Source: a candidate division WOR-3 bacterium (GTDB lineage Bacteria; Hydrothermota; Hydrothermia; JBDRYB01). From it: a stretch of 64,000 nt of DNA. The position numbers were made by a program, and so were the translations under genes. The notes below the pieces were generated by a model. That model did not search any database, was not told the DNA's origin, and saw only the letters and a list, made by a program, of their open reading frames with translations. This document shows, piece after piece, positions 1 to 64,000 of this stretch. Where the stretch lies: the NCBI GenBank assembly GCA_039803205.1, contig JBDRYB010000007.1, forward strand, positions 9,152-73,151. The letters are read 5' to 3'. Numbering within the stretch: the first letter of the stretch is position 1; each line of letters begins with the position of its first letter.

Positions 1-2
1 CT

Positions 3-1628
3 CCGGCCGTGATGAAGCTGTCCAAGGAGGACCTCGTGATGGTGGAGAGGGCTCCATCTGAGCCAGGCGCGCTCGTCTCCGAGCTGAGGAACGGTAACCC
101 ACTGGATGAGTATGTGCCTTTCGCGGGAGTAGGCTGGAGGTGGAACGAGGTTTATAATTCCGCTTTCCCATATACCGATGATGGCTCTGATTACTGGCCT
201 TGCATAAGGGCTGATGGCCTTGGAACCCTGTGGGCAATATACAACGGGGTAACCACGAGCTACACCATGGATACCATATTCGTTTTCTGCTCTACGGATA
301 ATGGTTCAACATGGCTCTACCGGGTCGCGATATACGGCACTCCTAATACCTGGGACCCGATATTCGGCTACCTCTCAGTGGACCGTGTCAACAACTGGGT
401 CTACATATCCAATATCCTTGCTGAGCAGGCCGGAGGAGGCCAGTATTATGTTGATGGGACCCTCTGGGTGACCCGTTTCCAGCACACAGGCGGCGGAAAC
501 ATAACCAACCTCGGGACATACCAGTGCGACCCGCAGGGCTGGGGCGGCCTATACTTTGGCGTTGCGGCCGCGCCGGATGGCTCTGGCTCTTCTTACCTTT
601 ATCTCTGCGGAATGGATTGGGTTGGCATGTGGGTTGACGCCTACAGGAGCTCTGACCGGGGCGCAACATGGACATACATAAACAGCAACGACATGGGAAC
701 AGACATAACCAACGCCATAGCGGCTACCCCAAAGCACGGGAGCTCAGGCGCTCTTATAGGCTGGATTGAGCCCGACGATGCTGACAACGGGGACGGAAGC
801 GGCGCTAACGAAGGGGATTACGACTTCTACTGGAGGGAGATGACGAGCTCTAGCGCTAATTCTTACTACTTTGACCAAGGTGGAACCTACTTCAGGGGGC
901 TCCACTCCATGGCCTCATACGGCGGAAGGTGGGTCGCTCCGTTTGACGAGATAAAGGCCTCTAACGACTTTGATGCCTCCTTCTACTACTATGACCTCTC
1001 TTCTTACTGGCTCTACACCTGGGACAACAGCGCGACGGATGTGCGCTCCCTCTCAATGGACATGATACCCCAGAACAATGCTGTCCTCATGTCCTCATAC
1101 AGGCAGACATCCGGCCTGAACGGGAGGCCGTATTTCTGCTGGGCCATGACCTCTGATATGTCCCAATGGTATTATTACTCTGTTTGCGATTACGATGTCT
1201 TCAACTCGGACGCTATAACCGTTCCCTCCGGCGCTACAACCAGGCACACGGATGTCGCGGCTACCCCGTACTCTTTTGGCTCCTACACATGGCAACCCCA
1301 CATCATTTGGAGGAGGACTTCCGGCGCGACAGGCGGCGGGGACCCCTGGCACTCTTGGCCTGATCCGAGAGTGGGTCAGGACGAATCCTCTGGCGGCTCT
1401 GGCCTCTTCGCGGCCTTCGTGGGCAAGGGAATAGCCTACTCGGTCCCTGGCGAGACGAATGTGAAGATCACGCTGTATGACGAAACCGGCAGGATGGTCG
1501 CGAGGACAGAGAACACCCTCTCCGGCAGGGGCGTTTTGGAACTGCCTGATCTGAACCAAGGGGTCTATTTCTTTAATTTCGCGACGGAGGGCTTCGGGGC
1601 GAGGAGAGGGAGCTTTGTCCTGAGGTAG
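3..1628 (+). CDS. Secreted Asp-box (BNR) beta-propeller-like protein with T9SS-type C-terminal domain; 5' end lies before the window
   Basis: Asp-boxes STDNGSTW and SSDRGATW; C-terminus ITLYDETGRMV...LNQGVYFFN. Frame is open to the window edge and aligns with the paralog at 1810 from about its residue 42. Confidence 0.75.
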   Translation, partial: PAVMKLSKEDLVMVERAPSEPGALVSELRNGNPLDEYVPFAGVGWRWNEVYNSAFPYTDDGSDYWPCIRADGLGTLWAIYNGVTTSYTMDTIFVFCSTDNGSTWLYRVAIYGTPNTWDPIFGYLSVDRVNNWVYISNILAEQAGGGQYYVDGTLWVTRFQHTGGGNITNLGTYQCDPQGWGGLYFGVAAAPDGSGSSYLYLCGMDWVGMWVDAYRSSDRGATWTYINSNDMGTDITNAIAATPKHGSSGALIGWIEPDDADNGDGSGANEGDYDFYWREMTSSSANSYYFDQGGTYFRGLHSMASYGGRWVAPFDEIKASNDFDASFYYYDLSSYWLYTWDNSATDVRSLSMDMIPQNNAVLMSSYRQTSGLNGRPYFCWAMTSDMSQWYYYSVCDYDVFNSDAITVPSGATTRHTDVAATPYSFGSYTWQPHIIWRRTSGATGGGDPWHSWPDPRVGQDESSGGSGLFAAFVGKGIAYSVPGETNVKITLYDETGRMVARTENTLSGRGVLELPDLNQGVYFFNFATEGFGARRGSFVLR

Positions 1629-1809
1629 AGGCAGGCCCAAGGAAACTTTGTTTCCCTTCTGAGCGGAGGGTTGATACATTTCGGCCTCCGACGCCTGCAA
1701 AGCTTCCGACCAGGCTTACTGGGTTGAAGCAAAGGGCGTGAGCGGTTGATCTTCCATTACTAAAATGTTAATAATATATAGAGCTTAACTATATGAGGAG
1801 AGGTGTATT

Positions 1810-3531
1810 ATGATGGAAATGGCCATACTGCTGATCTCAGCAGTGATAACCGTGCCGGAGGAGCCGGCGCAAGCAAGTGAGGCAGAGGCCGTAAGGCTCA
1901 CCGAGAAGGCCGTGACGAACATGGTCGCTGTGGCCCCACCGGTTATGATGACCTTTTCCAAGGATGATCTGGTGATGGTAGAGAGGGCACCTTCATGCCA
2001 GGACGCGCGGCTCGTCGCTGAGATCATAGGAGATAACGGTTCTCGCGAATACATGCCCTTTGCTGGCGCTGGATGGGTGTGGAACGAGGTTTATGACCCC
2101 ACATATCCTCACACGGATGACGGGTTTGACTCCTGGAACGAGATGAAGGCCGACGGCCTTGGAGCCCTCTGGGCGATCTACACGGGAACGACTCCCACAT
2201 ATACCATGGATACGATATTCGTGTTCTGCTCGGTGGATAGCGGAAATACCTGGATCTACAAGCTCGCGATATACTCAGACCTGGACACCTATGATCCATG
2301 GGTCGCGAGGCTTTCGGTTGACCGGGTCAACAACTGGGTCTATATCTCCCACATCCTGGCAAAAGAGGCCGGAGGGGGAAATGTTTGGCCTGGAACCATT
2401 TGGGTTACCCGCTTTCAGCATCTCGGTGGAGGCGATATAGCGAATCTCGGGACATACGAGTGCGATCCGCAGGGCTGGGGCGATATATACTTTAAGTGCG
2501 CTGTAGCCTGTGATGGTTCTGGTTCGGAGTATGTTTACCTGGGAGGGATAGACTGGATTAACGGCTACATGGATTACTACAGGAGCTCTGACAGGGGGGA
2601 GACCTGGAGATACATAACCTCGTGGAGCTTGGGGGACTACTGGACCAATGTTTTATCAGCTGCGCCGAGATACGGGGCATCAGGCGCTCTGATAGCCTGG
2701 ATTGATTGGGACGATGTCCAACGCGATTTCCGTTATTACTGGGCTGAGGTGACCAGCGCGGGAGAAACCGGACATTACTTCAGCCCCGGTGGAACAGGCT
2801 TCAGGGGGCTTTACGGCATAGCCGCGATCGGCAATACCTGGGCCGCGCCGTTTGAAGAGGAGGCTGGCCCCGCTAATTTTGATACCTACTTTTATTACTA
2901 CGATGGCTCAGCTTACTGGCTATACACATGGGACAACACGCCCGCGGATTGCCGCTCTCCCGCAATGGATGCCACACCGGAAAACGGTGGAAGATACTAC
3001 CAAGCCTTCTACAAGACCTCATCCGGAATGAGCGGAAGGCCCTACTTCTGCTGGGCCGAGGTCTCGGATATGTCCAGATGGTATACCTGGCCCTCCTGCG
3101 ATTACGATGTTCACGATGAGGATGCCATAACCGTTCAGGAATCCGTGCACTGGAAGTTCATAGATGTTGCGGCCCAGGACACAGGTGCGGGTGGGTATCT
3201 GCCCCACATCGCTTGGAGGAGAACCGAGGGCGCGGAAGCGGGAGGCGACCCCTGGCACTCTCGGCCGGGGACCATCCGCACAGGGGAGTCTCAGCCCGAA
3301 GGGGTCCTCTTCGCGGCCTTCGTGGGCAAGGGAATAGCTTACTCGGTTCCTGGCGAGACAAAAGCGATGCTTTCGGTCTACGACGCGACAGGAAGAACGG
3401 TTTCTAGGATAGAGTGCACCCTCTCCGGCAGGGGCGTTTTGGAGCTCCCGAGCCTGAACCAGGGGGTCTATTTCTTCAATCTCGCGACGGAGGGCTTCGG
3501 GACGAGAAGGGGCATATTCACCCTAATGTAG
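1810..3531 (+). CDS. Tandem paralog: secreted Asp-box protein with T9SS-type C-terminal domain
   Basis: SD GAGGAGAGG upstream; SVDSGNTW and SSDRGETW motifs; C-terminal LSVYDATGRTV...LNQGVYFFNL; colinear with the 3..1628 protein. Confidence 0.8.
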   Translation: MMEMAILLISAVITVPEEPAQASEAEAVRLTEKAVTNMVAVAPPVMMTFSKDDLVMVERAPSCQDARLVAEIIGDNGSREYMPFAGAGWVWNEVYDPTYPHTDDGFDSWNEMKADGLGALWAIYTGTTPTYTMDTIFVFCSVDSGNTWIYKLAIYSDLDTYDPWVARLSVDRVNNWVYISHILAKEAGGGNVWPGTIWVTRFQHLGGGDIANLGTYECDPQGWGDIYFKCAVACDGSGSEYVYLGGIDWINGYMDYYRSSDRGETWRYITSWSLGDYWTNVLSAAPRYGASGALIAWIDWDDVQRDFRYYWAEVTSAGETGHYFSPGGTGFRGLYGIAAIGNTWAAPFEEEAGPANFDTYFYYYDGSAYWLYTWDNTPADCRSPAMDATPENGGRYYQAFYKTSSGMSGRPYFCWAEVSDMSRWYTWPSCDYDVHDEDAITVQESVHWKFIDVAAQDTGAGGYLPHIAWRRTEGAEAGGDPWHSRPGTIRTGESQPEGVLFAAFVGKGIAYSVPGETKAMLSVYDATGRTVSRIECTLSGRGVLELPSLNQGVYFFNLATEGFGTRRGIFTLM

Positions 3532-3555
3532 GTCTTGTGCCTGCCCACATATTTA

Positions 3556-3585
3556 TTGCCCCGTCAACCGCGGAGGCCGTATAAT
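3556..3585 (+). promoter_or_regulatory. Sigma70-type promoter TTGCCC-N18-TATAAT, 6 nt before GTG 3592 (leaderless)
   Basis: Hexamers at 3556-3561 and 3580-3585; no SD. Confidence 0.65.
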
Positions 3586-3591
3586 CTGCGC

Positions 3592-4038
3592 GTGATCCTT
3601 TTACTCCTGGTGGCCGAAGGGCCGGAATCCACAGCGACCTTCCAGACCGAGTATTTCTCTTATGGAAGGCTCCAGATAACCATTCCGGTCCAATCTGTGG
3701 TTGACACAGTCAAGGGCACTGATTACACATGGTATTCGGTGAGGTCCAAGGCCTGGTCAGTTCCCCTGAACATCCTCCTGGGGTTCACCCTTCCCGGGAG
3801 GGGTTTTATTGACAGGGAGGATGTGATCGTCTCGGCCAGACAACGGATAAAGCTCGCGGGGACAAATGGCATGGCGATCTGGGGAACCTACAAGGACAAG
3901 CCTGGGTTTTGGTTTGACTTCACCTCCTCAAAGCTCTTCGGAAAGGATGTGTATCTCAGGGTATGGTATGAGCGAGCCTCGGAATCGGATACCGGGAAGC
4001 TCAGGATGACAATAGAAACCATCCAGAGCCTTCAATGA
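3592..4038 (+). CDS. Hypothetical exported protein
   Basis: GTG start gives MILLLLVA-EGPES; stop overlaps next ATG (ATGA). Confidence 0.65.
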   Translation: MILLLLVAEGPESTATFQTEYFSYGRLQITIPVQSVVDTVKGTDYTWYSVRSKAWSVPLNILLGFTLPGRGFIDREDVIVSARQRIKLAGTNGMAIWGTYKDKPGFWFDFTSSKLFGKDVYLRVWYERASESDTGKLRMTIETIQSLQ

Positions 4039-5006
4039 CCAGGGTCTCCCTCATCGGTCTTGGAAACTGGGGCAAGAACATCCTCCGGACCCTCATAAAC
4101 CTGCATAGGGCGAGGATTTCCCTTGTTTGCGATGTGAGGGAAGAGGTTCTCCAGGAGATAATAGGGCTTTATCCCGAGCTGGTCGGAACGAGGGACCCGG
4201 ACAGGGCAACCGAGGGCGTTGATGCGGCCATAATAGCTACCCCATCACCAACCCACCACCGGATAGCGAAAGCCGCTCTTGAGAAAGGGGTTCATGTATT
4301 CGTTGAGAAGCCCATGGCCATGAGCGTCTCAGAGGCAGAGGAACTCGTCGATCTGGCAGAGAAAAAGGGCCTCCTTCTCTTTCCCGGCCACATCCTCCTC
4401 TTTCACCCAGGCATCCAGAGGCTCAAGAACCTTCTGGTGGGAGGGGAGCTCGGCAGGCTATTCTACATCTATTCCCAGAGGACGAACCTCGGGGTCATCC
4501 GAAAGGACGAAAATGTGGTATGGTCGCTCGCTCCTCACGACATATACATCTCAAACTACCTGATGGGGACGGAGCCGGTCTCAGCCGCTGGTTTCGGAAA
4601 GGATTTCCTCCAGGATGGTGTTGAGGATGTGGCTTTTATTACACTTGAGTATCCTGGGGACAGGTTCTCCCACATCCATGTCTCTTGGCTCGATCCGAAA
4701 AAGACCAGGCGGCTTACGGTGGTCTGCTCTGAGAGGATGGCGGTCCTGGATGATATGGAGGAGGAGGAAAAGCTCAAGATATACGACAAGGGTGTTGTGG
4801 CGAGGCTTTCTCCTGACGAGATCCCGCCCGGCACATTCCACATCAGGTATGGGGACATATGGTCTCCCAAGCTGGATAAAGCCGAGCCGCTTCATGCTGA
4901 GCTCTCCCATTTCTTGGATTGCATAGAAGGAAGGGCAAAGCCCATTACGGACGGAAGGGATGGCCTTGCGGTCGCGAGGATCTTGGAGCAGATAAGCAGG
5001 CCTTGA
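4035..5006 (+). CDS. Gfo/Idh/MocA family oxidoreductase (probably nucleotide-sugar related)
   Basis: N-terminal GLGNWG Rossmann motif, HVFVEKPMA, LAPHD motif. Confidence 0.9.
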   Translation: MTRVSLIGLGNWGKNILRTLINLHRARISLVCDVREEVLQEIIGLYPELVGTRDPDRATEGVDAAIIATPSPTHHRIAKAALEKGVHVFVEKPMAMSVSEAEELVDLAEKKGLLLFPGHILLFHPGIQRLKNLLVGGELGRLFYIYSQRTNLGVIRKDENVVWSLAPHDIYISNYLMGTEPVSAAGFGKDFLQDGVEDVAFITLEYPGDRFSHIHVSWLDPKKTRRLTVVCSERMAVLDDMEEEEKLKIYDKGVVARLSPDEIPPGTFHIRYGDIWSPKLDKAEPLHAELSHFLDCIEGRAKPITDGRDGLAVARILEQISRP

Positions 5007-5045
5007 TCGTCCGGACGGAAAGGGCTAGAATATTCCCTCAGACTT

Positions 5046-6176
5046 ATGAAGGATTTCGTCTTTAGCCTTCGGACAAAGCTGGTTTTCGGAAGGGGAAGGC
5101 TTAAGGAAGCTGGCAGATGGGCCTGCGAGCTCGGGGAGAGATGCCTGGTAATGGTGGGGGGTGGCTCTGCTCGTCGCCACGGATACCTTGATGTCGTTCT
5201 TGAAAGCTTGAGGGAATCCGGGATCTCGGCCATGGTCTACGAGGGGGTTTCCCCAAACCCAAGGGACTCCGAGGCTGACGAGGCTGGTGTCATAGCCAGA
5301 TCAGGGGATGCTGAGTTCATAGTTGCTCTCGGTGGAGGCTCTGTGATGGATTGCGCGAAACTCGCCGCGGTTGTAGCGGCTGAGGGTGGCAAGGCGTGGG
5401 ATTTCGTTGTAGAACAAAGGCCAATAACAAGGGCCCTTCCCGTGCTGGCGATCCCAACTGTCGCGGCATCCGGCTCAGAGCTCGGCGGAGGAGCCGTGAT
5501 ATCAAAGCCTGAGCTCAAACAAAAGATAGGCGTGGGTTCCCCCCACATACAACCGAGAATAGCCCTCTGGGACCCTCTGACAACCTTAACCCTCCCCAAA
5601 AAGCCCACAATGGACGGGGCAGTTGACATCCTCCTGCACATCCTTGATAGGTGGTTCGGTGGCATAGGAGAGAGCTCGGTTGCTGATTCGCTCGCTGTTG
5701 CTCTCATGAGAGAGACGATTTCAGCATCCACGAGGCTTGCCAGGGACCTCTCTGAGCTCCACGCGAGGGAAACCCTTGCCCTCATCTCCTCCCTTGCCAT
5801 AACCCAGCTGACTAACCTCGGCCGAGGGGGCGGGTTCACGGCCCACTCGTTTGAGCATGTGCTTTCCGGAAGGCACGATGAGGTTTCTCACGGAGCTGGC
5901 CTCGCCGCGTTGACCCCCGGATGGCTCTCATGGATGTATGAGGCGTATCCAGGAAGGGGCGAGAGGCTTGACAGGATGTGGGGAGGTGATTTCAGGGCGG
6001 GCATCATCAGTTGGCTCAGAGGGATTGATGCCCCAACTTCCCTGTCCGATCTCGGCATAAAGGAGCCAGAGCTCCAGGAATTCAACAGAGACCTCTGGGA
6101 GCTTTACTCCTGGAGCCTTTCCAGCATGACCGAAGAGGACACTTTGGAGATATGGAGGCGTTGTCTTGGCCGATGA
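5046..6176 (+). CDS. Iron-containing alcohol dehydrogenase (BdhA/YqhD-like)
   Basis: ALGGGSVMDCAK, IPTVAASGSE, metal ligands DILLH / HSFEH / HGAG; promoter TTGATC-N17-TAGAAT at 5003-5031. Confidence 0.9.
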   Translation: MKDFVFSLRTKLVFGRGRLKEAGRWACELGERCLVMVGGGSARRHGYLDVVLESLRESGISAMVYEGVSPNPRDSEADEAGVIARSGDAEFIVALGGGSVMDCAKLAAVVAAEGGKAWDFVVEQRPITRALPVLAIPTVAASGSELGGGAVISKPELKQKIGVGSPHIQPRIALWDPLTTLTLPKKPTMDGAVDILLHILDRWFGGIGESSVADSLAVALMRETISASTRLARDLSELHARETLALISSLAITQLTNLGRGGGFTAHSFEHVLSGRHDEVSHGAGLAALTPGWLSWMYEAYPGRGERLDRMWGGDFRAGIISWLRGIDAPTSLSDLGIKEPELQEFNRDLWELYSWSLSSMTEEDTLEIWRRCLGR

Positions 6177-7212
6177 CATAACCGCTGAGATACACCCGGA
6201 TCCAGCTGATTACTGGGTTTTGGGGCCCGAGTGGAAGGGGCTTCTGGCAGAAGCCAGAGAGACGAGCCCGTTTCTCACCCCTCTCTGGATAGGGCTTTCT
6301 TACGAGTATTTTGGCGGAGAAAGGCTCTCTTTCCTCATCTCTCTGAGACAGAACGGCAGGCTGGTCGGAATCGCTCCCCTCGCCATAAGGCCGGAAAAAG
6401 ACACCGTCTGTTTCGCTGTTGATACCAGGCTAACCGATTACGCTGATCTGATAGTGTCTCCAGCCTACAGGGCTAGATGCATTCCCATGATAGCTGAGAC
6501 CATAAGGGATTTCATGGGAGACGATGGATTCTCCGTGCTTCTTGAACCCATAAGCGGAAACTCCCCGAACCTCAAGGCACTTGAACAAGCCTTCGGGGGC
6601 CAGAGTAGGGTAGTGGCCTCTCAGATGCTTCTGAAGCTCAGCGCGACAACGGACGAATTTCTCTACAAGACCCTGAGGCCGGAGGACAGGAAATCCTTGC
6701 TAAAGAGGGAAGACAGGCTCATGAGGAACCACGAGGCCGAAGTTGATTGCCTGAGGACGCCCATGGAGCTATCTGAGAACCTTGATGAGCTCCTCTGGAT
6801 GTTCGTAGCCGAATCCTCTGAGAAGAAGGCGTTCTTGACCCGGGAGAGGGAGACCTTCCTCAAGGAGGTTTTCCCCCTGGCCGCGAAGGAGGGCATGGCA
6901 AGGCTGTATTACCTCAGGGTGAACGGGGCAAGGGTTGCCGGCCACCTCGTTCTTGAATCAAGGGATACTGTTTATATTTACCTCAGCGCTGAAGGGGCGA
7001 AGGGCGCTGAATTGTCAGCCGGCACCCTCCTCCTCAAGAGCATAATAGAGAATGCCATAGAACGGGGTTTCTCGTGGGTGAACTTCGGGAGAGGAACCGA
7101 GGAATACAAGAAGCGCCTCGGCGCCAAAGAGACGAAGCTTTTCAGGCTCACGGTTGGAGATCCCATTAGCACAGAGGAGAGCGGGAGGCCGGAGAACCTG
7201 ATGAGACTTTAG
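6166..7212 (+). CDS. GNAT-fold protein, CelD/BcsL-like (Acetyltransf_6)
   Basis: PFLTPLW, LVGIAPL, TDYADLI, C-terminal NFGRGTEEYKKRLG; overlaps upstream stop. Confidence 0.8.
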   Translation: MADDITAEIHPDPADYWVLGPEWKGLLAEARETSPFLTPLWIGLSYEYFGGERLSFLISLRQNGRLVGIAPLAIRPEKDTVCFAVDTRLTDYADLIVSPAYRARCIPMIAETIRDFMGDDGFSVLLEPISGNSPNLKALEQAFGGQSRVVASQMLLKLSATTDEFLYKTLRPEDRKSLLKREDRLMRNHEAEVDCLRTPMELSENLDELLWMFVAESSEKKAFLTRERETFLKEVFPLAAKEGMARLYYLRVNGARVAGHLVLESRDTVYIYLSAEGAKGAELSAGTLLLKSIIENAIERGFSWVNFGRGTEEYKKRLGAKETKLFRLTVGDPISTEESGRPENLMRL

Positions 7213-7263
7213 GCCTTGCGCGTAATGGATTTATAGTGGTCTCTGGTTCTATAATCTGGCGTC

Positions 7264-9021
7264 ATGAAAAGATTTTTAGTTATTGGTTGGACTGCGTTTC
7301 TGGCATGCTCGGCACCCCTTGCTAGGGAGAGGTTTTACATCGGCTCGGAACCCGTTGATGTAGCCTTATGTGTTCGGGGTAGTAGGATGGGGCTTGAGGT
7401 CCTTGACCCCGGTCAGGCCCTCATGGAGCCGAGGGCTTTTGTCCGTTTTCGGGATGAGTGGGGGAGGATCAAGGATACCGTGTTCAGACTAGACCGCAGA
7501 GGCGAGGGTTTTTACAGGAACGAGTTGATATGTCCTGTTAAGTCTGGCCTCGCCCAGGTTCTCATAGAGGATCCCTCCGGCGCGAGGATTGATGGGGGAG
7601 GCCGTGGCATATTCAGATACATCGGGCATGAACGCCCGTGGCTTTTTGCCATGGCAATATCCGAAAAAGGGAGGCTCTCCAGCTCGGATAGGGTTGAGAT
7701 AGTGAGGATGTGTTGGAAGGAAATAACGGCGGGTGGTAACCCTATAGCCTATTATTACATCTGGGAATACGACACAGCTAGTTATTCCTGGGAGGACGCG
7801 AAACCAGTCTTGGATTCTGTTCTCAGGAAACCCAACGCTGATGCTCTTTACGCGGCTTTCAGGATTGCCGAGACATTCGGAAAGGACAGCCTTCAGGCCG
7901 CGTGCGCGGAGGATTTCGTCAGAAGGTATCCGAACGATCCTCGGGTAAATGACCCCATCCTTTATCTCGCGGAAAAATCAGGTAACCTTGAGGTATTCCT
8001 GAGGGAGCATCCGGACGATTCGGCCTGCAGTATAGCCGCGCTCTGGTCCCTGATGAGGAAAGCCATGGATGATAAGGACTACGAAAGGTATCAGGACTAC
8101 GACGAGGTGCTCTCTAGGATCAGGCATACCTCCCCTGAATCTTGGATTAGCTTAGCTTACAGGGCTCTAAGTCTATTGGATACAACAGGCATAGATGAAT
8201 TCACGAGGTGTCTCCGCGAGGCTGAGGCGAGGCTTTCCTGGGATACCTTGTTCTTGCTGTATCCTTTTGCGAAACCAGAGGGGAGGAAGAAGATTGAGCG
8301 GCGCCACCGTCAGATTTTTTGGGTTGCGAAAGCCGATTACCTCATGCACCTTGAAAGATACGAGGAGGCCTCCGTTTTCCTCGGGGCTTGTCTTGATTCC
8401 CTCGGGGAAAACGCTTATTTCTCCGCTGATGCTCATTTTCTCTCTTCGCTCATGAACGCGCAGGTGGAGTCAGGCGACACATCCAGCGCCCTCCTCACGG
8501 CGACATGGCTCAAATACAGGGGAGATTTCCCGTCAAACTGGCTTGATACGGTTCTCAGCTGGGCAGATCAGAGAACCCGAGATAGCCTCCTTGCCTTTGT
8601 GGCATCCCAGCTCCCTTTGGCTCCGGATCTTTCCGAAAGGACCCTTGAGGGAGACACAATACGCTCATCGGATCTCAAAGGCAAGATCGTGGTCCTGAAT
8701 TTCTGGGCAACATGGTGCGGGCCGTGCAGGGAGGAGATAAGCGCCTTGAACGAGCTGGTTAAGGAATATGAGAGCGATACCGGGGTCATTTTTCTCGCTT
8801 TGACAGCCGAGGACAGCGCGACGCTTTCCCGCTTTCTCAAGGAGACCCCCTTTCTGTATCGGCAATTGGTTGAAGCGGAGGAGGCCTTTGATGCATACGG
8901 TATAATGGCTGTCCCGACCCATTACATAATATCACCAAATGGGGTCATCCTGTTCAGAAAAATAGGGGGACTGAGGGAAGGCCCAGGGGAGCTGAGAAAG
9001 TTGATTGAAGAAGTTAAATAG
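7264..9021 (+). CDS. Lipoprotein with helical region and C-terminal TlpA/ResA thioredoxin domain
   Basis: Lipobox MKRFLVIGWTAFLA-C; VVLNFWATWCGPC; AVPTHYII. TATAAT at 7250-7255, 8 nt upstream. Confidence 0.85.
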   Translation: MKRFLVIGWTAFLACSAPLARERFYIGSEPVDVALCVRGSRMGLEVLDPGQALMEPRAFVRFRDEWGRIKDTVFRLDRRGEGFYRNELICPVKSGLAQVLIEDPSGARIDGGGRGIFRYIGHERPWLFAMAISEKGRLSSSDRVEIVRMCWKEITAGGNPIAYYYIWEYDTASYSWEDAKPVLDSVLRKPNADALYAAFRIAETFGKDSLQAACAEDFVRRYPNDPRVNDPILYLAEKSGNLEVFLREHPDDSACSIAALWSLMRKAMDDKDYERYQDYDEVLSRIRHTSPESWISLAYRALSLLDTTGIDEFTRCLREAEARLSWDTLFLLYPFAKPEGRKKIERRHRQIFWVAKADYLMHLERYEEASVFLGACLDSLGENAYFSADAHFLSSLMNAQVESGDTSSALLTATWLKYRGDFPSNWLDTVLSWADQRTRDSLLAFVASQLPLAPDLSERTLEGDTIRSSDLKGKIVVLNFWATWCGPCREEISALNELVKEYESDTGVIFLALTAEDSATLSRFLKETPFLYRQLVEAEEAFDAYGIMAVPTHYIISPNGVILFRKIGGLREGPGELRKLIEEVK

Positions 9022-9053
9022 GTCTATAATATTCACGGGAGGTGCGAAGGAGG
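9001..9053 (+). promoter_or_regulatory. Promoter TTGATT-N18-TATAAT and SD AGGAGG for the TonB-dependent receptor
   Basis: Hexamers at 9001-9006 and 9025-9030; SD at 9048-9053. Confidence 0.65.
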
Positions 9054-9060
9054 TTTTAAG

Positions 9061-11052
9061 ATGTTGCTATATGTGTTGTTGTCCGCGACCCTCTCAGGGA
9101 GGGTTCTGGATTCGGAAAACGGCTATCCGGTAACCGGCGCTACGGTGGTCCTTGAGGGCGAGGAGCGCGGCACCTACACGGACGACCGCGGCCTCTTCGT
9201 CATCAAGGATGCGCCGGAGCGCGCTCTCAGGCTGGTAATCAGGAGAATAGGATACGAGGAAAAGGCCGTGGACATACCCAGGCCAGCAACGGATCTGATC
9301 GTGGATTTGAGGCCAACGGGCGTCCTAAGCAGGGAAATAGTGGTAACTGGAACCGCTACTCCGCATATTATTGGGGAATCTCCCGTTCCGGTTCAGGTCG
9401 TATCCCGCTCCAGGATTGAGGCCGCGAACCAGGCCTCGGTTCCGGACGCCGTGAGGCTCCTGCCAGGCCTCATGGTCTCCGGAGGCGCTCCGAACGGCGC
9501 GACCGGGAGATACACGGTTATGCTTCAGGGTCTTCCCTCTCAGTATACACTTGCCCTTCTTGACGGCAAGCGTGTCCTCTCTGATCACATCCACACAGGC
9601 GTGAACCTTTCCCCTGTTCCGCTCATTCTCGTTGAGAGGATAGAGGTTGTTGAGGGGCCTGCCTCCGCGCTCTACGGTTCTGATGCGCTCGGAGGCGTTA
9701 TAAACATTATAACAACGAAGCCTTCACCAGTGCCGACATACGCCTTCAGAACATACTACGGGACATATGGCAATATTGATGCGGAGGGCGCTTTTGGCGG
9801 ATCAGGGCCGGGCGGGAGCTCCTATCTTCTCTCTCTGGGGCAACGCTCATATGACGGGAAAGAGCCAGTCCAGCGCTACCAGCGCCTCAGCGCTTCCTTC
9901 AAGGGAAACTGGAGGTGGTTCTACCTGAACGGCGATTACAATCAGGGAAACGAGGGCATTGACACGGCCGGATTGCCCACTGCCCGTTCCTGGAACTCCA
10001 TCCTTGAGGCAAAGACTGTTCTGGTGTCCGGGGAATCGCAACACGAGATAGGCGGATACCTCAACCACTTCTACAGAACCTATAAATCAGGTAACGCCCG
10101 GGAGGACAATTTCGTGGCAGAGGGAAACCTCAAGTCTCACTTCCACCTAGGTTTCAACCAGCTCTCCATCGGTGGTGCTGTCAGAAACAATCAGTTTGAA
10201 CGAACCTGCACCCCCTATCACTCTGAGATGATCTACGGCGTTTTCGCGGAGGACGAGATAAGGCCCAAAGAGCTTTTTGGTTTCGTGGTTTCCACGAGGC
10301 TTGACTATTATCCCGTTGGCGGTTTGCAATTCACGCCGAAGGCCGGCGCTTTGGTCAAGCCCGCCAGATGGTTGAACCTGAAGGCCTCTGTCGGAAGAGG
10401 TTTCAGGGCTCCCAGCCTCCAAGACAGATACGAGGAGCTGTTTTTCCACAACACCTACTACAGGAACGGGAACCCGGACCTGAGGCCAGAGGTATCCTTG
10501 AACTACTCAGCGGGATTTGAGGTTTTGCCCGTGAGCTTCCTGGCAATGGGGATTTCCGGGTTTTACAACGATATCACTGATATGATCGGGCTTCTTCCGA
10601 CACGTGATTCCCTGAACGGGTTCCCGATCTTGCGGCGCGAGAACATAAGGTCCGCGTTCACATGGGGAGTCTCTCCGAGGCTTCAGGCCGAGACCAGGTT
10701 CCTATCCCTGGCACTAGCCTATACTTACCTCAACGCGAGGGATGACAGCACGGGAATGCCACTTGCCTACGAGCCGAAACACACGGTATCCGGACAGATT
10801 ACGCTTGAATACGGCATTGCTGGCGCGAGCCTCACTGGCGAGTGGGTCAAGGACAGGCTTTATAGCGGAGCCATAAGGCTTCCGGATTACGCCCTATTGA
10901 ACCTTAACCTGTTCGCGAGGCCCCTCAACGGTGTCCAGGTCAACTTCAGCATCCAGAACCTCCTTGATGAGGAGTTCTTCACCTACGAGGAAGGCAAGGC
11001 TCCGCTTTGCGAGGGGAGGACCTTTGGAGGAGGCCTGAACATAAGGTTCTAG
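9061..11052 (+). CDS. TonB-dependent outer-membrane receptor (CirA/BtuB-like) with N-terminal carboxypeptidase-regulatory-like domain
   Basis: TLSGRVLD...GATV; IVVTGT; ERIEVVEGPASALYGSDALGGVINIIT plug motif; GNPDLRPE; terminal F. Confidence 0.92.
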   Translation: MLLYVLLSATLSGRVLDSENGYPVTGATVVLEGEERGTYTDDRGLFVIKDAPERALRLVIRRIGYEEKAVDIPRPATDLIVDLRPTGVLSREIVVTGTATPHIIGESPVPVQVVSRSRIEAANQASVPDAVRLLPGLMVSGGAPNGATGRYTVMLQGLPSQYTLALLDGKRVLSDHIHTGVNLSPVPLILVERIEVVEGPASALYGSDALGGVINIITTKPSPVPTYAFRTYYGTYGNIDAEGAFGGSGPGGSSYLLSLGQRSYDGKEPVQRYQRLSASFKGNWRWFYLNGDYNQGNEGIDTAGLPTARSWNSILEAKTVLVSGESQHEIGGYLNHFYRTYKSGNAREDNFVAEGNLKSHFHLGFNQLSIGGAVRNNQFERTCTPYHSEMIYGVFAEDEIRPKELFGFVVSTRLDYYPVGGLQFTPKAGALVKPARWLNLKASVGRGFRAPSLQDRYEELFFHNTYYRNGNPDLRPEVSLNYSAGFEVLPVSFLAMGISGFYNDITDMIGLLPTRDSLNGFPILRRENIRSAFTWGVSPRLQAETRFLSLALAYTYLNARDDSTGMPLAYEPKHTVSGQITLEYGIAGASLTGEWVKDRLYSGAIRLPDYALLNLNLFARPLNGVQVNFSIQNLLDEEFFTYEEGKAPLCEGRTFGGGLNIRF

Positions 11053-11103
11053 GAGGCTGGTTTTCAGAAGATCATGATCACCCCTTTATAGGCCAGGTTC
11101 CCA

Positions 11104-11754
11104 TTACTTCAATATACCCGGAGGCAGTTTATCGTATTTCGGCCCCTCAACTCCATCCAGAACAACGAATGAGGAGTCGCCTTCGGTCGCCCAGTAAGCA
11201 ATGTGCTCCAGGTTGTATGTTATCCTACCTATCTCATCGTAGAACTTGCCTTCCGCGGTGTCAACGACGAGGCTAAACTTCCCTTTGAGTTTCGCTTTGT
11301 AGAGAACCCGACCTTCTGGGATGATGTTTATGTCCGAGATGTCATCGTATTCTTTCCCAGGTTTCCCATCGTCAACCACAAGCTTCTTGGTTCCCTTTTC
11401 CGTGACATAGATGAGCCTTTCGCCTACCGGGCCACGGGCATGGGATGATGCCCTAGTCAGATCCGATGAAATGGAGGCAGATGAGGCTCCGGGGTAGGCA
11501 TACGCCGGCACAAAGGCTATGTAGGTTATCCTGTCGTATAAGGGGCCCTCGGTCCCATCAACTACGACGACCTGGCCTTCGCCCTTTTTCGCCACATAAA
11601 CCAGCTTCCCCGATGGTGAGAACATTATGGTTCCCACAACGGAGTAAAGGTAATCCCTTGATGTTCCCTCAAGCTCTTTGGCCATCTTTTCGGCCTTTCT
11701 CTCCAGACCACAAGAAACCAAACCCGCACAAAACAAAAGCAAAAATCTCTTCAT
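11104..11754 (-). CDS. Lipoprotein with four VVxDGxEGxxYD repeats, an in-frame insertion and possibly a truncated end
   Basis: Lipobox MKRFLLLFCAGLVS-C; repeats VVVDGTEGPLYD / VVDDGKPGKEYD / VVDTAEGKFYD / VVLDGVEGPKYD; TATAAT (11761-11766) 6 nt before ATG 11754. Confidence 0.7.
   Translation of the reverse strand: MKRFLLLFCAGLVSCGLERKAEKMAKELEGTSRDYLYSVVGTIMFSPSGKLVYVAKKGEGQVVVVDGTEGPLYDRITYIAFVPAYAYPGASSASISSDLTRASSHARGPVGERLIYVTEKGTKKLVVDDGKPGKEYDDISDINIIPEGRVLYKAKLKGKFSLVVDTAEGKFYDEIGRITYNLEHIAYWATEGDSSFVVLDGVEGPKYDKLPPGILK
11422..11499. repeat. 78-bp palindromic element inserted in frame in the lipoprotein gene
   Basis: Terminal inverted repeats GCCTACC (11422-11428) / GGTAGGC (11493-11499); internal hairpin GGGCAT/ATGCCC (11436-11453); coincides with a ~26-aa interruption of one protein repeat. 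Confidence 0.55.
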
Positions 11755-12058
11755 GGCATTATTATAATCCAAAATAACAGAAGAAAACGCCTACTTCGGC
11801 CCGAAGCGATCCTTTCCCTTTCTGTGCTTATTTTTGATCTCAGGCATATCCCCCTGGTCTGAGAAGCGATGGGCAGCTCAGCTGAACAGGGCTTTCATGT
11901 CCACTACGCCGCGCTCAAATGCCTCACCAAAGGCCCGGGTGTGATGAGCTCAGGATGATGACCAAAATGCTTCTCTGTCCTGAGGAGTCCTATTGTATTT
12001 GAAAGCCAGAACAGGATGTCCTTCGTGTATCAAGGAGGTGCCCTCCCCTAAGGATCGC

Positions 12059-13267
12059 CTATTTTCCTCCGGAGGCCGAGGATGGCTCCGGGCCAATGAG
12101 ATAACCAGCGAATATCAGGATGCTCCCCAGGAACAGGTTGATACAGAGGAACCGGAGCAGGGGGCCGCTCGTATAGTAAGCACGGGGAAGGTTCGCGATC
12201 AAAAACCCGGCGCCCGCTAAAATGTAGCTCAGAGGCCTGGCCCGGTTGATGATGAGGAACATGAGGGGAATCAATAGGAGGGCGAAACAATAGACAGATA
12301 CCGATGGCGCGACGAGCAGAGAGGCAATAATCAGCATGTTTCCTCGCCAGACCGCATCCGCGATCCTCAACATTCGCCAGGCGAGGAGCGCCAGAACAGC
12401 CCCAACCCAGATGTAGTATCCGGCCGCCACATATCCCGGAACAGGCGTGAAGAGGGTGTTTATCTCGGAGGATTCCGATGTTCCGACGAATATCCTGTAA
12501 AGCATAGCGAGAGCGGATTGCATGTCTGCGCCTATGTATAGCATGCTGGCCCTCTCAAGAACAAGGCTGATGTATTGAAGGAAGACCCCCTTCCCCAAGG
12601 TTATAACCGCGGCTAACGAAGCCAGGAGCCATGCTCCGGTAAAGATCAGGAGACCCCGCCACTTTCTCTCAGTGACAAAGAGCAGGGGCAATAGCAGGAG
12701 GCTCGGCTTCAGCAGAAACCCAACCGAAAGAGCGATCTGGGAAAGGACCTTCTGGGGCCTCATGATGAAGTATCCCGCTATCGGCAAGAGAAAGCCGCTT
12801 CCCTGGCCTACCTGAAATCCGTATCTCGTTGGGTAGAAAAGGAGAATAGCCGCAAATCCAAGAATGGTATATTGGGGACCATTTTGCCTAAAGAGATAGA
12901 AGACTAAGAGCGCAATGAGGGCTATCTGGAGAGCGAGAAATACGGTGGACGCGAGGTGGTAGGGCAGAAAGGAGAAGGGAATCATCATAATGGCGTAGAA
13001 CGGGTGAGAGAAAAAGCGTGTTATATAGGACCAATTGTAGCCCCTTGCTCGGAGCATATCCAGGACCTCTGGGGGCATTGCTGTTGGATCCGCGCCTGGT
13101 CTTTGGTCCGCTGAGTAGATCAGCTTGGAGTGCCCCGTCCTTATGAGAAGGCCTGCCGCGTAATCGTGAGCGAAATCCGGCCTCGGGTTTTCCTTCTCGT
13201 AGACGAGGGATGCTGAGAGCCAGGCGAGGGAGATCCCTAAAATGAAATAAAGAAACCTATTCTGCAA
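12059..13267 (-). CDS. GT-C membrane glycosyltransferase, family 87 (DUF2029-like)
   Basis: N-terminal TM then DF motif, F-x-x-HPF, GQ motif, LLKP, ~10 TM segments; TTG start overlaps gmhA end. Confidence 0.75.
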   Translation of the reverse strand: MQNRFLYFILGISLAWLSASLVYEKENPRPDFAHDYAAGLLIRTGHSKLIYSADQRPGADPTAMPPEVLDMLRARGYNWSYITRFFSHPFYAIMMIPFSFLPYHLASTVFLALQIALIALLVFYLFRQNGPQYTILGFAAILLFYPTRYGFQVGQGSGFLLPIAGYFIMRPQKVLSQIALSVGFLLKPSLLLLPLLFVTERKWRGLLIFTGAWLLASLAAVITLGKGVFLQYISLVLERASMLYIGADMQSALAMLYRIFVGTSESSEINTLFTPVPGYVAAGYYIWVGAVLALLAWRMLRIADAVWRGNMLIIASLLVAPSVSVYCFALLLIPLMFLIINRARPLSYILAGAGFLIANLPRAYYTSGPLLRFLCINLFLGSILIFAGYLIGPEPSSASGGK

Positions 13268-13823
13268 AAGATTCCTCCACGGCCAAGGCTATCATGTGAA
13301 CGATCAGGGTGTGGACCTCCTGGACGCGAGCGGTGTTATCAGAGGGAACCGGAATGAGGACATCTGCTTTGCCGGAAGGGGTGCTCTTGCCGCAGAGATA
13401 TATCACCTTGAGGCCCGCGGCCTCCGCGGCGCGGATCGCTCTGGTTATGTTCTCGCTTTTGCCCGATGTCGTGATGGCCACGAGGACATCCCCCTCTCTG
13501 CCTATTGCCTCTATTTGCCTCGCGAAAACACTTTCATAGCCGAGGTCATTCGCAGAGGCTGTCAGCACAGCTGAATCAGAACAGAGCGAAAGTGCCGCCA
13601 GAGCCTGTCTGTCCTTCTTGAACCTCACAGCAAGCTCAGCCGCTAGGTGCTGTGCCAGGGCGGCAGAGCCACCATTCCCACAAGCGAGGATCTTTCCGCC
13701 TCTCCTAAGGCACTCCGCTATGAGGCCCGATGCTTCTGAGACCCTCTCCAGAAAATCGGTATCCAGGAGCCTGGCCACGAGCCCGGAAAGCTCGTTTATT
13801 TCCCTTTTGAATTTATCCACCAT
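13257..13823 (-). CDS. gmhA: D-sedoheptulose-7-phosphate isomerase
   Basis: CGNGGSAALAQHLAAEL, ANDLGYESVFARQ, TTSGKSEN, TARVQEVH. Confidence 0.93.
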   Translation of the reverse strand: MVDKFKREINELSGLVARLLDTDFLERVSEASGLIAECLRRGGKILACGNGGSAALAQHLAAELAVRFKKDRQALAALSLCSDSAVLTASANDLGYESVFARQIEAIGREGDVLVAITTSGKSENITRAIRAAEAAGLKVIYLCGKSTPSGKADVLIPVPSDNTARVQEVHTLIVHMIALAVEESFAE

Positions 13824-14635
13824 TCAACATATTCCTCAAGGGTCTCCTCCCATCCTGGCACCCTCTTACCCGTTAATGCTTCGTAGAGCTCGGATGAGAG
13901 TGAGGAGCGGAGGGGCCTTTTCGCTGGCCTGTTAAGTTCGGACGACCTGACTAGCCTCAGATCCGTCTTTATCCCAGCTAATTCAAGGCCCCTTTTGACG
14001 AAATCCGCATATGTGACATCCGCAGAACCAGCCAGATGGTAAACGCCAAAGGGGAGCCTCCCTCTGGCAAAATCAAGCACCAGGCTGGCCAGATGCATGA
14101 CATATGTGGGCCTTGAGACCTGATCCGTGATAAGAGTAAGGGGTTTACCCTGGGCTCCATAATCAAGAAACCTGCTGAGCAAGGTCTTTCCGCCAGGCCC
14201 GAAGACCCAGGATGTCCTTACAACATAGCTCTGTGGGACGCGGAGGGCCTCGCGTTCGCCGAGGAGCTTTGTCCTGCCGTAGACATTGACGGGATTAGGC
14301 TCATCGTTCTCGTTGTATAGATCCTTTTCCCCTCCGAATACATAATCGGTTGAGATGTAGACGAGAATGGCATCCAACCTTATCGCCGCGGAGGCTATCG
14401 CTCTCGTTGAAACCCAGTTTACCACATGCGCCCTTTGTGGGTTGGTTTCGCAGGCATCAACATCCGTCCACGCGCCCGCGTGGAATATCACCTTTGGCCT
14501 CATCCTGATGATGGTCCTGAAAACATCGGCGGGTCTTTCCAGGTCAAGCTCTGATCTGTCAGGGGCCCAGACATCATCAAGCAGGTCAGCCACCTTACTG
14601 CCCAGACAGCCGCTTGCTCCCGTGACCAATATCAT
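13796..14635 (-). CDS. rfbD: dTDP-4-dehydrorhamnose reductase
   Basis: VTGASGCLG, AWTDVDACE, ISTDYVF, YGRTKLLGE, RPAKRP. Confidence 0.9.
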   Translation of the reverse strand: MILVTGASGCLGSKVADLLDDVWAPDRSELDLERPADVFRTIIRMRPKVIFHAGAWTDVDACETNPQRAHVVNWVSTRAIASAAIRLDAILVYISTDYVFGGEKDLYNENDEPNPVNVYGRTKLLGEREALRVPQSYVVRTSWVFGPGGKTLLSRFLDYGAQGKPLTLITDQVSRPTYVMHLASLVLDFARGRLPFGVYHLAGSADVTYADFVKRGLELAGIKTDLRLVRSSELNRPAKRPLRSSLSSELYEALTGKRVPGWEETLEEYVEWWINSKGK

Positions 14636-15348
14636 TTCTCCATCTCCTTCTCTCTGACCAATACCGTTGCCCTAAAAAGGGATTCAAATGTGCCAGCGTC
14701 GGTCCACCAGCCCGATAGGAAATCGTGCTTCATCTCCCCGCGCTCTATATACCAGTTATTGACATCGGTTATCTCCAGCTCCCCGCGATGAGATGGCACG
14801 AGGCTTCTTATTACCCCAAAGACCCTCTCGTCATAAAAATATACTCCTGTCACAGCGAAGCGAGAAGGGGGCACCTCCGGCTTCTCAATTATCCTTTTTA
14901 TGATGCCGTCTTCTATTACGGGAACGCCAAACCTTCCGGGGTCAGGAACCTCAGCGAGAAGGATCATCGCGCCTCGGCCAGGGTATTTCTCAATAAACGG
15001 CGTCAGTGGGTCCTGGAATATGTTATCGCCGAGTATGACCAGGAGAGGCTCACCGTCCGAGAAGTCCTCGGCAAGCGAAAGCGCATCAGCAATGCCCCTT
15101 TCGCCCTCCTGATATGTGTAGGCCAATCTTAGACCCAGCTCCTTCCCGCTCCCAAGGAGCCTCAAGAAATCCCCAGCGTGCTGGCCTCCGGTCACCAGAA
15201 GGACATCCTTGATGCCCGCCTCAGCCATCTTCATCAGGGGATAAAGGACCATCGGCCTGTTATACACGGGCAGGAGGTGTTTGTTCGTTATCTTGGTCAA
15301 GGGATAGAGCCTGGTGCCCAGGCCTCCCGCAAGGACTACGCCTTTCAC
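14632..15348 (-). CDS. rfbA: Glucose-1-phosphate thymidylyltransferase (short RfbA/SpsI type)
   Basis: LAGGLGTRLYPLT, NKHLLPVY, LGDNIF, RGELEITD, WTDAGT; TATAAT 6 nt before GTG. Confidence 0.88.
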   Translation of the reverse strand: MKGVVLAGGLGTRLYPLTKITNKHLLPVYNRPMVLYPLMKMAEAGIKDVLLVTGGQHAGDFLRLLGSGKELGLRLAYTYQEGERGIADALSLAEDFSDGEPLLVILGDNIFQDPLTPFIEKYPGRGAMILLAEVPDPGRFGVPVIEDGIIKRIIEKPEVPPSRFAVTGVYFYDERVFGVIRSLVPSHRGELEITDVNNWYIERGEMKHDFLSGWWTDAGTFESLFRATVLVREKEMEK

Positions 15349-15439
15349 GGGAAAATTATATTGCCTCTGCCTGCTCCGAGTCCACTACTCGTTGATCCTA
15401 CTGAACCCCAATCCTTATAATTTACCCAGAGAGGTGATT

Positions 15440-16969
15440 ATGAACCTTTTTCTGTGCTCTATCATCTTGTCCTCCTGGATGACATTCAGGGGGAACAACC
15501 AAAGGACAGGCCTTGTTGAGGGAAGGAGCAACTTCTACCAACAGGCGCCAGCTGTGCTCGCGGCTTGGGTGGTTCATTCAAGCGGCAATTCCGTGTATGG
15601 AGCGCCCATTACCTATGACCAGAGCGGCGATGGCAAAGAGGACATATACATCACATCCCACTCAAGTTATCCCTCCATTACCCTCTACAGGGGGCCTAGC
15701 GGTGGCATAATTTGGAATTGCCAGGACTACGCGGATGCCTATTACTCAACGCCTGCGCTTTTGCCCATAAACTATGACCCCTACCCAGAGGTTTTTCAGG
15801 GATTCCACAATTCCGGAGGCCTCAGGTGCTACGATGGTGGCTCCGGAACGAGGATATGGTGGGCTTACCTCGGCGGAATATCCTACTCGTCCCCTTTGGC
15901 GTTTTTTGACCCCTCTGGAAACCTCCGTGTAGCAGTGGTCAACGACGCTGGAGTGCTTTATTACCTGGATGCTGGCACAGGGGCCGTGCTCTGGTCATAT
16001 GCGGGTTCAGCCTCATCGTATTCGGCTCCAGCACTCGGGGATGTGAATGGAGATGGCACTCCTGAGATAGCGTATACCACAGCGAATCACATCTATGTCC
16101 TTGATCTATCAGGCAATCTCCTCTGGGATCTGGCATATGGTGCGAAGCCCTCAACCCCCGCGCTCTCTGATATGGATGGGTCGCCCGGACTTGAGATGGT
16201 GATCTATGATGCTGGGGCGGGTTGGGTTGCTGTTTTCGCCTTCGGAAACCCTATTCCTCTCTGGACATACTTCGTGGGCGCTTTCTCCGAGACATTCCCG
16301 CCTTCGCCGGCAGTCGGGGATGTGAACGCAAACGGGATCCCCGATGTGGTGATTCACAACACGAGGGTTGTCTATTGCGTGGAGAACGGGACTCTCGTAT
16401 GGTCGGTGAATGCCCTTGGGAATGATTATCTCTATGGTTCGCCTGTCCTGGCTGATCTTGATGGCGCTTCTGTTCACGACGGGGGAGCGCTTGAGACGGT
16501 CATAACCGGGGAGGATGAGAACTCGTATATCGGTTTGGTCTACTACATCCAGGACGATGGCTTACTCTGCTGGAGGTGGTCAAACCCATCGTATACGGAC
16601 TTTCCCGTGTATAACGAGGCCGCTCTCGGAGACCCCAACGGTGATGGCTGGCTTGAGATAGTGGTTGTGGATTACTCTTGCTACGCGTTCATACTAAGAG
16701 GGACCGATCCCCTTGAGAGCGGGGAGACCGTGCTTGAGACAGAGCCCACAAGGATCATCCCGACCCCTCGCGGCCTTTTGGTTTACGCGGTTTCACCTTG
16801 TCCGGTTTCCGTTGATTTCTACGATGGCTCGGGTAGGCTCGTTGATTCCTACAAAGGGAGCCTGAGAGCCGGGGAGAACCTGATAAAGCCGAAGACAGAA
16901 GGCATCCTTTTCTACAAAGCCATGATGGGCGAGGAGGAGATCAGGGGAAAGCTAGTTATCCTGGAATAA
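15440..16969 (+). CDS. Secreted FG-GAP/PQQ-type beta-propeller protein with T9SS-type C-terminal domain
   Basis: TTGATC-N18-TATAAT (15392-15421) and SD GAGGTG; WMTFRGNNQRTG; repeated S(T/A/P)P...GDxNGDG; C-terminal FYDGSGRLV...GKLVILE. Confidence 0.82.
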   Translation: MNLFLCSIILSSWMTFRGNNQRTGLVEGRSNFYQQAPAVLAAWVVHSSGNSVYGAPITYDQSGDGKEDIYITSHSSYPSITLYRGPSGGIIWNCQDYADAYYSTPALLPINYDPYPEVFQGFHNSGGLRCYDGGSGTRIWWAYLGGISYSSPLAFFDPSGNLRVAVVNDAGVLYYLDAGTGAVLWSYAGSASSYSAPALGDVNGDGTPEIAYTTANHIYVLDLSGNLLWDLAYGAKPSTPALSDMDGSPGLEMVIYDAGAGWVAVFAFGNPIPLWTYFVGAFSETFPPSPAVGDVNANGIPDVVIHNTRVVYCVENGTLVWSVNALGNDYLYGSPVLADLDGASVHDGGALETVITGEDENSYIGLVYYIQDDGLLCWRWSNPSYTDFPVYNEAALGDPNGDGWLEIVVVDYSCYAFILRGTDPLESGETVLETEPTRIIPTPRGLLVYAVSPCPVSVDFYDGSGRLVDSYKGSLRAGENLIKPKTEGILFYKAMMGEEEIRGKLVILE

Positions 16970-17114
16970 TAAATAAAAAATAAGCCATTACAAAGCAAGA
17001 TTAGGATCATAGCCCTCTGAGAAGCCGCCTGATGGTTCAGAGTAGTCCTTGTCAGCGCCCAATTGGGCATCTTTTAACCAGCAAGGAGAAAAGACGAGCC
17101 ATTATAATTTGTCT

Positions 17115-17699
17115 ATGCATGAGGACGCGAGCGCTTTGTTCCAGGAAGGGGTTTCTCTCTATCAGAAAGGGGAATACGAGAACGCCGAGACATTTTTCAG
17201 GCGAGCCTTGGAACGAGACCCCGGTTTTGCAGAGGCCAGGATGGCACTCGGAGAGACCCTTTATTCCCTGGGAAGATACGAGGATGCTGAGAAGGAGTTC
17301 AGGGCCGCTGTGAGGCTGAGACCAGATTCCCCTCGCGCCAGGCACGCTCTTGGCGAGGTTCTGATGATCCTTGAGAAATACCCGGAGGCCGAGCTTGAAC
17401 TCAGAGAGGCTGTTCGCCTGTGTCCGGAGGATCCGAATATCCTTCTTGACCTCGGTTCCCTGTTTCACCTTGCTGGCAAGCTATCGGAGGCGGCTGAGAT
17501 CCTGGGGGAAGCCGTGCAGATTGGAAAGGATAACTCCTGGGCCCGTTTCTCTTTGGCCATGGTCCTCAAGGACATGGGCAGGCTCTCTGATGCTCTCATG
17601 CAGGTTGAGGAAGCGATAAGGCTTGGTAACGACTCCGCGCCAGTGCTTGAGCTCAGAAGGAGCCTGAGAGAGGCCCTTAAAGAGAAACGCCAGGGATAA
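17115..17699 (+). CDS. TPR-repeat protein
   Basis: Five TPR-like units (e.g. ALERDPGFAEARMALG); TATAAT 17103-17108, 6 nt before ATG. Confidence 0.85.
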   Translation: MHEDASALFQEGVSLYQKGEYENAETFFRRALERDPGFAEARMALGETLYSLGRYEDAEKEFRAAVRLRPDSPRARHALGEVLMILEKYPEAELELREAVRLCPEDPNILLDLGSLFHLAGKLSEAAEILGEAVQIGKDNSWARFSLAMVLKDMGRLSDALMQVEEAIRLGNDSAPVLELRRSLREALKEKRQG

Positions 17700-17701
17700 A
17701 C

Positions 17702-18364
17702 TCAATCTTCCCTGGTCATCCACTTGAAAACCGGATCCCCGGCCAAGGATGAAAACGCCTCATCAATCCGGGCTTTCTTCCTGAGGGATCCATCGAGATC
17801 AATCGCGTTCTCAAGCGCGCGAAGCGCGTTGTCCCTATCCCCGCGTTTGCAATAGAAGCACGCGAGAAGATACCAAGCCTCAGGGCTAAAGGGTGATTCC
17901 CTCAGAGCACCAGTTGCCTCACGGTAAAGGCTGTCCGGTTCTGATATCATGAGGTATGCCCTTGCCTTTCTGACCCTTGCCATGGACCTGTAGCTGGGAT
18001 TCGCCCTCTCCAAAGCGTTATAAACCGCTATTGCTTCTTTGGCCTCACCTCTTGCCAGGTATATGGAGCCCAGAGCGTCTGCGGCCAGCGCATCGCCGGG
18101 GTTCGTTCGGAGTATCGTGCCAAAGGCCTCTATTGCCCGGGCAGTGTCCCCGGTCTCAGCTAGGGCTATGCCGTAGTAATAAAGATATATTGGGTTCCTG
18201 GGCTCCTTTGCCACAGCGCTCCGGTAAAAGGAGAGGGACTCGGCGACCCTTCCCTCCTGGTGTAGCCTGTTGGCCATCACAAAATCAGGGTCAACCACCC
18301 CTGCTTGTCTGTATAGGGGCGTGCAGGCAAAAAGAAACACAAAGACAAATGCTCCCTTTCTCAT
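17702..18364 (-). CDS. TPR-repeat lipoprotein
   Basis: Lipobox MRKGAFVFVFLFA-C; TPRs; C-terminal YLLACFY...ARIDEAF; TATAAT 6 nt before ATG. Confidence 0.85.
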   Translation of the reverse strand: MRKGAFVFVFLFACTPLYRQAGVVDPDFVMANRLHQEGRVAESLSFYRSAVAKEPRNPIYLYYYGIALAETGDTARAIEAFGTILRTNPGDALAADALGSIYLARGEAKEAIAVYNALERANPSYRSMARVRKARAYLMISEPDSLYREATGALRESPFSPEAWYLLACFYCKRGDRDNALRALENAIDLDGSLRKKARIDEAFSSLAGDPVFKWMTRED

Positions 18365-18472
18365 GGGCAAATTATACTGGTTGCAAGTTGCTGGTTGCCA
18401 GGGCTTGGACCCTCGCGGGGGCTATTTTGCAAGCCCATGCCCTTTTTGGCTTATAATTTCAGGCCTATATTT

Positions 18473-19459
18473 ATGGAGGTTCTCGCCGCGCTTGAAGGAT
18501 TCTCTCGCTTTCGGGTAGGGGTCATAGGAGACCTCATCCTGGACAGGTATCTGTTCGGAGATGCTGAGCGCATATCCCCTGAGGCGCCTGTTCCCGTTGT
18601 CCGGACGCGAGAGGAACGCGACGGCCTGGGCGGGGCGGGAAATGTTGCTGGGAACCTCCTTGCCGCTGGTGCGAGACCTTTGCTGTTTGGGGTTGTAGGG
18701 GATGACCGTGAGGGGCACAAGCTTCTTGAACTCGTTGAGGAAAAGGGGATACAAGGCTGCATTCTCGTTGATCCAGAGAGGCCCACAACCCTGAAGACAA
18801 GGGTAATCGCCCAGAACCAACAGGTCCTGAGAATTGACAGGGAGCTTTGTTCCGAGATACCGGACGAGATAGCCAGAAACCTTTGTGAGGCTGTAGCCTC
18901 AGCGGATCCGGACGCTCTCATAATTGAGGATTACGACAAGGGAACCATAAATCAATTGCTCATATCCCGGCTCAAGGATATAATGGACGGGAGGCTCGTG
19001 TCCGTTGATCCGAAAACGGCTCGGTTCAGGCAATACACGGGGGTTGGGCTTTTCAAGCCGAACAGGAAGGAGTTCCTCTCAGAGACGAGGGCGCGCGATG
19101 ATCCGGTTTCAATAGCGAGGGCCGCTTCTAGACTAAGAGAAGAGCTTGGTGCCGAAAGGGTTTTGGTCACACTCGGAGCCGAGGGCGCGGTAGCCTGCTA
19201 TGAGGAAGGGGCATTTCACATACCCGCTCTGAGAAGGGAGGTCTATGATGTTACCGGCGCTGGGGACACTGTCATAGCGTATGTTACCTTGGGTCTTCTA
19301 TCGGGCCTCAGCTTTACCGAGTCCGCGTGTCTAGCCTCCATTGCCGGGGGCATTAAGGTCGGGAAGTTCGGAGCCGCACCTGTTAGCAGGGAGGAGGTCA
19401 GGGAGGCTGTTGGGGCTGAGTGGGACAGGTTTACCGCAAGAATGAGGAGACTAACATGA
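18473..19459 (+). CDS. rfaE1: D-glycero-D-manno-heptose-7-phosphate kinase (stand-alone HldE/RfaE domain I)
   Basis: GDLILDRYLFG, RISPEAPVPV, GGAGNVA, TTLKTR, DYDKG, DVTGAGDTV. Confidence 0.92.
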   Translation: MEVLAALEGFSRFRVGVIGDLILDRYLFGDAERISPEAPVPVVRTREERDGLGGAGNVAGNLLAAGARPLLFGVVGDDREGHKLLELVEEKGIQGCILVDPERPTTLKTRVIAQNQQVLRIDRELCSEIPDEIARNLCEAVASADPDALIIEDYDKGTINQLLISRLKDIMDGRLVSVDPKTARFRQYTGVGLFKPNRKEFLSETRARDDPVSIARAASRLREELGAERVLVTLGAEGAVACYEEGAFHIPALRREVYDVTGAGDTVIAYVTLGLLSGLSFTESACLASIAGGIKVGKFGAAPVSREEVREAVGAEWDRFTARMRRLT

Positions 19460-20490
19460 GATTCCTCAGAAGTGATATATCAGGCTCTTTTGGATTCGGG
19501 ATAACCGAGCTGGACAACCTCAAGGCAAAGCTGGATCAGAACGAGTGTGCGAGGGAACTGCCCGGCGAGCTAAAGGAGCTCATAAAGGAGGAGCTGTTCC
19601 GATTCAGGTTGAATCGCTATCCACAGCCGAGGGATTATCACGAGGCAAAGGGTATCTTCGCTGAGGCCGCTGGCTTCAAACCGGAGAATGTATTCCTTAC
19701 GGTTGGATGCGATCAGGTCATCATGATGGCCTTCTGGCTCTCCGGCGGCCCCGGGCGAAAAGCCCTCATATTTGAGCCAACATATCCCATGTTCGCGCAC
19801 TCCGCGATGATCACAGGAACAGAGGCAATAAGGGTCAATCTCGGCCCCGATTTTGTCTGGGATACCTCTTATTTCAAGCCTGAGATCCACCTCATAAACA
19901 TCGTTACCCCGAACAACCCAACGGGCCACCTCGCGGGGGATGAGGTAGTTGAGGCCGCTCTGAAAACGGGCTCCTTTGTCTTCGTGGATGAGGCATATCA
20001 TGACTTTTCTGGAAAGTCATACTCCGGTTTCCTTGAAAAATACGAAAACATGATGATAGGTAGGTCCCTGGCAAAATCGGGGCTCGCAGGAGTGAGGCTT
20101 GGATACGGGGTTTCTGGGTCAGAGATAGTGACGCTGGCAGAGGGGCTTCTCTTCATACCCTATCACCTGAATTTCCTCCAATTGGCTGTCGCGAGGGCTT
20201 ATCCTAAGATAAAGCCGTTTCTCGCTGATTGGGCACGGGAGGTCAATCTGGAGAAGGAGCGGCTTTATCGGTTCTTTGACCAAGAGGGCATAGAGTATCA
20301 GCCCAGCTTTGCCAATTTCGTGCTTTTCAGGGTTCCTGACCCCAAGAGAACATACGACTGCCTCATAGGGGAGTGCATAAGGATAAGGAACACCTCATCC
20401 ATGAAGGGTCTGGAGGGATGGCTCAGGGTAACAATAGGGACCAAGGAGGAGATGGATTGCTTCATGGAGGCTCTGAGAAAGGCGTTATAA
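19456..20490 (+). CDS. PLP-dependent aminotransferase class I/II, HisC-like
   Basis: LDQNE, NRYP, PNNPTG, VDEAY, RSLAKSGLAGVRLGY, LRVTIG; ATGA overlap with upstream gene. Confidence 0.85.
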   Translation: MRFLRSDISGSFGFGITELDNLKAKLDQNECARELPGELKELIKEELFRFRLNRYPQPRDYHEAKGIFAEAAGFKPENVFLTVGCDQVIMMAFWLSGGPGRKALIFEPTYPMFAHSAMITGTEAIRVNLGPDFVWDTSYFKPEIHLINIVTPNNPTGHLAGDEVVEAALKTGSFVFVDEAYHDFSGKSYSGFLEKYENMMIGRSLAKSGLAGVRLGYGVSGSEIVTLAEGLLFIPYHLNFLQLAVARAYPKIKPFLADWAREVNLEKERLYRFFDQEGIEYQPSFANFVLFRVPDPKRTYDCLIGECIRIRNTSSMKGLEGWLRVTIGTKEEMDCFMEALRKAL

Positions 20491-20543
20491 AGGGTAATTA
20501 ATTGCCTATTCTCTGAGGGCTGATGTGGACAGGGATCCCCTTC

Positions 20544-21233
20544 CTATTCTTTCACGAAAACCCTCACTCTTTTTGACCAGAAGACCGCGAAATCGTGATA
20601 CCTGTCAGTCCCTGATGAGACCGTGTCAAAACCCGCTATGGTGAGGTCATACCAGTAATTCAGCGTGTCAATGTAAAACGCTGGGATATAGCTTTCTGAT
20701 GTGTCCCCGTTTGGGAACACGGGAAACATAACCTCATATGTGTATGGGGTATCGCGAAGGGTATCCTGTGTGTAGAGCCGGAGAAAGTAACCAGGATTGC
20801 CGGGCTCAGTCCAAACAACATAGAGCGAATCAAAGCGCATCGTGTCTCCCTCCCTTGGATAGAGAAGCTCAAACCGTTTCGGCGACCTGGAGCTCATCTC
20901 ATAGGTATCTCCAACCGGACTTTCAACCCTGAGCCTGTAATCGGTCTCAGGGATTATCATGAGAGGCAAGAAATACATACCCGGCCTCCCCGTGTCCTCG
21001 TGGAACGGGATCCCAAGTGCACCTCCTACCGATAGGCTCACCCTTGCGCCAGAAAGCCCGCAGGTATCCTCAACCGGTTCATCAATGCTGTAAAGGGTAT
21101 CCAGAAAGACCCATTGGGTATCCTGGTGGCTGTAGAAGTAAGCGAACGCGGTGGTCAGCCTGGGCTTTTCCTCCGGGGTTTGCTCGCAACCCAGAGCCAA
21201 CGCGATCGCCGAAGCTATCAAGACCCTTTTCAT
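20544..21233 (-). CDS. Lipoprotein (DUF4249-like)
   Basis: Lipobox MKRVLIASAIALALG-C; LSGARVSL...GMY...YRLRV pattern. Confidence 0.65.
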   Translation of the reverse strand: MKRVLIASAIALALGCEQTPEEKPRLTTAFAYFYSHQDTQWVFLDTLYSIDEPVEDTCGLSGARVSLSVGGALGIPFHEDTGRPGMYFLPLMIIPETDYRLRVESPVGDTYEMSSRSPKRFELLYPREGDTMRFDSLYVVWTEPGNPGYFLRLYTQDTLRDTPYTYEVMFPVFPNGDTSESYIPAFYIDTLNYWYDLTIAGFDTVSSGTDRYHDFAVFWSKRVRVFVKE

Positions 21234-23105
21234 TTAATCCAGCCAAACCAGCTTGAGCATTTTTGACCATGAGCCTGCCCGCGCTCTCAGAAAATAGACC
21301 CCCGATGAGGGCAGGATCAGCTTAAACCAGTGGATGCCAGCCTCCATCTCCCCCTCAAAGAGCCTGAATATCAGCCTACCGGTGCCGTCATACAAACACA
21401 GGGAGACTTTGGTTTTCTCCGGAAGGGTTAATGATATAGGAGCCTCACCTCTCATCACGGACGCCACCCTCAGCGAAGGCGCTGTGGGGCAGGAGGACTC
21501 TTTTTCACCTGAAAATGGCTCCAGGTATAGCCTGCCATATCTCGCTGGGTCATAGAACTTAAGGACATCCTGGGGCCAGCAAGCCATTGTTCCGTGAGCT
21601 TGATCGAGATAAAATATGTGTATTCCAATAGAATCACCATCCGGAACGGGGTTTGCGCCTACGAACTGCGGCCCGGCGTCATAGCTCGTCAGAATCAAGG
21701 CGATCTCAATTGTGGTGTGGCCTCCGGTCTGGCCAAAGGCGAACGAGGATAAGCCCGATTCATACCAAGGCCCGTGGGTGAAGTCCGCCCTGAACCAAGA
21801 ACAGAGCCAAAGATCTGGGTTTATGAGCCTGTTAGCGCCCTCAGTGGTATCCGCGGAAGGCCAGGAACCGCCAGCGTCATCATCAAGGCAGACCCATGCC
21901 TCGGAAGAATCAGACCACCCGGTGTCCGCTATGGCATCGCAAGCCAGATATAGGAAAGAGGCATCGTGAAAAGCCCTCAGCGCGATAGAGCCGGGATAAT
22001 CTGTCCAGCCATCCCTTCCAAGATAATCTGAGGCGTCCCAGGAGGCAGAGCTATCCCATTCCCCAGGGCCGAGGGTCCCGTCAATCGTTGGGGCGTTCGG
22101 GAAATACGGAACCATTATCCTTCTTGCGACGGAATCGGGTATGACCCCGAACCGCGTTTGGCAAGTGTCATCCCCGGGGAAGCTGTCCTGGTAGCTGAGG
22201 AAGCCCATCGCTGTGTAAGGCCCTCCCTGTGGCCCTGCTGGCCAGCCTGAGAAGAGGATGTCAACCGAATCCCCCCTCTGGATGCCGCCCACTATGGTTT
22301 TCGTGTCCTCATAGAGGATTCCGGATGTATCGGATATGACGAAACCCGCTGAGATGTTATCCTGGATGTCCTGGTTCCCGGTGTTCACGATCCTGAGGGA
22401 TGGTTTGATCAGCGCCCCCTCCTCTTCAAGCGCCTTCGGCGATAATATGGCCGAAGCGGTTAGATTAACTGGGAGTGAAAGCAGGTATTCAACCGATATG
22501 TTGTCTATCGCAACATACCAATCCCAGTGGAGCCATGTGTGATCAAACCAGAGGAATGATACCTGCAGGCTCTCTGCCGGGAGCCAAGCCCAAAGGTTCA
22601 GGGTATCCCAGACCCCTGAACCTATATCCCAGTCATACACCGCGAGCGCTTGCCAGGCTCCCCAATCCGTCCCATCGTGAAAGCGAACCCGAACCTCAAA
22701 TGTGTCCTGGCCCTTGAAGTTCTGATAACCGAGCCCGTAAATGAGCCTAAGGGTATCATACCCAGCAACATATATGCTTGGCGAGATCAGCTCCTCTTCG
22801 GTCTCAGGGTTCCAGCCTATCGCGTCGTCATCGTAGCATGCCATATAGCTTCCGGGCGCAGGAGGCATTGCCGTGATGTGCCAGCCGGACGATGGCCTCA
22901 CCATCCAGCTCTGGCCATCCGCGTTGCTATCCCTTATTGCCCACCCGGGAGGAAGGCTACCAGACTCGAAGTCCTCCGAAAACATTGAGAGCCAGACCCC
23001 AGCTTTCGCTCCGGCCTTGGTCTCATGGGCATAGGTCGTTCCCTTGGGGAGCGCGGCGTCAGAGAGCATTTTTTCAGGAACAAGAGCCAAAAAGGCCAGA
23101 AGCAT
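21234..23105 (-). CDS. Secreted multidomain protein (cleaved-adhesin-like beta-sandwich, CARDB-like, CBM9-like) with T9SS-type C-terminal domain
   Basis: FSEDFESG..PPGW..D.NADG..W, LISP, IDNI; PTIDG.L...EW; C-terminal LYDGTGRLI...SSGVYFLR...KLVWL; TTGAAA-N18-TAAAAT-N6-ATG. Confidence 0.8.
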   Translation of the reverse strand: MLLAFLALVPEKMLSDAALPKGTTYAHETKAGAKAGVWLSMFSEDFESGSLPPGWAIRDSNADGQSWMVRPSSGWHITAMPPAPGSYMACYDDDAIGWNPETEEELISPSIYVAGYDTLRLIYGLGYQNFKGQDTFEVRVRFHDGTDWGAWQALAVYDWDIGSGVWDTLNLWAWLPAESLQVSFLWFDHTWLHWDWYVAIDNISVEYLLSLPVNLTASAILSPKALEEEGALIKPSLRIVNTGNQDIQDNISAGFVISDTSGILYEDTKTIVGGIQRGDSVDILFSGWPAGPQGGPYTAMGFLSYQDSFPGDDTCQTRFGVIPDSVARRIMVPYFPNAPTIDGTLGPGEWDSSASWDASDYLGRDGWTDYPGSIALRAFHDASFLYLACDAIADTGWSDSSEAWVCLDDDAGGSWPSADTTEGANRLINPDLWLCSWFRADFTHGPWYESGLSSFAFGQTGGHTTIEIALILTSYDAGPQFVGANPVPDGDSIGIHIFYLDQAHGTMACWPQDVLKFYDPARYGRLYLEPFSGEKESSCPTAPSLRVASVMRGEAPISLTLPEKTKVSLCLYDGTGRLIFRLFEGEMEAGIHWFKLILPSSGVYFLRARAGSWSKMLKLVWLD

Positions 23106-23114
23106 GGGAATATT

Positions 23115-23675
23115 TTAAGGCAGAAGGGATTGCGGTTTCAAAGGCCTACTGAACTCGCACCCACAATACCTTTGTCTGTATAGCCCCAGTTCCTTTGATA
23201 ATTCAAGGCTCCTGGTGAATCCCCCGCGCTTTCGCAGGATAGCCTCAACCCAAACGAGCCCCTCCTCCAAGGATACATCGCGACCCACACGGTTCACCAG
23301 ATGCGGATCCTTCTTCGGGCTTATGGTCAAGGTTGTTGAGATGTTTCTGGTCCCCAGTTCAAGGGCCCTTTCTGCCAAGAGCCTGAACCTAAACCTAAAA
23401 CACGCCTCGCACCTTTTGCCCCCCTCGGGTTCACCCTCAAGCCCCCTTACAAAATCTAGCCAGGCCTCAGGCTCATATGGGCTTATGTGGAGGGGGACTC
23501 CGTAATGCTTTGCCACCTTCTCAACCTGCTCCAATCTGAGCCTGTATTCGGCCTCAGGGTGGATGTTTGATCCCGGAAAGAATAGCGAGACCCGATAGTC
23601 TTGGCTGAAGAACTCAATCGCGTATGTGGCATCTGGGCCACAGCAGACATCAACGAGAAGGTCTTCTATTGCCAT
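23115..23675 (-). CDS. queH: Epoxyqueuosine reductase
   Basis: CCGPDA, NIHPEAEY..R, EPEGGKRCEAC, TTLTISPKK, LYRQRYCGCEFS. Confidence 0.93.
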   Translation of the reverse strand: MAIEDLLVDVCCGPDATYAIEFFSQDYRVSLFFPGSNIHPEAEYRLRLEQVEKVAKHYGVPLHISPYEPEAWLDFVRGLEGEPEGGKRCEACFRFRFRLLAERALELGTRNISTTLTISPKKDPHLVNRVGRDVSLEEGLVWVEAILRKRGGFTRSLELSKELGLYRQRYCGCEFSRPLKPQSLLP

Positions 23676-23728
23676 ATTACGCCAGGCGGATGAGCGCCAG
23701 CCTTTCGGAGAAGAAGAGCCACGATCAC
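23666..23728 (-). CDS. Candidate 20-aa leaderless upstream ORF overlapping the queH start
   Basis: TATAAT (23735-23740), 6 nt, GTG; MIVALLLRKAGAHPPGVIWQ*; different frame from queH. Confidence 0.35.
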   Translation of the reverse strand: MIVALLLRKAGAHPPGVIWQ

Positions 23729-23812
23729 GATTTAATTATACGATAACCCCATCTCTTGCATCCACTCAGAGCAATCCCGCATAATAATTTCCTTACTGAA
23801 AGGGGTGATACC

Positions 23813-24457
23813 ATGGTGAGAAGGATAAGCCTCTTTTTGGTTGGTTTGGCCGTGATGGCCTGCGGAGAGGGGGCCGGGCGCAAGCACGAGCTCGCCTACA
23901 AGAAGGCAGAGGAGCTGGTTAAGAAAGGCAAGCTGCCGGAGGCTGAGGCTCAATACAGGGAAGCGATAAGGCTCAAGGAGGATTACGGTGAGGCATACAC
24001 GGGTCTGGGCCTGCTCCTCATGAGCGAGGGGCGATACGAGGAGGCGGATTCATTTCTCTCTAAGGCTATCTACTACAGCCCATCCAACCCATCCGCTCAC
24101 TACAACAGGGCCGTGCTCATGAACAAGATGGATAAGAACAAGGAGGCCGAGGAAGAGTTCAAGGCCGCTCTAAAACTGAAGCCCGACTACCCTGAGGCCC
24201 ATGTTGGCTATGGCGCCTTGCTCTACAAGCAGGGACTGAACGAGGCCGCGGAGCTTGAGTTCAAGGAGGCTGTTAAGCTTGATCCAGAGTGCGCCGAGGC
24301 TCACCTTTACCTTGGGGCTGTTTATGACCTCACATGGCGCAGGAACGAGGCCATAAAGGAGATAACCACAGCTCGCGACCTTTTCAAGGCCAAGGGGGAT
24401 ACGGCAGGAGTAAGGGTCTCTGAGGAGGCCCTCAAGAAGGCGAGGACCCCGAGGTGA
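23813..24457 (+). CDS. TPR-repeat lipoprotein
   Basis: TTGCAT-N18-CATAAT (23756-23785), SD AGGGGTG; MVRRISLFLVGLAVMA-C; five TPRs. Confidence 0.85.
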   Translation: MVRRISLFLVGLAVMACGEGAGRKHELAYKKAEELVKKGKLPEAEAQYREAIRLKEDYGEAYTGLGLLLMSEGRYEEADSFLSKAIYYSPSNPSAHYNRAVLMNKMDKNKEAEEEFKAALKLKPDYPEAHVGYGALLYKQGLNEAAELEFKEAVKLDPECAEAHLYLGAVYDLTWRRNEAIKEITTARDLFKAKGDTAGVRVSEEALKKARTPR

Positions 24458-25368
24458 TCTCCGTTGTAATCCCTTGCCACAACGAGGAGCCCGTTCTTGA
24501 TGCCCTCATGGCGAGGCTCATCCCAGTTCTTGAAGGCCTCGGAGAATACGAGCTCATCTTCACTGACGATGGTTCAACGGATGGGACCTTGGCAAAGCTC
24601 GAGGCCTTTGCTGAGCGAAACCCCCGCATAAAGGTAATATCCTTCAGCAGGAACTTCGGCCACCAGGCCGCGATATCCGCTGGCATAGAGCACTCATCGG
24701 GAGATTGTGTGATAACGATGGATGCAGACCTCCAGGACCCTCCGGAGGTAATTCCTGAGATGGTGAGGAAGTGGAAAGAAGGGTTTCAGTTGGTCTATGG
24801 ATACCGCACCTCAAGGGGGAGAGATACCCTGTTCAAGAGCATAACAGCGAGGCTTTTCTACTGGCTGATGAAGGCCCTATCGGGGGTTGATGTTCCGCAG
24901 GACTCAGGGGATTTCAGGCTCATGGACAAGGCGCTGGCTGATCAGATCAAGGGACTCAGGGAGCACCACAGGATGCTCAGGATATTCACGGCTTGGACGG
25001 GTTTCAGATCAACCGGGGTCCCGTATGAGAGGGGGGATAGGGTTGCTGGCCAAACAAAATACACCCTGACCAGGATGATCAAGTTCGCTTGGGATGGCAT
25101 AACCTCCTTCTCATACTGGCCGTTGCAGATGGCAACATGGCTCGGCCTGGTCTCAGCCCTGTTTTCTTTTGCCGGTATCATATGGGTCATAGCGGTGAAG
25201 ATCCTCGGAAAGGCTATCCCTGGCTGGGCTTCAATCGCGGTTCTCGTTCTGTTTCTCGGTGGGATCCAGCTCCTTGTTCTGGGGATCATAGGCGAATACC
25301 TCGGAAGGATATATGACGAGGTGAGGGCGAGGCCCTTGTATATAGTGGCGAAGAGGATAAATTTCTGA
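24454..25368 (+). CDS. GT2 polyprenol-phosphate glycosyltransferase (GtrB/YkoT-like)
   Basis: SVVIPCHNEE, DDGSTD, SRNFGHQAA, MDADLQDPP, GDFRLMD, two C-terminal TMs, GEYLGRIY. Confidence 0.92.
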   Translation: MISVVIPCHNEEPVLDALMARLIPVLEGLGEYELIFTDDGSTDGTLAKLEAFAERNPRIKVISFSRNFGHQAAISAGIEHSSGDCVITMDADLQDPPEVIPEMVRKWKEGFQLVYGYRTSRGRDTLFKSITARLFYWLMKALSGVDVPQDSGDFRLMDKALADQIKGLREHHRMLRIFTAWTGFRSTGVPYERGDRVAGQTKYTLTRMIKFAWDGITSFSYWPLQMATWLGLVSALFSFAGIIWVIAVKILGKAIPGWASIAVLVLFLGGIQLLVLGIIGEYLGRIYDEVRARPLYIVAKRINF

Positions 25369-25375
25369 GGCTCTT

Positions 25376-26947
25376 TCAATAAACCTTCCTTATCACGACC
25401 CCACTGAAGTAGTGCATGAGTATCTCGGTGTATGTCTTCCCCTCGTTTGCCATCACCCCTGCTCCTATCTGGCAAAGCCCTGACCCATGGCCGAACCCTC
25501 CGCCCCTTATGATCATCCTCTTATCCTCATTCTCTATGTAAAACAAGGCGCTCGGGAGACCGAGGGCCTTGCGAATGTTGTATTCGCCCTCAATTGTGAG
25601 CCTCCTTTTCGTCCCAACTATTTCAAGCCTAATTGCCCTTCCTCCCGGTCCCCTTTGGATGACCTCCATGCTTCTTACGGTTCCTGGATCGGTTCCGGTG
25701 TTTTTAGCTATCGTCGCCCCCCATTCTGCTTTGGTCTTCGTTCTTTCCCATCTGAAGTATGATCTGCCATACCGGAAGCTGGCCGGAAAATCGTGGGTCT
25801 TTGGATTGCACCATGCCTCAGGCGGGTTATCAATGAACTCTTTTATGTTGAGGTCAAAGGAGTCCTCCGCGTCAGGCCTCGCGCTGGTTCCCGGGATGTC
25901 CTCTCCCCAGACGGCCTGGGAGCTCTCCAGGAATCCGCCACATGAGGCGTGAAACGGCGCTTTTATTATCCTCCCCTCGTGAAGAATGACACAGCCTCCG
26001 GTCTCCATTACCGCTGAATCAACCCTCTCCCATCTTTTTCCCGTTCCCTCGTAGACCTGGGTGAAGACATCGTCCGTTATGTCATACGGCTCGCCAGTGA
26101 GCTTAAACTTCTTTCCCCAAACGAAAAAAGCGTGGGATCTTGCCAAGACCGCCTGGGCTTTCAGCGCCTCCTTGGGGAATCCTGGCCCCATCTCATAGGG
26201 CAGAACCCCTCTTATGTAGTTTTCCATCTGAACCTCGTTGACGAGGAGGATGCCCTTGCCATCCGTGGATGGCAGGAATTCAAGGATGTCAGGATACCCG
26301 TTCCCGAGAACCTCTATGGGCTTGTAGGATGTGATCCTGAGAGGGCCCTCAGCTATAACTGGCACCCGGCCATCCGGACCAACGAGCTCAAGTGTTCCAG
26401 AGGCTGGGCTTTCTGGGAGTTTTATCACAGCCTGACGAGGCCTCGGGGCCCTTTTTAGGGCTTCTGACTCGCTCTCATAGGGACCAACGAGAGCCGCGAA
26501 ATCCCTCATGTCTATTGTCTCGGCTTGGAAAGCGAATATCTTTCCCATGGGCATTAGGAAGCTCCCCGCGTAGCCCCTTTGGATCAGGGACAGAACCGTA
26601 TCCTGTGCGGCTGATGAATCCGGCCCGCGCCAGACCATCATCCAGAACCTGAAGCGGGCGGGTTTCAGATCCCTCGCCCTCACCCTCCACTTCCCTGGCC
26701 CTCCCTTGAAGACCCCGTAATCGCCGACCATGACCCAGAAAGAGTCCAACGCTTGAAATTCAAAGGATGGCCTTTGGTCTATTCCAACCCTTATAAACGG
26801 GCCCATGGATGAGGAGCAATCCACCAACCCACAGGGCCGAGGCTTTTCCTCATGCGCCTGAGGCTGATAAGGCTGAGCTGAGGCCACCATCTCCTTAGCC
26901 GTGCAGGAGAGAAATATGGCGAGTAAAATATCCCTATTCCCTTTCAG
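25376..26947 (-). CDS. SpoIID/LytB-domain peptidoglycan lytic transglycosylase lipoprotein with SPOR-like segment; probable CTG start
   Basis: ENYIRGVLPYEM, EALKAQAVLARS, QVYEG, FHASCGG, GFGHGSGLCQIGA; TTGAAC-N18-CATAAT-N6-CTG gives MKGNRDILLAIFLS-C. Confidence 0.85.
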   Translation of the reverse strand: MKGNRDILLAIFLSCTAKEMVASAQPYQPQAHEEKPRPCGLVDCSSSMGPFIRVGIDQRPSFEFQALDSFWVMVGDYGVFKGGPGKWRVRARDLKPARFRFWMMVWRGPDSSAAQDTVLSLIQRGYAGSFLMPMGKIFAFQAETIDMRDFAALVGPYESESEALKRAPRPRQAVIKLPESPASGTLELVGPDGRVPVIAEGPLRITSYKPIEVLGNGYPDILEFLPSTDGKGILLVNEVQMENYIRGVLPYEMGPGFPKEALKAQAVLARSHAFFVWGKKFKLTGEPYDITDDVFTQVYEGTGKRWERVDSAVMETGGCVILHEGRIIKAPFHASCGGFLESSQAVWGEDIPGTSARPDAEDSFDLNIKEFIDNPPEAWCNPKTHDFPASFRYGRSYFRWERTKTKAEWGATIAKNTGTDPGTVRSMEVIQRGPGGRAIRLEIVGTKRRLTIEGEYNIRKALGLPSALFYIENEDKRMIIRGGGFGHGSGLCQIGAGVMANEGKTYTEILMHYFSGVVIRKVY

Positions 26948-27000
26948 GGTTATATTATGTGCGTAGGGAGCGAGTGGGTTCAAATTAGCCCAGGAGAGTC

Positions 27001-27570
27001 CTATGGTCGGCACGCACCAGCAAGTCTCAGGAAGTTCCTGGCGAGCTTTTCGCCTTCCTGAGACAGTGCGGATTCCGGATGGAACTGGATTCCCCAGACC
27101 GGCATGCTCTCATGCTCAAGAGCGGCAACATCTCCGGCCTCATCAAAAGCCGTGGCTCTCAGACCGGCCGCAAGGGGTTGCTCAAGAACGAGCGAGTGAT
27201 ACCTCACGAAACCGCACGGGTTGGGAAGCCCCTTAAAGATTCCTCGTCCATCGTGTTTTATATAAGAAATAACTCCGTGGGCTATGCGGGTTGCCCTCCT
27301 CGTCTTTCCTCCCATTGCCACCCCTATTATCTGGTGGCCCAGGCATATCCCGAGAACCGGCACCCTACCCGCTATCTCAAGGAACAGCCTCATGCTCTCC
27401 GGGACATCCAAAGGGCTGTGAGGCCCTGGCCCCAGGATCACGGGGCCGTTTTTCAGGCAGTCCTCAGGCGAGACCTCTGCGTAGTCCTTCACGAGGACCT
27501 TCTGGCCTGCGGCTCTGAAGAGATGGTATATGTTGTATGTGAAGGAGTCCCGGTGATCCACGATGAGCAC
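27001..27570 (-). CDS. Class I glutamine amidotransferase, TrpG/PabA type
   Basis: VDHRDSFTYN, GPGP, LGICLGHQ, RYHSL, GIQFHPES; TTGTCA-N18-CATAAT-N6-GTG. Confidence 0.9.
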   Translation of the reverse strand: MLIVDHRDSFTYNIYHLFRAAGQKVLVKDYAEVSPEDCLKNGPVILGPGPHSPLDVPESMRLFLEIAGRVPVLGICLGHQIIGVAMGGKTRRATRIAHGVISYIKHDGRGIFKGLPNPCGFVRYHSLVLEQPLAAGLRATAFDEAGDVAALEHESMPVWGIQFHPESALSQEGEKLARNFLRLAGACRP

Positions 27571-27586
27571 CCTTAAATTATGGAAT

Positions 27587-27616
27587 TTGCCAGAGCCCCT
27601 TGACAAGCATTATAAT
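27587..27616 (+). promoter_or_regulatory. Promoter TTGCCA-N18-TATAAT, interleaved with the divergent trpG/pabA promoter
   Basis: Plus hexamers at 27587-27592 and 27611-27616; minus hexamers at 27601-27606 and 27577-27582. Confidence 0.6.
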
Positions 27617-27636
27617 TTCTCAAAAGGGGGTTTGAC

Positions 27637-29340
27637 ATGTTTATCATCATGTGTCTCATATCCCAGACATACTGGGATGACAACTCAAGGGCGGATTTCC
27701 TTGGAGGGTCTGAGTTGTGGTATGCTGGTAGCTCTGAGAGGGTCTCTGGTCTAGGGGTCAATTTCTGGGCCTCTTCTTCTGGTCTAAGGGTTCTCGGCCA
27801 GGATTACGATCTGAACAACGATGCCTCTCTGGACGAGGCTGTTTTTGGAGCCGCGGCGAACACAGCGAGGATCCTCTACGGCCCTGGATTCGGCACTGAC
27901 ACGAGGTTCACAACCTCCTCAGCTGAGGGAATGGGAGTAGCTGATCTGAACGGGAATGGCGTTCCTGATGTTGTTGTCGGCGAGCAGTGGGGTTCCCAGA
28001 GCTACATATATTGGGACATGAACCCTGCATCGGTGACCCAACTTGGTTTTGGAGGAGCGTGCTACGGTGTTGCTATAGGGGATCTGAACAAGGATGGTTC
28101 GCTGGATTTGGTCCTCGCTGGCTATGGCGGTGTTCAGAGCAAGATATACTGGGGGCCGTGCTACACGACATATCAGGCGTTTGATAATGCCGACTCCTGG
28201 GACCCATTTGTGGCGGACCTCAACCTTGATGGGTATCCGGATATCGTCCTTCCGAGGCCTCTGTCCACCATCAAGATATTCTGGGGCCCTGGTTTCACGA
28301 GTTCCCAGGATATAGCCTTCTCAAGCACAAAGGCCGCGGCTGTTGCTGATTTGAACGCGGATGGCTGGCCAGATGTTGCTCTCGGCTCATATTCGGAAGG
28401 TGTTAGAGTGTATTTTGGCCCAGGCTTCTCCTCCTATTGGGCACTGGCCGGCATGACTAATGTGCAGGACCTTGAGATTGAGGATGCGGACGGAGATGGT
28501 TATCTGGACCTTGTCGCTTCCGGGGGCTCGGACGGCAAGGCGAGGATATGGTGGGGGCCAGCCCTTGTCAGCTTCACCGATGTCTCAGCCGCAGCCGGTG
28601 ACGGGGTTGATCTGCTGGACCTTGATAATGACGGGGATCTTGATATCGCAACCTCTTCTGGCACCTCATCCTTTTACATATACCGGAACAACGGCTCAAG
28701 GAGCTTCTCCTTGTGGCAGAACATCTCTCTACCCTCATGGGGAGGGGCTTATGTTGACCTCAGGAAATACGAGGAGATAGGAAATGCGTATACCAGAACC
28801 CCCTCTTTCGTCTACCTCTCCAGGATATTCACGGGATCCTCGGCATACAGGATGGACTCGCTGAGGTGGTGGGCATCTGTTCCCTCAGGAATGACGCTGA
28901 GGCTGTGGCTCCGCGCCTCAGACGATCAGACCACCTGGACCTCTTGGAAAGAGGTGTATAACGGCCAGGGCATCACTGACCCGGATTTCTTCTGCAGGAG
29001 GTTCTACCAGTATTCCGCTCTGGTAACAACGGATGGCAGAAGGACATCGGAATTTCACCTGGATTCATTGAGGCTCTATTACACTGATTGCGCTATAGGG
29101 CTTGATGAGTTCGGCCCGGCTGATTATCTGGTAATCAATGGCGGCCTCGCATACCTGAATGTCGTTGCCGAATGCGGTTATCTCCTGGTCTACGATATAA
29201 CCGGCAGACCAATCAAGGAATTCCACCTTGCTCGCGGGAAACACGCCATAGCTTGGGCCGAGGGGCTTCCCTCAGGCCTATACATCCTAATAGCTAGATA
29301 CGATGGCACAGAGAGAGTAAAATCGGCTTTCGTGAGATAA
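27637..29340 (+). CDS. Secreted FG-GAP/VCBS repeat protein with T9SS-type C-terminal domain
   Basis: About seven DLNxDGxxD...IxWGP repeats; C-terminal VYDITGRPI...LPSGLYIL. Confidence 0.85.
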   Translation: MFIIMCLISQTYWDDNSRADFLGGSELWYAGSSERVSGLGVNFWASSSGLRVLGQDYDLNNDASLDEAVFGAAANTARILYGPGFGTDTRFTTSSAEGMGVADLNGNGVPDVVVGEQWGSQSYIYWDMNPASVTQLGFGGACYGVAIGDLNKDGSLDLVLAGYGGVQSKIYWGPCYTTYQAFDNADSWDPFVADLNLDGYPDIVLPRPLSTIKIFWGPGFTSSQDIAFSSTKAAAVADLNADGWPDVALGSYSEGVRVYFGPGFSSYWALAGMTNVQDLEIEDADGDGYLDLVASGGSDGKARIWWGPALVSFTDVSAAAGDGVDLLDLDNDGDLDIATSSGTSSFYIYRNNGSRSFSLWQNISLPSWGGAYVDLRKYEEIGNAYTRTPSFVYLSRIFTGSSAYRMDSLRWWASVPSGMTLRLWLRASDDQTTWTSWKEVYNGQGITDPDFFCRRFYQYSALVTTDGRRTSEFHLDSLRLYYTDCAIGLDEFGPADYLVINGGLAYLNVVAECGYLLVYDITGRPIKEFHLARGKHAIAWAEGLPSGLYILIARYDGTERVKSAFVR

Positions 29341-29402
29341 GGGCTGGCCCTGTCTTTGAATCCTGGAACCCAAGCGGGGGAGAGCTTTAGAATATTCGGG
29401 TT

Positions 29403-29960
29403 ATGCTTGAGGAGATCTACAAGGACGCCAGGGATCGTATGTCAAGGTCAACCGAGGCATTCAAGCAAGAGCTAGGCAGGATAAGGACAGGAAGAGCTTC
29501 TCCCCAGATACTTGAGGGCGTAAGGGTTGATGCATATGGTTCCAGCATACCCCTGAACCAGGTAGCCACCATATCAGTTCCAGAACCCAGGCTCCTTGTT
29601 CTTTCCGTGTGGGACAAGTCCCTGGTTGGGGAGGTTGAGAGGGCCATATTGAAATCCGGCCTCGGCCTCAACCCCATAATACAGGGTTCAACCCTGCGGA
29701 TTCCAATACCTCCCCTGAGCGAGGAACGAAGGGCCGAGATGGTGAAGCTCGTCCGAAAGATGGCGGAGGATGCCAGGATCGCCGTAAGGAACATCCGCAG
29801 GGATGCGATGGAAATGGTCAGGGACCTTGAAAAGGAGAAGGAGATATCAGAGGACGACCGCCGCACCGCTGAGACAGAGATCCAGAAGATAACCGACGAG
29901 TTCATTCAGAAGATCGACAAGCTCCTCTCTGGCAAGGAAAAGGAGCTCATGGAATTTTGA
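29403..29960 (+). CDS. frr: Ribosome recycling factor
   Basis: IRTGRASP, IPPLSEERR, RIAVRNIRRDA, KEISEDD. Confidence 0.97.
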   Translation: MLEEIYKDARDRMSRSTEAFKQELGRIRTGRASPQILEGVRVDAYGSSIPLNQVATISVPEPRLLVLSVWDKSLVGEVERAILKSGLGLNPIIQGSTLRIPIPPLSEERRAEMVKLVRKMAEDARIAVRNIRRDAMEMVRDLEKEKEISEDDRRTAETEIQKITDEFIQKIDKLLSGKEKELMEF

Positions 29961-30664
29961 GCCAGATAAAGGTGCCCAGACACCTGGCCATCATAATGGA
30001 TGGCAATGGACGATGGGCAACCCAGCGCGGTCTCCCGAGGATAATGGGACACAGGGCGGGCATAGAATCCGTGAGGGAAATAGTTAGAGCCTCAAGGGAT
30101 ATCGGCGTTGAGTGGCTCACCCTTTTCACTTTCTCATCAGACAACTGGAAGAGACCTCAGGATGAGGTCTCCTTCCTGATGAGCATGCTCCGAGAGCTCC
30201 TGGCGAAGGAAACGGATGAATTGCACAGGAACGGGGTCAGGATAAGATGCATGGGAAGGATAAAGATGCTCCCCCCGGAGGTTCAGGAGGAGCTGCAAAA
30301 GGCCGTTGAAAAGACCCGGAACAACACAGCGCTCAACCTCGTTTTGGCTCTGAGCTACGGGGGCCAGGAGGAGATAGCTGACGCGGCAAGAGCCATTGCC
30401 GAGAAGGCTCTGGCCGGGGAGATTGATCCGGGAAAGATAGACGAGGATGGCTTCCGGAGCTTTCTCTACATCCCTGATATGCCTCCAGTTGACCTTTTGA
30501 TCAGGACCTCAATGGAGCTGAGGGTTTCAAATTTCATGCTCTGGCAGATAGCCTACGCGGAGCTCTATTTCACAGAGACCCTTTGGCCCGATTTCAGGAA
30601 ACCCGAATTGCTCAAGGCCATAGAGGATTTCAGCAGGAGGGAGAGGAGGTTCGGGGGAATCTGA
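29957..30664 (+). CDS. uppS: Undecaprenyl diphosphate synthase (cis-prenyltransferase)
   Basis: PRHLAIIMDGNGRWA, FSSDNWKRP, DLLIRTS, SNFMLWQ, RRFGG. Confidence 0.96.
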   Translation: MSQIKVPRHLAIIMDGNGRWATQRGLPRIMGHRAGIESVREIVRASRDIGVEWLTLFTFSSDNWKRPQDEVSFLMSMLRELLAKETDELHRNGVRIRCMGRIKMLPPEVQEELQKAVEKTRNNTALNLVLALSYGGQEEIADAARAIAEKALAGEIDPGKIDEDGFRSFLYIPDMPPVDLLIRTSMELRVSNFMLWQIAYAELYFTETLWPDFRKPELLKAIEDFSRRERRFGGI

Positions 30665-30669
30665 TCCCC

Positions 30670-31644
30670 TTATTTATCCAGGTGTTCTTTCCTATACCAC
30701 GCTATTGTTCTCTCAAGGCCTTCAACCAGGCTTATTTTCGGTTCATAGCCCAGAATCCCCTTCATCTTTGAGATGTCAGGCACACGACGCCTGGGATCCT
30801 CGTAGTTCTTTGTGAAAGAAGAATACGGCACGAACCTCATTCTTGGCTCCCCCCGAAAGCCGGAGAGCCTGTGCATGAGCCGGGCGAGGTCCGCTATGCT
30901 TATCTCCTCAGGGTTTCCTATGTTTATTATCTCTCCCCCTGCCTCGGGCGTTGTTATTGCCCTAAGGGTTGCTTCTGCCGCTTCCTCAACATATATGAAG
31001 CACCTGGTCTGTTTCCCATCCCCGTGAAGCTCTATCTCCTTTCCCTTGAATATGGCATCCAGGAAGACCCCCTGGGGTCCTCCCCACCAGTTGAGGTATT
31101 GCCTCGGGCCATATGTGCCAAAATAGCGCAATATAACATAATCAAGCCCAAATTCGTCCCCGTATGCAATCGTGAGGTGCTCATCGTATATCTTTGAGAC
31201 AGCGTATGCCCAACGCCTTGAGACCGAGGGGCCGAGAACCAGGTCCCCGTCCTCCCTGAATGGCTGATCCGGACTCTTACCGTAGACATCAGAGGTTGAG
31301 GCAAGAATGAACCTCGCCCCTCTTTCCTTGGCGAGATCAAGCGCGTTGATGGTCGCCCTTGTATTGAGGGTAAGCGTCTTCAGCGCGCTCTCATACCTGG
31401 GTATCTTGTGTGCAACTAGGTGAACAACCGCTTCGGTCTCCGGAACCAGCTCAAAGAGCCTCTCCCGGTTCAGGACATCCTCTTGGTAAAAGGCAAATCC
31501 CTTCTCTCCTTCATGACCAGCGATGTTCTCTCGCCTGCCCTTTGAGAGGTTGTCGATCACCAGGGTCTCGTGCCCTGATCTCATCAGGACATCAACCAGG
31601 TGCGAACCGATGAAACCCGCTCCACCAAGGACTGTTATCCTCAC
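30670..31644 (-). CDS. NAD-dependent nucleotide-sugar epimerase/dehydratase (extended SDR)
   Basis: GGAGFIGSHL, ASTSDVYGK, RWAYAVSK, YGPRQ, DGKQTRCF, RRVPD; TATACT 7 nt before GTG. Confidence 0.9.
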   Translation of the reverse strand: MRITVLGGAGFIGSHLVDVLMRSGHETLVIDNLSKGRRENIAGHEGEKGFAFYQEDVLNRERLFELVPETEAVVHLVAHKIPRYESALKTLTLNTRATINALDLAKERGARFILASTSDVYGKSPDQPFREDGDLVLGPSVSRRWAYAVSKIYDEHLTIAYGDEFGLDYVILRYFGTYGPRQYLNWWGGPQGVFLDAIFKGKEIELHGDGKQTRCFIYVEEAAEATLRAITTPEAGGEIINIGNPEEISIADLARLMHRLSGFRGEPRMRFVPYSSFTKNYEDPRRRVPDISKMKGILGYEPKISLVEGLERTIAWYRKEHLDK

Positions 31645-31733
31645 AATGAAAAGTATAATGGCTCCGCTTGCTCCTCTGCCTGTTGTTCATATCTTTCACC
31701 GGCCCATGGCCGTGTATTAAAATCTATGGCCTA

Positions 31734-32624
31734 GTGAACGAGAAGCTGGCTGGATATTGGAGCCAGAGGCGAGACCTCATTGACAGGGCAATTGACGAAA
31801 TCCTCACCCCGACCGATGGCCCTGGAGCCAGGCTCGTAGAGGCAATGCGCTATAGCCTCATGGCCGGTGGCAAGCGCCTGAGGCCCATACTCGCTATAAT
31901 GGGCTACGAGCTCTGCGGAGGCCACGATCTCAAAGAGGTCTTGCCGGTTGCTCTCGCTCTTGAGTTCATTCACACCTTTTCCCTCATACACGACGACCTC
32001 CCAGCCATAGACAACGACGATACTAGGCGCGGGGTCCCCACATCCCACAGAAAATTCGGTGAGGCTATGGCCATACTTGCCGGAGATGCGCTTTTGGCAG
32101 AGGCTTTTGCGCTTCTTGCTGGATCCGGCCTCTCGCCTGAGATAAACTGTTCCGTTCTCAGAGAGATCACGAGAGCAATAGGGTTATCCGGGGTTATAGC
32201 CGGGGAGGTAGCGGATGTCCTGGCTGAAAAGGAGGCCTGGGAACCTTCCCCAGAACTAGTGAGGTTTATACACACGAAAAAGACAGCATCTCTGATATCA
32301 GCCTCCCTGGCCTCAGGCGCGATCGTTGCCCGTGGTGACCGTGAAATCGTTGATTTCCTGAGAGAACAGGGGCTCAGGCTTGGCCTGTTGTTCCAAATTA
32401 CGGATGACATACTTGATGTGGTTGGGGACGAGAGATCGGTTGGAAAGGACCTGCGCAAAGACGAGAAAAAGGTTACCTGGATAAGGGTGTTCGGGCTTGA
32501 GGCCGCGAGGGCAGAAGCCATAAGGTTTTCAGAGGAGATCTCCTCAGCGCTCTCCCAAAGGTTTGGGGAACGGGCCTGGGCACTTTGCGAGCTCGTTTCC
32601 TTCATAGCACGGAGGGAATATTGA
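31734..32624 (+). CDS. ispA: Short-chain trans-polyprenyl diphosphate synthase (FPP/GGPP)
   Basis: GGKRLRP, HTFSLIHDDLPAIDNDDTRRG, LAGDALL, KKTA, FQITDDILD. Confidence 0.88.
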   Translation: MNEKLAGYWSQRRDLIDRAIDEILTPTDGPGARLVEAMRYSLMAGGKRLRPILAIMGYELCGGHDLKEVLPVALALEFIHTFSLIHDDLPAIDNDDTRRGVPTSHRKFGEAMAILAGDALLAEAFALLAGSGLSPEINCSVLREITRAIGLSGVIAGEVADVLAEKEAWEPSPELVRFIHTKKTASLISASLASGAIVARGDREIVDFLREQGLRLGLLFQITDDILDVVGDERSVGKDLRKDEKKVTWIRVFGLEAARAEAIRFSEEISSALSQRFGERAWALCELVSFIARREY

Positions 32625-33061
32625 CCGAGGTCAAGAGGTTCTTCACGAACACCATAATATGGGTTCCAATTCTGGCTATGATCATAGCCCAAGCGATAAA
32701 GTGCATCGTATATTCGGTAGCTGGCAGGCGTCTTGACCTCAGCTGGCTCTTCCAGACCGGAGGCATGCCGTCATCCCACTCTGCTTTGGTCTCTGCCCTC
32801 ACGATCAAGGTTGGCTTCAGGTCGGGCTTTGATAGCCCTTTGTTTGCTATTGCCTTCATCCTAGCGCTGATCGTGATGTATGATGCGGCCGGAGTAAGAA
32901 GGGCAATGGGGAAGCAGGCTAGACTGTTGAACATCATGGTTGATGAGGTATCCAAAGGAAGGCCTGTATCCGAGGAGCGAATGAGGGAGTTCCTAGGCCA
33001 TACCCCACTGGAGGTATTCGTGGGCGCTGTTCTCGGCATAATCATCGCTATACTGCTGTGA
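32621..33061 (+). CDS. Divergent PAP2 family membrane protein (DUF212)
   Basis: AQAIK, TGGMPSSHSA, VMYDAAGVRR, LGHTPLEV; TTGA overlap, SD GGAGGG. Confidence 0.92.
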   Translation: MTEVKRFFTNTIIWVPILAMIIAQAIKCIVYSVAGRRLDLSWLFQTGGMPSSHSALVSALTIKVGFRSGFDSPLFAIAFILALIVMYDAAGVRRAMGKQARLLNIMVDEVSKGRPVSEERMREFLGHTPLEVFVGAVLGIIIAILL

Positions 33062-33064
33062 GAA

Positions 33065-33712
33065 ATGTTTGACATAACCGGCATCCTCTTATCTCTGCCA
33101 GCGGTCCTCCTGGCCCTCACGGTTCACGAGTACTTTCACGCCTGGACCGCTTTCAGGCTAGGGGATCCAACCGCGAGGAACGCTGGGCGGCTCACCCTAA
33201 ACCCACTGAAGCACCTTGACCCTGTCGGTTTTATCCTCATACTAGTAGCCAGGGTTGGATGGGCAAAACCCGTTCCGGTTAATCCAGCCTACTTCAGGAG
33301 CCCCGCGGGCGGCCTCGCGCTCACTTCTCTGGCTGGACCTCTTTCCAACCTCGGCCTCGCTATACTCTCTGGCCTCGCTTTCAGGGGACTCAACCTGGTT
33401 ATGGGCGAGGTAAGCCTTTGGAGGGAGTTTATTGGCCCCATGCTCGCCATAAGCGTTATAATCAACATAGCCTTGGCCTTCTTCAACCTGATACCCCTTC
33501 CCCCTTTGGATGGTTTCGCCATCCTTGCCTATTTCTTTCCCCGGGTGGGATACAATCTTGGTTTCATAAGGGCGGGGCCATACATACTCATGGGCCTAAT
33601 AATGCTCGGGTTTTTCTTGCCAATAAGCCCTCTGGGGCTTTATCTCGCGCCCTTTCTATACATAGGGACATGGCTCCTTCTCGGTGCCCCTATGGGGTTA
33701 TTTGGAGGATAG
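33065..33712 (+). CDS. Site-2 protease (M50), YwhC-like
   Basis: HEYFH, GDPTA..GRLTLNPLKHLD, AGPLSN, FNLIPLPPLDG. Confidence 0.93.
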   Translation: MFDITGILLSLPAVLLALTVHEYFHAWTAFRLGDPTARNAGRLTLNPLKHLDPVGFILILVARVGWAKPVPVNPAYFRSPAGGLALTSLAGPLSNLGLAILSGLAFRGLNLVMGEVSLWREFIGPMLAISVIINIALAFFNLIPLPPLDGFAILAYFFPRVGYNLGFIRAGPYILMGLIMLGFFLPISPLGLYLAPFLYIGTWLLLGAPMGLFGG

Positions 33713-33715
33713 CAT

Positions 33716-34693
33716 ATGGGCATACGCGTAAAAAGCCTTTCCGCTTATGTTCCAGGAAACATCGTCAGGAACCAAGACTTTGAGCGGTTCCTCGACACAT
33801 CAGATGAGTGGATAACCGAGCGAACCGGCATAAAGGAACGGAGGATAGCCTCTCCTGATGAGGCCGCCTCGGACCTCGGAGCCAAGGCCGCGGTGAGGGC
33901 GCTTGAAAAGGCCGGGCTTGACCCTAAGGAGGTAGACCTACTCATTGCGGCCACATCATCTCCGGATCATCTTTTCCCCTCAACCGCTTGCCTCATTCAG
34001 GACAAAATAGGCGCCACAAAAGCCGCACCCTTTGATGTGTCAGCGGGTTGCCCGGGTTTTGTTTTCGGCCTTGAGATAGCTCGGGGAATGCTCATGTCAG
34101 GGAACTACAAGAAAGCCCTGGTTGTTGGGACGGAGTGCTTAACGAGGATAATGGATTTCACGGATAGGTCGACCTGCGTTCTCTTTGGAGACGGTGCTGG
34201 GGCCGCAATCCTGGAGGATGATCCCATGCGCGAGGGCATATTGTCAGCCTACCTGGGCGGCGACGGCTCTTTGGGCAATTTGCTCATGCTTCCTGCAGGA
34301 GGCTCAAGGCTCCCTGCTTCCGAGGAAACCCTCAGGAATCGTCTCCACTACACAAAGATGGAGGGCCAAGAGGTTTTCAGGAACGCAGTGAGGGCCATGC
34401 GCGACGCGGCTCTCGTGACCCTGAAGAGGGCAGGCGTGAAACCAGAGGAGCTGGATTGGCTTGTCCCTCATCAGGCCAATACTCGTATAATAGAAGCCAC
34501 GAGGGAGCGTCTTAAACTGCCGCCGGAGAAGGTCTATGTCAACATAGAGCGTTTTGGAAACACATCAGCCGCATCCATACCCATAGCCCTTTGGGAGATG
34601 GAGGAGAAAGGGTTGCTGAAGGAGGGCCATCTGGTCCTCGCGGTTGCTTTCGGCGCGGGATTCGTGTGGGGAGGGATGCTCCTGAGATGGTGA
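33716..34693 (+). CDS. fabH: Beta-ketoacyl-ACP synthase III
   Basis: DTSDEWITERTGIKERR, AGCPGF, LFGDGAGA, PHQAN, GNTSAASIP, FGAGFVWG. Confidence 0.96.
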   Translation: MGIRVKSLSAYVPGNIVRNQDFERFLDTSDEWITERTGIKERRIASPDEAASDLGAKAAVRALEKAGLDPKEVDLLIAATSSPDHLFPSTACLIQDKIGATKAAPFDVSAGCPGFVFGLEIARGMLMSGNYKKALVVGTECLTRIMDFTDRSTCVLFGDGAGAAILEDDPMREGILSAYLGGDGSLGNLLMLPAGGSRLPASEETLRNRLHYTKMEGQEVFRNAVRAMRDAALVTLKRAGVKPEELDWLVPHQANTRIIEATRERLKLPPEKVYVNIERFGNTSAASIPIALWEMEEKGLLKEGHLVLAVAFGAGFVWGGMLLRW

Positions 34694-35676
34694 GGGTTTG
34701 GCCTGAGACGGTTGAGCTCGGCTACGGTGCCCTCAAGAGGCTCAAGGACATAGCTTTATCCGTTGGCAAGAGCCCATTTGTCCTTTCCGGGCCCGGAAGG
34801 AGCAAGGAGATATGCGAGAGGTTCGCGAAACCTTCCTTTATTGTATCCGAGAGCACCCGTCGCATCGTCCAGGAGGCAAAAAACCTGCTATCTTCTTTTG
34901 ATAGCATTGTCGCGATAGGTGGGGGCAAGGCTGTTGATGTGGGAAAGATGGTTTCCGATGAGACAGGCCTCCCCTTGGTAAGCGCCCCAACCGTCCTGTC
35001 CGGAGATGGTATAGCCTCGCCCATTGCGGTTATAGATGGAACAAGCCACAAGGTCTCTGTTCCGGTTGCTCTGGTATGTGACCTTGAGGTGATCTCCGAC
35101 GCGCCCAAAAGGCACAATTCTGCTGGTGCGGGCGATCTTCTCTCAAACATATCCTCAGCGTGGGATTGGAGGAGGGCACACGAGCTCGGGAAGGATAACG
35201 ATTTCAACGGCCTTGCCGCGGCGATGAGCGAGATGGGAGCGCTTGCCCTGCTTTCAGAAGAACCAGAGCTCATGTGCTCTGACACGCTGAGGACCCTTTG
35301 CGAGGGACTGCTTCTCTCGGGCGCGGCCATGGCGCTCGCGGGGAGCTCAAAGCCCTCATCCGGTTCCGAACACAAGATAAGCCACGCGATTGATAAGCTT
35401 TTCGGGGGCCGAGGCCTGCACGGGGAACAGGTAGCGCTCGCCTCCGTCTTCACCACATACCTTCAGGCAAACTCCCACAGGGAGGCCATGCTCTCGTTCT
35501 TCCAGAAGCTTGGCCTGCCAACAAAACCAGAGGACATAGGTCTTTCTTTTGCTGATTTTGCGAGGTGTGTGGATGCGGCCCCTTCTACAAGGCCCGACCG
35601 GTTCACCATCCTGGAGGAAATGGCCCCCTCCGGAACCCAGCTTGTTGGCCTCGTTAAGAGAGCATACCTCTCCTGA
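34687..35676 (+). CDS. egsA: sn-glycerol-1-phosphate dehydrogenase family (EgsA/AraM-like)
   Basis: IGGGKAVDVGK, PT.LS.DGIASP, GAGDLLSN...WDW, GSSKPSSGSEHKISHA, HGEQV, C-terminal RPDRFTIL; overlaps fabH stop. Confidence 0.8.
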   Translation: MVRVWPETVELGYGALKRLKDIALSVGKSPFVLSGPGRSKEICERFAKPSFIVSESTRRIVQEAKNLLSSFDSIVAIGGGKAVDVGKMVSDETGLPLVSAPTVLSGDGIASPIAVIDGTSHKVSVPVALVCDLEVISDAPKRHNSAGAGDLLSNISSAWDWRRAHELGKDNDFNGLAAAMSEMGALALLSEEPELMCSDTLRTLCEGLLLSGAAMALAGSSKPSSGSEHKISHAIDKLFGGRGLHGEQVALASVFTTYLQANSHREAMLSFFQKLGLPTKPEDIGLSFADFARCVDAAPSTRPDRFTILEEMAPSGTQLVGLVKRAYLS

Positions 35677-35679
35677 GGC

Positions 35680-35758
35680 CTTGTCCGGCAAGGGTTTAGG
35701 TCTATGGCCTTGCAGGGGCTATGCTTCCGCCAAACTACTTGTCCGGCAAGGGCTTAGG
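35680..35758. repeat. Two 21-bp direct repeats CTTGTCCGGCAAGGG(T/C)TTAGG, each with an internal palindrome, upstream of dnaA
   Basis: 35680-35700 and 35738-35758, one mismatch, 58-bp period; CTTG-N5-CAAG dyad. Confidence 0.85.
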
Positions 35759-35763
35759 GGGCC

Positions 35764-35793
35764 TTGAGTCGCGTCGCGCGGGTATCCTATACT
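35764..35793 (+). promoter_or_regulatory. dnaA promoter TTGAGT-N18-TATACT, 8 nt before ATG
   Basis: Hexamers at 35764-35769 and 35788-35793. Confidence 0.6.
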
Positions 35794-35801
35794 TTGGCGC
35801 T

Positions 35802-37079
35802 ATGAGCATCCTGCCCCGTGTCCTCTCCCTTATAAGGGAAACCGTTTCCCCTCAGATATACGAGACCTGGTTCTCGGCCATAAGGGATATAACCGTGGAG
35901 GCCGGGGTCGCTGTCGTAACGGTTCCTGACCAGTTCTTCGCTGATTGGTTATCAGCCAGACACCTCCAGGCCCTCACAGAGGCAATAGCCAAGGCCACGG
36001 GTGAGAGGCTTGCCATAGAGTTTAGGGTTGCTGAGCCCCGACCGCTCCCTGACCGCGGGGATCGTCAGAGGCAAAGCCCAGGCCTAATACCGCGCTTCAC
36101 CCTTGCCGCTTTTCTCATCCTTTCCCATAACCGTTTCCCCTGCGCGGCCATAAAGAGGTTCATAGAGAACGACGGAGGAGGGATACTCACCCTAGTCGGG
36201 CCCCCCGGGGCTGGGAAGACCCACCTGGCGAACGCGGCTGGCCACCTCTGTCTGAGCCTGAATCCCCATGCCAAAGTCAGATATGCGCGAGCAGAGCCTT
36301 TCTTCAACTCGCTTCTCTCATCAATAAGGGAGAAGAGCGTTGGCGCGTTCAAAAAGAGCTTCAGAAACCTGGATCTCCTCATTCTTGACGACTTCCAGTT
36401 TGTCAAAGGAAAGACCCTTCTGATGGAGGAATTGATCCACATGATTGATTCCCTCCTACTGAAGGACAAAAAGGTCATCGTGGTCTCTGGGATTCACCCT
36501 AAGGAGCTTGGGCTCTCTGAATCCCTTTTATCAAGGCTCATGGGAGGGCTCCTGGTTGAGATCTCCGAGCCTGGGCCGAAGGACAGGGAGCGCTTTCTGA
36601 GAACAACCCTTGAGGCAAAAGGTATCCCAGTTGAACCCGAAGTCATAACACATGTGGCCCAGAACTGCCGGGGCGCGATTAGGGAGCTGGAGGGAGTCGT
36701 CCAGAGGCTCTGGGCTTATCATTCCTTGGTGGGAGGACCGATTGGAGTTGAATCAGCGAAAGCGATCCTCGCTGATATGATGGTCATCAAAACCCCTGCC
36801 CAGATTGCAATTGAGCGCGTTATTGACTTCATGGGGGTTTCCCGTTCCGAATTGCTATCGGGGTCCCGGCGCAGGAGGGTCTCATTAGCCAGGCACCTCA
36901 TAGCGTATATCCTAAGGGAGGATCTCGGCCTTCCGCTTGAGGAGGCGGCCGAGGCACTTGGAGGGATTCACCACACCGCGATCCTATACGCTACAAACCG
37001 GGTAAGATCCGATCCCAAGCTCCTGAGCCTTGCTAGGAAGCTTTGGGGGGAGATCAGAGAACAGCGCTCCTCTGAATAG
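35802..37079 (+). CDS. dnaA: DnaA-family replication initiator (divergent; possibly a paralog)
   Basis: Domain I YETWF...VPDQFFADWL; Walker A GPPGAGKTHL; DLLILDDFQF; LLSRL.GGL; IRELEG; domain IV ARHLIAY...GGIHHTAILYA. Confidence 0.85.
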   Translation: MSILPRVLSLIRETVSPQIYETWFSAIRDITVEAGVAVVTVPDQFFADWLSARHLQALTEAIAKATGERLAIEFRVAEPRPLPDRGDRQRQSPGLIPRFTLAAFLILSHNRFPCAAIKRFIENDGGGILTLVGPPGAGKTHLANAAGHLCLSLNPHAKVRYARAEPFFNSLLSSIREKSVGAFKKSFRNLDLLILDDFQFVKGKTLLMEELIHMIDSLLLKDKKVIVVSGIHPKELGLSESLLSRLMGGLLVEISEPGPKDRERFLRTTLEAKGIPVEPEVITHVAQNCRGAIRELEGVVQRLWAYHSLVGGPIGVESAKAILADMMVIKTPAQIAIERVIDFMGVSRSELLSGSRRRRVSLARHLIAYILREDLGLPLEEAAEALGGIHHTAILYATNRVRSDPKLLSLARKLWGEIREQRSSE

Positions 37080-37112
37080 GGGTCTTAGAGGTATACCCTC
37101 GCCAAAACCGTT

Positions 37113-38003
37113 TTACCCCTTCCTCTTCCTCACCGCAAGGCCCACCAGAAACCCGATTATCTCCCATGTTGTCAGGGCGAGCCTGCCGAAGACCGCGACC
37201 AAAGCCACGCCAGCAGAACCACCCATGAGCCAGGTGAAGATCCCCTCCTTTACCCCGAATCCCCCTGGAACAAGGAGAAACAGATACCCTGCCATCCAGC
37301 CCAAAGCGTATGCTCCAGCGACCGCTATTGGGTTTGCCCGTGAACCGAGGTCAACCAAAGCGAGCCATAGGCCAAAGCCAACCAGAAGCCATATCAGGTA
37401 AAGATAAAGCGTGGTCAGCAAATAGGCCCTTCGCGGAAAAGCCTGCGGAGGGGGAGCCTCCCTTCTCAGAAGCCTGAGAGGAAGTCTGAGAGCGTTCTGA
37501 ATGGACCTCGGCCAGATGAGACCAGCCAGGCCCAAAATTGCGCCCGCGCTCATCACCCAGGCGATCCACGGTGTCCAGAGGCCGAATGGAATGGCGGTCG
37601 CGGCCGCGAGGAAAGCTGCCCACAGGTTTGCTAGGACCTCTATGAGTATGGAATCCGCCACGATCATCTTGCTGTCTTTGGAGAAATAGAACCTACCTGC
37701 TATGTTCCAGACCTTGCCGGGCATGTATTTTCCAAGGTTAGCGGCTGACCATGCCCAGTATGCCTCCCTCGGTGTCATTTCGCCGCCCAGGTTTTTGATT
37801 ATTCTCCACCATATAAGAGGGCCGAGAAGCGGAGGGGCCGAGAAAAGGATGAAGCCCAGGCAGATTCCGGGGCTAAGCGCGAGCCTACCGGAGAGCTCGT
37901 GCCAACCAGAGGATATTTGCCTGTATAGATAATAAGAAACCAGTATTATCACGGCCGCGGCCAGCAGTGGCCTCATCCATTTCCAGGCTCCCCTCCAGTT
38001 CAA
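37113..38003 (-). CDS. UPF0104 / lysylphosphatidylglycerol-synthase-TM-like membrane protein (putative flippase)
   Basis: NLGKYMPGKVW, VPGGFGVKEG, ~8 TMs. Confidence 0.82.
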   Translation of the reverse strand: MNWRGAWKWMRPLLAAAVIILVSYYLYRQISSGWHELSGRLALSPGICLGFILFSAPPLLGPLIWWRIIKNLGGEMTPREAYWAWSAANLGKYMPGKVWNIAGRFYFSKDSKMIVADSILIEVLANLWAAFLAAATAIPFGLWTPWIAWVMSAGAILGLAGLIWPRSIQNALRLPLRLLRREAPPPQAFPRRAYLLTTLYLYLIWLLVGFGLWLALVDLGSRANPIAVAGAYALGWMAGYLFLLVPGGFGVKEGIFTWLMGGSAGVALVAVFGRLALTTWEIIGFLVGLAVRKRKG

Positions 38004-38746
38004 GGCTTTTTCGCTATGACCTGGAAATGGTTTGAGCGTATATCCTCGGAATCCAGGTCAAAGTCTTTGATAAACTTGAAGGCCGTGAGGCCGGCCTCCC
38101 TGAGGATGTGCGCGGCTTCCGCTGGGAAAAGGAGTCTCAGATAGAAAACCTCCCTTATGGTCTCACCGTCGTGCTCCCATGTGACCGAATCCTCAAGGAT
38201 CTGAAGGTGATGAATTATCCGCCTCACTGATGTCCTTCGGACCTGCTCATCCCCAACCCTGAAGGCCGAACCTTCTGTCTTCACGAAGTTCCCCTCCAGC
38301 CACCACATTGGATTTACGGCATCAAGGATGAAAATTCCTCCGGGCACGAGTGCTTTCTCGACTCCGGCAAGCGTGTTTGCCATATCCTCGTCCGTGAGGT
38401 TGTAAAGAAAGGATGAGTTCAGGCAGAGAACAACGCCGAACTCCTCCTTGAAGCTCATAGTTCGCATGTCTCCTTCCAAGAGCTCTATTTCTGGATACCT
38501 CCTTCTCCCGTGCTCAAGCATGGCGCGCGACACATCAAGGCCCTTGCAGGCATATCCTTGCCTGGATAGTAGGGCTATGTGAGCGCCAGTGCCACATCCG
38601 ATATCCAGTATTGGCCCGGAAGCGCCAAGTCCTTGAAGCGCTTTGCCGATTGCCTCTGCCTCTTTCTGGAAACGACGCTCGTTTATGGCTTCCCATACCT
38701 CAGGGTGGTTATACTGGAACCTGTCTACATTCGGTTTTATCTCCAT
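38000..38746 (-). CDS. Class I SAM-dependent methyltransferase
   Basis: ILDIGCGTG, GLDVS..ML, GDMR, LVPGGIFILD. Confidence 0.9.
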   Translation of the reverse strand: MEIKPNVDRFQYNHPEVWEAINERRFQKEAEAIGKALQGLGASGPILDIGCGTGAHIALLSRQGYACKGLDVSRAMLEHGRRRYPEIELLEGDMRTMSFKEEFGVVLCLNSSFLYNLTDEDMANTLAGVEKALVPGGIFILDAVNPMWWLEGNFVKTEGSAFRVGDEQVRRTSVRRIIHHLQILEDSVTWEHDGETIREVFYLRLLFPAEAAHILREAGLTAFKFIKDFDLDSEDIRSNHFQVIAKKP

Positions 38747-38853
38747 AGGCTAGGCGCAAATTATAAACCCCGGCACCCTTATTTCTCCCTTTGCGCGGCG
38801 CGAACGAACCACAGTGCTGGCGCTCGGCAAATCCCTTGCCTCATAATTTCTCC

Positions 38854-40347
38854 ATGTCCAGATACGCTCTTGTATCCGTCTGGGACAAACGGGGGCTTGT
38901 TGATTTCGCGAGGGGGCTCTTGGAATTTGGTTTCAGGTTTCTCTCAACCGGAGGAACCGCGAGGGCCCTCAGAGAGGCAGGCCTTGATGTCACGGAGGTT
39001 TCGGAGATCGCTGGGTTCCCGGAGGCCTTCGGGGGCAGGCTGAAGACCCTTCAGCCTCTGATATTCGGCGGCATTCTCTTCAGGCGAGGGACCGATGATG
39101 ATGAGGCAGAGCATCTCGGCATCCCGAGGATTGACCTGGTATGCGTGAACCTTTATCCTTTTGAGGAAACCGCGGCCCGCAACCCGTCCCTCTCTGAGCT
39201 CATTGAGATGATTGATATAGGCGGGCCGTCATTGATAAGGGCCGCGGCGAAGAACCACGAATCAGTGATGGTCGTCGTTGACCCGGATGATTACGGTTGG
39301 GTCCTGGAGGGATTGAGGAAGCACGGGGGAAGCCTCTGCGAGAGGGGCCGGAGGCGCCTTGCCCTCAAGGCGTTCGCGAGGACAGCTGAATACGACTCCT
39401 TCATTTACAGGGAGCTCTGGTCAAGGTTCATGCCAGATGAGCTGCCGGATCGCCTTTTCGTTCACGCGCCCATGGCCCAGGCTCTCAGGTATGGAGAAAA
39501 CCCGCATCAGCGTGCCGCTTATTACGGAAAGCCTCCCTGGACGCAGATTTGGGGCAAAGAGCTTTCCTACAACAACATCCTGGACGCGACAGCCGCTTGG
39601 GAGTGCCTTTCGGAGTTCTCAGAGCCTGCCGCGGTCATCGTCAAGCACCTCATCCCTTGCGGAGTAGCGGTCAGGGATGAAATAGATGAGGCATTCGTGG
39701 GGGCATATGAGGCGGACCCGGTTTCGGCTTTCGGCGGAATAATAGCCCTGAACAGGCCCCTTACCCAGCGCATAGCGGAAAACCTCAACAAGTTTTTCTC
39801 TGAGATAGTCATGGCGCCGGAATTCATGCCAGAAGCGCTTGAGATCCTGAAGAAAAAGAAGGACAGGCGCTTGCTTTTGGTTAGGGATGAAGGAGGGTGT
39901 TCCGAGCAGATAAGGAGCGTCCTAGGCGGGTTCCTCTATCAAGGGCCGGATGATATTCTGAACGAGAGGTGGGAGCTCGTTTGCGGGAGCTTGGACGAGG
40001 AGACGAGCCGCGACCTTCTCTTCGCTTGGAAAGTTGTGAAACATGTTCGTTCAAACGCCATCGTGGTCGCGAAAGACCTCACTACCCTCGGTGTTGGCGC
40101 GGGCCAGCCAAACAGGGTTGGCTCCACTGAAATAGCCCTCCGTCAGGCAGGGGAGGGGGCACGGGGCGCTGTTCTCGCTTCGGATGCCTTCTTCCCCTTC
40201 CCGGACTCGGTTGAGCTTGCGGCGAGGGCTGGAATAAAGGCAATAGTTCAGCCAGGGGGCTCTGTAAGGGACCAGGAGGTGCTTGAGGCCGCCAGGAGGC
40301 TCGGCCTAGCCATGGTCTTAACTGGGACGAGGCACTTCAAGCACTGA
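38854..40347 (+). CDS. purH: Bifunctional AICAR transformylase / IMP cyclohydrolase
   Basis: ALVSVWDK, STGGT, VNLYPF, IDIGGPS, LRYGENPHQ, ASDAFFPF, QPGGSVRD, RHFKH; CATAAT 6 nt before ATG. Confidence 0.96.
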   Translation: MSRYALVSVWDKRGLVDFARGLLEFGFRFLSTGGTARALREAGLDVTEVSEIAGFPEAFGGRLKTLQPLIFGGILFRRGTDDDEAEHLGIPRIDLVCVNLYPFEETAARNPSLSELIEMIDIGGPSLIRAAAKNHESVMVVVDPDDYGWVLEGLRKHGGSLCERGRRRLALKAFARTAEYDSFIYRELWSRFMPDELPDRLFVHAPMAQALRYGENPHQRAAYYGKPPWTQIWGKELSYNNILDATAAWECLSEFSEPAAVIVKHLIPCGVAVRDEIDEAFVGAYEADPVSAFGGIIALNRPLTQRIAENLNKFFSEIVMAPEFMPEALEILKKKKDRRLLLVRDEGGCSEQIRSVLGGFLYQGPDDILNERWELVCGSLDEETSRDLLFAWKVVKHVRSNAIVVAKDLTTLGVGAGQPNRVGSTEIALRQAGEGARGAVLASDAFFPFPDSVELAARAGIKAIVQPGGSVRDQEVLEAARRLGLAMVLTGTRHFKH

Positions 40348-43300
40348 GACCCAGTATATCCCTGAGCTCGTCGTCCGATAGCTCGGTGAAGTATGTCTCA
40401 CCGTGAGATAGGATGTCCTCAGCGAGCCCCTTTTTCCTCAAAAGGAGCTCGTTTATCTTCTCCTCCAGGGTCCCCCTTGTCATGAGCCTGTGAACCATTA
40501 CCCTACGGGTCTGGCCTATTCTGTGGGCCCTATCCGTTGCCTGGCTTTCGGTTGCCGGGTTCCACCACAGATCAAAGTGGATCACATGGCTCGCGCGCTC
40601 GAGGTTAAGCCCAACCCCTCCTGTCTTGAGGGTGAATATGGCAACCGGCACCGCCCCTTCCTGGAATGAGCGCACGAGATCCTGTCTCTTTGGGACATTC
40701 ACTCCTCCGTGAAGGAGTAGCGGCGATATTCCGAGCTCAGCCTCTATCATATCCCTGAGCAACAAGGCCATTTCCTTGAACTGGGTAAACAGGAGAACGC
40801 TCTCGCGAGCAGACACGATTTCCCGGATGAGGGGCAGGAGGGCCTTTGTCTTTCCGGAACGGGAAGGATCGGGATCAGCAAAGGAGTCAAAGTGGCGCGG
40901 GTGGTTGCAGATCTTCTTGAGCTTGACGATGAGGTTCAGTATAGAGTTCTTGCGCTTCATGCCCCCCGCTCCCTTTATTGCCCTTAGGCCATCATCAACA
41001 ACAGCCTGATAAAGGCTCGCCTGTTCAGGAGTGAGCGGGCAGTAGTAATCCTTCTCTATCTTCTCGGGCAGGTCAGGCGCAATACCTGGGTCTGTCTTTA
41101 GCCTTCTGAGAACCAGAGGGGAGATCGCTTTGCGCAAGAGCTCCCGCTTGGAAGAATCGCCGTATTTCTGGATTGGCTTAGCCAACTTCTCGTAAAAAGA
41201 GCCCCAAGACCCAAGGTATCCGGGGACCAGGAAATCCATTATGCTCCAGAGGTCCTGGAGGCTGTTCTCTATTGGGGTTCCTGTCATGGCTATTCTGAGA
41301 TCCGAGTTGAGGGATTTGAGGCTTTTGGTCTGTTGTGCCTGTGGGTTCTTGATGTTCTGCGCCTCGTCCGCTATGACCACGCTCCAGGCCATTTTTCTCA
41401 GGGTGGCATCCTCCCTCACCATCCCGTATGTGGTTATGACCACAGCCGTGTTGCGCCTAATCTTCCTGTTCCCTCCGTGATATATCTGGCAGGTAAGCGA
41501 GGGCGCGAACCTCTTTATCTCCTTCTCCCAATTATGCATGAGTGAAGCAGGACAGACAACGAGGGCAGGCCCTTTTATCCTTTTGGATTGACGAAGGTAA
41601 AGGAGCGCGGAGATGACCTGGACCGTTTTCCCAAGGCCCATATCGTCAGCAATGCAGGGGCATGCTCCCAGGATTAGATTGTTAACGAGCCAACGGAACC
41701 CCCGTATTTGATAAGGCCGGAGCTCGGTTTTGAGCCCATTCGGGACGGGAAAATCCTCCGGTTTTCTCAGCTTCTCAAGGAACTCTACGACCCCCCTATC
41801 CCTTTCCACTTCCTCCCCAGCAACCAGCGAAGCTGGGGCAGAAAGGGCCTCCTTTGCCCTTTCCGCTTTATGCATGAACCGGCTGAGCTCTCCTGGCTCA
41901 ACCAAAACCCACTCATCTCGGATCCTCACAAGCCCAAGCTTGTCCCTGACGAGGCTCTCAAACTCATCAAGGCTCATCTCGCTCTCGCCAACAGAGACCG
42001 TCCACTTGAAGTCAACTATATCCTGGAGGTCCAAGAACTTCGTTATCACGGCCTTGGCCTTTGCCTTGCGCTTGATGGCTACCTCGCTCATCCTAATGAA
42101 GCTTTTTGGGAGAAGGAGCTTGCCCCCTGCCAGCTCAATAAATGGGGCTGTTTTGGTTATGAGGTCAAGGGTCTGGGCCTGGGATAGTCTTAGTTTGCCC
42201 TTATCAACGAGTTCCTTTACGCCGGGGAAGAATCCTGATATGTAGTGAAGGGCCCTGAGGGTATCCTCCGAAAGGGCATTTCTGAGAGGCAGGGCCCCCC
42301 TTTCGGTTCTGACGCTCAGGCTCATCTCCCAGCTGTTTCTGGCACCCGGCTCAAGCGAGAACAAAAGCCTCGGGGACCCTGGCCTGAGGAGCGCGAACGC
42401 ACCGAGCCAGTTCTCAAGGGCCGCAGCAGAGCCCTCCTCCTTGATCCCCCTGATTGCAAGCGGCTCCCTTGAGGAGAGGAATCCTTCGCTCCGCGGGGCT
42501 GTTTTGGCTATGTGTTTGGTTATGATTCCCGTCAGGAATAGCCTTATTCCCTCTTCGGGCGTGCAATATTGCTTTGGGTTTTTGGGTTTGGCCACCGGAA
42601 ACATTCCGAGAGGGCAAGCGCGCGAGAGCTCCACAAAGAGCCCCTCGGCTTTGCCGACAATGAGAGGGACCCACTCAATCCACAAGAGATCTTTTAGCCT
42701 GACTGTTCTTGGAATCATATGCCAGGAATCCACGAGAGAGGCCGCGAACCTAGAGAGCACGGAAGCGAACCTCAACGAATCCGTGAGCGAGGGGTCCTGT
42801 GGGAGGGATTGGAGATGAACCCATGCAGAATACAGACCCCTTGGAAACCCTGATACGCTCCTCAAGTTTCCCCTGTGAAAAACGGGAACTATCCTCTCAC
42901 CATCAATCCTGAAGGCCACCTCAATCCCTTGCCACTTATGGAGAGGAGCCGGTTCATCCGGCAGTCCCCTTTTTGCCTCAAGGAGTATCTTCATGAATCT
43001 ATCGCCTGTGGTTTTGGGGAGGGTCTCCGGGACGCTAGTGAGTAGCGCGGCGATCTTATGGCTGGTTTCCTCCGGAAGGGAGAGGTCCAGGCCCGATATA
43101 TCGTTTCTCATCCTGTAGGGTTCCTTTACGGAATCCGCTGGGATGCGTTGAGCGATGGGAGCCTCATTCTGGCTTCCCACAGCGCGCTTGAAGCTTTCGG
43201 GGTCTATTCCCCTCACTCTGAAGAGGATGAAGGGGTCTTTGTCTATTTCCTCTGCCATAACATACAGAACAGAGGCTATGTGCTTGCAGGGGTTCGCCCA

Positions 43301-43672
43301 GTCAGGGCAGGAGCAATTGGTCTCAAACTCTTCCTCCCTAGAGGGAAGAATGAGGGGACCGAGTCCCTCGGGCAACTTGCCTGAGAGCAATTCGGCCAGC
43401 ATAAATGGGCTTTGTCTTACTCTATAAGCGAGCGCTTCAACCTCCTGTGGCGAGAGGCTTCTGAGCGCGATCCTCACCTTATACGGGGTTCTTCTGGTTC
43501 CTTGAACCGAAGCAACGATAAGCCCATTCGTGAGAACATTTACGGAAAGGACATTCCCGGCCCTCGCGTAGCTTCTGCCCCTTGGTAGGCGATTGGCGTA
43601 GTGCCTACCGAGGTGCTCAAGCGCGTGAACCCAAGCCTTTCCCCACCATGTTTTTCCGAAATCCCGTCCCAT
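40337..43672 (-). CDS. SWIM zinc finger fused to SNF2-family helicase/ATPase
   Basis: WWGKAW..RLPRGRSYAR, CSCPD..CKH; LRPYQ, ADDMGLGKT, DEAQNIKN, TGTPIEN, WWNPA.E.QATDRAHRIGQ; 11-nt convergent overlap with purH. Confidence 0.93.
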   Translation of the reverse strand: MGRDFGKTWWGKAWVHALEHLGRHYANRLPRGRSYARAGNVLSVNVLTNGLIVASVQGTRRTPYKVRIALRSLSPQEVEALAYRVRQSPFMLAELLSGKLPEGLGPLILPSREEEFETNCSCPDWANPCKHIASVLYVMAEEIDKDPFILFRVRGIDPESFKRAVGSQNEAPIAQRIPADSVKEPYRMRNDISGLDLSLPEETSHKIAALLTSVPETLPKTTGDRFMKILLEAKRGLPDEPAPLHKWQGIEVAFRIDGERIVPVFHRGNLRSVSGFPRGLYSAWVHLQSLPQDPSLTDSLRFASVLSRFAASLVDSWHMIPRTVRLKDLLWIEWVPLIVGKAEGLFVELSRACPLGMFPVAKPKNPKQYCTPEEGIRLFLTGIITKHIAKTAPRSEGFLSSREPLAIRGIKEEGSAAALENWLGAFALLRPGSPRLLFSLEPGARNSWEMSLSVRTERGALPLRNALSEDTLRALHYISGFFPGVKELVDKGKLRLSQAQTLDLITKTAPFIELAGGKLLLPKSFIRMSEVAIKRKAKAKAVITKFLDLQDIVDFKWTVSVGESEMSLDEFESLVRDKLGLVRIRDEWVLVEPGELSRFMHKAERAKEALSAPASLVAGEEVERDRGVVEFLEKLRKPEDFPVPNGLKTELRPYQIRGFRWLVNNLILGACPCIADDMGLGKTVQVISALLYLRQSKRIKGPALVVCPASLMHNWEKEIKRFAPSLTCQIYHGGNRKIRRNTAVVITTYGMVREDATLRKMAWSVVIADEAQNIKNPQAQQTKSLKSLNSDLRIAMTGTPIENSLQDLWSIMDFLVPGYLGSWGSFYEKLAKPIQKYGDSSKRELLRKAISPLVLRRLKTDPGIAPDLPEKIEKDYYCPLTPEQASLYQAVVDDGLRAIKGAGGMKRKNSILNLIVKLKKICNHPRHFDSFADPDPSRSGKTKALLPLIREIVSARESVLLFTQFKEMALLLRDMIEAELGISPLLLHGGVNVPKRQDLVRSFQEGAVPVAIFTLKTGGVGLNLERASHVIHFDLWWNPATESQATDRAHRIGQTRRVMVHRLMTRGTLEEKINELLLRKKGLAEDILSHGETYFTELSDDELRDILGLSA

Positions 43673-43678
43673 TTGGTT

Positions 43679-44542
43679 CTATAAGCCTGCCCCCCAGCTT
43701 GCCTTATCCGCGAACCCCTCTCCATCAAAGCTGTATATCACGAAACTCTCACCCTCGTAGTAGGCCTCCTGGGCTATTACCTCAAGGACCCCATCGCCAT
43801 TTAGGTCCCAGAGCCCCATGAGCTCAGCCTTAACAGAAACCCCCGCTTCCTCGGGACTGTCAAACTTCTCCTTGTAGACCGGATAAAACCTCTCTTTGCC
43901 GTTTGTGCTCTTCACCATAACGAGGAAGGAGTATAGGGGCCCACTCTGCCCCCAGAATATGAGATAATCCCTTGAGCTCTGCGCTGATATGAATGTCTCG
44001 GCCTTGCCATCGCCGTCTATGTCAGCCTCTACTACCTGGGATATGTTCAACCCTTTTGCGCCCTCACCTTTGATTCCCATCTCAGCGAGGTAATCAAGCG
44101 CCAACTCTTTGTGCTTCTGTTTGGGAGAGGGGATCACATTGGCTTTGGGAGGCTTTCCTCCGGGGTCCAGAATGCAGAGAATAGGCTCTACCCCTGTTAT
44201 GTTGAGATCAGAAGGGTTTGAACTCCCTTCAATATACACAGTCCCAGCATCCGGTGGTTCCTCTGATGGAGGGGTGAAACCCCTAGCCTTGAATCTGCCG
44301 ATCTTGCCAGAGCCGAGCTTCACTATGTCAAGCTCGGTCCCTTCCTTGATGTATTCAAGACACTGGGTATCTGCGAGCCATCCTTGGCCTTTCGCATAAC
44401 CTCCTATTGGATTTATCTGATCCCCCCAATACGCCAGCACGATCCTGGGGCCCTTTTTGCCAAAACCAAAAGCCTTGGCTGGCGCTTCCAATAGCCCGCA
44501 TCCAAAGAACAAACCCAAAACAAAAAGCGCAAACCTTTTCAT
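43679..44542 (-). CDS. Lipoprotein with two DxDGDG Ca-binding-like motifs
   Basis: MKRFALFVLGLFFG-C; DIDGDGKAE, DLNGDGVLE; ATGA overlap with upstream gene. Confidence 0.75.
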   Translation of the reverse strand: MKRFALFVLGLFFGCGLLEAPAKAFGFGKKGPRIVLAYWGDQINPIGGYAKGQGWLADTQCLEYIKEGTELDIVKLGSGKIGRFKARGFTPPSEEPPDAGTVYIEGSSNPSDLNITGVEPILCILDPGGKPPKANVIPSPKQKHKELALDYLAEMGIKGEGAKGLNISQVVEADIDGDGKAETFISAQSSRDYLIFWGQSGPLYSFLVMVKSTNGKERFYPVYKEKFDSPEEAGVSVKAELMGLWDLNGDGVLEVIAQEAYYEGESFVIYSFDGEGFADKASWGAGL

Positions 44543-46425
44543 GGCTGTCTCCTGAAGACCCAGCACTTTTTGGTTTCCTCAGCGGATAGGCCAGTTGCCC
44601 TTGATAGCATCTCGGCGTCCTGTGCCGAAAGCCCCCTAACCAGATATTGCTCTTTCTTTTGTCTGAGCTTCAGACCCATGAGCTCCTGGACCAGGTATCT
44701 GAGCTTTTCGGCCGGCGCGGCATCGGAAAGCCCTGCCTTTATTAGGAACTCGTGGAGTGCTTCGGGATGGTCCCTGAAGTAGTCAAGGGCCGCTGATAGC
44801 GCAGATACGGCCTTTTCGGAAACCGCGATATCCCTCTCCGGTTTCCCAAAAAGGGCAACTAGCGCGATTATCAGGCCGAAGCTGGCCGCTATCGCACCGG
44901 ATACCATGAAACCCACGGACGAGGATTTCATAAGGGGTATGGTGAAATAAAGGGTATCAACCATCCAGTGGGTCATTATCGCTGTAAAAAGCCCGTAGCG
45001 CCAGAACACCAGAGCGAAAAGAAGTCCGCCTATGGTCAGCTCAATTCCCCGGAAATAGACCGGGAATATCTGGTAGCCTGAGTGCAGGAAGGCCCAGATT
45101 ATGGTAGGTATCAAGAAGGCCAGGAAGGTGTTTCTGACAGCCTTCTTGAAGAGCGCGAATCCAAAGAAACGGAACAGGACCTCCTCGTTCAGGCCCGCGG
45201 AAAGGGATGTTCCAAGGGCAAAGAGCGCGGGAATGGATGATGCGAAGACCAGGGTGTATTCGCTCTCAGCAGGGGCCCAGACCCCCATGAACTTTACCCC
45301 TAGAAGGTAGATTATCACCTGAAGGCCCATGAAGAAGAAGGCCAACGGATACGAGAGCAAAGCCCAGCCAGCCATGCGCCGGGAAAGCCTTCCCCTTGAA
45401 AGAGGGAGGAGCCCCCACAGGGTTTCCTTTTTGGTGATAGCCCCGCCTGCCCAGCCTGAGACGACGCCAACGAAGAAGCCTATTACCAGGACTGCCAGGG
45501 CCATACTAATGAAAACCTGCGCTAGATAGCTTGAGAGCTGGTTCGCTGTTTCATACCTGGCCAGGTAGGTTGGGATCAGGGTTGCGTTTGAAATGAGGAT
45601 TGAGAGGCCCAAGGCGACGCCTACAAGGGTAGCGAGCCTTATGTCGTTGCCCCGTTTGCGGAGGCTCACGAAGAACATTATCACCCCGACGAAGACCATG
45701 AGGACAGCGAAGAGCGTAGCTATGGTGCCCAAGAGACTGCCAAAGGAGCGCTGGGATTGATAGTTTCTCGTGAATTCCTCCGGAACCTTTAGATACTTTA
45801 CTACCGAGGCAACCTCCGACCCACATATTACGACATCCACCCTCAGATCGGAATCTCCCCATTTCGCGGAGGGCTTCTTGAATGTGAAGTAATAATCCCT
45901 CCTGGCCTTGCGGTCCTCGGATGAGGACTTGACGAGCTCCCATTCTGCAGGCTCTACTCCAAACTCCTCGCGCAGATGAGATTTAGCTATATCCAGAGCA
46001 TCAGCCTCTTCAAGGTAATCCCCGGGTGCGTCCTCCGGGATGATGTGCTGGAAAGCGGAGATCCTGCCGTCTGGCTCAATCCTCGCTATGAACTCCTCCT
46101 TCGTTAGAGGCTTGAAGAAGCGGACGCGCCAGAACCATATGGGGACAGTGGTCTTACCCAATGCGTTAGCGGAATCAATTCCCACGGTTTTCTGCAGGTA
46201 GACCGAGGCCTCGTTGTCCGCGGAGAATATCGTTGCCTCTTGGTAGCCTGATAGGTTCACGCCCCTTCCGGTCCAGAAATCCCTTGCCCTTATAACCACA
46301 TCGGACTTTGAGAGCTTGAGATCCACCGCGGCTGAGGGCAGGACCTTCTCGTAGAAACCAAAGAAAAGCCCAGCCCCAACTATACCAGCCAAAACGATGA
46401 TCAAGTATTCAAGCCATTTCTTCAT
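44539..46425 (-). CDS. CPBP (Abi/CAAX) family intramembrane metalloprotease with large periplasmic N-domain
   Basis: EEVLFR, WAFLH, H..VD motifs within multiple TMs; TTGAAA-N18-TAATAT-N6-ATG. Confidence 0.85.
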   Translation of the reverse strand: MKKWLEYLIIVLAGIVGAGLFFGFYEKVLPSAAVDLKLSKSDVVIRARDFWTGRGVNLSGYQEATIFSADNEASVYLQKTVGIDSANALGKTTVPIWFWRVRFFKPLTKEEFIARIEPDGRISAFQHIIPEDAPGDYLEEADALDIAKSHLREEFGVEPAEWELVKSSSEDRKARRDYYFTFKKPSAKWGDSDLRVDVVICGSEVASVVKYLKVPEEFTRNYQSQRSFGSLLGTIATLFAVLMVFVGVIMFFVSLRKRGNDIRLATLVGVALGLSILISNATLIPTYLARYETANQLSSYLAQVFISMALAVLVIGFFVGVVSGWAGGAITKKETLWGLLPLSRGRLSRRMAGWALLSYPLAFFFMGLQVIIYLLGVKFMGVWAPAESEYTLVFASSIPALFALGTSLSAGLNEEVLFRFFGFALFKKAVRNTFLAFLIPTIIWAFLHSGYQIFPVYFRGIELTIGGLLFALVFWRYGLFTAIMTHWMVDTLYFTIPLMKSSSVGFMVSGAIAASFGLIIALVALFGKPERDIAVSEKAVSALSAALDYFRDHPEALHEFLIKAGLSDAAPAEKLRYLVQELMGLKLRQKKEQYLVRGLSAQDAEMLSRATGLSAEETKKCWVFRRQP

Positions 46426-46495
46426 GGCGAAATATTAAACCAAGCGCTCGGGGCGTTTCAAAGATTATATCTTCTCATTTCGCGCCGCGAACGAG

Positions 46496-48862
46496 CTAGA
46501 GCCTCAGCCAATCCAGGTAATCGGAGGCAGAGGCTATGGGTCTGCGCTTCTTGGAGGGGAATACCTCCGATAGGAACTCATCGCAAGCAGAGACATATTT
46601 TACCGTGAGGCCGGACAGAAGCCTTCCCTCCATCTTTTTGTTCGTGTAAGCAACCTCCTCCGCATTTGCAAGGGGCAGGTAAACGGTTTTTATCCCTGCC
46701 CTCTGTGCGGCCATGAGCTTCGCGACCAGGCCTCCGACCCTGAGAACCTGGCCCGTGAGGGTTATCTCGCCGGTGGCCGCGTTTGTCCCTGGAACAGGCT
46801 GTTTTGTGAGCGCTGAGACCATTGAGGCGAGAACAGCGAGACCAGCGGACGGGCCATCCTTCGGTATTGCCCCTTCAGGGATGTGAATATGGATGTCAAG
46901 GAGCTCGTGGAAGTTTGGCGGCAGGCCCAGTTCGACCCTGTGCGCCTTGATGTAGCTCAAGGCCGCTTTTATTGATTCGTTTATTATCTCTCCGAGCTGG
47001 CCCGTTGTTATCAGGTTTCCCTTGCCCCGCGAGACAGTGGTTTCAACCCTGAGAGCGTCCCCTCCCTGTTCTGTCCAAGCGAGGCCGTAGAAGACTCCAG
47101 GGGGGTTCTCCTCCTTAACCCGGTGCTCCTGAAACGCCGGAAGGTCCAGGAATTTTTCCAGGTTTGAAAGGGTTATGCTCGTTGGTTTGCTTTTCTCGAC
47201 CTTCCTGCGGGCTGACTTGCGCATGAGCCTGGCTATCTGGCGTTCCAGCTCCCTTACCCCTGCTTCCGATGTATATTCTCTTATTATCTTGAGTATGACA
47301 TCAGGCGATATCGTGAAATCATCCGGTTCAAGCCCATGCTCCTCTAGGAGTTTTGGCACCAGGTGCCTTTTGGCTATTTCGGTCTTTTCAAAATCCGTAT
47401 ATCCTCTTAGGTATATCACATCCATCCTGTCAAGGAGGGGCTTCGGTATTCCTGCGGTGGAGTTTGCTGTGGTTATGAAAAGGACCTCGGATAGGTCAAA
47501 CGGGAGCTCAAGATAGTGATCCATGAACTCCGCGTTTATCTCTGGGTCAAGAACCTCCATGAGAGCGGCTTGGGGGTCTCCCCTGTAATCCGTCCCGACC
47601 TTGTCAACCTCATCAAGGAGAAAGACCGGATTCTTCGTTCCTGCTCTCTTTACCTGTTGTATTATCTTCCCCGGAAGGGCCCCGACATATGTCCTCCTGT
47701 GGCCCCTTATCTCCGCCTCATCCCTCAATCCACCAAGGGAAGCCCTTACGAACTTCCTTCCGAGGGCACGGGCTATTGAGCGAGCGAGGGAGGTTTTACC
47801 CACGCCGGGCGGCCCAACAAAGCACAGGACCTGGCCCCTGGTTGCCCCTTTGAGCTGGAGCACGGCAAGATACTCAAGTATTCTCTCCTTGACCTCTGTG
47901 AGGCCATAGTGATCCTCATCAAGTGTTCTGCGAGCGTTTTCCAGGTCAAGGTTATCCTCTGTTCGTGAATTCCAGGGCATCTCCGTGATCCAGTCAAGCC
48001 ATGTCCTTATCACGCTCGCCTCAGGTGACATGGCTGGGGTCTTGGTAAGGCGTTTGAGCTCCGAGAGGGCTTTTTCCCTTGCTTCATCTGGCATCCCTAT
48101 TCCGAGTATTCGCTTCTCATAAACCGAGAAGTCATCCTCTTCCTCCATCTCCTTCTTTATCTCATCCTGAAGCTGGGAGAGGATGACCTGTTTGTGCCCC
48201 CGGGCCAGCTCTTCCTTTACCCTGCCCTCCAGTTCTTGTCTGGTCTCAAGGTATTTTATGTGCCAAAGCAGTTGTTCGGATAGCTTCTTTGCCAGCTCAG
48301 GAAGGTCCTTTGATTCAAGGAGCTCCTGCTTTTTGTCGGGGTCGCCTGGCATGTGCGCTGAAGCGAGATAGAGAAATGTTTCGTTTGACTGGGAGAGAAT
48401 GGTTTTGGTAAGCTCAGAAGGCAGATCGGGTATCATGGATACGAGCTTGGCGAAGAAGTCTTTCGCTACACGGGCCGCTGGCGCGAGAACCTTTTCATCC
48501 GCCCGAGGGAAGGGAAACATGTCTGCCCTCGCGGAATAATAGCCCCTAGTGAACAGGAGGTTTTGGACCTTGACCCTCTCCACGCCTTGGATCAGGATGT
48601 TTGCCCCGCCGTCCTCGCTCTCTACGCTGTGGACGATCGTTCCTATTGTTCCTACCCTATATATCTCATCCGGCGATGGCTCTTCGTCATCCCCTTTTTG
48701 GAGCAGGAAGATCATCATCCCATCCCCGCGACCAGCCGCCCGGAGGGCTTTCAGAGACATCTCCCTCCTGACCATGACCGGAAGTATGGCCTCGGGGAAA
48801 AGCACTTCGCCCATGAGGACGATGACGGGTAATCGCTTTTCTGGCTTCGGTTTATGCTTCAC
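46496..48862 (-). CDS. lon: ATP-dependent protease La
   Basis: LDEDHYGL, GPPGVGKTS, GHRRTYVGALPG, PKDGPSAG, TGEITLTG. Confidence 0.97.
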   Translation of the reverse strand: MKHKPKPEKRLPVIVLMGEVLFPEAILPVMVRREMSLKALRAAGRGDGMMIFLLQKGDDEEPSPDEIYRVGTIGTIVHSVESEDGGANILIQGVERVKVQNLLFTRGYYSARADMFPFPRADEKVLAPAARVAKDFFAKLVSMIPDLPSELTKTILSQSNETFLYLASAHMPGDPDKKQELLESKDLPELAKKLSEQLLWHIKYLETRQELEGRVKEELARGHKQVILSQLQDEIKKEMEEEDDFSVYEKRILGIGMPDEAREKALSELKRLTKTPAMSPEASVIRTWLDWITEMPWNSRTEDNLDLENARRTLDEDHYGLTEVKERILEYLAVLQLKGATRGQVLCFVGPPGVGKTSLARSIARALGRKFVRASLGGLRDEAEIRGHRRTYVGALPGKIIQQVKRAGTKNPVFLLDEVDKVGTDYRGDPQAALMEVLDPEINAEFMDHYLELPFDLSEVLFITTANSTAGIPKPLLDRMDVIYLRGYTDFEKTEIAKRHLVPKLLEEHGLEPDDFTISPDVILKIIREYTSEAGVRELERQIARLMRKSARRKVEKSKPTSITLSNLEKFLDLPAFQEHRVKEENPPGVFYGLAWTEQGGDALRVETTVSRGKGNLITTGQLGEIINESIKAALSYIKAHRVELGLPPNFHELLDIHIHIPEGAIPKDGPSAGLAVLASMVSALTKQPVPGTNAATGEITLTGQVLRVGGLVAKLMAAQRAGIKTVYLPLANAEEVAYTNKKMEGRLLSGLTVKYVSACDEFLSEVFPSKKRRPIASASDYLDWLRL

Positions 48863-50082
48863 AGGATGCCTCTCCTCTGGTCAGAGAAGACCAATATTGG
48901 TTCCCTTTCTCCTCTGGCGACCTCACCGTTCACTATGACCTTGGTTACATCCTTCATGGACGGCAATTTATACATGGTGTCCAGCAATATGTCTTCCATG
49001 ATGGAACGAAGCCCCCTCGCTCCAGAGCCCCTTTTGGCCGCGGCCCTGGCTATCTCCCTTATTGCCTCATCCGTTATCTCCAGCGCTACATCCTCCATTC
49101 CGAATATTCTTTTGAACTGTTTGACTATAGCGTTTCTCGGCTTGGTCATTATCTCCGCGAGCTCGTCCTCCGTGAGCGGCGAAAGCGTTACTATAACAGG
49201 AAGCCTCCCTACGAGCTCCGGTATCATCCCGAAGCTGATGAGGTCCTCTGGCTGAGCCAGCCTGTATAGCTCCTCTCTCGGCATGTCCTCCTGGCCCCGA
49301 CCAAACCCTATTCCACCCCTTCCCAAGCGCTCCGCGACTATATCCGATAGTCCCTCAAAACTGCCAGCGAATATAAACAGTATGTCCCTCGTGTCCAGGG
49401 AAACCTTTTCCCTTCTGCCAGGCAAAGGAACATCCACAGCCGAACCCTCGGTTATCTTGAGAAGTGCCTGCTGTGCACCCTCTCCGGAAACATCCCTTCC
49501 GGATCCGGGTTTCCTCGCGAGCTTGTCCGCCTCATCAAGATAGACTATCCCTATTCTCGCCTTGTCCATATCCCCGTTTGCCTCAGCAATGAGCCGGGTG
49601 AGTATTGCCTCCGCATCCTCCCCCACATAACCAGCCTCGGTTATCGGTGTTGCGTCAAAAATGACAATGGGAACCCCGATGAGCCTCGCGAGGGTTCTCG
49701 CCAGGAGGGTTTTTCCGGTCCCTGTTGGTCCAACGAGCAGGATGTTGCTCTTTTCCAGCTCCACATCGCTCTTGCCCATCCTCCTGTGGTTTATCCTTTT
49801 GTAATGATTATATACAGCCACCGAAAGCGTCTTTTTGGCCCTTTCCTGGCCGATCACCCACTCGTCCAAGGCGGACTTTATCCTCTCGGGAACGGGTAGT
49901 TCCAGAGGCTCATCCGGATCAAGGGGGCTGCTGAGCAGTTCAACAGCGAGCCTGGCGCAATCAGGACATATAAAAGCATCAACTCCGGGCAAAAGGCGCC
50001 TTGTAGCGCTCTGAGGCTTGCCGCAGAACGAGCAGTAAGGCTCAGAAACCCTTTCCTTGGTCCTCGCCCTTTTCCTCTGCAT
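48859..50082 (-). CDS. clpX: Clp protease ATP-binding subunit
   Basis: CSFCGK...CPDC zinc finger, [33 protein letters not shown] loop, GARGLR. Confidence 0.95.
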
Positions 50083-50707
50083 CCTTCCTCCTTCCCCTGT
50101 CCGGAGCCGCTGTAATTATGTCGTCAACCAGGCCATAAGCCTTCGCCTCCTCCGCTGACATGTAGAAGTTGCGCTCCGTGTCCCTTTCTATAACCTCCAG
50201 AGGCTTTCCCGTGTGCTTTGCCAGGAGCTCCTGTAGCAATTTCTTGAGGGCCAGTATCTCCTTTGCCTCTATCTCTATGTCAGTTGCCATGCCCTGCGCT
50301 CCACCCCAGGGCTGGTGTATCATAAGTCTTGAGTGCTGAAGAGCGAAACGTTTCCCCGGCGTGCCAGCCGCTACCAAAAGGGCTCCCATTGATGCGGCCA
50401 TGCCTATGCACATGGTTACCACATCAGGCCTGATATACTGCATGGTGTCGTAAATGGCGAGGCCAGATGTAACTATGCCGCCAGGTGTGTTTATGTAGAA
50501 GTATATGTCCTTGTCCGGGTCCTCAGCATCCAAATAAAGGAACTGGGCAATAATCAGGTTCGCCACATAGTCGTCTATTGGCATGCCAAGGAAAACGATC
50601 CGCTCCTTAAGGAGCCTTGAGAAGATATCGTAAGCCCTCTCCATGCGCCCGGTCTGCTCTATGACCATGGGCACCAGCTGACCTATCTTTCTATCTGCCT
50701 CTTTCAT
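50042..50707 (-). CDS. clpP: Clp protease proteolytic subunit
   Basis: [32 protein letters not shown]. Confidence 0.97.
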
Positions 50708-50812
50708 TTGGGGAAAATTATAAGGCCAAACATGGGCCCCGGGCTACCCTTAACCTCACAGCGACATGTCGCGCTTGAATTTTCTGTCCGGATTGCTTTA
50801 TAATATAAATCC

Positions 50813-52270
50813 ATGATCTTCAGGATAGAGGATCTTGAGAGGGCAGGGGATTATCTCTGGATGATAAGTCCAGAGAGGCTTAGTGGCATGAGGGTTCCTG
50901 GTTACATATACGCGTCGGACAGGATGATGAGCAGTATCCTTTCCGACAATGCTCCCCAACAGGTTGTAAATGTCGCTTGCCTCCCCGGCATAGTTAAGGC
51001 CTCAATTGCAATGCCTGACATACACTGGGGTTATGGGTTTCCCATAGGCGGGGTTGCGGCATTTGACCTGAAGGAAGGCGTCATATCACCCGGAGGGGTT
51101 GGCTATGACATCAACTGCGGAGTGAGGCTCATGACAACCAATCTGAGCCTCAAGGAGCTGAAACCGCGCCTGGAGAAGCTCCTGGACAAGATGTTTTCCC
51201 TGATCCCCTCCGGCGTTGGATCATCTGGGCAGATAAGCCTGCATGAGCGCCAGTTAGAAGAGGTAGCGCTGAGGGGTGCGGAATGGGCTGTCAATGAAAG
51301 GGGTTTTGGGTGGGATGATGACCTCCTTCACACCGAGGAAGGCGGGTGCATGGATGGTGCGGACTTCGGAGCTGTAAGCGCGAAGGCGCGTCAGCGAGGC
51401 GCGCCCCAACTCGGAACTCTGGGGAGCGGCAATCATTTTCTTGAGATCCAGGAGATAGATGAGGTCTACGATCCTGAAGCGGCCGAGGCCATGGGCCTCA
51501 GAAAGGGAACGGTAACCGTGATGATCCACACGGGTTCAAGGGGGTTTGGTCACCAGATAGCTGACGATTACATAAAGGTGATGAAGTCCGCTATGCGCAA
51601 ATACGGCATAGAGGTGCCAGATATCCAGCTCGCCTGCGCTCCAGTTGATTCTAAAGAAGGGAAAAGCTACTTTGCGGCCATGGTTGCAGCGGCCAACTAC
51701 GCGTGGGCAAACAGGCAGATAATAACCCACAGGGTCAGAGAGGCTTTCGCGGCCGTTTTCCTGGTCAAGCCAGAGGAATTAGGTCTTTCGCTCGTGTATG
51801 ATGTGGCCCACAACATAGCCAAGAAGGAGACGCACCTCTTTGAAGGAAAGGAGATCCAACTGATGGTTCACCGCAAGGGCGCGACGAGGGCCTTTCCGGC
51901 TGGCCATCCGGATGTCCCAGAGAAATACCGGAGCCTGGGACAGCCCGTTCTCATACCCGGGGATATGGGCAGGTATTCATTCGTGCTCATAGGCCAGCCA
52001 AAGGCCATGGAATCCGCCTTTGGCTCAACCTGCCATGGAGCTGGAAGGGTCATGTCAAGGGCAAAGGCAACGAAAACCACAACACCCTCATCCGTGAAGA
52101 GGGCCCTTTCCGAGAGGGGAATAATGGTCCGAGCCCATACGGACGCCACGCTCACTGAGGAGGTGCCTGAGGCATACAAGGATGTGGCTGATGTGGTGGA
52201 GGTCGTCCACTGCGTTGGGCTCGCGAGCAAGGTCGTCAGAATGAGGCCTGTTGCGGTGATAAAAGGCTAG
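50813..52270 (+). CDS. rtcB: RNA-splicing ligase RtcB (long archaeal/eukaryote-like form)
   Basis: MPDIHWGYGFPIGG, GYDINCG, LGSGNHF, HTGSRG, HNIAK, HRKGAT, PGDMG, HGAGR, AYK; TTGAAT-N18-TATAAT at 50775-50804. Confidence 0.96.
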   Translation: MIFRIEDLERAGDYLWMISPERLSGMRVPGYIYASDRMMSSILSDNAPQQVVNVACLPGIVKASIAMPDIHWGYGFPIGGVAAFDLKEGVISPGGVGYDINCGVRLMTTNLSLKELKPRLEKLLDKMFSLIPSGVGSSGQISLHERQLEEVALRGAEWAVNERGFGWDDDLLHTEEGGCMDGADFGAVSAKARQRGAPQLGTLGSGNHFLEIQEIDEVYDPEAAEAMGLRKGTVTVMIHTGSRGFGHQIADDYIKVMKSAMRKYGIEVPDIQLACAPVDSKEGKSYFAAMVAAANYAWANRQIITHRVREAFAAVFLVKPEELGLSLVYDVAHNIAKKETHLFEGKEIQLMVHRKGATRAFPAGHPDVPEKYRSLGQPVLIPGDMGRYSFVLIGQPKAMESAFGSTCHGAGRVMSRAKATKTTTPSSVKRALSERGIMVRAHTDATLTEEVPEAYKDVADVVEVVHCVGLASKVVRMRPVAVIKG

Positions 52271-52409
52271 ATCTTGCCCCCTGCGTGGATCTGCAACCCT
52301 ATCATACCAAGGAGCTCATTTCTTTGATTCCGCGGCGAGATCGCAAGAATATTGATAACGCTTATGTAGCTTCCCTCTTCGTTATTCGTTGCTGAGAAGG
52401 AGGTGGCAA

Positions 52410-52462
52410 TTGACACGGGTGGTGCGCTTAGTTCATAATTTGTCCCTGAGGCTTTAAGGAGG
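52410..52462 (+). promoter_or_regulatory. Promoter TTGACA-N18-CATAAT and SD AAGGAGG
   Basis: Hexamers at 52410-52415 and 52434-52439; SD just before ATG 52469. Confidence 0.7.
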
Positions 52463-52468
52463 TTTTTT

Positions 52469-53371
52469 ATGTTTGGATATATCATAGCAGCGACCATAGG
52501 GCTCAGCGCGGAGCCCGCGAAGGTGGAGAATCCAGGCATACCAGGAAAGGACGAGCTCAGATACCACAGCCTATTTGAGGACGGCCGCGGGTATATCATT
52601 GGCTGGACATCCTATCCTGCGTATGTAGGCGTCAGGTTCAGGGTTCCTCTTTCCGGAGGCAACAACGCCATAAGGATAGACAGCGTGATGGTGAATTACA
52701 GGTGCTACACCACCGGGACCAAGGAGGATACCCTCTATATCTACGATGATGCCACAGGGCCGAAACCAGGAAACCTGATACGCACCATACCCTTCCAGTT
52801 CAGCATAAACACGGCTGGGTGGTATGTGATCAATGTCCCTGACGGTATGGATACCCTCTACAAGGGAGCAACCGACACCGTCTTTCTGTGGACTGTTCAA
52901 ACCGCGAGGAAGATCACTGGCGACACAATAAAGAGGGGAACTGATAGCTCAAACGCGGATCCATACACGACCGGATATAACTACTACAGCTTGGATGGCT
53001 CCACCTGGAATGACTTCTATGGTGCGATACCCTCGGTTCCCGGCATAGATTGGGTTTATACCCTCTGGTATAGCCCGCTGAATGTGGATGTGGCTGAACT
53101 CCCTTCGGTGAGCCACTTCTTCTTGCAGGGCGTATCCCCCAACCCCGTGAGGGGCAGGGCAAGGGTAAGTTTTGGCCTACCGACCGGTTCCCATGTTGAC
53201 ATAGCGGTATATGATGCTGGCGGCAGAAGAGTGATGACCGCTTTCTCAGGAGACCTTGGCCCAGGCGGGCACTCTGTTCCCCTTGAACTCGGGGGATTGA
53301 GCGAGGGCGTTTATTTCCTGAACCTGAGAGCTGGAACCGAGTCTTCTACCGCCATGTTCATAGTGAAATAG
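52469..53371 (+). CDS. Secreted protein with T9SS-type (FlgD-Ig-like) C-terminal domain
   Basis: C-terminal LQGVSPNP...VYDAGGRRV...LSEGVYFLNL...MFIVK; own promoter and terminator. Confidence 0.82.
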   Translation: MFGYIIAATIGLSAEPAKVENPGIPGKDELRYHSLFEDGRGYIIGWTSYPAYVGVRFRVPLSGGNNAIRIDSVMVNYRCYTTGTKEDTLYIYDDATGPKPGNLIRTIPFQFSINTAGWYVINVPDGMDTLYKGATDTVFLWTVQTARKITGDTIKRGTDSSNADPYTTGYNYYSLDGSTWNDFYGAIPSVPGIDWVYTLWYSPLNVDVAELPSVSHFFLQGVSPNPVRGRARVSFGLPTGSHVDIAVYDAGGRRVMTAFSGDLGPGGHSVPLELGGLSEGVYFLNLRAGTESSTAMFIVK

Positions 53372-53393
53372 CGGCGGCCTAACGAAAAACATG

Positions 53394-53419
53394 GCCTCCG
53401 GCTTAGCCGGAGGCTTTTT
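53394..53419 (+). terminator. Intrinsic terminator
   Basis: GCCTCCGGC-TTA-GCCGGAGGC followed by TTTTT. Confidence 0.85.
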
Positions 53420-53434
53420 ATTCCAAAGTGTTTA

Positions 53435-53968
53435 TCAGGGCGCTATCACCAGGCCTCCGCCGCCCCGGAATATCGGGCCCGTAAGCGAGCCCTCTGAGAA
53501 GTCCCTCGCGTCCGGGCGGGCCGGAACGGTCATGTAATCAACACCGAGAACCAGATCAACCCCCCATTTCCCGAATACCAACAAGGTGCCCAGGCTCGCT
53601 CCTCCCCCAAACCCCCAACTCGTGAACGATGTGTCAGGCCAACTGACCCACGAGTGGGGAGCACCGAGCTCAAGAAGGGCATATGGCTTGAAAACCGGAA
53701 GCCCCAGCAAAAGCCCTACCTGCACGAAAACAGGCATGGATGTGAGGGTGAGGGAGTCGTGCTCTTGCCTGAATGCCCAGAAATCTGCCCCATAGACCAC
53801 GCTCGCGGGGCCAAAGGAGCTGTATGAGCCCAGGGCCCTTATCTCGCCAAATGGCCTCGGGGAAGGCTTTGCGCCAGGGACGAGGTCATCAAGCGAGGCC
53901 CCGCACATGAAATAAGAGGCACCGCCATCAATGGAGATATAGAAAGCTGAGAAAAGCAGAAGTGTCAT
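53435..53968 (-). CDS. Small outer-membrane beta-barrel protein (8-strand type)
   Basis: Alternating amphipathic strands, FKPYA..LG, WGFGGGASLG; TTGCCA-N18-TAGAAT-N6-ATG. Confidence 0.65.
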   Translation of the reverse strand: MTLLLFSAFYISIDGGASYFMCGASLDDLVPGAKPSPRPFGEIRALGSYSSFGPASVVYGADFWAFRQEHDSLTLTSMPVFVQVGLLLGLPVFKPYALLELGAPHSWVSWPDTSFTSWGFGGGASLGTLLVFGKWGVDLVLGVDYMTVPARPDARDFSEGSLTGPIFRGGGGLVIAP

Positions 53969-54009
53969 GTGCAAATTCTAGAGCTGGGGCATGTTTTCTG
54001 GCAAAATGC

Positions 54010-54735
54010 TCACCCGAAAGCCCTCGTGAAATCAATCTCTGTGGCCCTGAACCAGGGGCCATCAGTGCATACCCTCAGATAGCCCCCTGAGATGACTGGT
54101 ATGGCGCAAACGAGGCATGTCCCAACGCCGCAGGCCATCATTCCTTCCGCGAGGACAACAACCCTCTCGGCCGGGATAACCTCAAGAAGGGCTTTTGTCA
54201 TGGCCCAAGGGCCGCAGGCTATGTAAAGAGCCTCCGAGCTAAACCTTTTTTTCACAAGCTCAACGACCGTTCCACCGTCGGGCGTGTTTTCATATATCAC
54301 CTCAGGCCTCACATCCGAAAGGAGATCCAGGAGGCCCGGATTTCGCTCCGGGAGGCCCAGGAGCAATCTGGCCTCGTATCTCCGGGCGTAGAACGCCAGG
54401 GGCGCAACCCCAACCCCCCCGGCAACGAGAACGGGATCGTGGAGTTCTGGCAATGGTTTTCCAAGGGGCCCGGTCGCGAAAATCACATCGCCCTCTCTTA
54501 GCTCAGATAGGAGTTTCGTCGCCTTGCCCCTTATCTTCACCAGGAAAACAGCCTTCCCTTCTCCAGCATCAAAAACGCTCAGCGGCCTCGGAATGAGGGG
54601 ATCATCTCCCCCAAAAGAAAGGGTAACGAACTGGCCTGGCATGGCTTCCGAGATATGGTCCGATTCCAATGTCAGGACAAAGATACCGTCCTCAATGGCC
54701 CTGTTTCTCAGGACCCGAACCCGTTCCGAGAACAT
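54010..54735 (-). CDS. pyrK: Dihydroorotate dehydrogenase electron-transfer subunit-like FAD/2Fe-2S protein
   Basis: PGQFV, PRPLS, GPLG, AGGVGVAPL, ACGP, MACGVGTCLVC...VCTDGP. Confidence 0.85.
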   Translation of the reverse strand: MFSERVRVLRNRAIEDGIFVLTLESDHISEAMPGQFVTLSFGGDDPLIPRPLSVFDAGEGKAVFLVKIRGKATKLLSELREGDVIFATGPLGKPLPELHDPVLVAGGVGVAPLAFYARRYEARLLLGLPERNPGLLDLLSDVRPEVIYENTPDGGTVVELVKKRFSSEALYIACGPWAMTKALLEVIPAERVVVLAEGMMACGVGTCLVCAIPVISGGYLRVCTDGPWFRATEIDFTRAFG

Positions 54736-56032
54736 CTCCGAAGAGCCTCCTGGCTTCCCTGGCGTAGAGGGTCTGCGGGTATTTTTCCTGGAGCCTGGCA
54801 TATTGAGCCCTCGCGGCTATGGTATCCGCCTTAACCCTGAGATAGTAGTGCATGAGCGCGTATATGGACTTGGGCGCGTAATCGGTTTTTGGATACTGCT
54901 CAGCTATTTCCGCGAATATGGCAATCGCCTCCTCATATCTCTTCAGATAGAGATATGAAACCTCCGCGTACCTGTATCTCCCTGAGACGGATGAGGAATC
55001 CCTGAGCGCCTCCCACTCCCTCAGCGCATCAAGCCTCCTTCTGGCGAGAATCGGGTATTTGCCTCCGGTTAGCTTCCCGGCCTCAGCGTAAAACCCCTGG
55101 GCTACAGATAGGCTATCGGCTCCCTCGTATATAATCCCCATCCTGTAATATGCCTCAGCCTTGAACTCATAGCTACCCCCATCGGTAACGGCTTTGTAAA
55201 ACGAAAGCGCTTCATCAGTCTTCCCCATTCCCTCCGCGGCTAGCCCCTTCTTTATTAGGAGGGGCCACTGGAGCGTTGAACCCGGAGCCAAATCAACCGA
55301 GTTGTATATTCCGGCCGCCTTCTCGTAATCGCCAGCCGCATAGTAGATATCCCCCAGCAGGATGTTTATCTCAACCCTCTCGCTGTCAGTCAGAAAACCC
55401 GAAAGCAGTTCCCGGAGAAACCCAGCTCCCTCCTCGTATCTGCCGGATTCCTTCGCGGCCCTCGCCCCAACCAGGTAAGCCTCTTTCCTGTAAGGGCTTT
55501 TGGGGTATCTGGCCATGAAATCGGATATAACCTTTACAGCCTCAGATGGTTCGCCAGCTCCTAGAAGCGCTTCTGCCCTGAAGACCATAGCCTCGGATTC
55601 CAGCTTTGGGTCCCTCGCAACGGCCCTTGATAGCTGTTCAACCGCGTCGCGGTTCCGCCCGGATTCCAGGTATGCCTTACCTAGGTAAAGATGAGCCCGG
55701 GCCGCGAATGGGCTTGCGGGATAGTATAGCAGGAGCTCCTCAAACTTCTTTTGCGCCTTGGCCACATCATCCATTCTGAGATGTGAAACCCCTATTATGA
55801 AAAGGGCGTCATCCACATAGATGGACCTCGGATAATACTTGAGAACTCGCGAGCCCTTCTCTATTGCCTTTTGGTAATACTGCCTAGCCTCCCCTGGCCT
55901 CCCCTTTTTGTAAAGTGACTCTGCTTTTTTGAAGTTCTTCTCGCAGTTGTAGAACGAGTTGTAGTAAGCCCAGAATGAGTGTCTCGGGATGCAGGATAAA
56001 GCGAGTATACCCAAAAAGGCTATCCGGCGCAC
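54692..56032 (-). CDS. Long TPR lipoprotein, BamD-like or PorW/SprE-like
   Basis: MRRIAFLGILALS-C; AYYNSFYN; YPRSIYVDDALF; multiple TPRs; TTGATA-N18-TAACAT-N6-GTG. Confidence 0.8.
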   Translation of the reverse strand: MRRIAFLGILALSCIPRHSFWAYYNSFYNCEKNFKKAESLYKKGRPGEARQYYQKAIEKGSRVLKYYPRSIYVDDALFIIGVSHLRMDDVAKAQKKFEELLLYYPASPFAARAHLYLGKAYLESGRNRDAVEQLSRAVARDPKLESEAMVFRAEALLGAGEPSEAVKVISDFMARYPKSPYRKEAYLVGARAAKESGRYEEGAGFLRELLSGFLTDSERVEINILLGDIYYAAGDYEKAAGIYNSVDLAPGSTLQWPLLIKKGLAAEGMGKTDEALSFYKAVTDGGSYEFKAEAYYRMGIIYEGADSLSVAQGFYAEAGKLTGGKYPILARRRLDALREWEALRDSSSVSGRYRYAEVSYLYLKRYEEAIAIFAEIAEQYPKTDYAPKSIYALMHYYLRVKADTIAARAQYARLQEKYPQTLYAREARRLFGDVLGTGSGPEKQGH

Positions 56033-56073
56033 CTCCAAATGTTAATCCAGGCGCAGGGGTGTTATCAACAACG

Positions 56074-56100
56074 AAAAGGCCTCGCAAGTGCGAGGCCTTT
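56074..56100 (-). terminator. Intrinsic terminator after the Omp28-like gene
   Basis: AAAGGCCTCGCA / TGCGAGGCCTTT inverted repeat with A/T flanks. Confidence 0.8.
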
Positions 56101-56118
56101 CCTTCTTGTAGATGGGTT

Positions 56119-57099
56119 TTACCTCACTATGTTCAGTGTTTTCGTGCCCATATCGGACCAGAGGACTGCTGTGTAGACGCCAGGCTTCAGGGATGGCAAG
56201 GAGACCTCGTGGGTGCCCGCAGAGAAGCGCCCTGAGGCCAGGGTGGTGACCTCACGGCCAGCTATGTCGTATAGGGAGAGGCTCAGAGAGCTCTCCTCAG
56301 GAAGGCTGAAGAATAGCCTGCCGCCCTTGAGGAAGAGGTCAAGACCCGGAACCAACACGGTGCTCTCTGATACGCCGAGGTCTATGAAGTGGACCTGCTT
56401 TGACTGAAGCGCCTCCTTTGTGGTGTAATATTGAACCCATATCGCCGCATCAAGGCTGTCCCGGTTCCATATTGTATCGGTTGAGGTCATCTTGTAGACA
56501 AGATGGAAATGCTGTTGTTCGCCAGCGTTAAACACGGTGAGGGAGTTTCCGGTTGTCTGAGAAAGCATGGTCCTGGTGAAGTAATCCGCTTTTGTCCCGT
56601 TTGAATTGGCCTGAATGTTTCTCTCCGTTATAACCGCGAAGAGCCTGGGTGAATATGAAGAGTTTATGTTCTGCTCAAGAATTACATCGCAGTCCAGGAG
56701 GACGGAGTCGTTACTCAGCCTGGCGTTGACATTCTCTATCCTGAGAGGCGATGGGATGGTCTTGCGGGAATTCACGCCTGACATATACCAGTTCAGGGTT
56801 TGGCCCACATCGGTGTAGGCGCCCGTGTCAGCTATGACGCCATCAATCCAAACCGTTGGAACATAGTAAATAGCGTAATAGCTGAACCTTACTCCAGCAG
56901 TCCCGCACCTACCTTGGATGTAGCTCATCACAGTGACCGTGTCCTTCATCAGCTTCTTCAGGCTATCTACGGCCATTATAGCATAGGGGCAGTATGGACA
57001 TGTCCAGGTGGAGAACTCCTCAACCAGAACGGACCTCTGCGCGGCTAAGGCACTGCCAGCCGCGACCAGCATCAGCGCTGTTGCGTATAGCTTTTTCAT
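56119..57099 (-). CDS. Omp28-like thioredoxin-fold protein with T9SS-type C-terminal domain
   Basis: Canonical signal peptide; VLVEEFSTWTCPYCP, YVPTVWIDG; C-terminal LGVSE...LYDIAGREV...LKPGVY; SD AGGAGG. Confidence 0.82.
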   Translation of the reverse strand: MKKLYATALMLVAAGSALAAQRSVLVEEFSTWTCPYCPYAIMAVDSLKKLMKDTVTVMSYIQGRCGTAGVRFSYYAIYYVPTVWIDGVIADTGAYTDVGQTLNWYMSGVNSRKTIPSPLRIENVNARLSNDSVLLDCDVILEQNINSSYSPRLFAVITERNIQANSNGTKADYFTRTMLSQTTGNSLTVFNAGEQQHFHLVYKMTSTDTIWNRDSLDAAIWVQYYTTKEALQSKQVHFIDLGVSESTVLVPGLDLFLKGGRLFFSLPEESSLSLSLYDIAGREVTTLASGRFSAGTHEVSLPSLKPGVYTAVLWSDMGTKTLNIVR

Positions 57100-57158
57100 G
57101 TTACCTCCTTTGCACCTCCAAAATTGCCCTCAAATTATAGCGCTTTTGCCGGGGGGCT

Positions 57159-57689
57159 TCAAGTAGCAAGGGGGTATCCCTCCAGCCTCAGGAGCCACCT
57201 CTTTTTCTTCAGACCGCCTGCATAACCGACCAGAGAACCGTTAGAGCCTATGACCCTGTGGCAGGGGACAATTATGGGCCAGGGGTTTGAGCGCAGTATG
57301 GAACCTATTCCCCTCGGGTGAATCCCCGTGGCCTCGCTCAGCTCCTTATAGGTTATGACCGAGCCAGGTGGCACAGCCCTTCTGAGGTATTCGTAAACCT
57401 CAAGGGTCCTGGGGATGTTTTGGCGGGAGTAGAGGTAAAACCTGGGCATCTGCTTTATCTCAAACCAGAAGAAATCCCATTCTCCAGCGAAGAAGTATCT
57501 TCCCAGATGGTGTATTAAACTCTGGGTTTCTTTGGTGAATTTCAAGATCTGCGCAAACAGGATGGGCTCATCCCATGTTAGCCATGTTACACCACCCAGT
57601 GTGTTAATATAAATTAGGCCCACGGGGCTGAGGAACCCGATGCTTCCCTCCTCCGGCTTAAGATTACCCCTAAGATTAACGAAAAGCAT
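57159..57689 (-). CDS. ogt: Methylated-DNA--protein-cysteine methyltransferase
   Basis: VPPGSVITY, NPWPIIVPCHRVIG, GYAGG..KK.WLL.LEG; start uncertain. Confidence 0.88.
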   Translation of the reverse strand: MLFVNLRGNLKPEEGSIGFLSPVGLIYINTLGGVTWLTWDEPILFAQILKFTKETQSLIHHLGRYFFAGEWDFFWFEIKQMPRFYLYSRQNIPRTLEVYEYLRRAVPPGSVITYKELSEATGIHPRGIGSILRSNPWPIIVPCHRVIGSNGSLVGYAGGLKKKRWLLRLEGYPLAT

Positions 57690-58401
57690 CCTCCAGTATC
57701 CTCCTGAGTTCCAAAGCGTTCTTGAACATCTGGGTGTTGTTGAAGAGTATATAGCTTCGTTCACGGGGCTTCAACATCATAGCCAGCTCCCGGAGCTCAT
57801 CCTCAGAGTAATCGTATCTGTAGCCCCTTGCCCTTCCGTGAAGCCTGTAGTAGAGAGTGCCACTGGACAAGGGGGCGTTCCTGAACGGATCGATCACATG
57901 GATCAATCCCGTATCCTCAAAGACCCTTCGGAGCCTTTCGGGGTCGTGGTTTCCCCGAGGCTCCCATCCGAGAGAGAACCCCCCTCTGTCTATCTTGCTG
58001 AGGAAGGAGCGGAGCCTATCCTCCCAGTCCGGGCAATTAGCGAAGGAGGCGGGTGTCTGAAACACGATCACCCTCGCTCCGAGAACCTCCCCTATCTCAG
58101 CGGTTCTCTCCCAGGCCGCAATAACCTCTTCGCTTCCCGCGAAGTGGCCGTAATCCATCTCCTTCCGCGGTTCAATATTGAGGCCTGATCTCCTGTATGT
58201 TGGGCTTTTGGGAGGGTGGGTTATTATCTGGGATGCTTTTAGCGTGAACTCAAAATCGGGTGGGGCTTCGGCTCTCCACCTGCGGATCAGTTTGATGTCC
58301 GGAAACCTGTAAAAAACTTGCTGAACCTCAACAAGGTCAAAATTCTCGTAATACCTTGATCTGGAAACCGGGAACCCGCAACAGCCGACCCTGAGCCTCA
58401 T
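57676..58401 (-). CDS. DUF72 family protein
   Basis: VGCCGF, VEVQQVFY, FTLKA.Q.ITH, FQTPASF, WEPRG, YYRLHG, FNN. Confidence 0.9.
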   Translation of the reverse strand: MRLRVGCCGFPVSRSRYYENFDLVEVQQVFYRFPDIKLIRRWRAEAPPDFEFTLKASQIITHPPKSPTYRRSGLNIEPRKEMDYGHFAGSEEVIAAWERTAEIGEVLGARVIVFQTPASFANCPDWEDRLRSFLSKIDRGGFSLGWEPRGNHDPERLRRVFEDTGLIHVIDPFRNAPLSSGTLYYRLHGRARGYRYDYSEDELRELAMMLKPRERSYILFNNTQMFKNALELRRILEDAFR

Positions 58402-59732
58402 CTCAGCATGCCCAGAATGTCTCCGAGGTACCTGACCTCCTCCACATTCATCCCCTTTATTTCAGGCCCTCCCCCCTTTGGAATGAATGCCCTCGTGAAG
58501 CCAGCCCTCTTTGCCTCAAGGAGACGTTGTCTTGTTCCCTTCACGGGCCTTATCTCGCCGACCAGGCCTACCTCACCGATGAAGGCGGTCTGCCTGTCTA
58601 TGCTGAAGCCGTTGTTGGCCGAGGCAACAGCGAGCGCGAGAGCGAGGTCCGCCCCAGGATCGTAGATCCTAAGACCACCTGCGACATTCACATAGACATC
58701 CTGGTTCCTTATCCTTATGCCCGCGCGTTTCTCCAGCACAGCCAGGAGCATAGCGAACCTCCCGTAGTCGTAACCAGTTGCCCTCCTCGTTGGAATTGGA
58801 AAGGGATTGAAGGATACAAGCGCCTGTATCTCAACCAGAATAGGCCTTGCTCCCTCCATAACTGGCGCTACCGCAACCCCTGGAACAGGCGGCTCAGATG
58901 GATCAACGAGGCTCACGCTTTCAATTGGAATGAGGCCTCGGTCCGTCATCTCAAAAAGACCTGTTTCATCCGTTGGCCCAAAGCGGTTCTTCGGGCACCT
59001 CAGGATCCTGAGGTTGTGGCCCTTTTCCCCCTCAAGGTATAGAACCACATCAACCATGTGCTCAAGGGTCCGAGGCCCAGCAATTATCCCCTCCTTCGTG
59101 ACATGCCCAACCAGGAAGACCGTTATCCCCCTTTCCTTCGCCATCCTGAGGAAAACGCCGCCCGTCTCCCTTACCTGGGACACGGAACCGGGCGATGAGG
59201 TGAGTCCCTCCATGAAAACGGTCTGGACAGAATCCACGAATAGAACCTGCGGAGCAAAACCCTCAGCTGACCTTACTATATCCTCAACAACGACCTCCCC
59301 TGAGACATGGATGGCTGAGAGCGGGAGACCGAGCCTCCTCGCCCTCATCCCGAGCTGGCGGGGGGATTCTTCTGCTGATATGTAGAGGGTTTTCACCCCC
59401 CTTCTGCCAAGCGAGCCAGCGACCTCCAGAAGGAGGGTTGATTTGCCAACCCCCGGGTCTCCGCCAAGAAGGATGAGGGAGCCCTGAACCATACCTCCGC
59501 CGAGAACCCTGTCAAACTCTGAGATCCCGGCCTCAAATCTCTCCTCGGGTTCGGGGGGCAATTCTGAGAGGCGCTCAACTTTTGCGGACCGGGCCGTTCT
59601 GGTCCTGGCATCCTTTCTCTCGGTGGGTTCCTCAACCAAGGTGTTCCACTCACCGCAGGCAGGGCACCTCCCGAGCCACTTTGGCGAGGTATACCCACAG
59701 GCCTGGCAGACGAAATGAGTCTTCTGTCTCAA
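58398..59732 (-). CDS. radA: DNA repair protein RadA/Sms
   Basis: CQACG...CPACG zinc finger, GDPGVGKSTL, DSVQT, KNRFG; TTGAGG-N18-TATCAT-N6-TTG. Confidence 0.96.
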   Translation of the reverse strand: MRQKTHFVCQACGYTSPKWLGRCPACGEWNTLVEEPTERKDARTRTARSAKVERLSELPPEPEERFEAGISEFDRVLGGGMVQGSLILLGGDPGVGKSTLLLEVAGSLGRRGVKTLYISAEESPRQLGMRARRLGLPLSAIHVSGEVVVEDIVRSAEGFAPQVLFVDSVQTVFMEGLTSSPGSVSQVRETGGVFLRMAKERGITVFLVGHVTKEGIIAGPRTLEHMVDVVLYLEGEKGHNLRILRCPKNRFGPTDETGLFEMTDRGLIPIESVSLVDPSEPPVPGVAVAPVMEGARPILVEIQALVSFNPFPIPTRRATGYDYGRFAMLLAVLEKRAGIRIRNQDVYVNVAGGLRIYDPGADLALALAVASANNGFSIDRQTAFIGEVGLVGEIRPVKGTRQRLLEAKRAGFTRAFIPKGGGPEIKGMNVEEVRYLGDILGMLR

Positions 59733-59757
59733 GCTCAGATGATAATCCAAGCGCGCG

Positions 59758-60426
59758 CTACCCCTCAATCAACCCATCCCTCAGCCGGACTATCCTCTCT
59801 GCCCTCCTCGCTATCTCAGGGTCATGGGTCACTACGATGATGGTCTTGCCTGCTTTGTGCAGTTCCGAGAACAGGTCCATTATCTCCGCGCCGGTTTTGG
59901 AATCAAGGTTTCCGGTTGGCTCATCAGCGAGGAGGATCTCGGGATCATTTGCCAGGGCCCTGCCTATGGCAACCCGTTGGCGCTCGCCCCCTGAGAGCTC
60001 GGAGGGATTGTGGCGCATTCTGTCCCCTAGACCAACTTTTTGCAGGATCTCGGCGGCCCTCCTTCTCCTTTCGGCTAGAGGAACGCCGGCGTAGACCATT
60101 GGCAGGCCGACATTGTCCAGGGCGCTCATCCTCGGCAAAAGGTAGAAGTTCTGAAATACAAAGCCTATCTTGCGCCTTCTTATTTGGGCAAGATCGGGCT
60201 CGCTGAGGCCGTGGACCTCCTGGCCGTCAAGGATGTATGTCCCGGATGTTGGGGTCTCAAGGCAACCGAGTATGTGCATCAGGGTGCTCTTGCCTGAGCC
60301 AGAAGGCCCCATGATGGAGATGTATTCTCCTCGGTCAACAGAAAGGTTAACCCCCCTGAGGACATGCAGCTCAACCTTTCCGAGCATGAATATCTTGTGG
60401 ATGTCTCTGGCGTCTATGAGCGGCAC
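59758..60426 (-). CDS. ABC transporter ATP-binding protein (MacB/LolD type)
   Basis: GPSGSGKST, LSGGERQRV, LADEPTGNLD, VTHD; TTGCGA-N18-TATAAT-N6-GTG. Confidence 0.93.
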   Translation of the reverse strand: MPLIDARDIHKIFMLGKVELHVLRGVNLSVDRGEYISIMGPSGSGKSTLMHILGCLETPTSGTYILDGQEVHGLSEPDLAQIRRRKIGFVFQNFYLLPRMSALDNVGLPMVYAGVPLAERRRRAAEILQKVGLGDRMRHNPSELSGGERQRVAIGRALANDPEILLADEPTGNLDSKTGAEIMDLFSELHKAGKTIIVVTHDPEIARRAERIVRLRDGLIEG

Positions 60427-60522
60427 GATCATATTATAACCTACTTAATGCACGAATCGCAAGTGCTTTTCTGGCGAGGGATTCAGGCTCTCAGAGGGTT
60501 GGCCGAGAGGCAAACGCCGGAA

Positions 60523-61716
60523 CTACAGTCTCACCCCGCGGCTACTCACCGGCGGCCTTCCTCTCTTTTTCTCCTCACCTGGCTTTCCTGGCTCCTTCTT
60601 GACCTTCACCCTTGTGCCATCCTTTATTTTGACGAGAACAGAAGCAGGGCCTGTTATGACCTGATCCCCCTCTGAAAGCCCCTCTTTTACCTCAGCCACC
60701 CCCTCACCGACAACCCCGAGCTTAACCGGGGTCCTGACTGCCTTTCCGTTCTTGAACACATAAACCACATCTTGGTTCTCATAACTGCCGACAGCAGTAA
60801 GAGGAACAACGATAACCGAATCAACCCTCTCGGTTATTATCTCGCACGAGGCGCTCATCCCTGGCAAAAGCCCTTTCGGAACCTCATCAAGAAACACCTC
60901 AACAGGATAAGAAACCGCTTGTTGAACTGATGACAGGGATGAGCTGGTGGTCGGAACACCGCTCCTCGTCCCAACCACGCCCCTGAAGACCCTTCCGGGG
61001 AAGGCATCTATCTTTACCCTCACATCTTGGCCAGGCGCCACATCAACGACCTCTGTCTCAGATACATCCGCCTTGACTATTGCCCTGCTCATATCCGCGA
61101 CGACCATTATAACGGAGCCGGATATGTTAACGGTTCCAGCGATAACCTGTTCGCCTACCTCCATGTTCACGGCAACCACCTCCCCATCCACAGGGGATGT
61201 GATGAATGCCTTTGAGTATGTTACTCTTACTTGGCCCAATTGGGCTTTGGCCGCGTTTATCTGGGCCTCAGCGGCCCTGAAGGCGGACTCAGCCTGTTCA
61301 AACTGGCTCTTTGAGATAAGCCCTCTCTCGTAAAGGGCCTTTGTTCTGGCGTAATCCTCTCTCAGCTTCGCCAGGTTTGCCTCCTGCGCGGCAAGAGAAG
61401 CCTGGGCCGCCGAGACCTGTTCCCTGTAGACTCTCGGATCGACGACGCAAAGGGTGTCACCTTTCTTTACCCTATCTCCCTGCCTTACCCTTATTTCAAC
61501 GATCCTCCCCATGATGTCCGAGCCGATATTGACCTGGTTTAGGGCCTCTATGGTGCCCTCTGCCCTGGCTATCCGCTCAACAGAACCCCTTGCCACGCTC
61601 TCAACCCTGACCTCAGGGGTCCCTCCCGCCCTCTTTCTCATGTTCACGAGGACAAGGATGAGGACGAAAAGGACGATTCCTCCCACTATGGCTATCTTTT
61701 TCCAGTGTTTTTTCAT
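60523..61716 (-). CDS. Efflux periplasmic adaptor (MacA/HlyD family)
   Basis: N-terminal TM, V..GD.VKKGD, coiled coil, I.SPVDG, LLPGMSA, GLSEGDQV. Confidence 0.92.
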   Translation of the reverse strand: MKKHWKKIAIVGGIVLFVLILVLVNMRKRAGGTPEVRVESVARGSVERIARAEGTIEALNQVNIGSDIMGRIVEIRVRQGDRVKKGDTLCVVDPRVYREQVSAAQASLAAQEANLAKLREDYARTKALYERGLISKSQFEQAESAFRAAEAQINAAKAQLGQVRVTYSKAFITSPVDGEVVAVNMEVGEQVIAGTVNISGSVIMVVADMSRAIVKADVSETEVVDVAPGQDVRVKIDAFPGRVFRGVVGTRSGVPTTSSSLSSVQQAVSYPVEVFLDEVPKGLLPGMSASCEIITERVDSVIVVPLTAVGSYENQDVVYVFKNGKAVRTPVKLGVVGEGVAEVKEGLSEGDQVITGPASVLVKIKDGTRVKVKKEPGKPGEEKKRGRPPVSSRGVRL

Positions 61717-62969
61717 CTCAGCTCCTCCATTACTCCAACCGCCAGCTCAAGCCTCCTGGCGGCAAGGTAAAGGTCATAATCCGCCGAGACCACAGCCAAT
61801 TCAGCATTTACAAGGGCTTCCTCCGCGTCAGCGAAGTCTGCCTGGCTAGCCACGCCCAGCTGGAACTGAGCCACAGTAAGATCATATGCCTCTTTGGCGG
61901 CTTCGTATGCCGAACGGGCCATAATCCTGTTGTCCTGCGCGTTCATCAATGCCCAGTAAGCATCCTCAACATCCTTCTGCACAGCCAGGGCTGAGGCCAG
62001 GAGGGAATATTCTCCCGCAGAAAGCGCATCGCGTTCGGCCGCCACGCTGAAAGGGTATCTCGTCATGCCGAAGCTCAACTGCGCGCTTATTCCAGAGCTG
62101 TATGTGTAATCATCCGGGTTCAGGCCCGGAAACTCTGCCCTGTAATAGCGCCAGTAAACGCCGAACCTTATCTCAGGCAGAAATGTAAGTGCTTTATACC
62201 AGAAACCTACCCTCTGAGAACTCAGGGTCTTTTTCTGCTGGATGAAGTCCTGTCTGCGCTCCAGGGCTAGCATCTTCAGGGAATCAAGGGAACCTGGGGA
62301 TGTGTCGGGGAGCCCAGTGGGCTCAGAAACGACCACTGGCCTTCCAGGAGGCAAGCCGAGGAGAACGAGTAGGCCGGATTCCGCTGATGCCAAGGAGCCT
62401 TTCGCTACCGATAGCTCGTATTCCGCTTGATAAAGGGATGCTTCTGCCCGCCTCAGTTCCGCCAGGGTCGCATCCCCCAGCTCATACCGGGCTTCTATGA
62501 GGGTGTATTTGTGTCTCGCTCTTTCAAGAGCCTTTTGTCTGGCCTCGGTGGTTTTCTTCGCCTTGAGGAGGCCAAAATATGCCTGATCAACCTGATAAAC
62601 CGTCTGGAGCCTCTGCCTCTCGTAAAGAGCCTTTTGACCCCCTGCCTGGGCCTGGGACGAGAGGGCACCATATACGGCTGATGGGCTGAAAAGGGGCTGA
62701 GCGATGGAAAATGTGAGGCTGTATCTCCTTATAGTGTCTCCCCCGGGGACGAACCCGTAGGCCCCCATATCGGAATAACTGCCCTCTAGGCTTGCCTGAG
62801 GGGCATAGGTAGCCCAAGCGCCCCGAGCATTCCAGGCCGATGAGGAAGCTGTTTTGGCCTGGGCAAGGAGGGATGGGTTGGCCTCGAGGGCCATCCTTTC
62901 GGCCTCCCTGAGATCCAGATATAGGGTGTCGTCTAAGGCCGCCAGGAAGACCAAGAACATGCTATCCAC
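61713..62969 (-). CDS. TolC family outer-membrane efflux protein
   Basis: ALEANP, QPLF, AYFGLL, RYELG, FQLG twofold OEP repeat; start GTG 62969 or ATG 62960. Confidence 0.88.
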   Translation of the reverse strand: MDSMFLVFLAALDDTLYLDLREAERMALEANPSLLAQAKTASSSAWNARGAWATYAPQASLEGSYSDMGAYGFVPGGDTIRRYSLTFSIAQPLFSPSAVYGALSSQAQAGGQKALYERQRLQTVYQVDQAYFGLLKAKKTTEARQKALERARHKYTLIEARYELGDATLAELRRAEASLYQAEYELSVAKGSLASAESGLLVLLGLPPGRPVVVSEPTGLPDTSPGSLDSLKMLALERRQDFIQQKKTLSSQRVGFWYKALTFLPEIRFGVYWRYYRAEFPGLNPDDYTYSSGISAQLSFGMTRYPFSVAAERDALSAGEYSLLASALAVQKDVEDAYWALMNAQDNRIMARSAYEAAKEAYDLTVAQFQLGVASQADFADAEEALVNAELAVVSADYDLYLAARRLELAVGVMEELR

Positions 62970-63651
62970 CGAATACGATGCCCTTCAAGAGGAGAACCAA
63001 AAACCAAAGGAGCCACATTCCAAAGATAACGGCCCAGGAGAGGATCCTTTTGCCTGTGAGGATTGAAAAGCCCAGCGCCAAAAGAGCGAGGGACCACAAA
63101 GAAAACAGGTCAACTACTCCGAGCCCGAGCGCAAAAGGCGAGCCGAGGGGCAGAAGCGCGCCTACGGAGAAGCTGAAATGCGGGTTTTTGGAGAGCGCGG
63201 CGCCCGGTATGGTGAGCAAGGAGCCCAGGATCAGGGGGAACTTGCTCCAGATAACAACCGAGAGGGTTGGGGCGATGAGCCTCGGATCCCTTACCAGGAC
63301 GAAATAGAGAAACAGGCTGTGAAGAAGAAGCCCGAGGAGGGAGTTCTTGAACGAAGAGACCATGTCAGGAACGAACTCCCCTATGGTGTATGTGAAGAGA
63401 ACAGAGATGTCCTGGTCCCCTATGAGCTCGTGAACGACATCCTCAAGGCTCCTGCCGGTCTTCTCGGCCATCAAGCGCAGGTATTCCATGGTTGAGTATT
63501 CGTAGACGGTCATTTTGAAGAAGACCGTGAAGATAACAAGGAGCCCCAAAAGGAGAACGGCGCCGACTATGGGCACAGTCCAAGAAGGGTTTTCTTTTAT
63601 CCTCCTGAAGGCCTTGTGAGGAAGGGCAAATATCTCGTAGAAGAGCTCCAT
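62962..63651 (-). CDS. YIP1 family membrane protein (YknW-like)
   Basis: IF..P.KAF..IKENPSW..P; DLFSLW; ~5 TMs; SD AAGGAG and TATAAT at 63675-63680. Confidence 0.8.
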   Translation of the reverse strand: MELFYEIFALPHKAFRRIKENPSWTVPIVGAVLLLGLLVIFTVFFKMTVYEYSTMEYLRLMAEKTGRSLEDVVHELIGDQDISVLFTYTIGEFVPDMVSSFKNSLLGLLLHSLFLYFVLVRDPRLIAPTLSVVIWSKFPLILGSLLTIPGAALSKNPHFSFSVGALLPLGSPFALGLGVVDLFSLWSLALLALGFSILTGKRILSWAVIFGMWLLWFLVLLLKGIVFGG

Positions 63652-63850
63652 TTGAAACTCCTTTCGGTCAGATAATTATAAAGCAGGGCGTCAGGTGAAT
63701 TCACCCTTCTGGCTGAATGGGGTTCAGTCCGGTTTTCCGGGCACAACCGGCCCGGATTCGGCCTTTGGATTAGAATATGGGCCACCTCCTCTGAGAGGTA
63801 TGGAAAAATGGAAAGATGAAAGGAGATAGTCCATCGCGATCACTAGGACC

Positions 63851-64000
63851 GTGAGCATCCAGATAGAGCTGGGTGAGATAAGTATAGATCAACCTGAGGT
63901 CTGGATGAAACTCGTTGAGGAGAAGCTCTCGTGTGCTCTCAGAGAAACAGGCAGGGATATGGCCTCTGAGGCCTTCCAGAGGATAATAACCTCAAAGGCA
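63851..64000 (+). other. Possible 5' part of a CDS or pseudogene running off the window
   Basis: 50 open codons (VSIQIELGE...ITSKA) with typical codon usage; same frame as ATG 63800 but separated by TAG at 63827. Confidence 0.3.

Follow-up and report, generated by a model that had tools for sequence, protein, structure and literature searches.

Very short, uncharged N-terminal leaders on exported-type proteins of a WOR-3 bacterium: a probable minimal form of the Sec signal

The textbook signal peptide has 16–25 residues, and a basic n-region together with a minimum of about 15 residues is treated as a requirement of bacterial signal peptides. SPase I normally disfavours a large aliphatic residue directly before the cut or Leu/Ile at −3, and in Escherichia coli the soluble carriers (LolA, Skp, SurA) and the outer-membrane barrels must quit the inner membrane. 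Signals of Bacteroidetes are of full length, and class III signals (type IV pilin/archaellin) consist of a charged short leader that is cut on the cytoplasmic side, before the hydrophobic stretch. Judged by titles, the very short leaders in the literature are mostly such class III signals. According to one account, Sec signal peptides of E. coli have a median of 22 and a minimum of 15–16 residues, and prl suppressor translocons export precursors with defective or absent signals (PMC5963308). For Bacteroidetes, another account gives a Q-rule, with Gln at +1 in at least 48% of signals (PMC5837995).

The window analysed here, a stretch of 64,000 nucleotides from a candidate division WOR-3 bacterium of the class Hydrothermia, encodes nine proteins with far shorter starts, which a first-pass annotation had reported together with in-frame stops limiting four of them. 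A check of the open reading frames and upstream frames reproduced all nine N-termini at their positions, and placed the stops for 9061, 23105, 27637 and 53968 at 13, 3, 7 and 3 codons upstream, respectively. No Lys or Arg occurs before or within the hydrophobic stretch in any of the nine leaders, and the stretch begins at residue 2–3. The TonB-dependent receptor (663 aa; 9061..11052, plus strand), preceded by an AGGAGG Shine-Dalgarno, has a 9-residue uncharged leader and then a CarboxypepD_reg-like domain, with the first Pfam domain from residue 10–11; no start codon lies between the upstream stop and its start, and its alignment with a canonical-signal paralog is offset by 15 residues. The leader of the TolC/OEP outer-membrane efflux protein (415 aa; 61713..62960, minus strand; PF02321, TIGR01844) has about 8–9 residues, with a stop 8 codons upstream of 62960 and a GTG at 62969 that adds 3 residues. 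Domain matches and a short leader were also found in a choice-of-anchor J/cleaved-adhesin protein (623 aa; 21234..23105, minus strand). An FG-GAP repeat protein (567 aa; 27637..29340, plus strand) has a 9-residue leader with a terminal Ser and then Gln, and an FG-GAP/PQQ-type propeller protein (509 aa; 15440..16969, plus strand; GAGGT Shine-Dalgarno) has a leader of about 11 residues, its start being less constrained than the others because the stop lies 44 codons upstream.

Two further proteins carry T9SS-like C-terminal tails. The first (573 aa; 1810..3531, plus strand) has a weak tail match (TIGR04183, E 7.5e-4), an 11-residue leader with one Glu and zero Lys/Arg, and a stop 7 codons upstream; the second (300 aa; 52469..53371, plus strand) has a PF18962 match above cut-off, AGGAGG, a 14-residue uncharged leader and a stop 10 codons upstream. 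A tandem paralog directly upstream of the 1810 gene has the same type of start. Domains thus back export for seven of the nine (the TonB receptor, TolC/OEP, cleaved-adhesin, two FG-GAP propellers and two T9SS-like tails). The remaining two gave zero Pfam or NCBIfam matches. One is a probable small outer-membrane barrel (177 aa; 53435..53968, minus strand) assigned from feature look-alikes (a cluster with 13% OMP_b-brl), whose 8-residue leader could be extended by at most 2 residues from one TTG; the other is a putatively exported protein of no known family (148 aa; 3592..4038, plus strand) with a GTG start, an 8-residue leader and a stop 20 codons upstream. TAGAAT lies 6 nt upstream of the 53968 ATG and TATAAT 6 nt upstream of the 3592 start, and both mRNAs are probably leaderless. 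The window also supplies internal controls. As the annotation had stated, the signal peptide of the Omp28-like protein (56119..57099, minus strand) is canonical; it is basic, and Gln comes after it. Seven of the eight lipoproteins that had been credited with a basic n-region were called (7264..9021, plus strand, and those starting at 11754, 18364, 21233, 23813, 44542 and 56032), and the eighth, a SpoIID-domain ORF ending at 25376 (minus strand), is readable as such from an upstream start only.

Across the genome, for which genes were called with a home-made gene caller, short-type starts with zero Lys/Arg in residues 1–9 were found in 280 of 1547 soluble-type genes (18%) as compared with 116 of 7906 internal Met controls (1.5%); the rule recovered six of the nine window proteins, so the count is not exhaustive. 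The hydrophobic core is rich in Leu, Ile, Phe and Val and ends at residue 7–12 in 250 of the 280, a profile partly forced by the selection rule. In this genome BamA, Skp, SurA and LolA all have the short form. When proteins were chosen solely by their C-terminal tail (64 T9SS-like matches), 35 were short, 14 basic and 15 neither. A basic n-region is present in 77/81 lipobox proteins, and of the four uncharged lipobox matches one was convincing by eye. Family searches on a random 20 short-class proteins returned exported types for nine of the ten with a Pfam match and one chemoreceptor, a false positive. A DNA-pattern search intended for counting short leaders in many genomes was dropped after the best pattern gave 25 true cases among 40 matches in this genome. 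The earlier proposal of a minimal targeting signal in this lineage stands in that the short form sits on proteins that must cross the inner membrane and spares lipoproteins, but it is not a replacement, since canonical basic signals coexist with it in this genome, even within paralog families, and leaders with a single Lys form intermediates.

The best explanation, to which we give a probability of about 0.6, is a minimal Sec/SPase I signal reduced to its h-region and exported and cleaved by ordinary machinery. It builds on the starts themselves, on how often they occur, on the exported-type proteins that bear them and on their occupying the slot that a canonical signal fills in paralogs and orthologs. 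Such a signal would comprise Met and about 6–10 aliphatic residues, sometimes with a single Lys, and would usually be closed by a small and a polar residue, often Gln. SecA would bind the hydrophobic stretch, which would open the SecY lateral gate, and sequences in the mature protein would assist targeting. Being too short for a membrane-spanning helix, the peptide might cross as an extended chain, or the membrane might take up its uncharged N-terminus, before the single LepB would cut after the small residue. Lipoproteins would retain the basic n-region, presumably since both lipidation and SPase II depend on a helix stably anchored in the N-in orientation, and the short state would require neither SRP loss nor a visibly remodelled translocon. 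No other route with an N-terminal signal suits these leaders: although TatC is encoded in the genome, they have no twin-arginine motif, indeed no Arg, and no lipobox. Counting against the minimal-signal reading are a length well below the E. coli minimum, Leu/Ile at −3 in most Gln-anchored cases, the many leaders that lack a Gln mark or have a bulky residue before it, the absence of PF05096 from the five genomes searched and the failure to find an explanatory change in the machinery.

The genome encodes SecA, SecY and a single LepB that has the catalytic Ser/Lys. Motif searches for LspA, Lgt, trigger factor and others gave no usable information, and a deformylase (PDF) that its motif had overlooked was recovered by family search. 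The first-pass annotation had taken the leaders to imply an adapted SecA/SecY/SRP/LepB system. This implication was not supported: the SecY pore-ring residues are conserved, the SecY plug residue and a SecA insert are common to outgroups, and a SecY Arg and SRP loss are uncoupled from the short signal. The plug Val, at the position of E. coli Ser68 (a prl site), is common to Ignavibacteria with canonical BamA signals and fails to follow the short signal, as does an Arg in SecY TM10 that is class-specific only. An acidic SecY TM5 signature was rejected as the cause because three families (f16, f21 and f29) are short with an outgroup-like TM5. The SecA insert lies in the preprotein-binding domain, measures about 105 residues and is common to KSB1, Ignavibacteria and Gemmatimonadota, and loss of the SecA zinc-binding tail is patchy in distribution. 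Two Ile of the E. coli LepB pocket are Val in this lineage, in an alignment that covers Hydrothermia only (12 of 30 loci) and from which no link to the trait can be claimed. SRP-bearing relatives with an ordinary-looking SecY also use the short signal. Overall, no change in SecY, SecA or LepB (the last compared within the class only) was found to follow it.

A possible cleavage site is marked in part of the short class. The motif [S/A/G]-Gln occurs in residues 7–15 in 72/280 short-class proteins versus 73/2262 internal hydrophobic stretches. Among the 95 Gln-anchored cases the residue before Gln is S/A/G in 67, and a cut before Gln would give leaders of 7–13 residues in 86 and place Leu/Ile at −3 in 70. 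The small residue and Gln coincide with the apparent cleavage site of canonical paralogs and orthologs, and canonical and short paralogs have the same mature start, with offsets mostly of 3–15 residues among the alignments listed. The shared mature start and the motif fit SPase I cleavage, and the sequence evidence leans toward a cleaved leader. Sec export in which LepB does not remove the peptide, leaving a small hydrophobic tether or a substrate for later trimming by another periplasmic peptidase, is unlikely, because the mark falls at that cleavage site and because LolA, Skp, SurA and the outer-membrane barrels must leave the inner membrane; it draws on the 185/280 proteins (about two thirds) with no Gln mark, the 23/280 in which Gln directly follows a large aliphatic residue and the near absence of a c-region. 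The glutaminyl cyclase PF05096 was absent from all five genomes searched, and Gln may for this reason serve as a polar cap and not mark a cut. This genome encodes three M28-family proteins, candidates at family level only for an animal-type cyclase.

Less likely still is that a dedicated chaperone or other unrecognised targeting factor, or an unrecognised route by way of mRNA or ribosome, reads the short peptide and delivers the protein to the translocon. It would suit a signal below known limits, the exemption of lipoproteins, a class that handles membrane proteins with no detectable SRP, and the clustering of the trait on a quick SecY tree (5 changes versus 16.5 when shuffled). Against it, the swapping of short and canonical forms within paralog families and the single-Lys intermediates point to a relaxed continuum on one pathway.

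We consider it very improbable that SRP loss gave rise to the short signal, although hydrophobic N-termini for which SRP does not compete could allow a signal to shrink and the class itself agrees with this: a strong SRP54-family match is absent from 57/57 Hydrothermia genomes and SRP RNA from 47/47, and BamA, measured as a hard upper bound (at most 17 residues possible before POTRA1), is demonstrably short in 20/23. By the same measure, however, it is short in 18/34 SRP-bearing WOR-3 relatives and in 0/9 other SRP-less relatives, so that the two traits are uncoupled. One SRP-bearing genome (G153), with the Ffh M-domain and SRP RNA, has a BamA limit of 10 residues, and within Hydrothermia Skp is canonical in 20/25 by our own reading. 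SRP loss as a requirement is thus largely refuted and could survive as a frequency effect only. Within WOR-3, gains or losses of the short signal have occurred several times.

As to the starts themselves, an earlier ATG, GTG or TTG is absent in 190/280 short-class genes, and 202/280 have a strong Shine-Dalgarno or a −10 box 5–8 nt upstream, features that the start picker used. The nearest upstream stop is TAA in 114, TGA in 101 and TAG in 65, and lies within 5 codons in 95/280. An artefact, with longer true N-termini (wrong starts, stop read-through, unusual initiation) or cytoplasmic proteins, is scarcely credible when stops of all three types lie within 10 codons in 158/280, the pattern recurs among BamA orthologs of many genomes and most random members with a Pfam match are of exported type, even with a home-made caller, one chemoreceptor in 20 and 41/280 genes in which an earlier start within 20 codons would add Lys/Arg, including BamA of this genome, preceded by two TTG codons.

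A search of the literature yielded no published description of such short uncharged export signals, in agreement with the claim that the type is undescribed. In hundreds of natural precursors, the essential BamA among them, length and charge lie far under the supposed requirement, and for this reason the results suggest that prediction tools may overlook much of the phylum's envelope proteome. With canonical paralogs as built-in controls, the minimal needs of a Sec signal become directly testable. The uncoupling from SRP steers the search for a mechanism away from SRP, and the separate loss of SRP in Hydrothermia is a second surprise. A bolder reading is rather unlikely: an undescribed export signal of 7–12 uncharged residues outside the n-h-c model, served by a targeting factor or by head-in Sec initiation with the whole peptide entering the membrane, coexisting with canonical and lipoprotein signals and repeatedly arisen or lost, in a class inserting membrane proteins without SRP.

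Compared with known systems, the leaders resemble class III signals in being very short but have nothing charged ahead of the hydrophobic stretch. Like Sec/SPase II lipoprotein signals they are short, hydrophobic and presumably Sec-handled; unlike these they have no lipobox Cys, and lipoproteins here retain the basic n-region. A prl-like translocon would account for tolerance of a reduced signal, whereas the pore-ring residues are unchanged here and the plug Val is also found in Ignavibacteria with canonical BamA. The Bacteroidetes Q-rule is echoed in the enrichment of Gln directly after the signal and in the T9SS-like tails on many substrates, but Gln is found in roughly one quarter to one third of the leaders as against at least 48%, and PF05096 was not found in the five genomes. 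From classical Sec/SPase I signals they differ in length (about 7–13 residues, not at least 15–16), in an n-region with no basic charge or a single Lys, in the near absence of a c-region and in Leu/Ile rather than Ala at −3 in most Gln-anchored cases; they share with them the hydrophobic h-region at the N-terminus, an apparent −1 residue that is small in many of those cases, the same substrate classes, interchangeability among paralogs and the presence of SecA, SecY and LepB.

The first-pass annotation had described nine probable exported proteins with very short, uncharged N-termini, and all nine (9061, the TonB receptor; 62969/62960, TolC; 53968; 23105; 27637; 15440; 1810; 52469; and 3592, whose start codon is GTG) were confirmed at these coordinates, in an assembly of 2.32 Mb and 50 contigs rated 95.9% complete. 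Exported-protein domains were detected in seven of the nine; 53968 has only a weak look-alike and 3592 no match. The first domain of the TonB receptor starts at residue 10–11 and thus leaves no space for a longer signal. In-frame stops, proposed earlier to limit longer N-termini, do so within 3–20 codons upstream in eight of the nine proteins; in 15440 the frame is open for 44 codons upstream, yet a Shine-Dalgarno sequence is present. Tandem paralogs with near-identical short leaders lie at window positions 1-1628 and 1810-3531, the first starting just outside the window, upstream. Also, an Omp28-like protein at 56119-57099 has a CxxC motif, a sub-threshold match to Omp28-related selenoproteins and a close paralog on contig C3.

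Genome-wide, 2084 genes were predicted by a purpose-made gene caller, and a short uncharged hydrophobic start was found in 280 of 1547 soluble-type genes (>100 aa, closed 5' end, without a later transmembrane segment); applied to internal Met positions, the rule picked out 116 of 7906. Pfam searches on the first 300 residues of a random 20 of the 274 short-set members outside the window matched 10, of which nine were exported types (SurA and LolA among them) and one was a chemoreceptor; BamA and Skp of this genome also carry the short signal. T9SS-like C-terminal tails occur on 64 frames of the genome. In this set, chosen blind to the N-terminus, 35 have a short and 14 a basic start; the other 15 fit neither pattern and include fragments, frames with open ends and several near misses (30, 14 and 20 under a stricter first rule). 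The basic n-region ascribed to lipoproteins was present in 77 of 81 lipobox matches genome-wide. One convincing lipoprotein (genome and contig handle G000:C6:7097-7936) is an exception, with an 8-residue uncharged signal.

The hydrophobic core consists of Leu, Ile, Phe and Val and ends at residue 7–12 in 250 of the 280. Past the core, 60% have Ser, Ala or Gly at the first position and 23% have Gln at the second, versus 2.2% Gln in bulk; in an anchor-free test, [S/A/G]-Gln fell inside residues 7–15 in 72 of 280 compared with 73 of 2262 internal hydrophobic stretches. Both signal forms occur within paralog families with aligned mature starts, as in an example from the part of the paralog alignments compared, where one Gln-started mature sequence is preceded by a 16-residue basic or by 9- and 10-residue uncharged signals. 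We read the short leaders as minimal Sec/SPase I signals, with a probability of roughly 0.6. The leader may instead be uncleaved or otherwise trimmed, which we regard as unlikely but the most serious rival: a -3 position that is mostly Leu or Ile, a bulky residue before Gln in 23 of 280 and no Gln near the core end in 185 of 280 all count against a clean SPase I site.

According to the portions of the cited studies available, signals bind a shallow groove of SecA and mature-domain sequences contribute to targeting (PMC8082313, PMC5963308), so that a short hydrophobic tag could be enough. Because 7–10 residues cannot span the bilayer as a helix, a minimal signal would either be extended or have its uncharged end drawn into the membrane. 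The genome encodes one SecA, one SecY, one LepB, TatC and deformylase. All six isoleucines at what we take to be the E. coli pore-ring positions are retained in SecY (own count), and the SecY plug Val and SecA insert are common to outgroups. An Arg at the start of SecY TM10 was found in 36/36 class, 0/34 other WOR-3 and 0/60 outgroup sequences, and marks the class, not the short signal. This Arg is residue 399 (fetched locus L003:1285-2601), where others have Ser, Thr or Ala; it could pair with the acidic residue that ends TM5. The C-terminal zinc-binding motif of SecA is absent here (locus L004:196-3231) and in several class genomes, whereas family f3 and the majority of the other WOR-3 compared retain it. 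The suggested adaptation of the Sec machinery was not upheld, in that no SecY or SecA feature was found to track the short signal; the LepB comparison covered the class. An unrecognised targeting factor is improbable.

In the LepB alignment of the class, only a Candidatus Hydrothermia bacterium stands out as a close named match (62% identity; next ≤47%), from which we infer that the genome belongs to class Hydrothermia, presumably within WOR-3. The 57 class genomes yielded no strong SRP54-family match (the best reached E 2.8e-7); among 144 genomes outside the class, 128 matched at E 5e-59 or better, five near 1e-40 to 1e-46, three weakly and eight not at all, and the Ffh M-domain was absent in all three checked of those five. 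SRP RNA was detected in 0/47 class genomes versus 87/104 others. Searches for Ffh, FtsY and SRP RNA came up empty in all class genomes covered and also in a second group of families (f13, f19, f23, f25-f28), and SRP loss in the class is well supported as an absence from the genomes covered. The available text of PMC7987157 calls SRP nearly ubiquitous. YidC was missing from this assembly yet present in 45/47 class genomes and a same-genus genome, probably reflecting an assembly gap and urging caution on single-genome absences.

The longest BamA N-terminus that any in-frame start codon permits before the first POTRA strand was ≤17 residues in 20/23 class, 18/34 SRP-bearing other-class and 0/9 SRP-less other-class genomes (66 chosen non-randomly by family from 201 searched, with kin not independent). 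Some short BamA leaders contain a single Lys (7/23 class genomes, read by eye). Skp was patchier, being short by eye in about 5/25 class, 2–3/26 SRP-bearing and 0/14 other SRP-less genomes; Skp/OmpH frames are ~310 aa phylum-wide, about twice the Pfam domain length (G000:C5:80071-81015; loci L140-L204). When all fetched loci were pooled, short starts accounted for 38/424 class, 46/567 SRP-bearing and 4/146 SRP-less soluble-type genes; the SRP-bearing group still contained three SRP-less families, and some false positives were evident. In a quick SecY tree (46 WOR-3 and 5 outgroup rows, states labelled from the BamA reading by eye), the short state needed five changes, at least three forced by well-supported branches. 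That SRP loss produced the short signal is very unlikely, since it neither predicts the signal nor is required for it. Among 30 genomes of other phyla, BamA matched in 26, and none of the 25 readable N-termini looked short by eye.

An artefact is the least credible explanation. An earlier in-frame ATG, GTG or TTG is absent in 190 of 280 short-signal genes; an earlier start that would bring in Lys/Arg is available in 41. All three stop codons occur upstream, and the stop lies ≤10 codons away in 158 of 280. A strong Shine-Dalgarno sequence or a -10 box 5–8 nt upstream accompanies 202 of 280, which is not independent as the start picker used both. TATAAT-like boxes 5–8 nt before the start codon recur genome-wide and in the window (3592, 7264, 11754, 18364, 53968), in about 445 of 2084 gene calls, a count to which the start picker itself contributed; their position suggests frequent leaderless mRNAs.

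Among the literature matches listed (mostly titles and abstract starts; most subscription papers, and supplements whose genome-survey tables could bear on SRP absence, fell outside the scope), we found neither signals of this kind nor an SRP loss in the lineage described. The short signal is real and phylum-wide, most likely a variant of the Sec/SPase I signal that lacks two of the features by which the classical family is defined; the accessible text of PMC5963308 puts the median length of E. coli signal peptides at 22 residues and the minimum at 15–16. The PF05096 cyclase was found in 0/5 genomes. The Gln enrichment is similar in kind to the Bacteroidetes Q-rule, in which Gln is exposed by at least 48% of SPase I substrates, as stated in the available part of PMC5837995.
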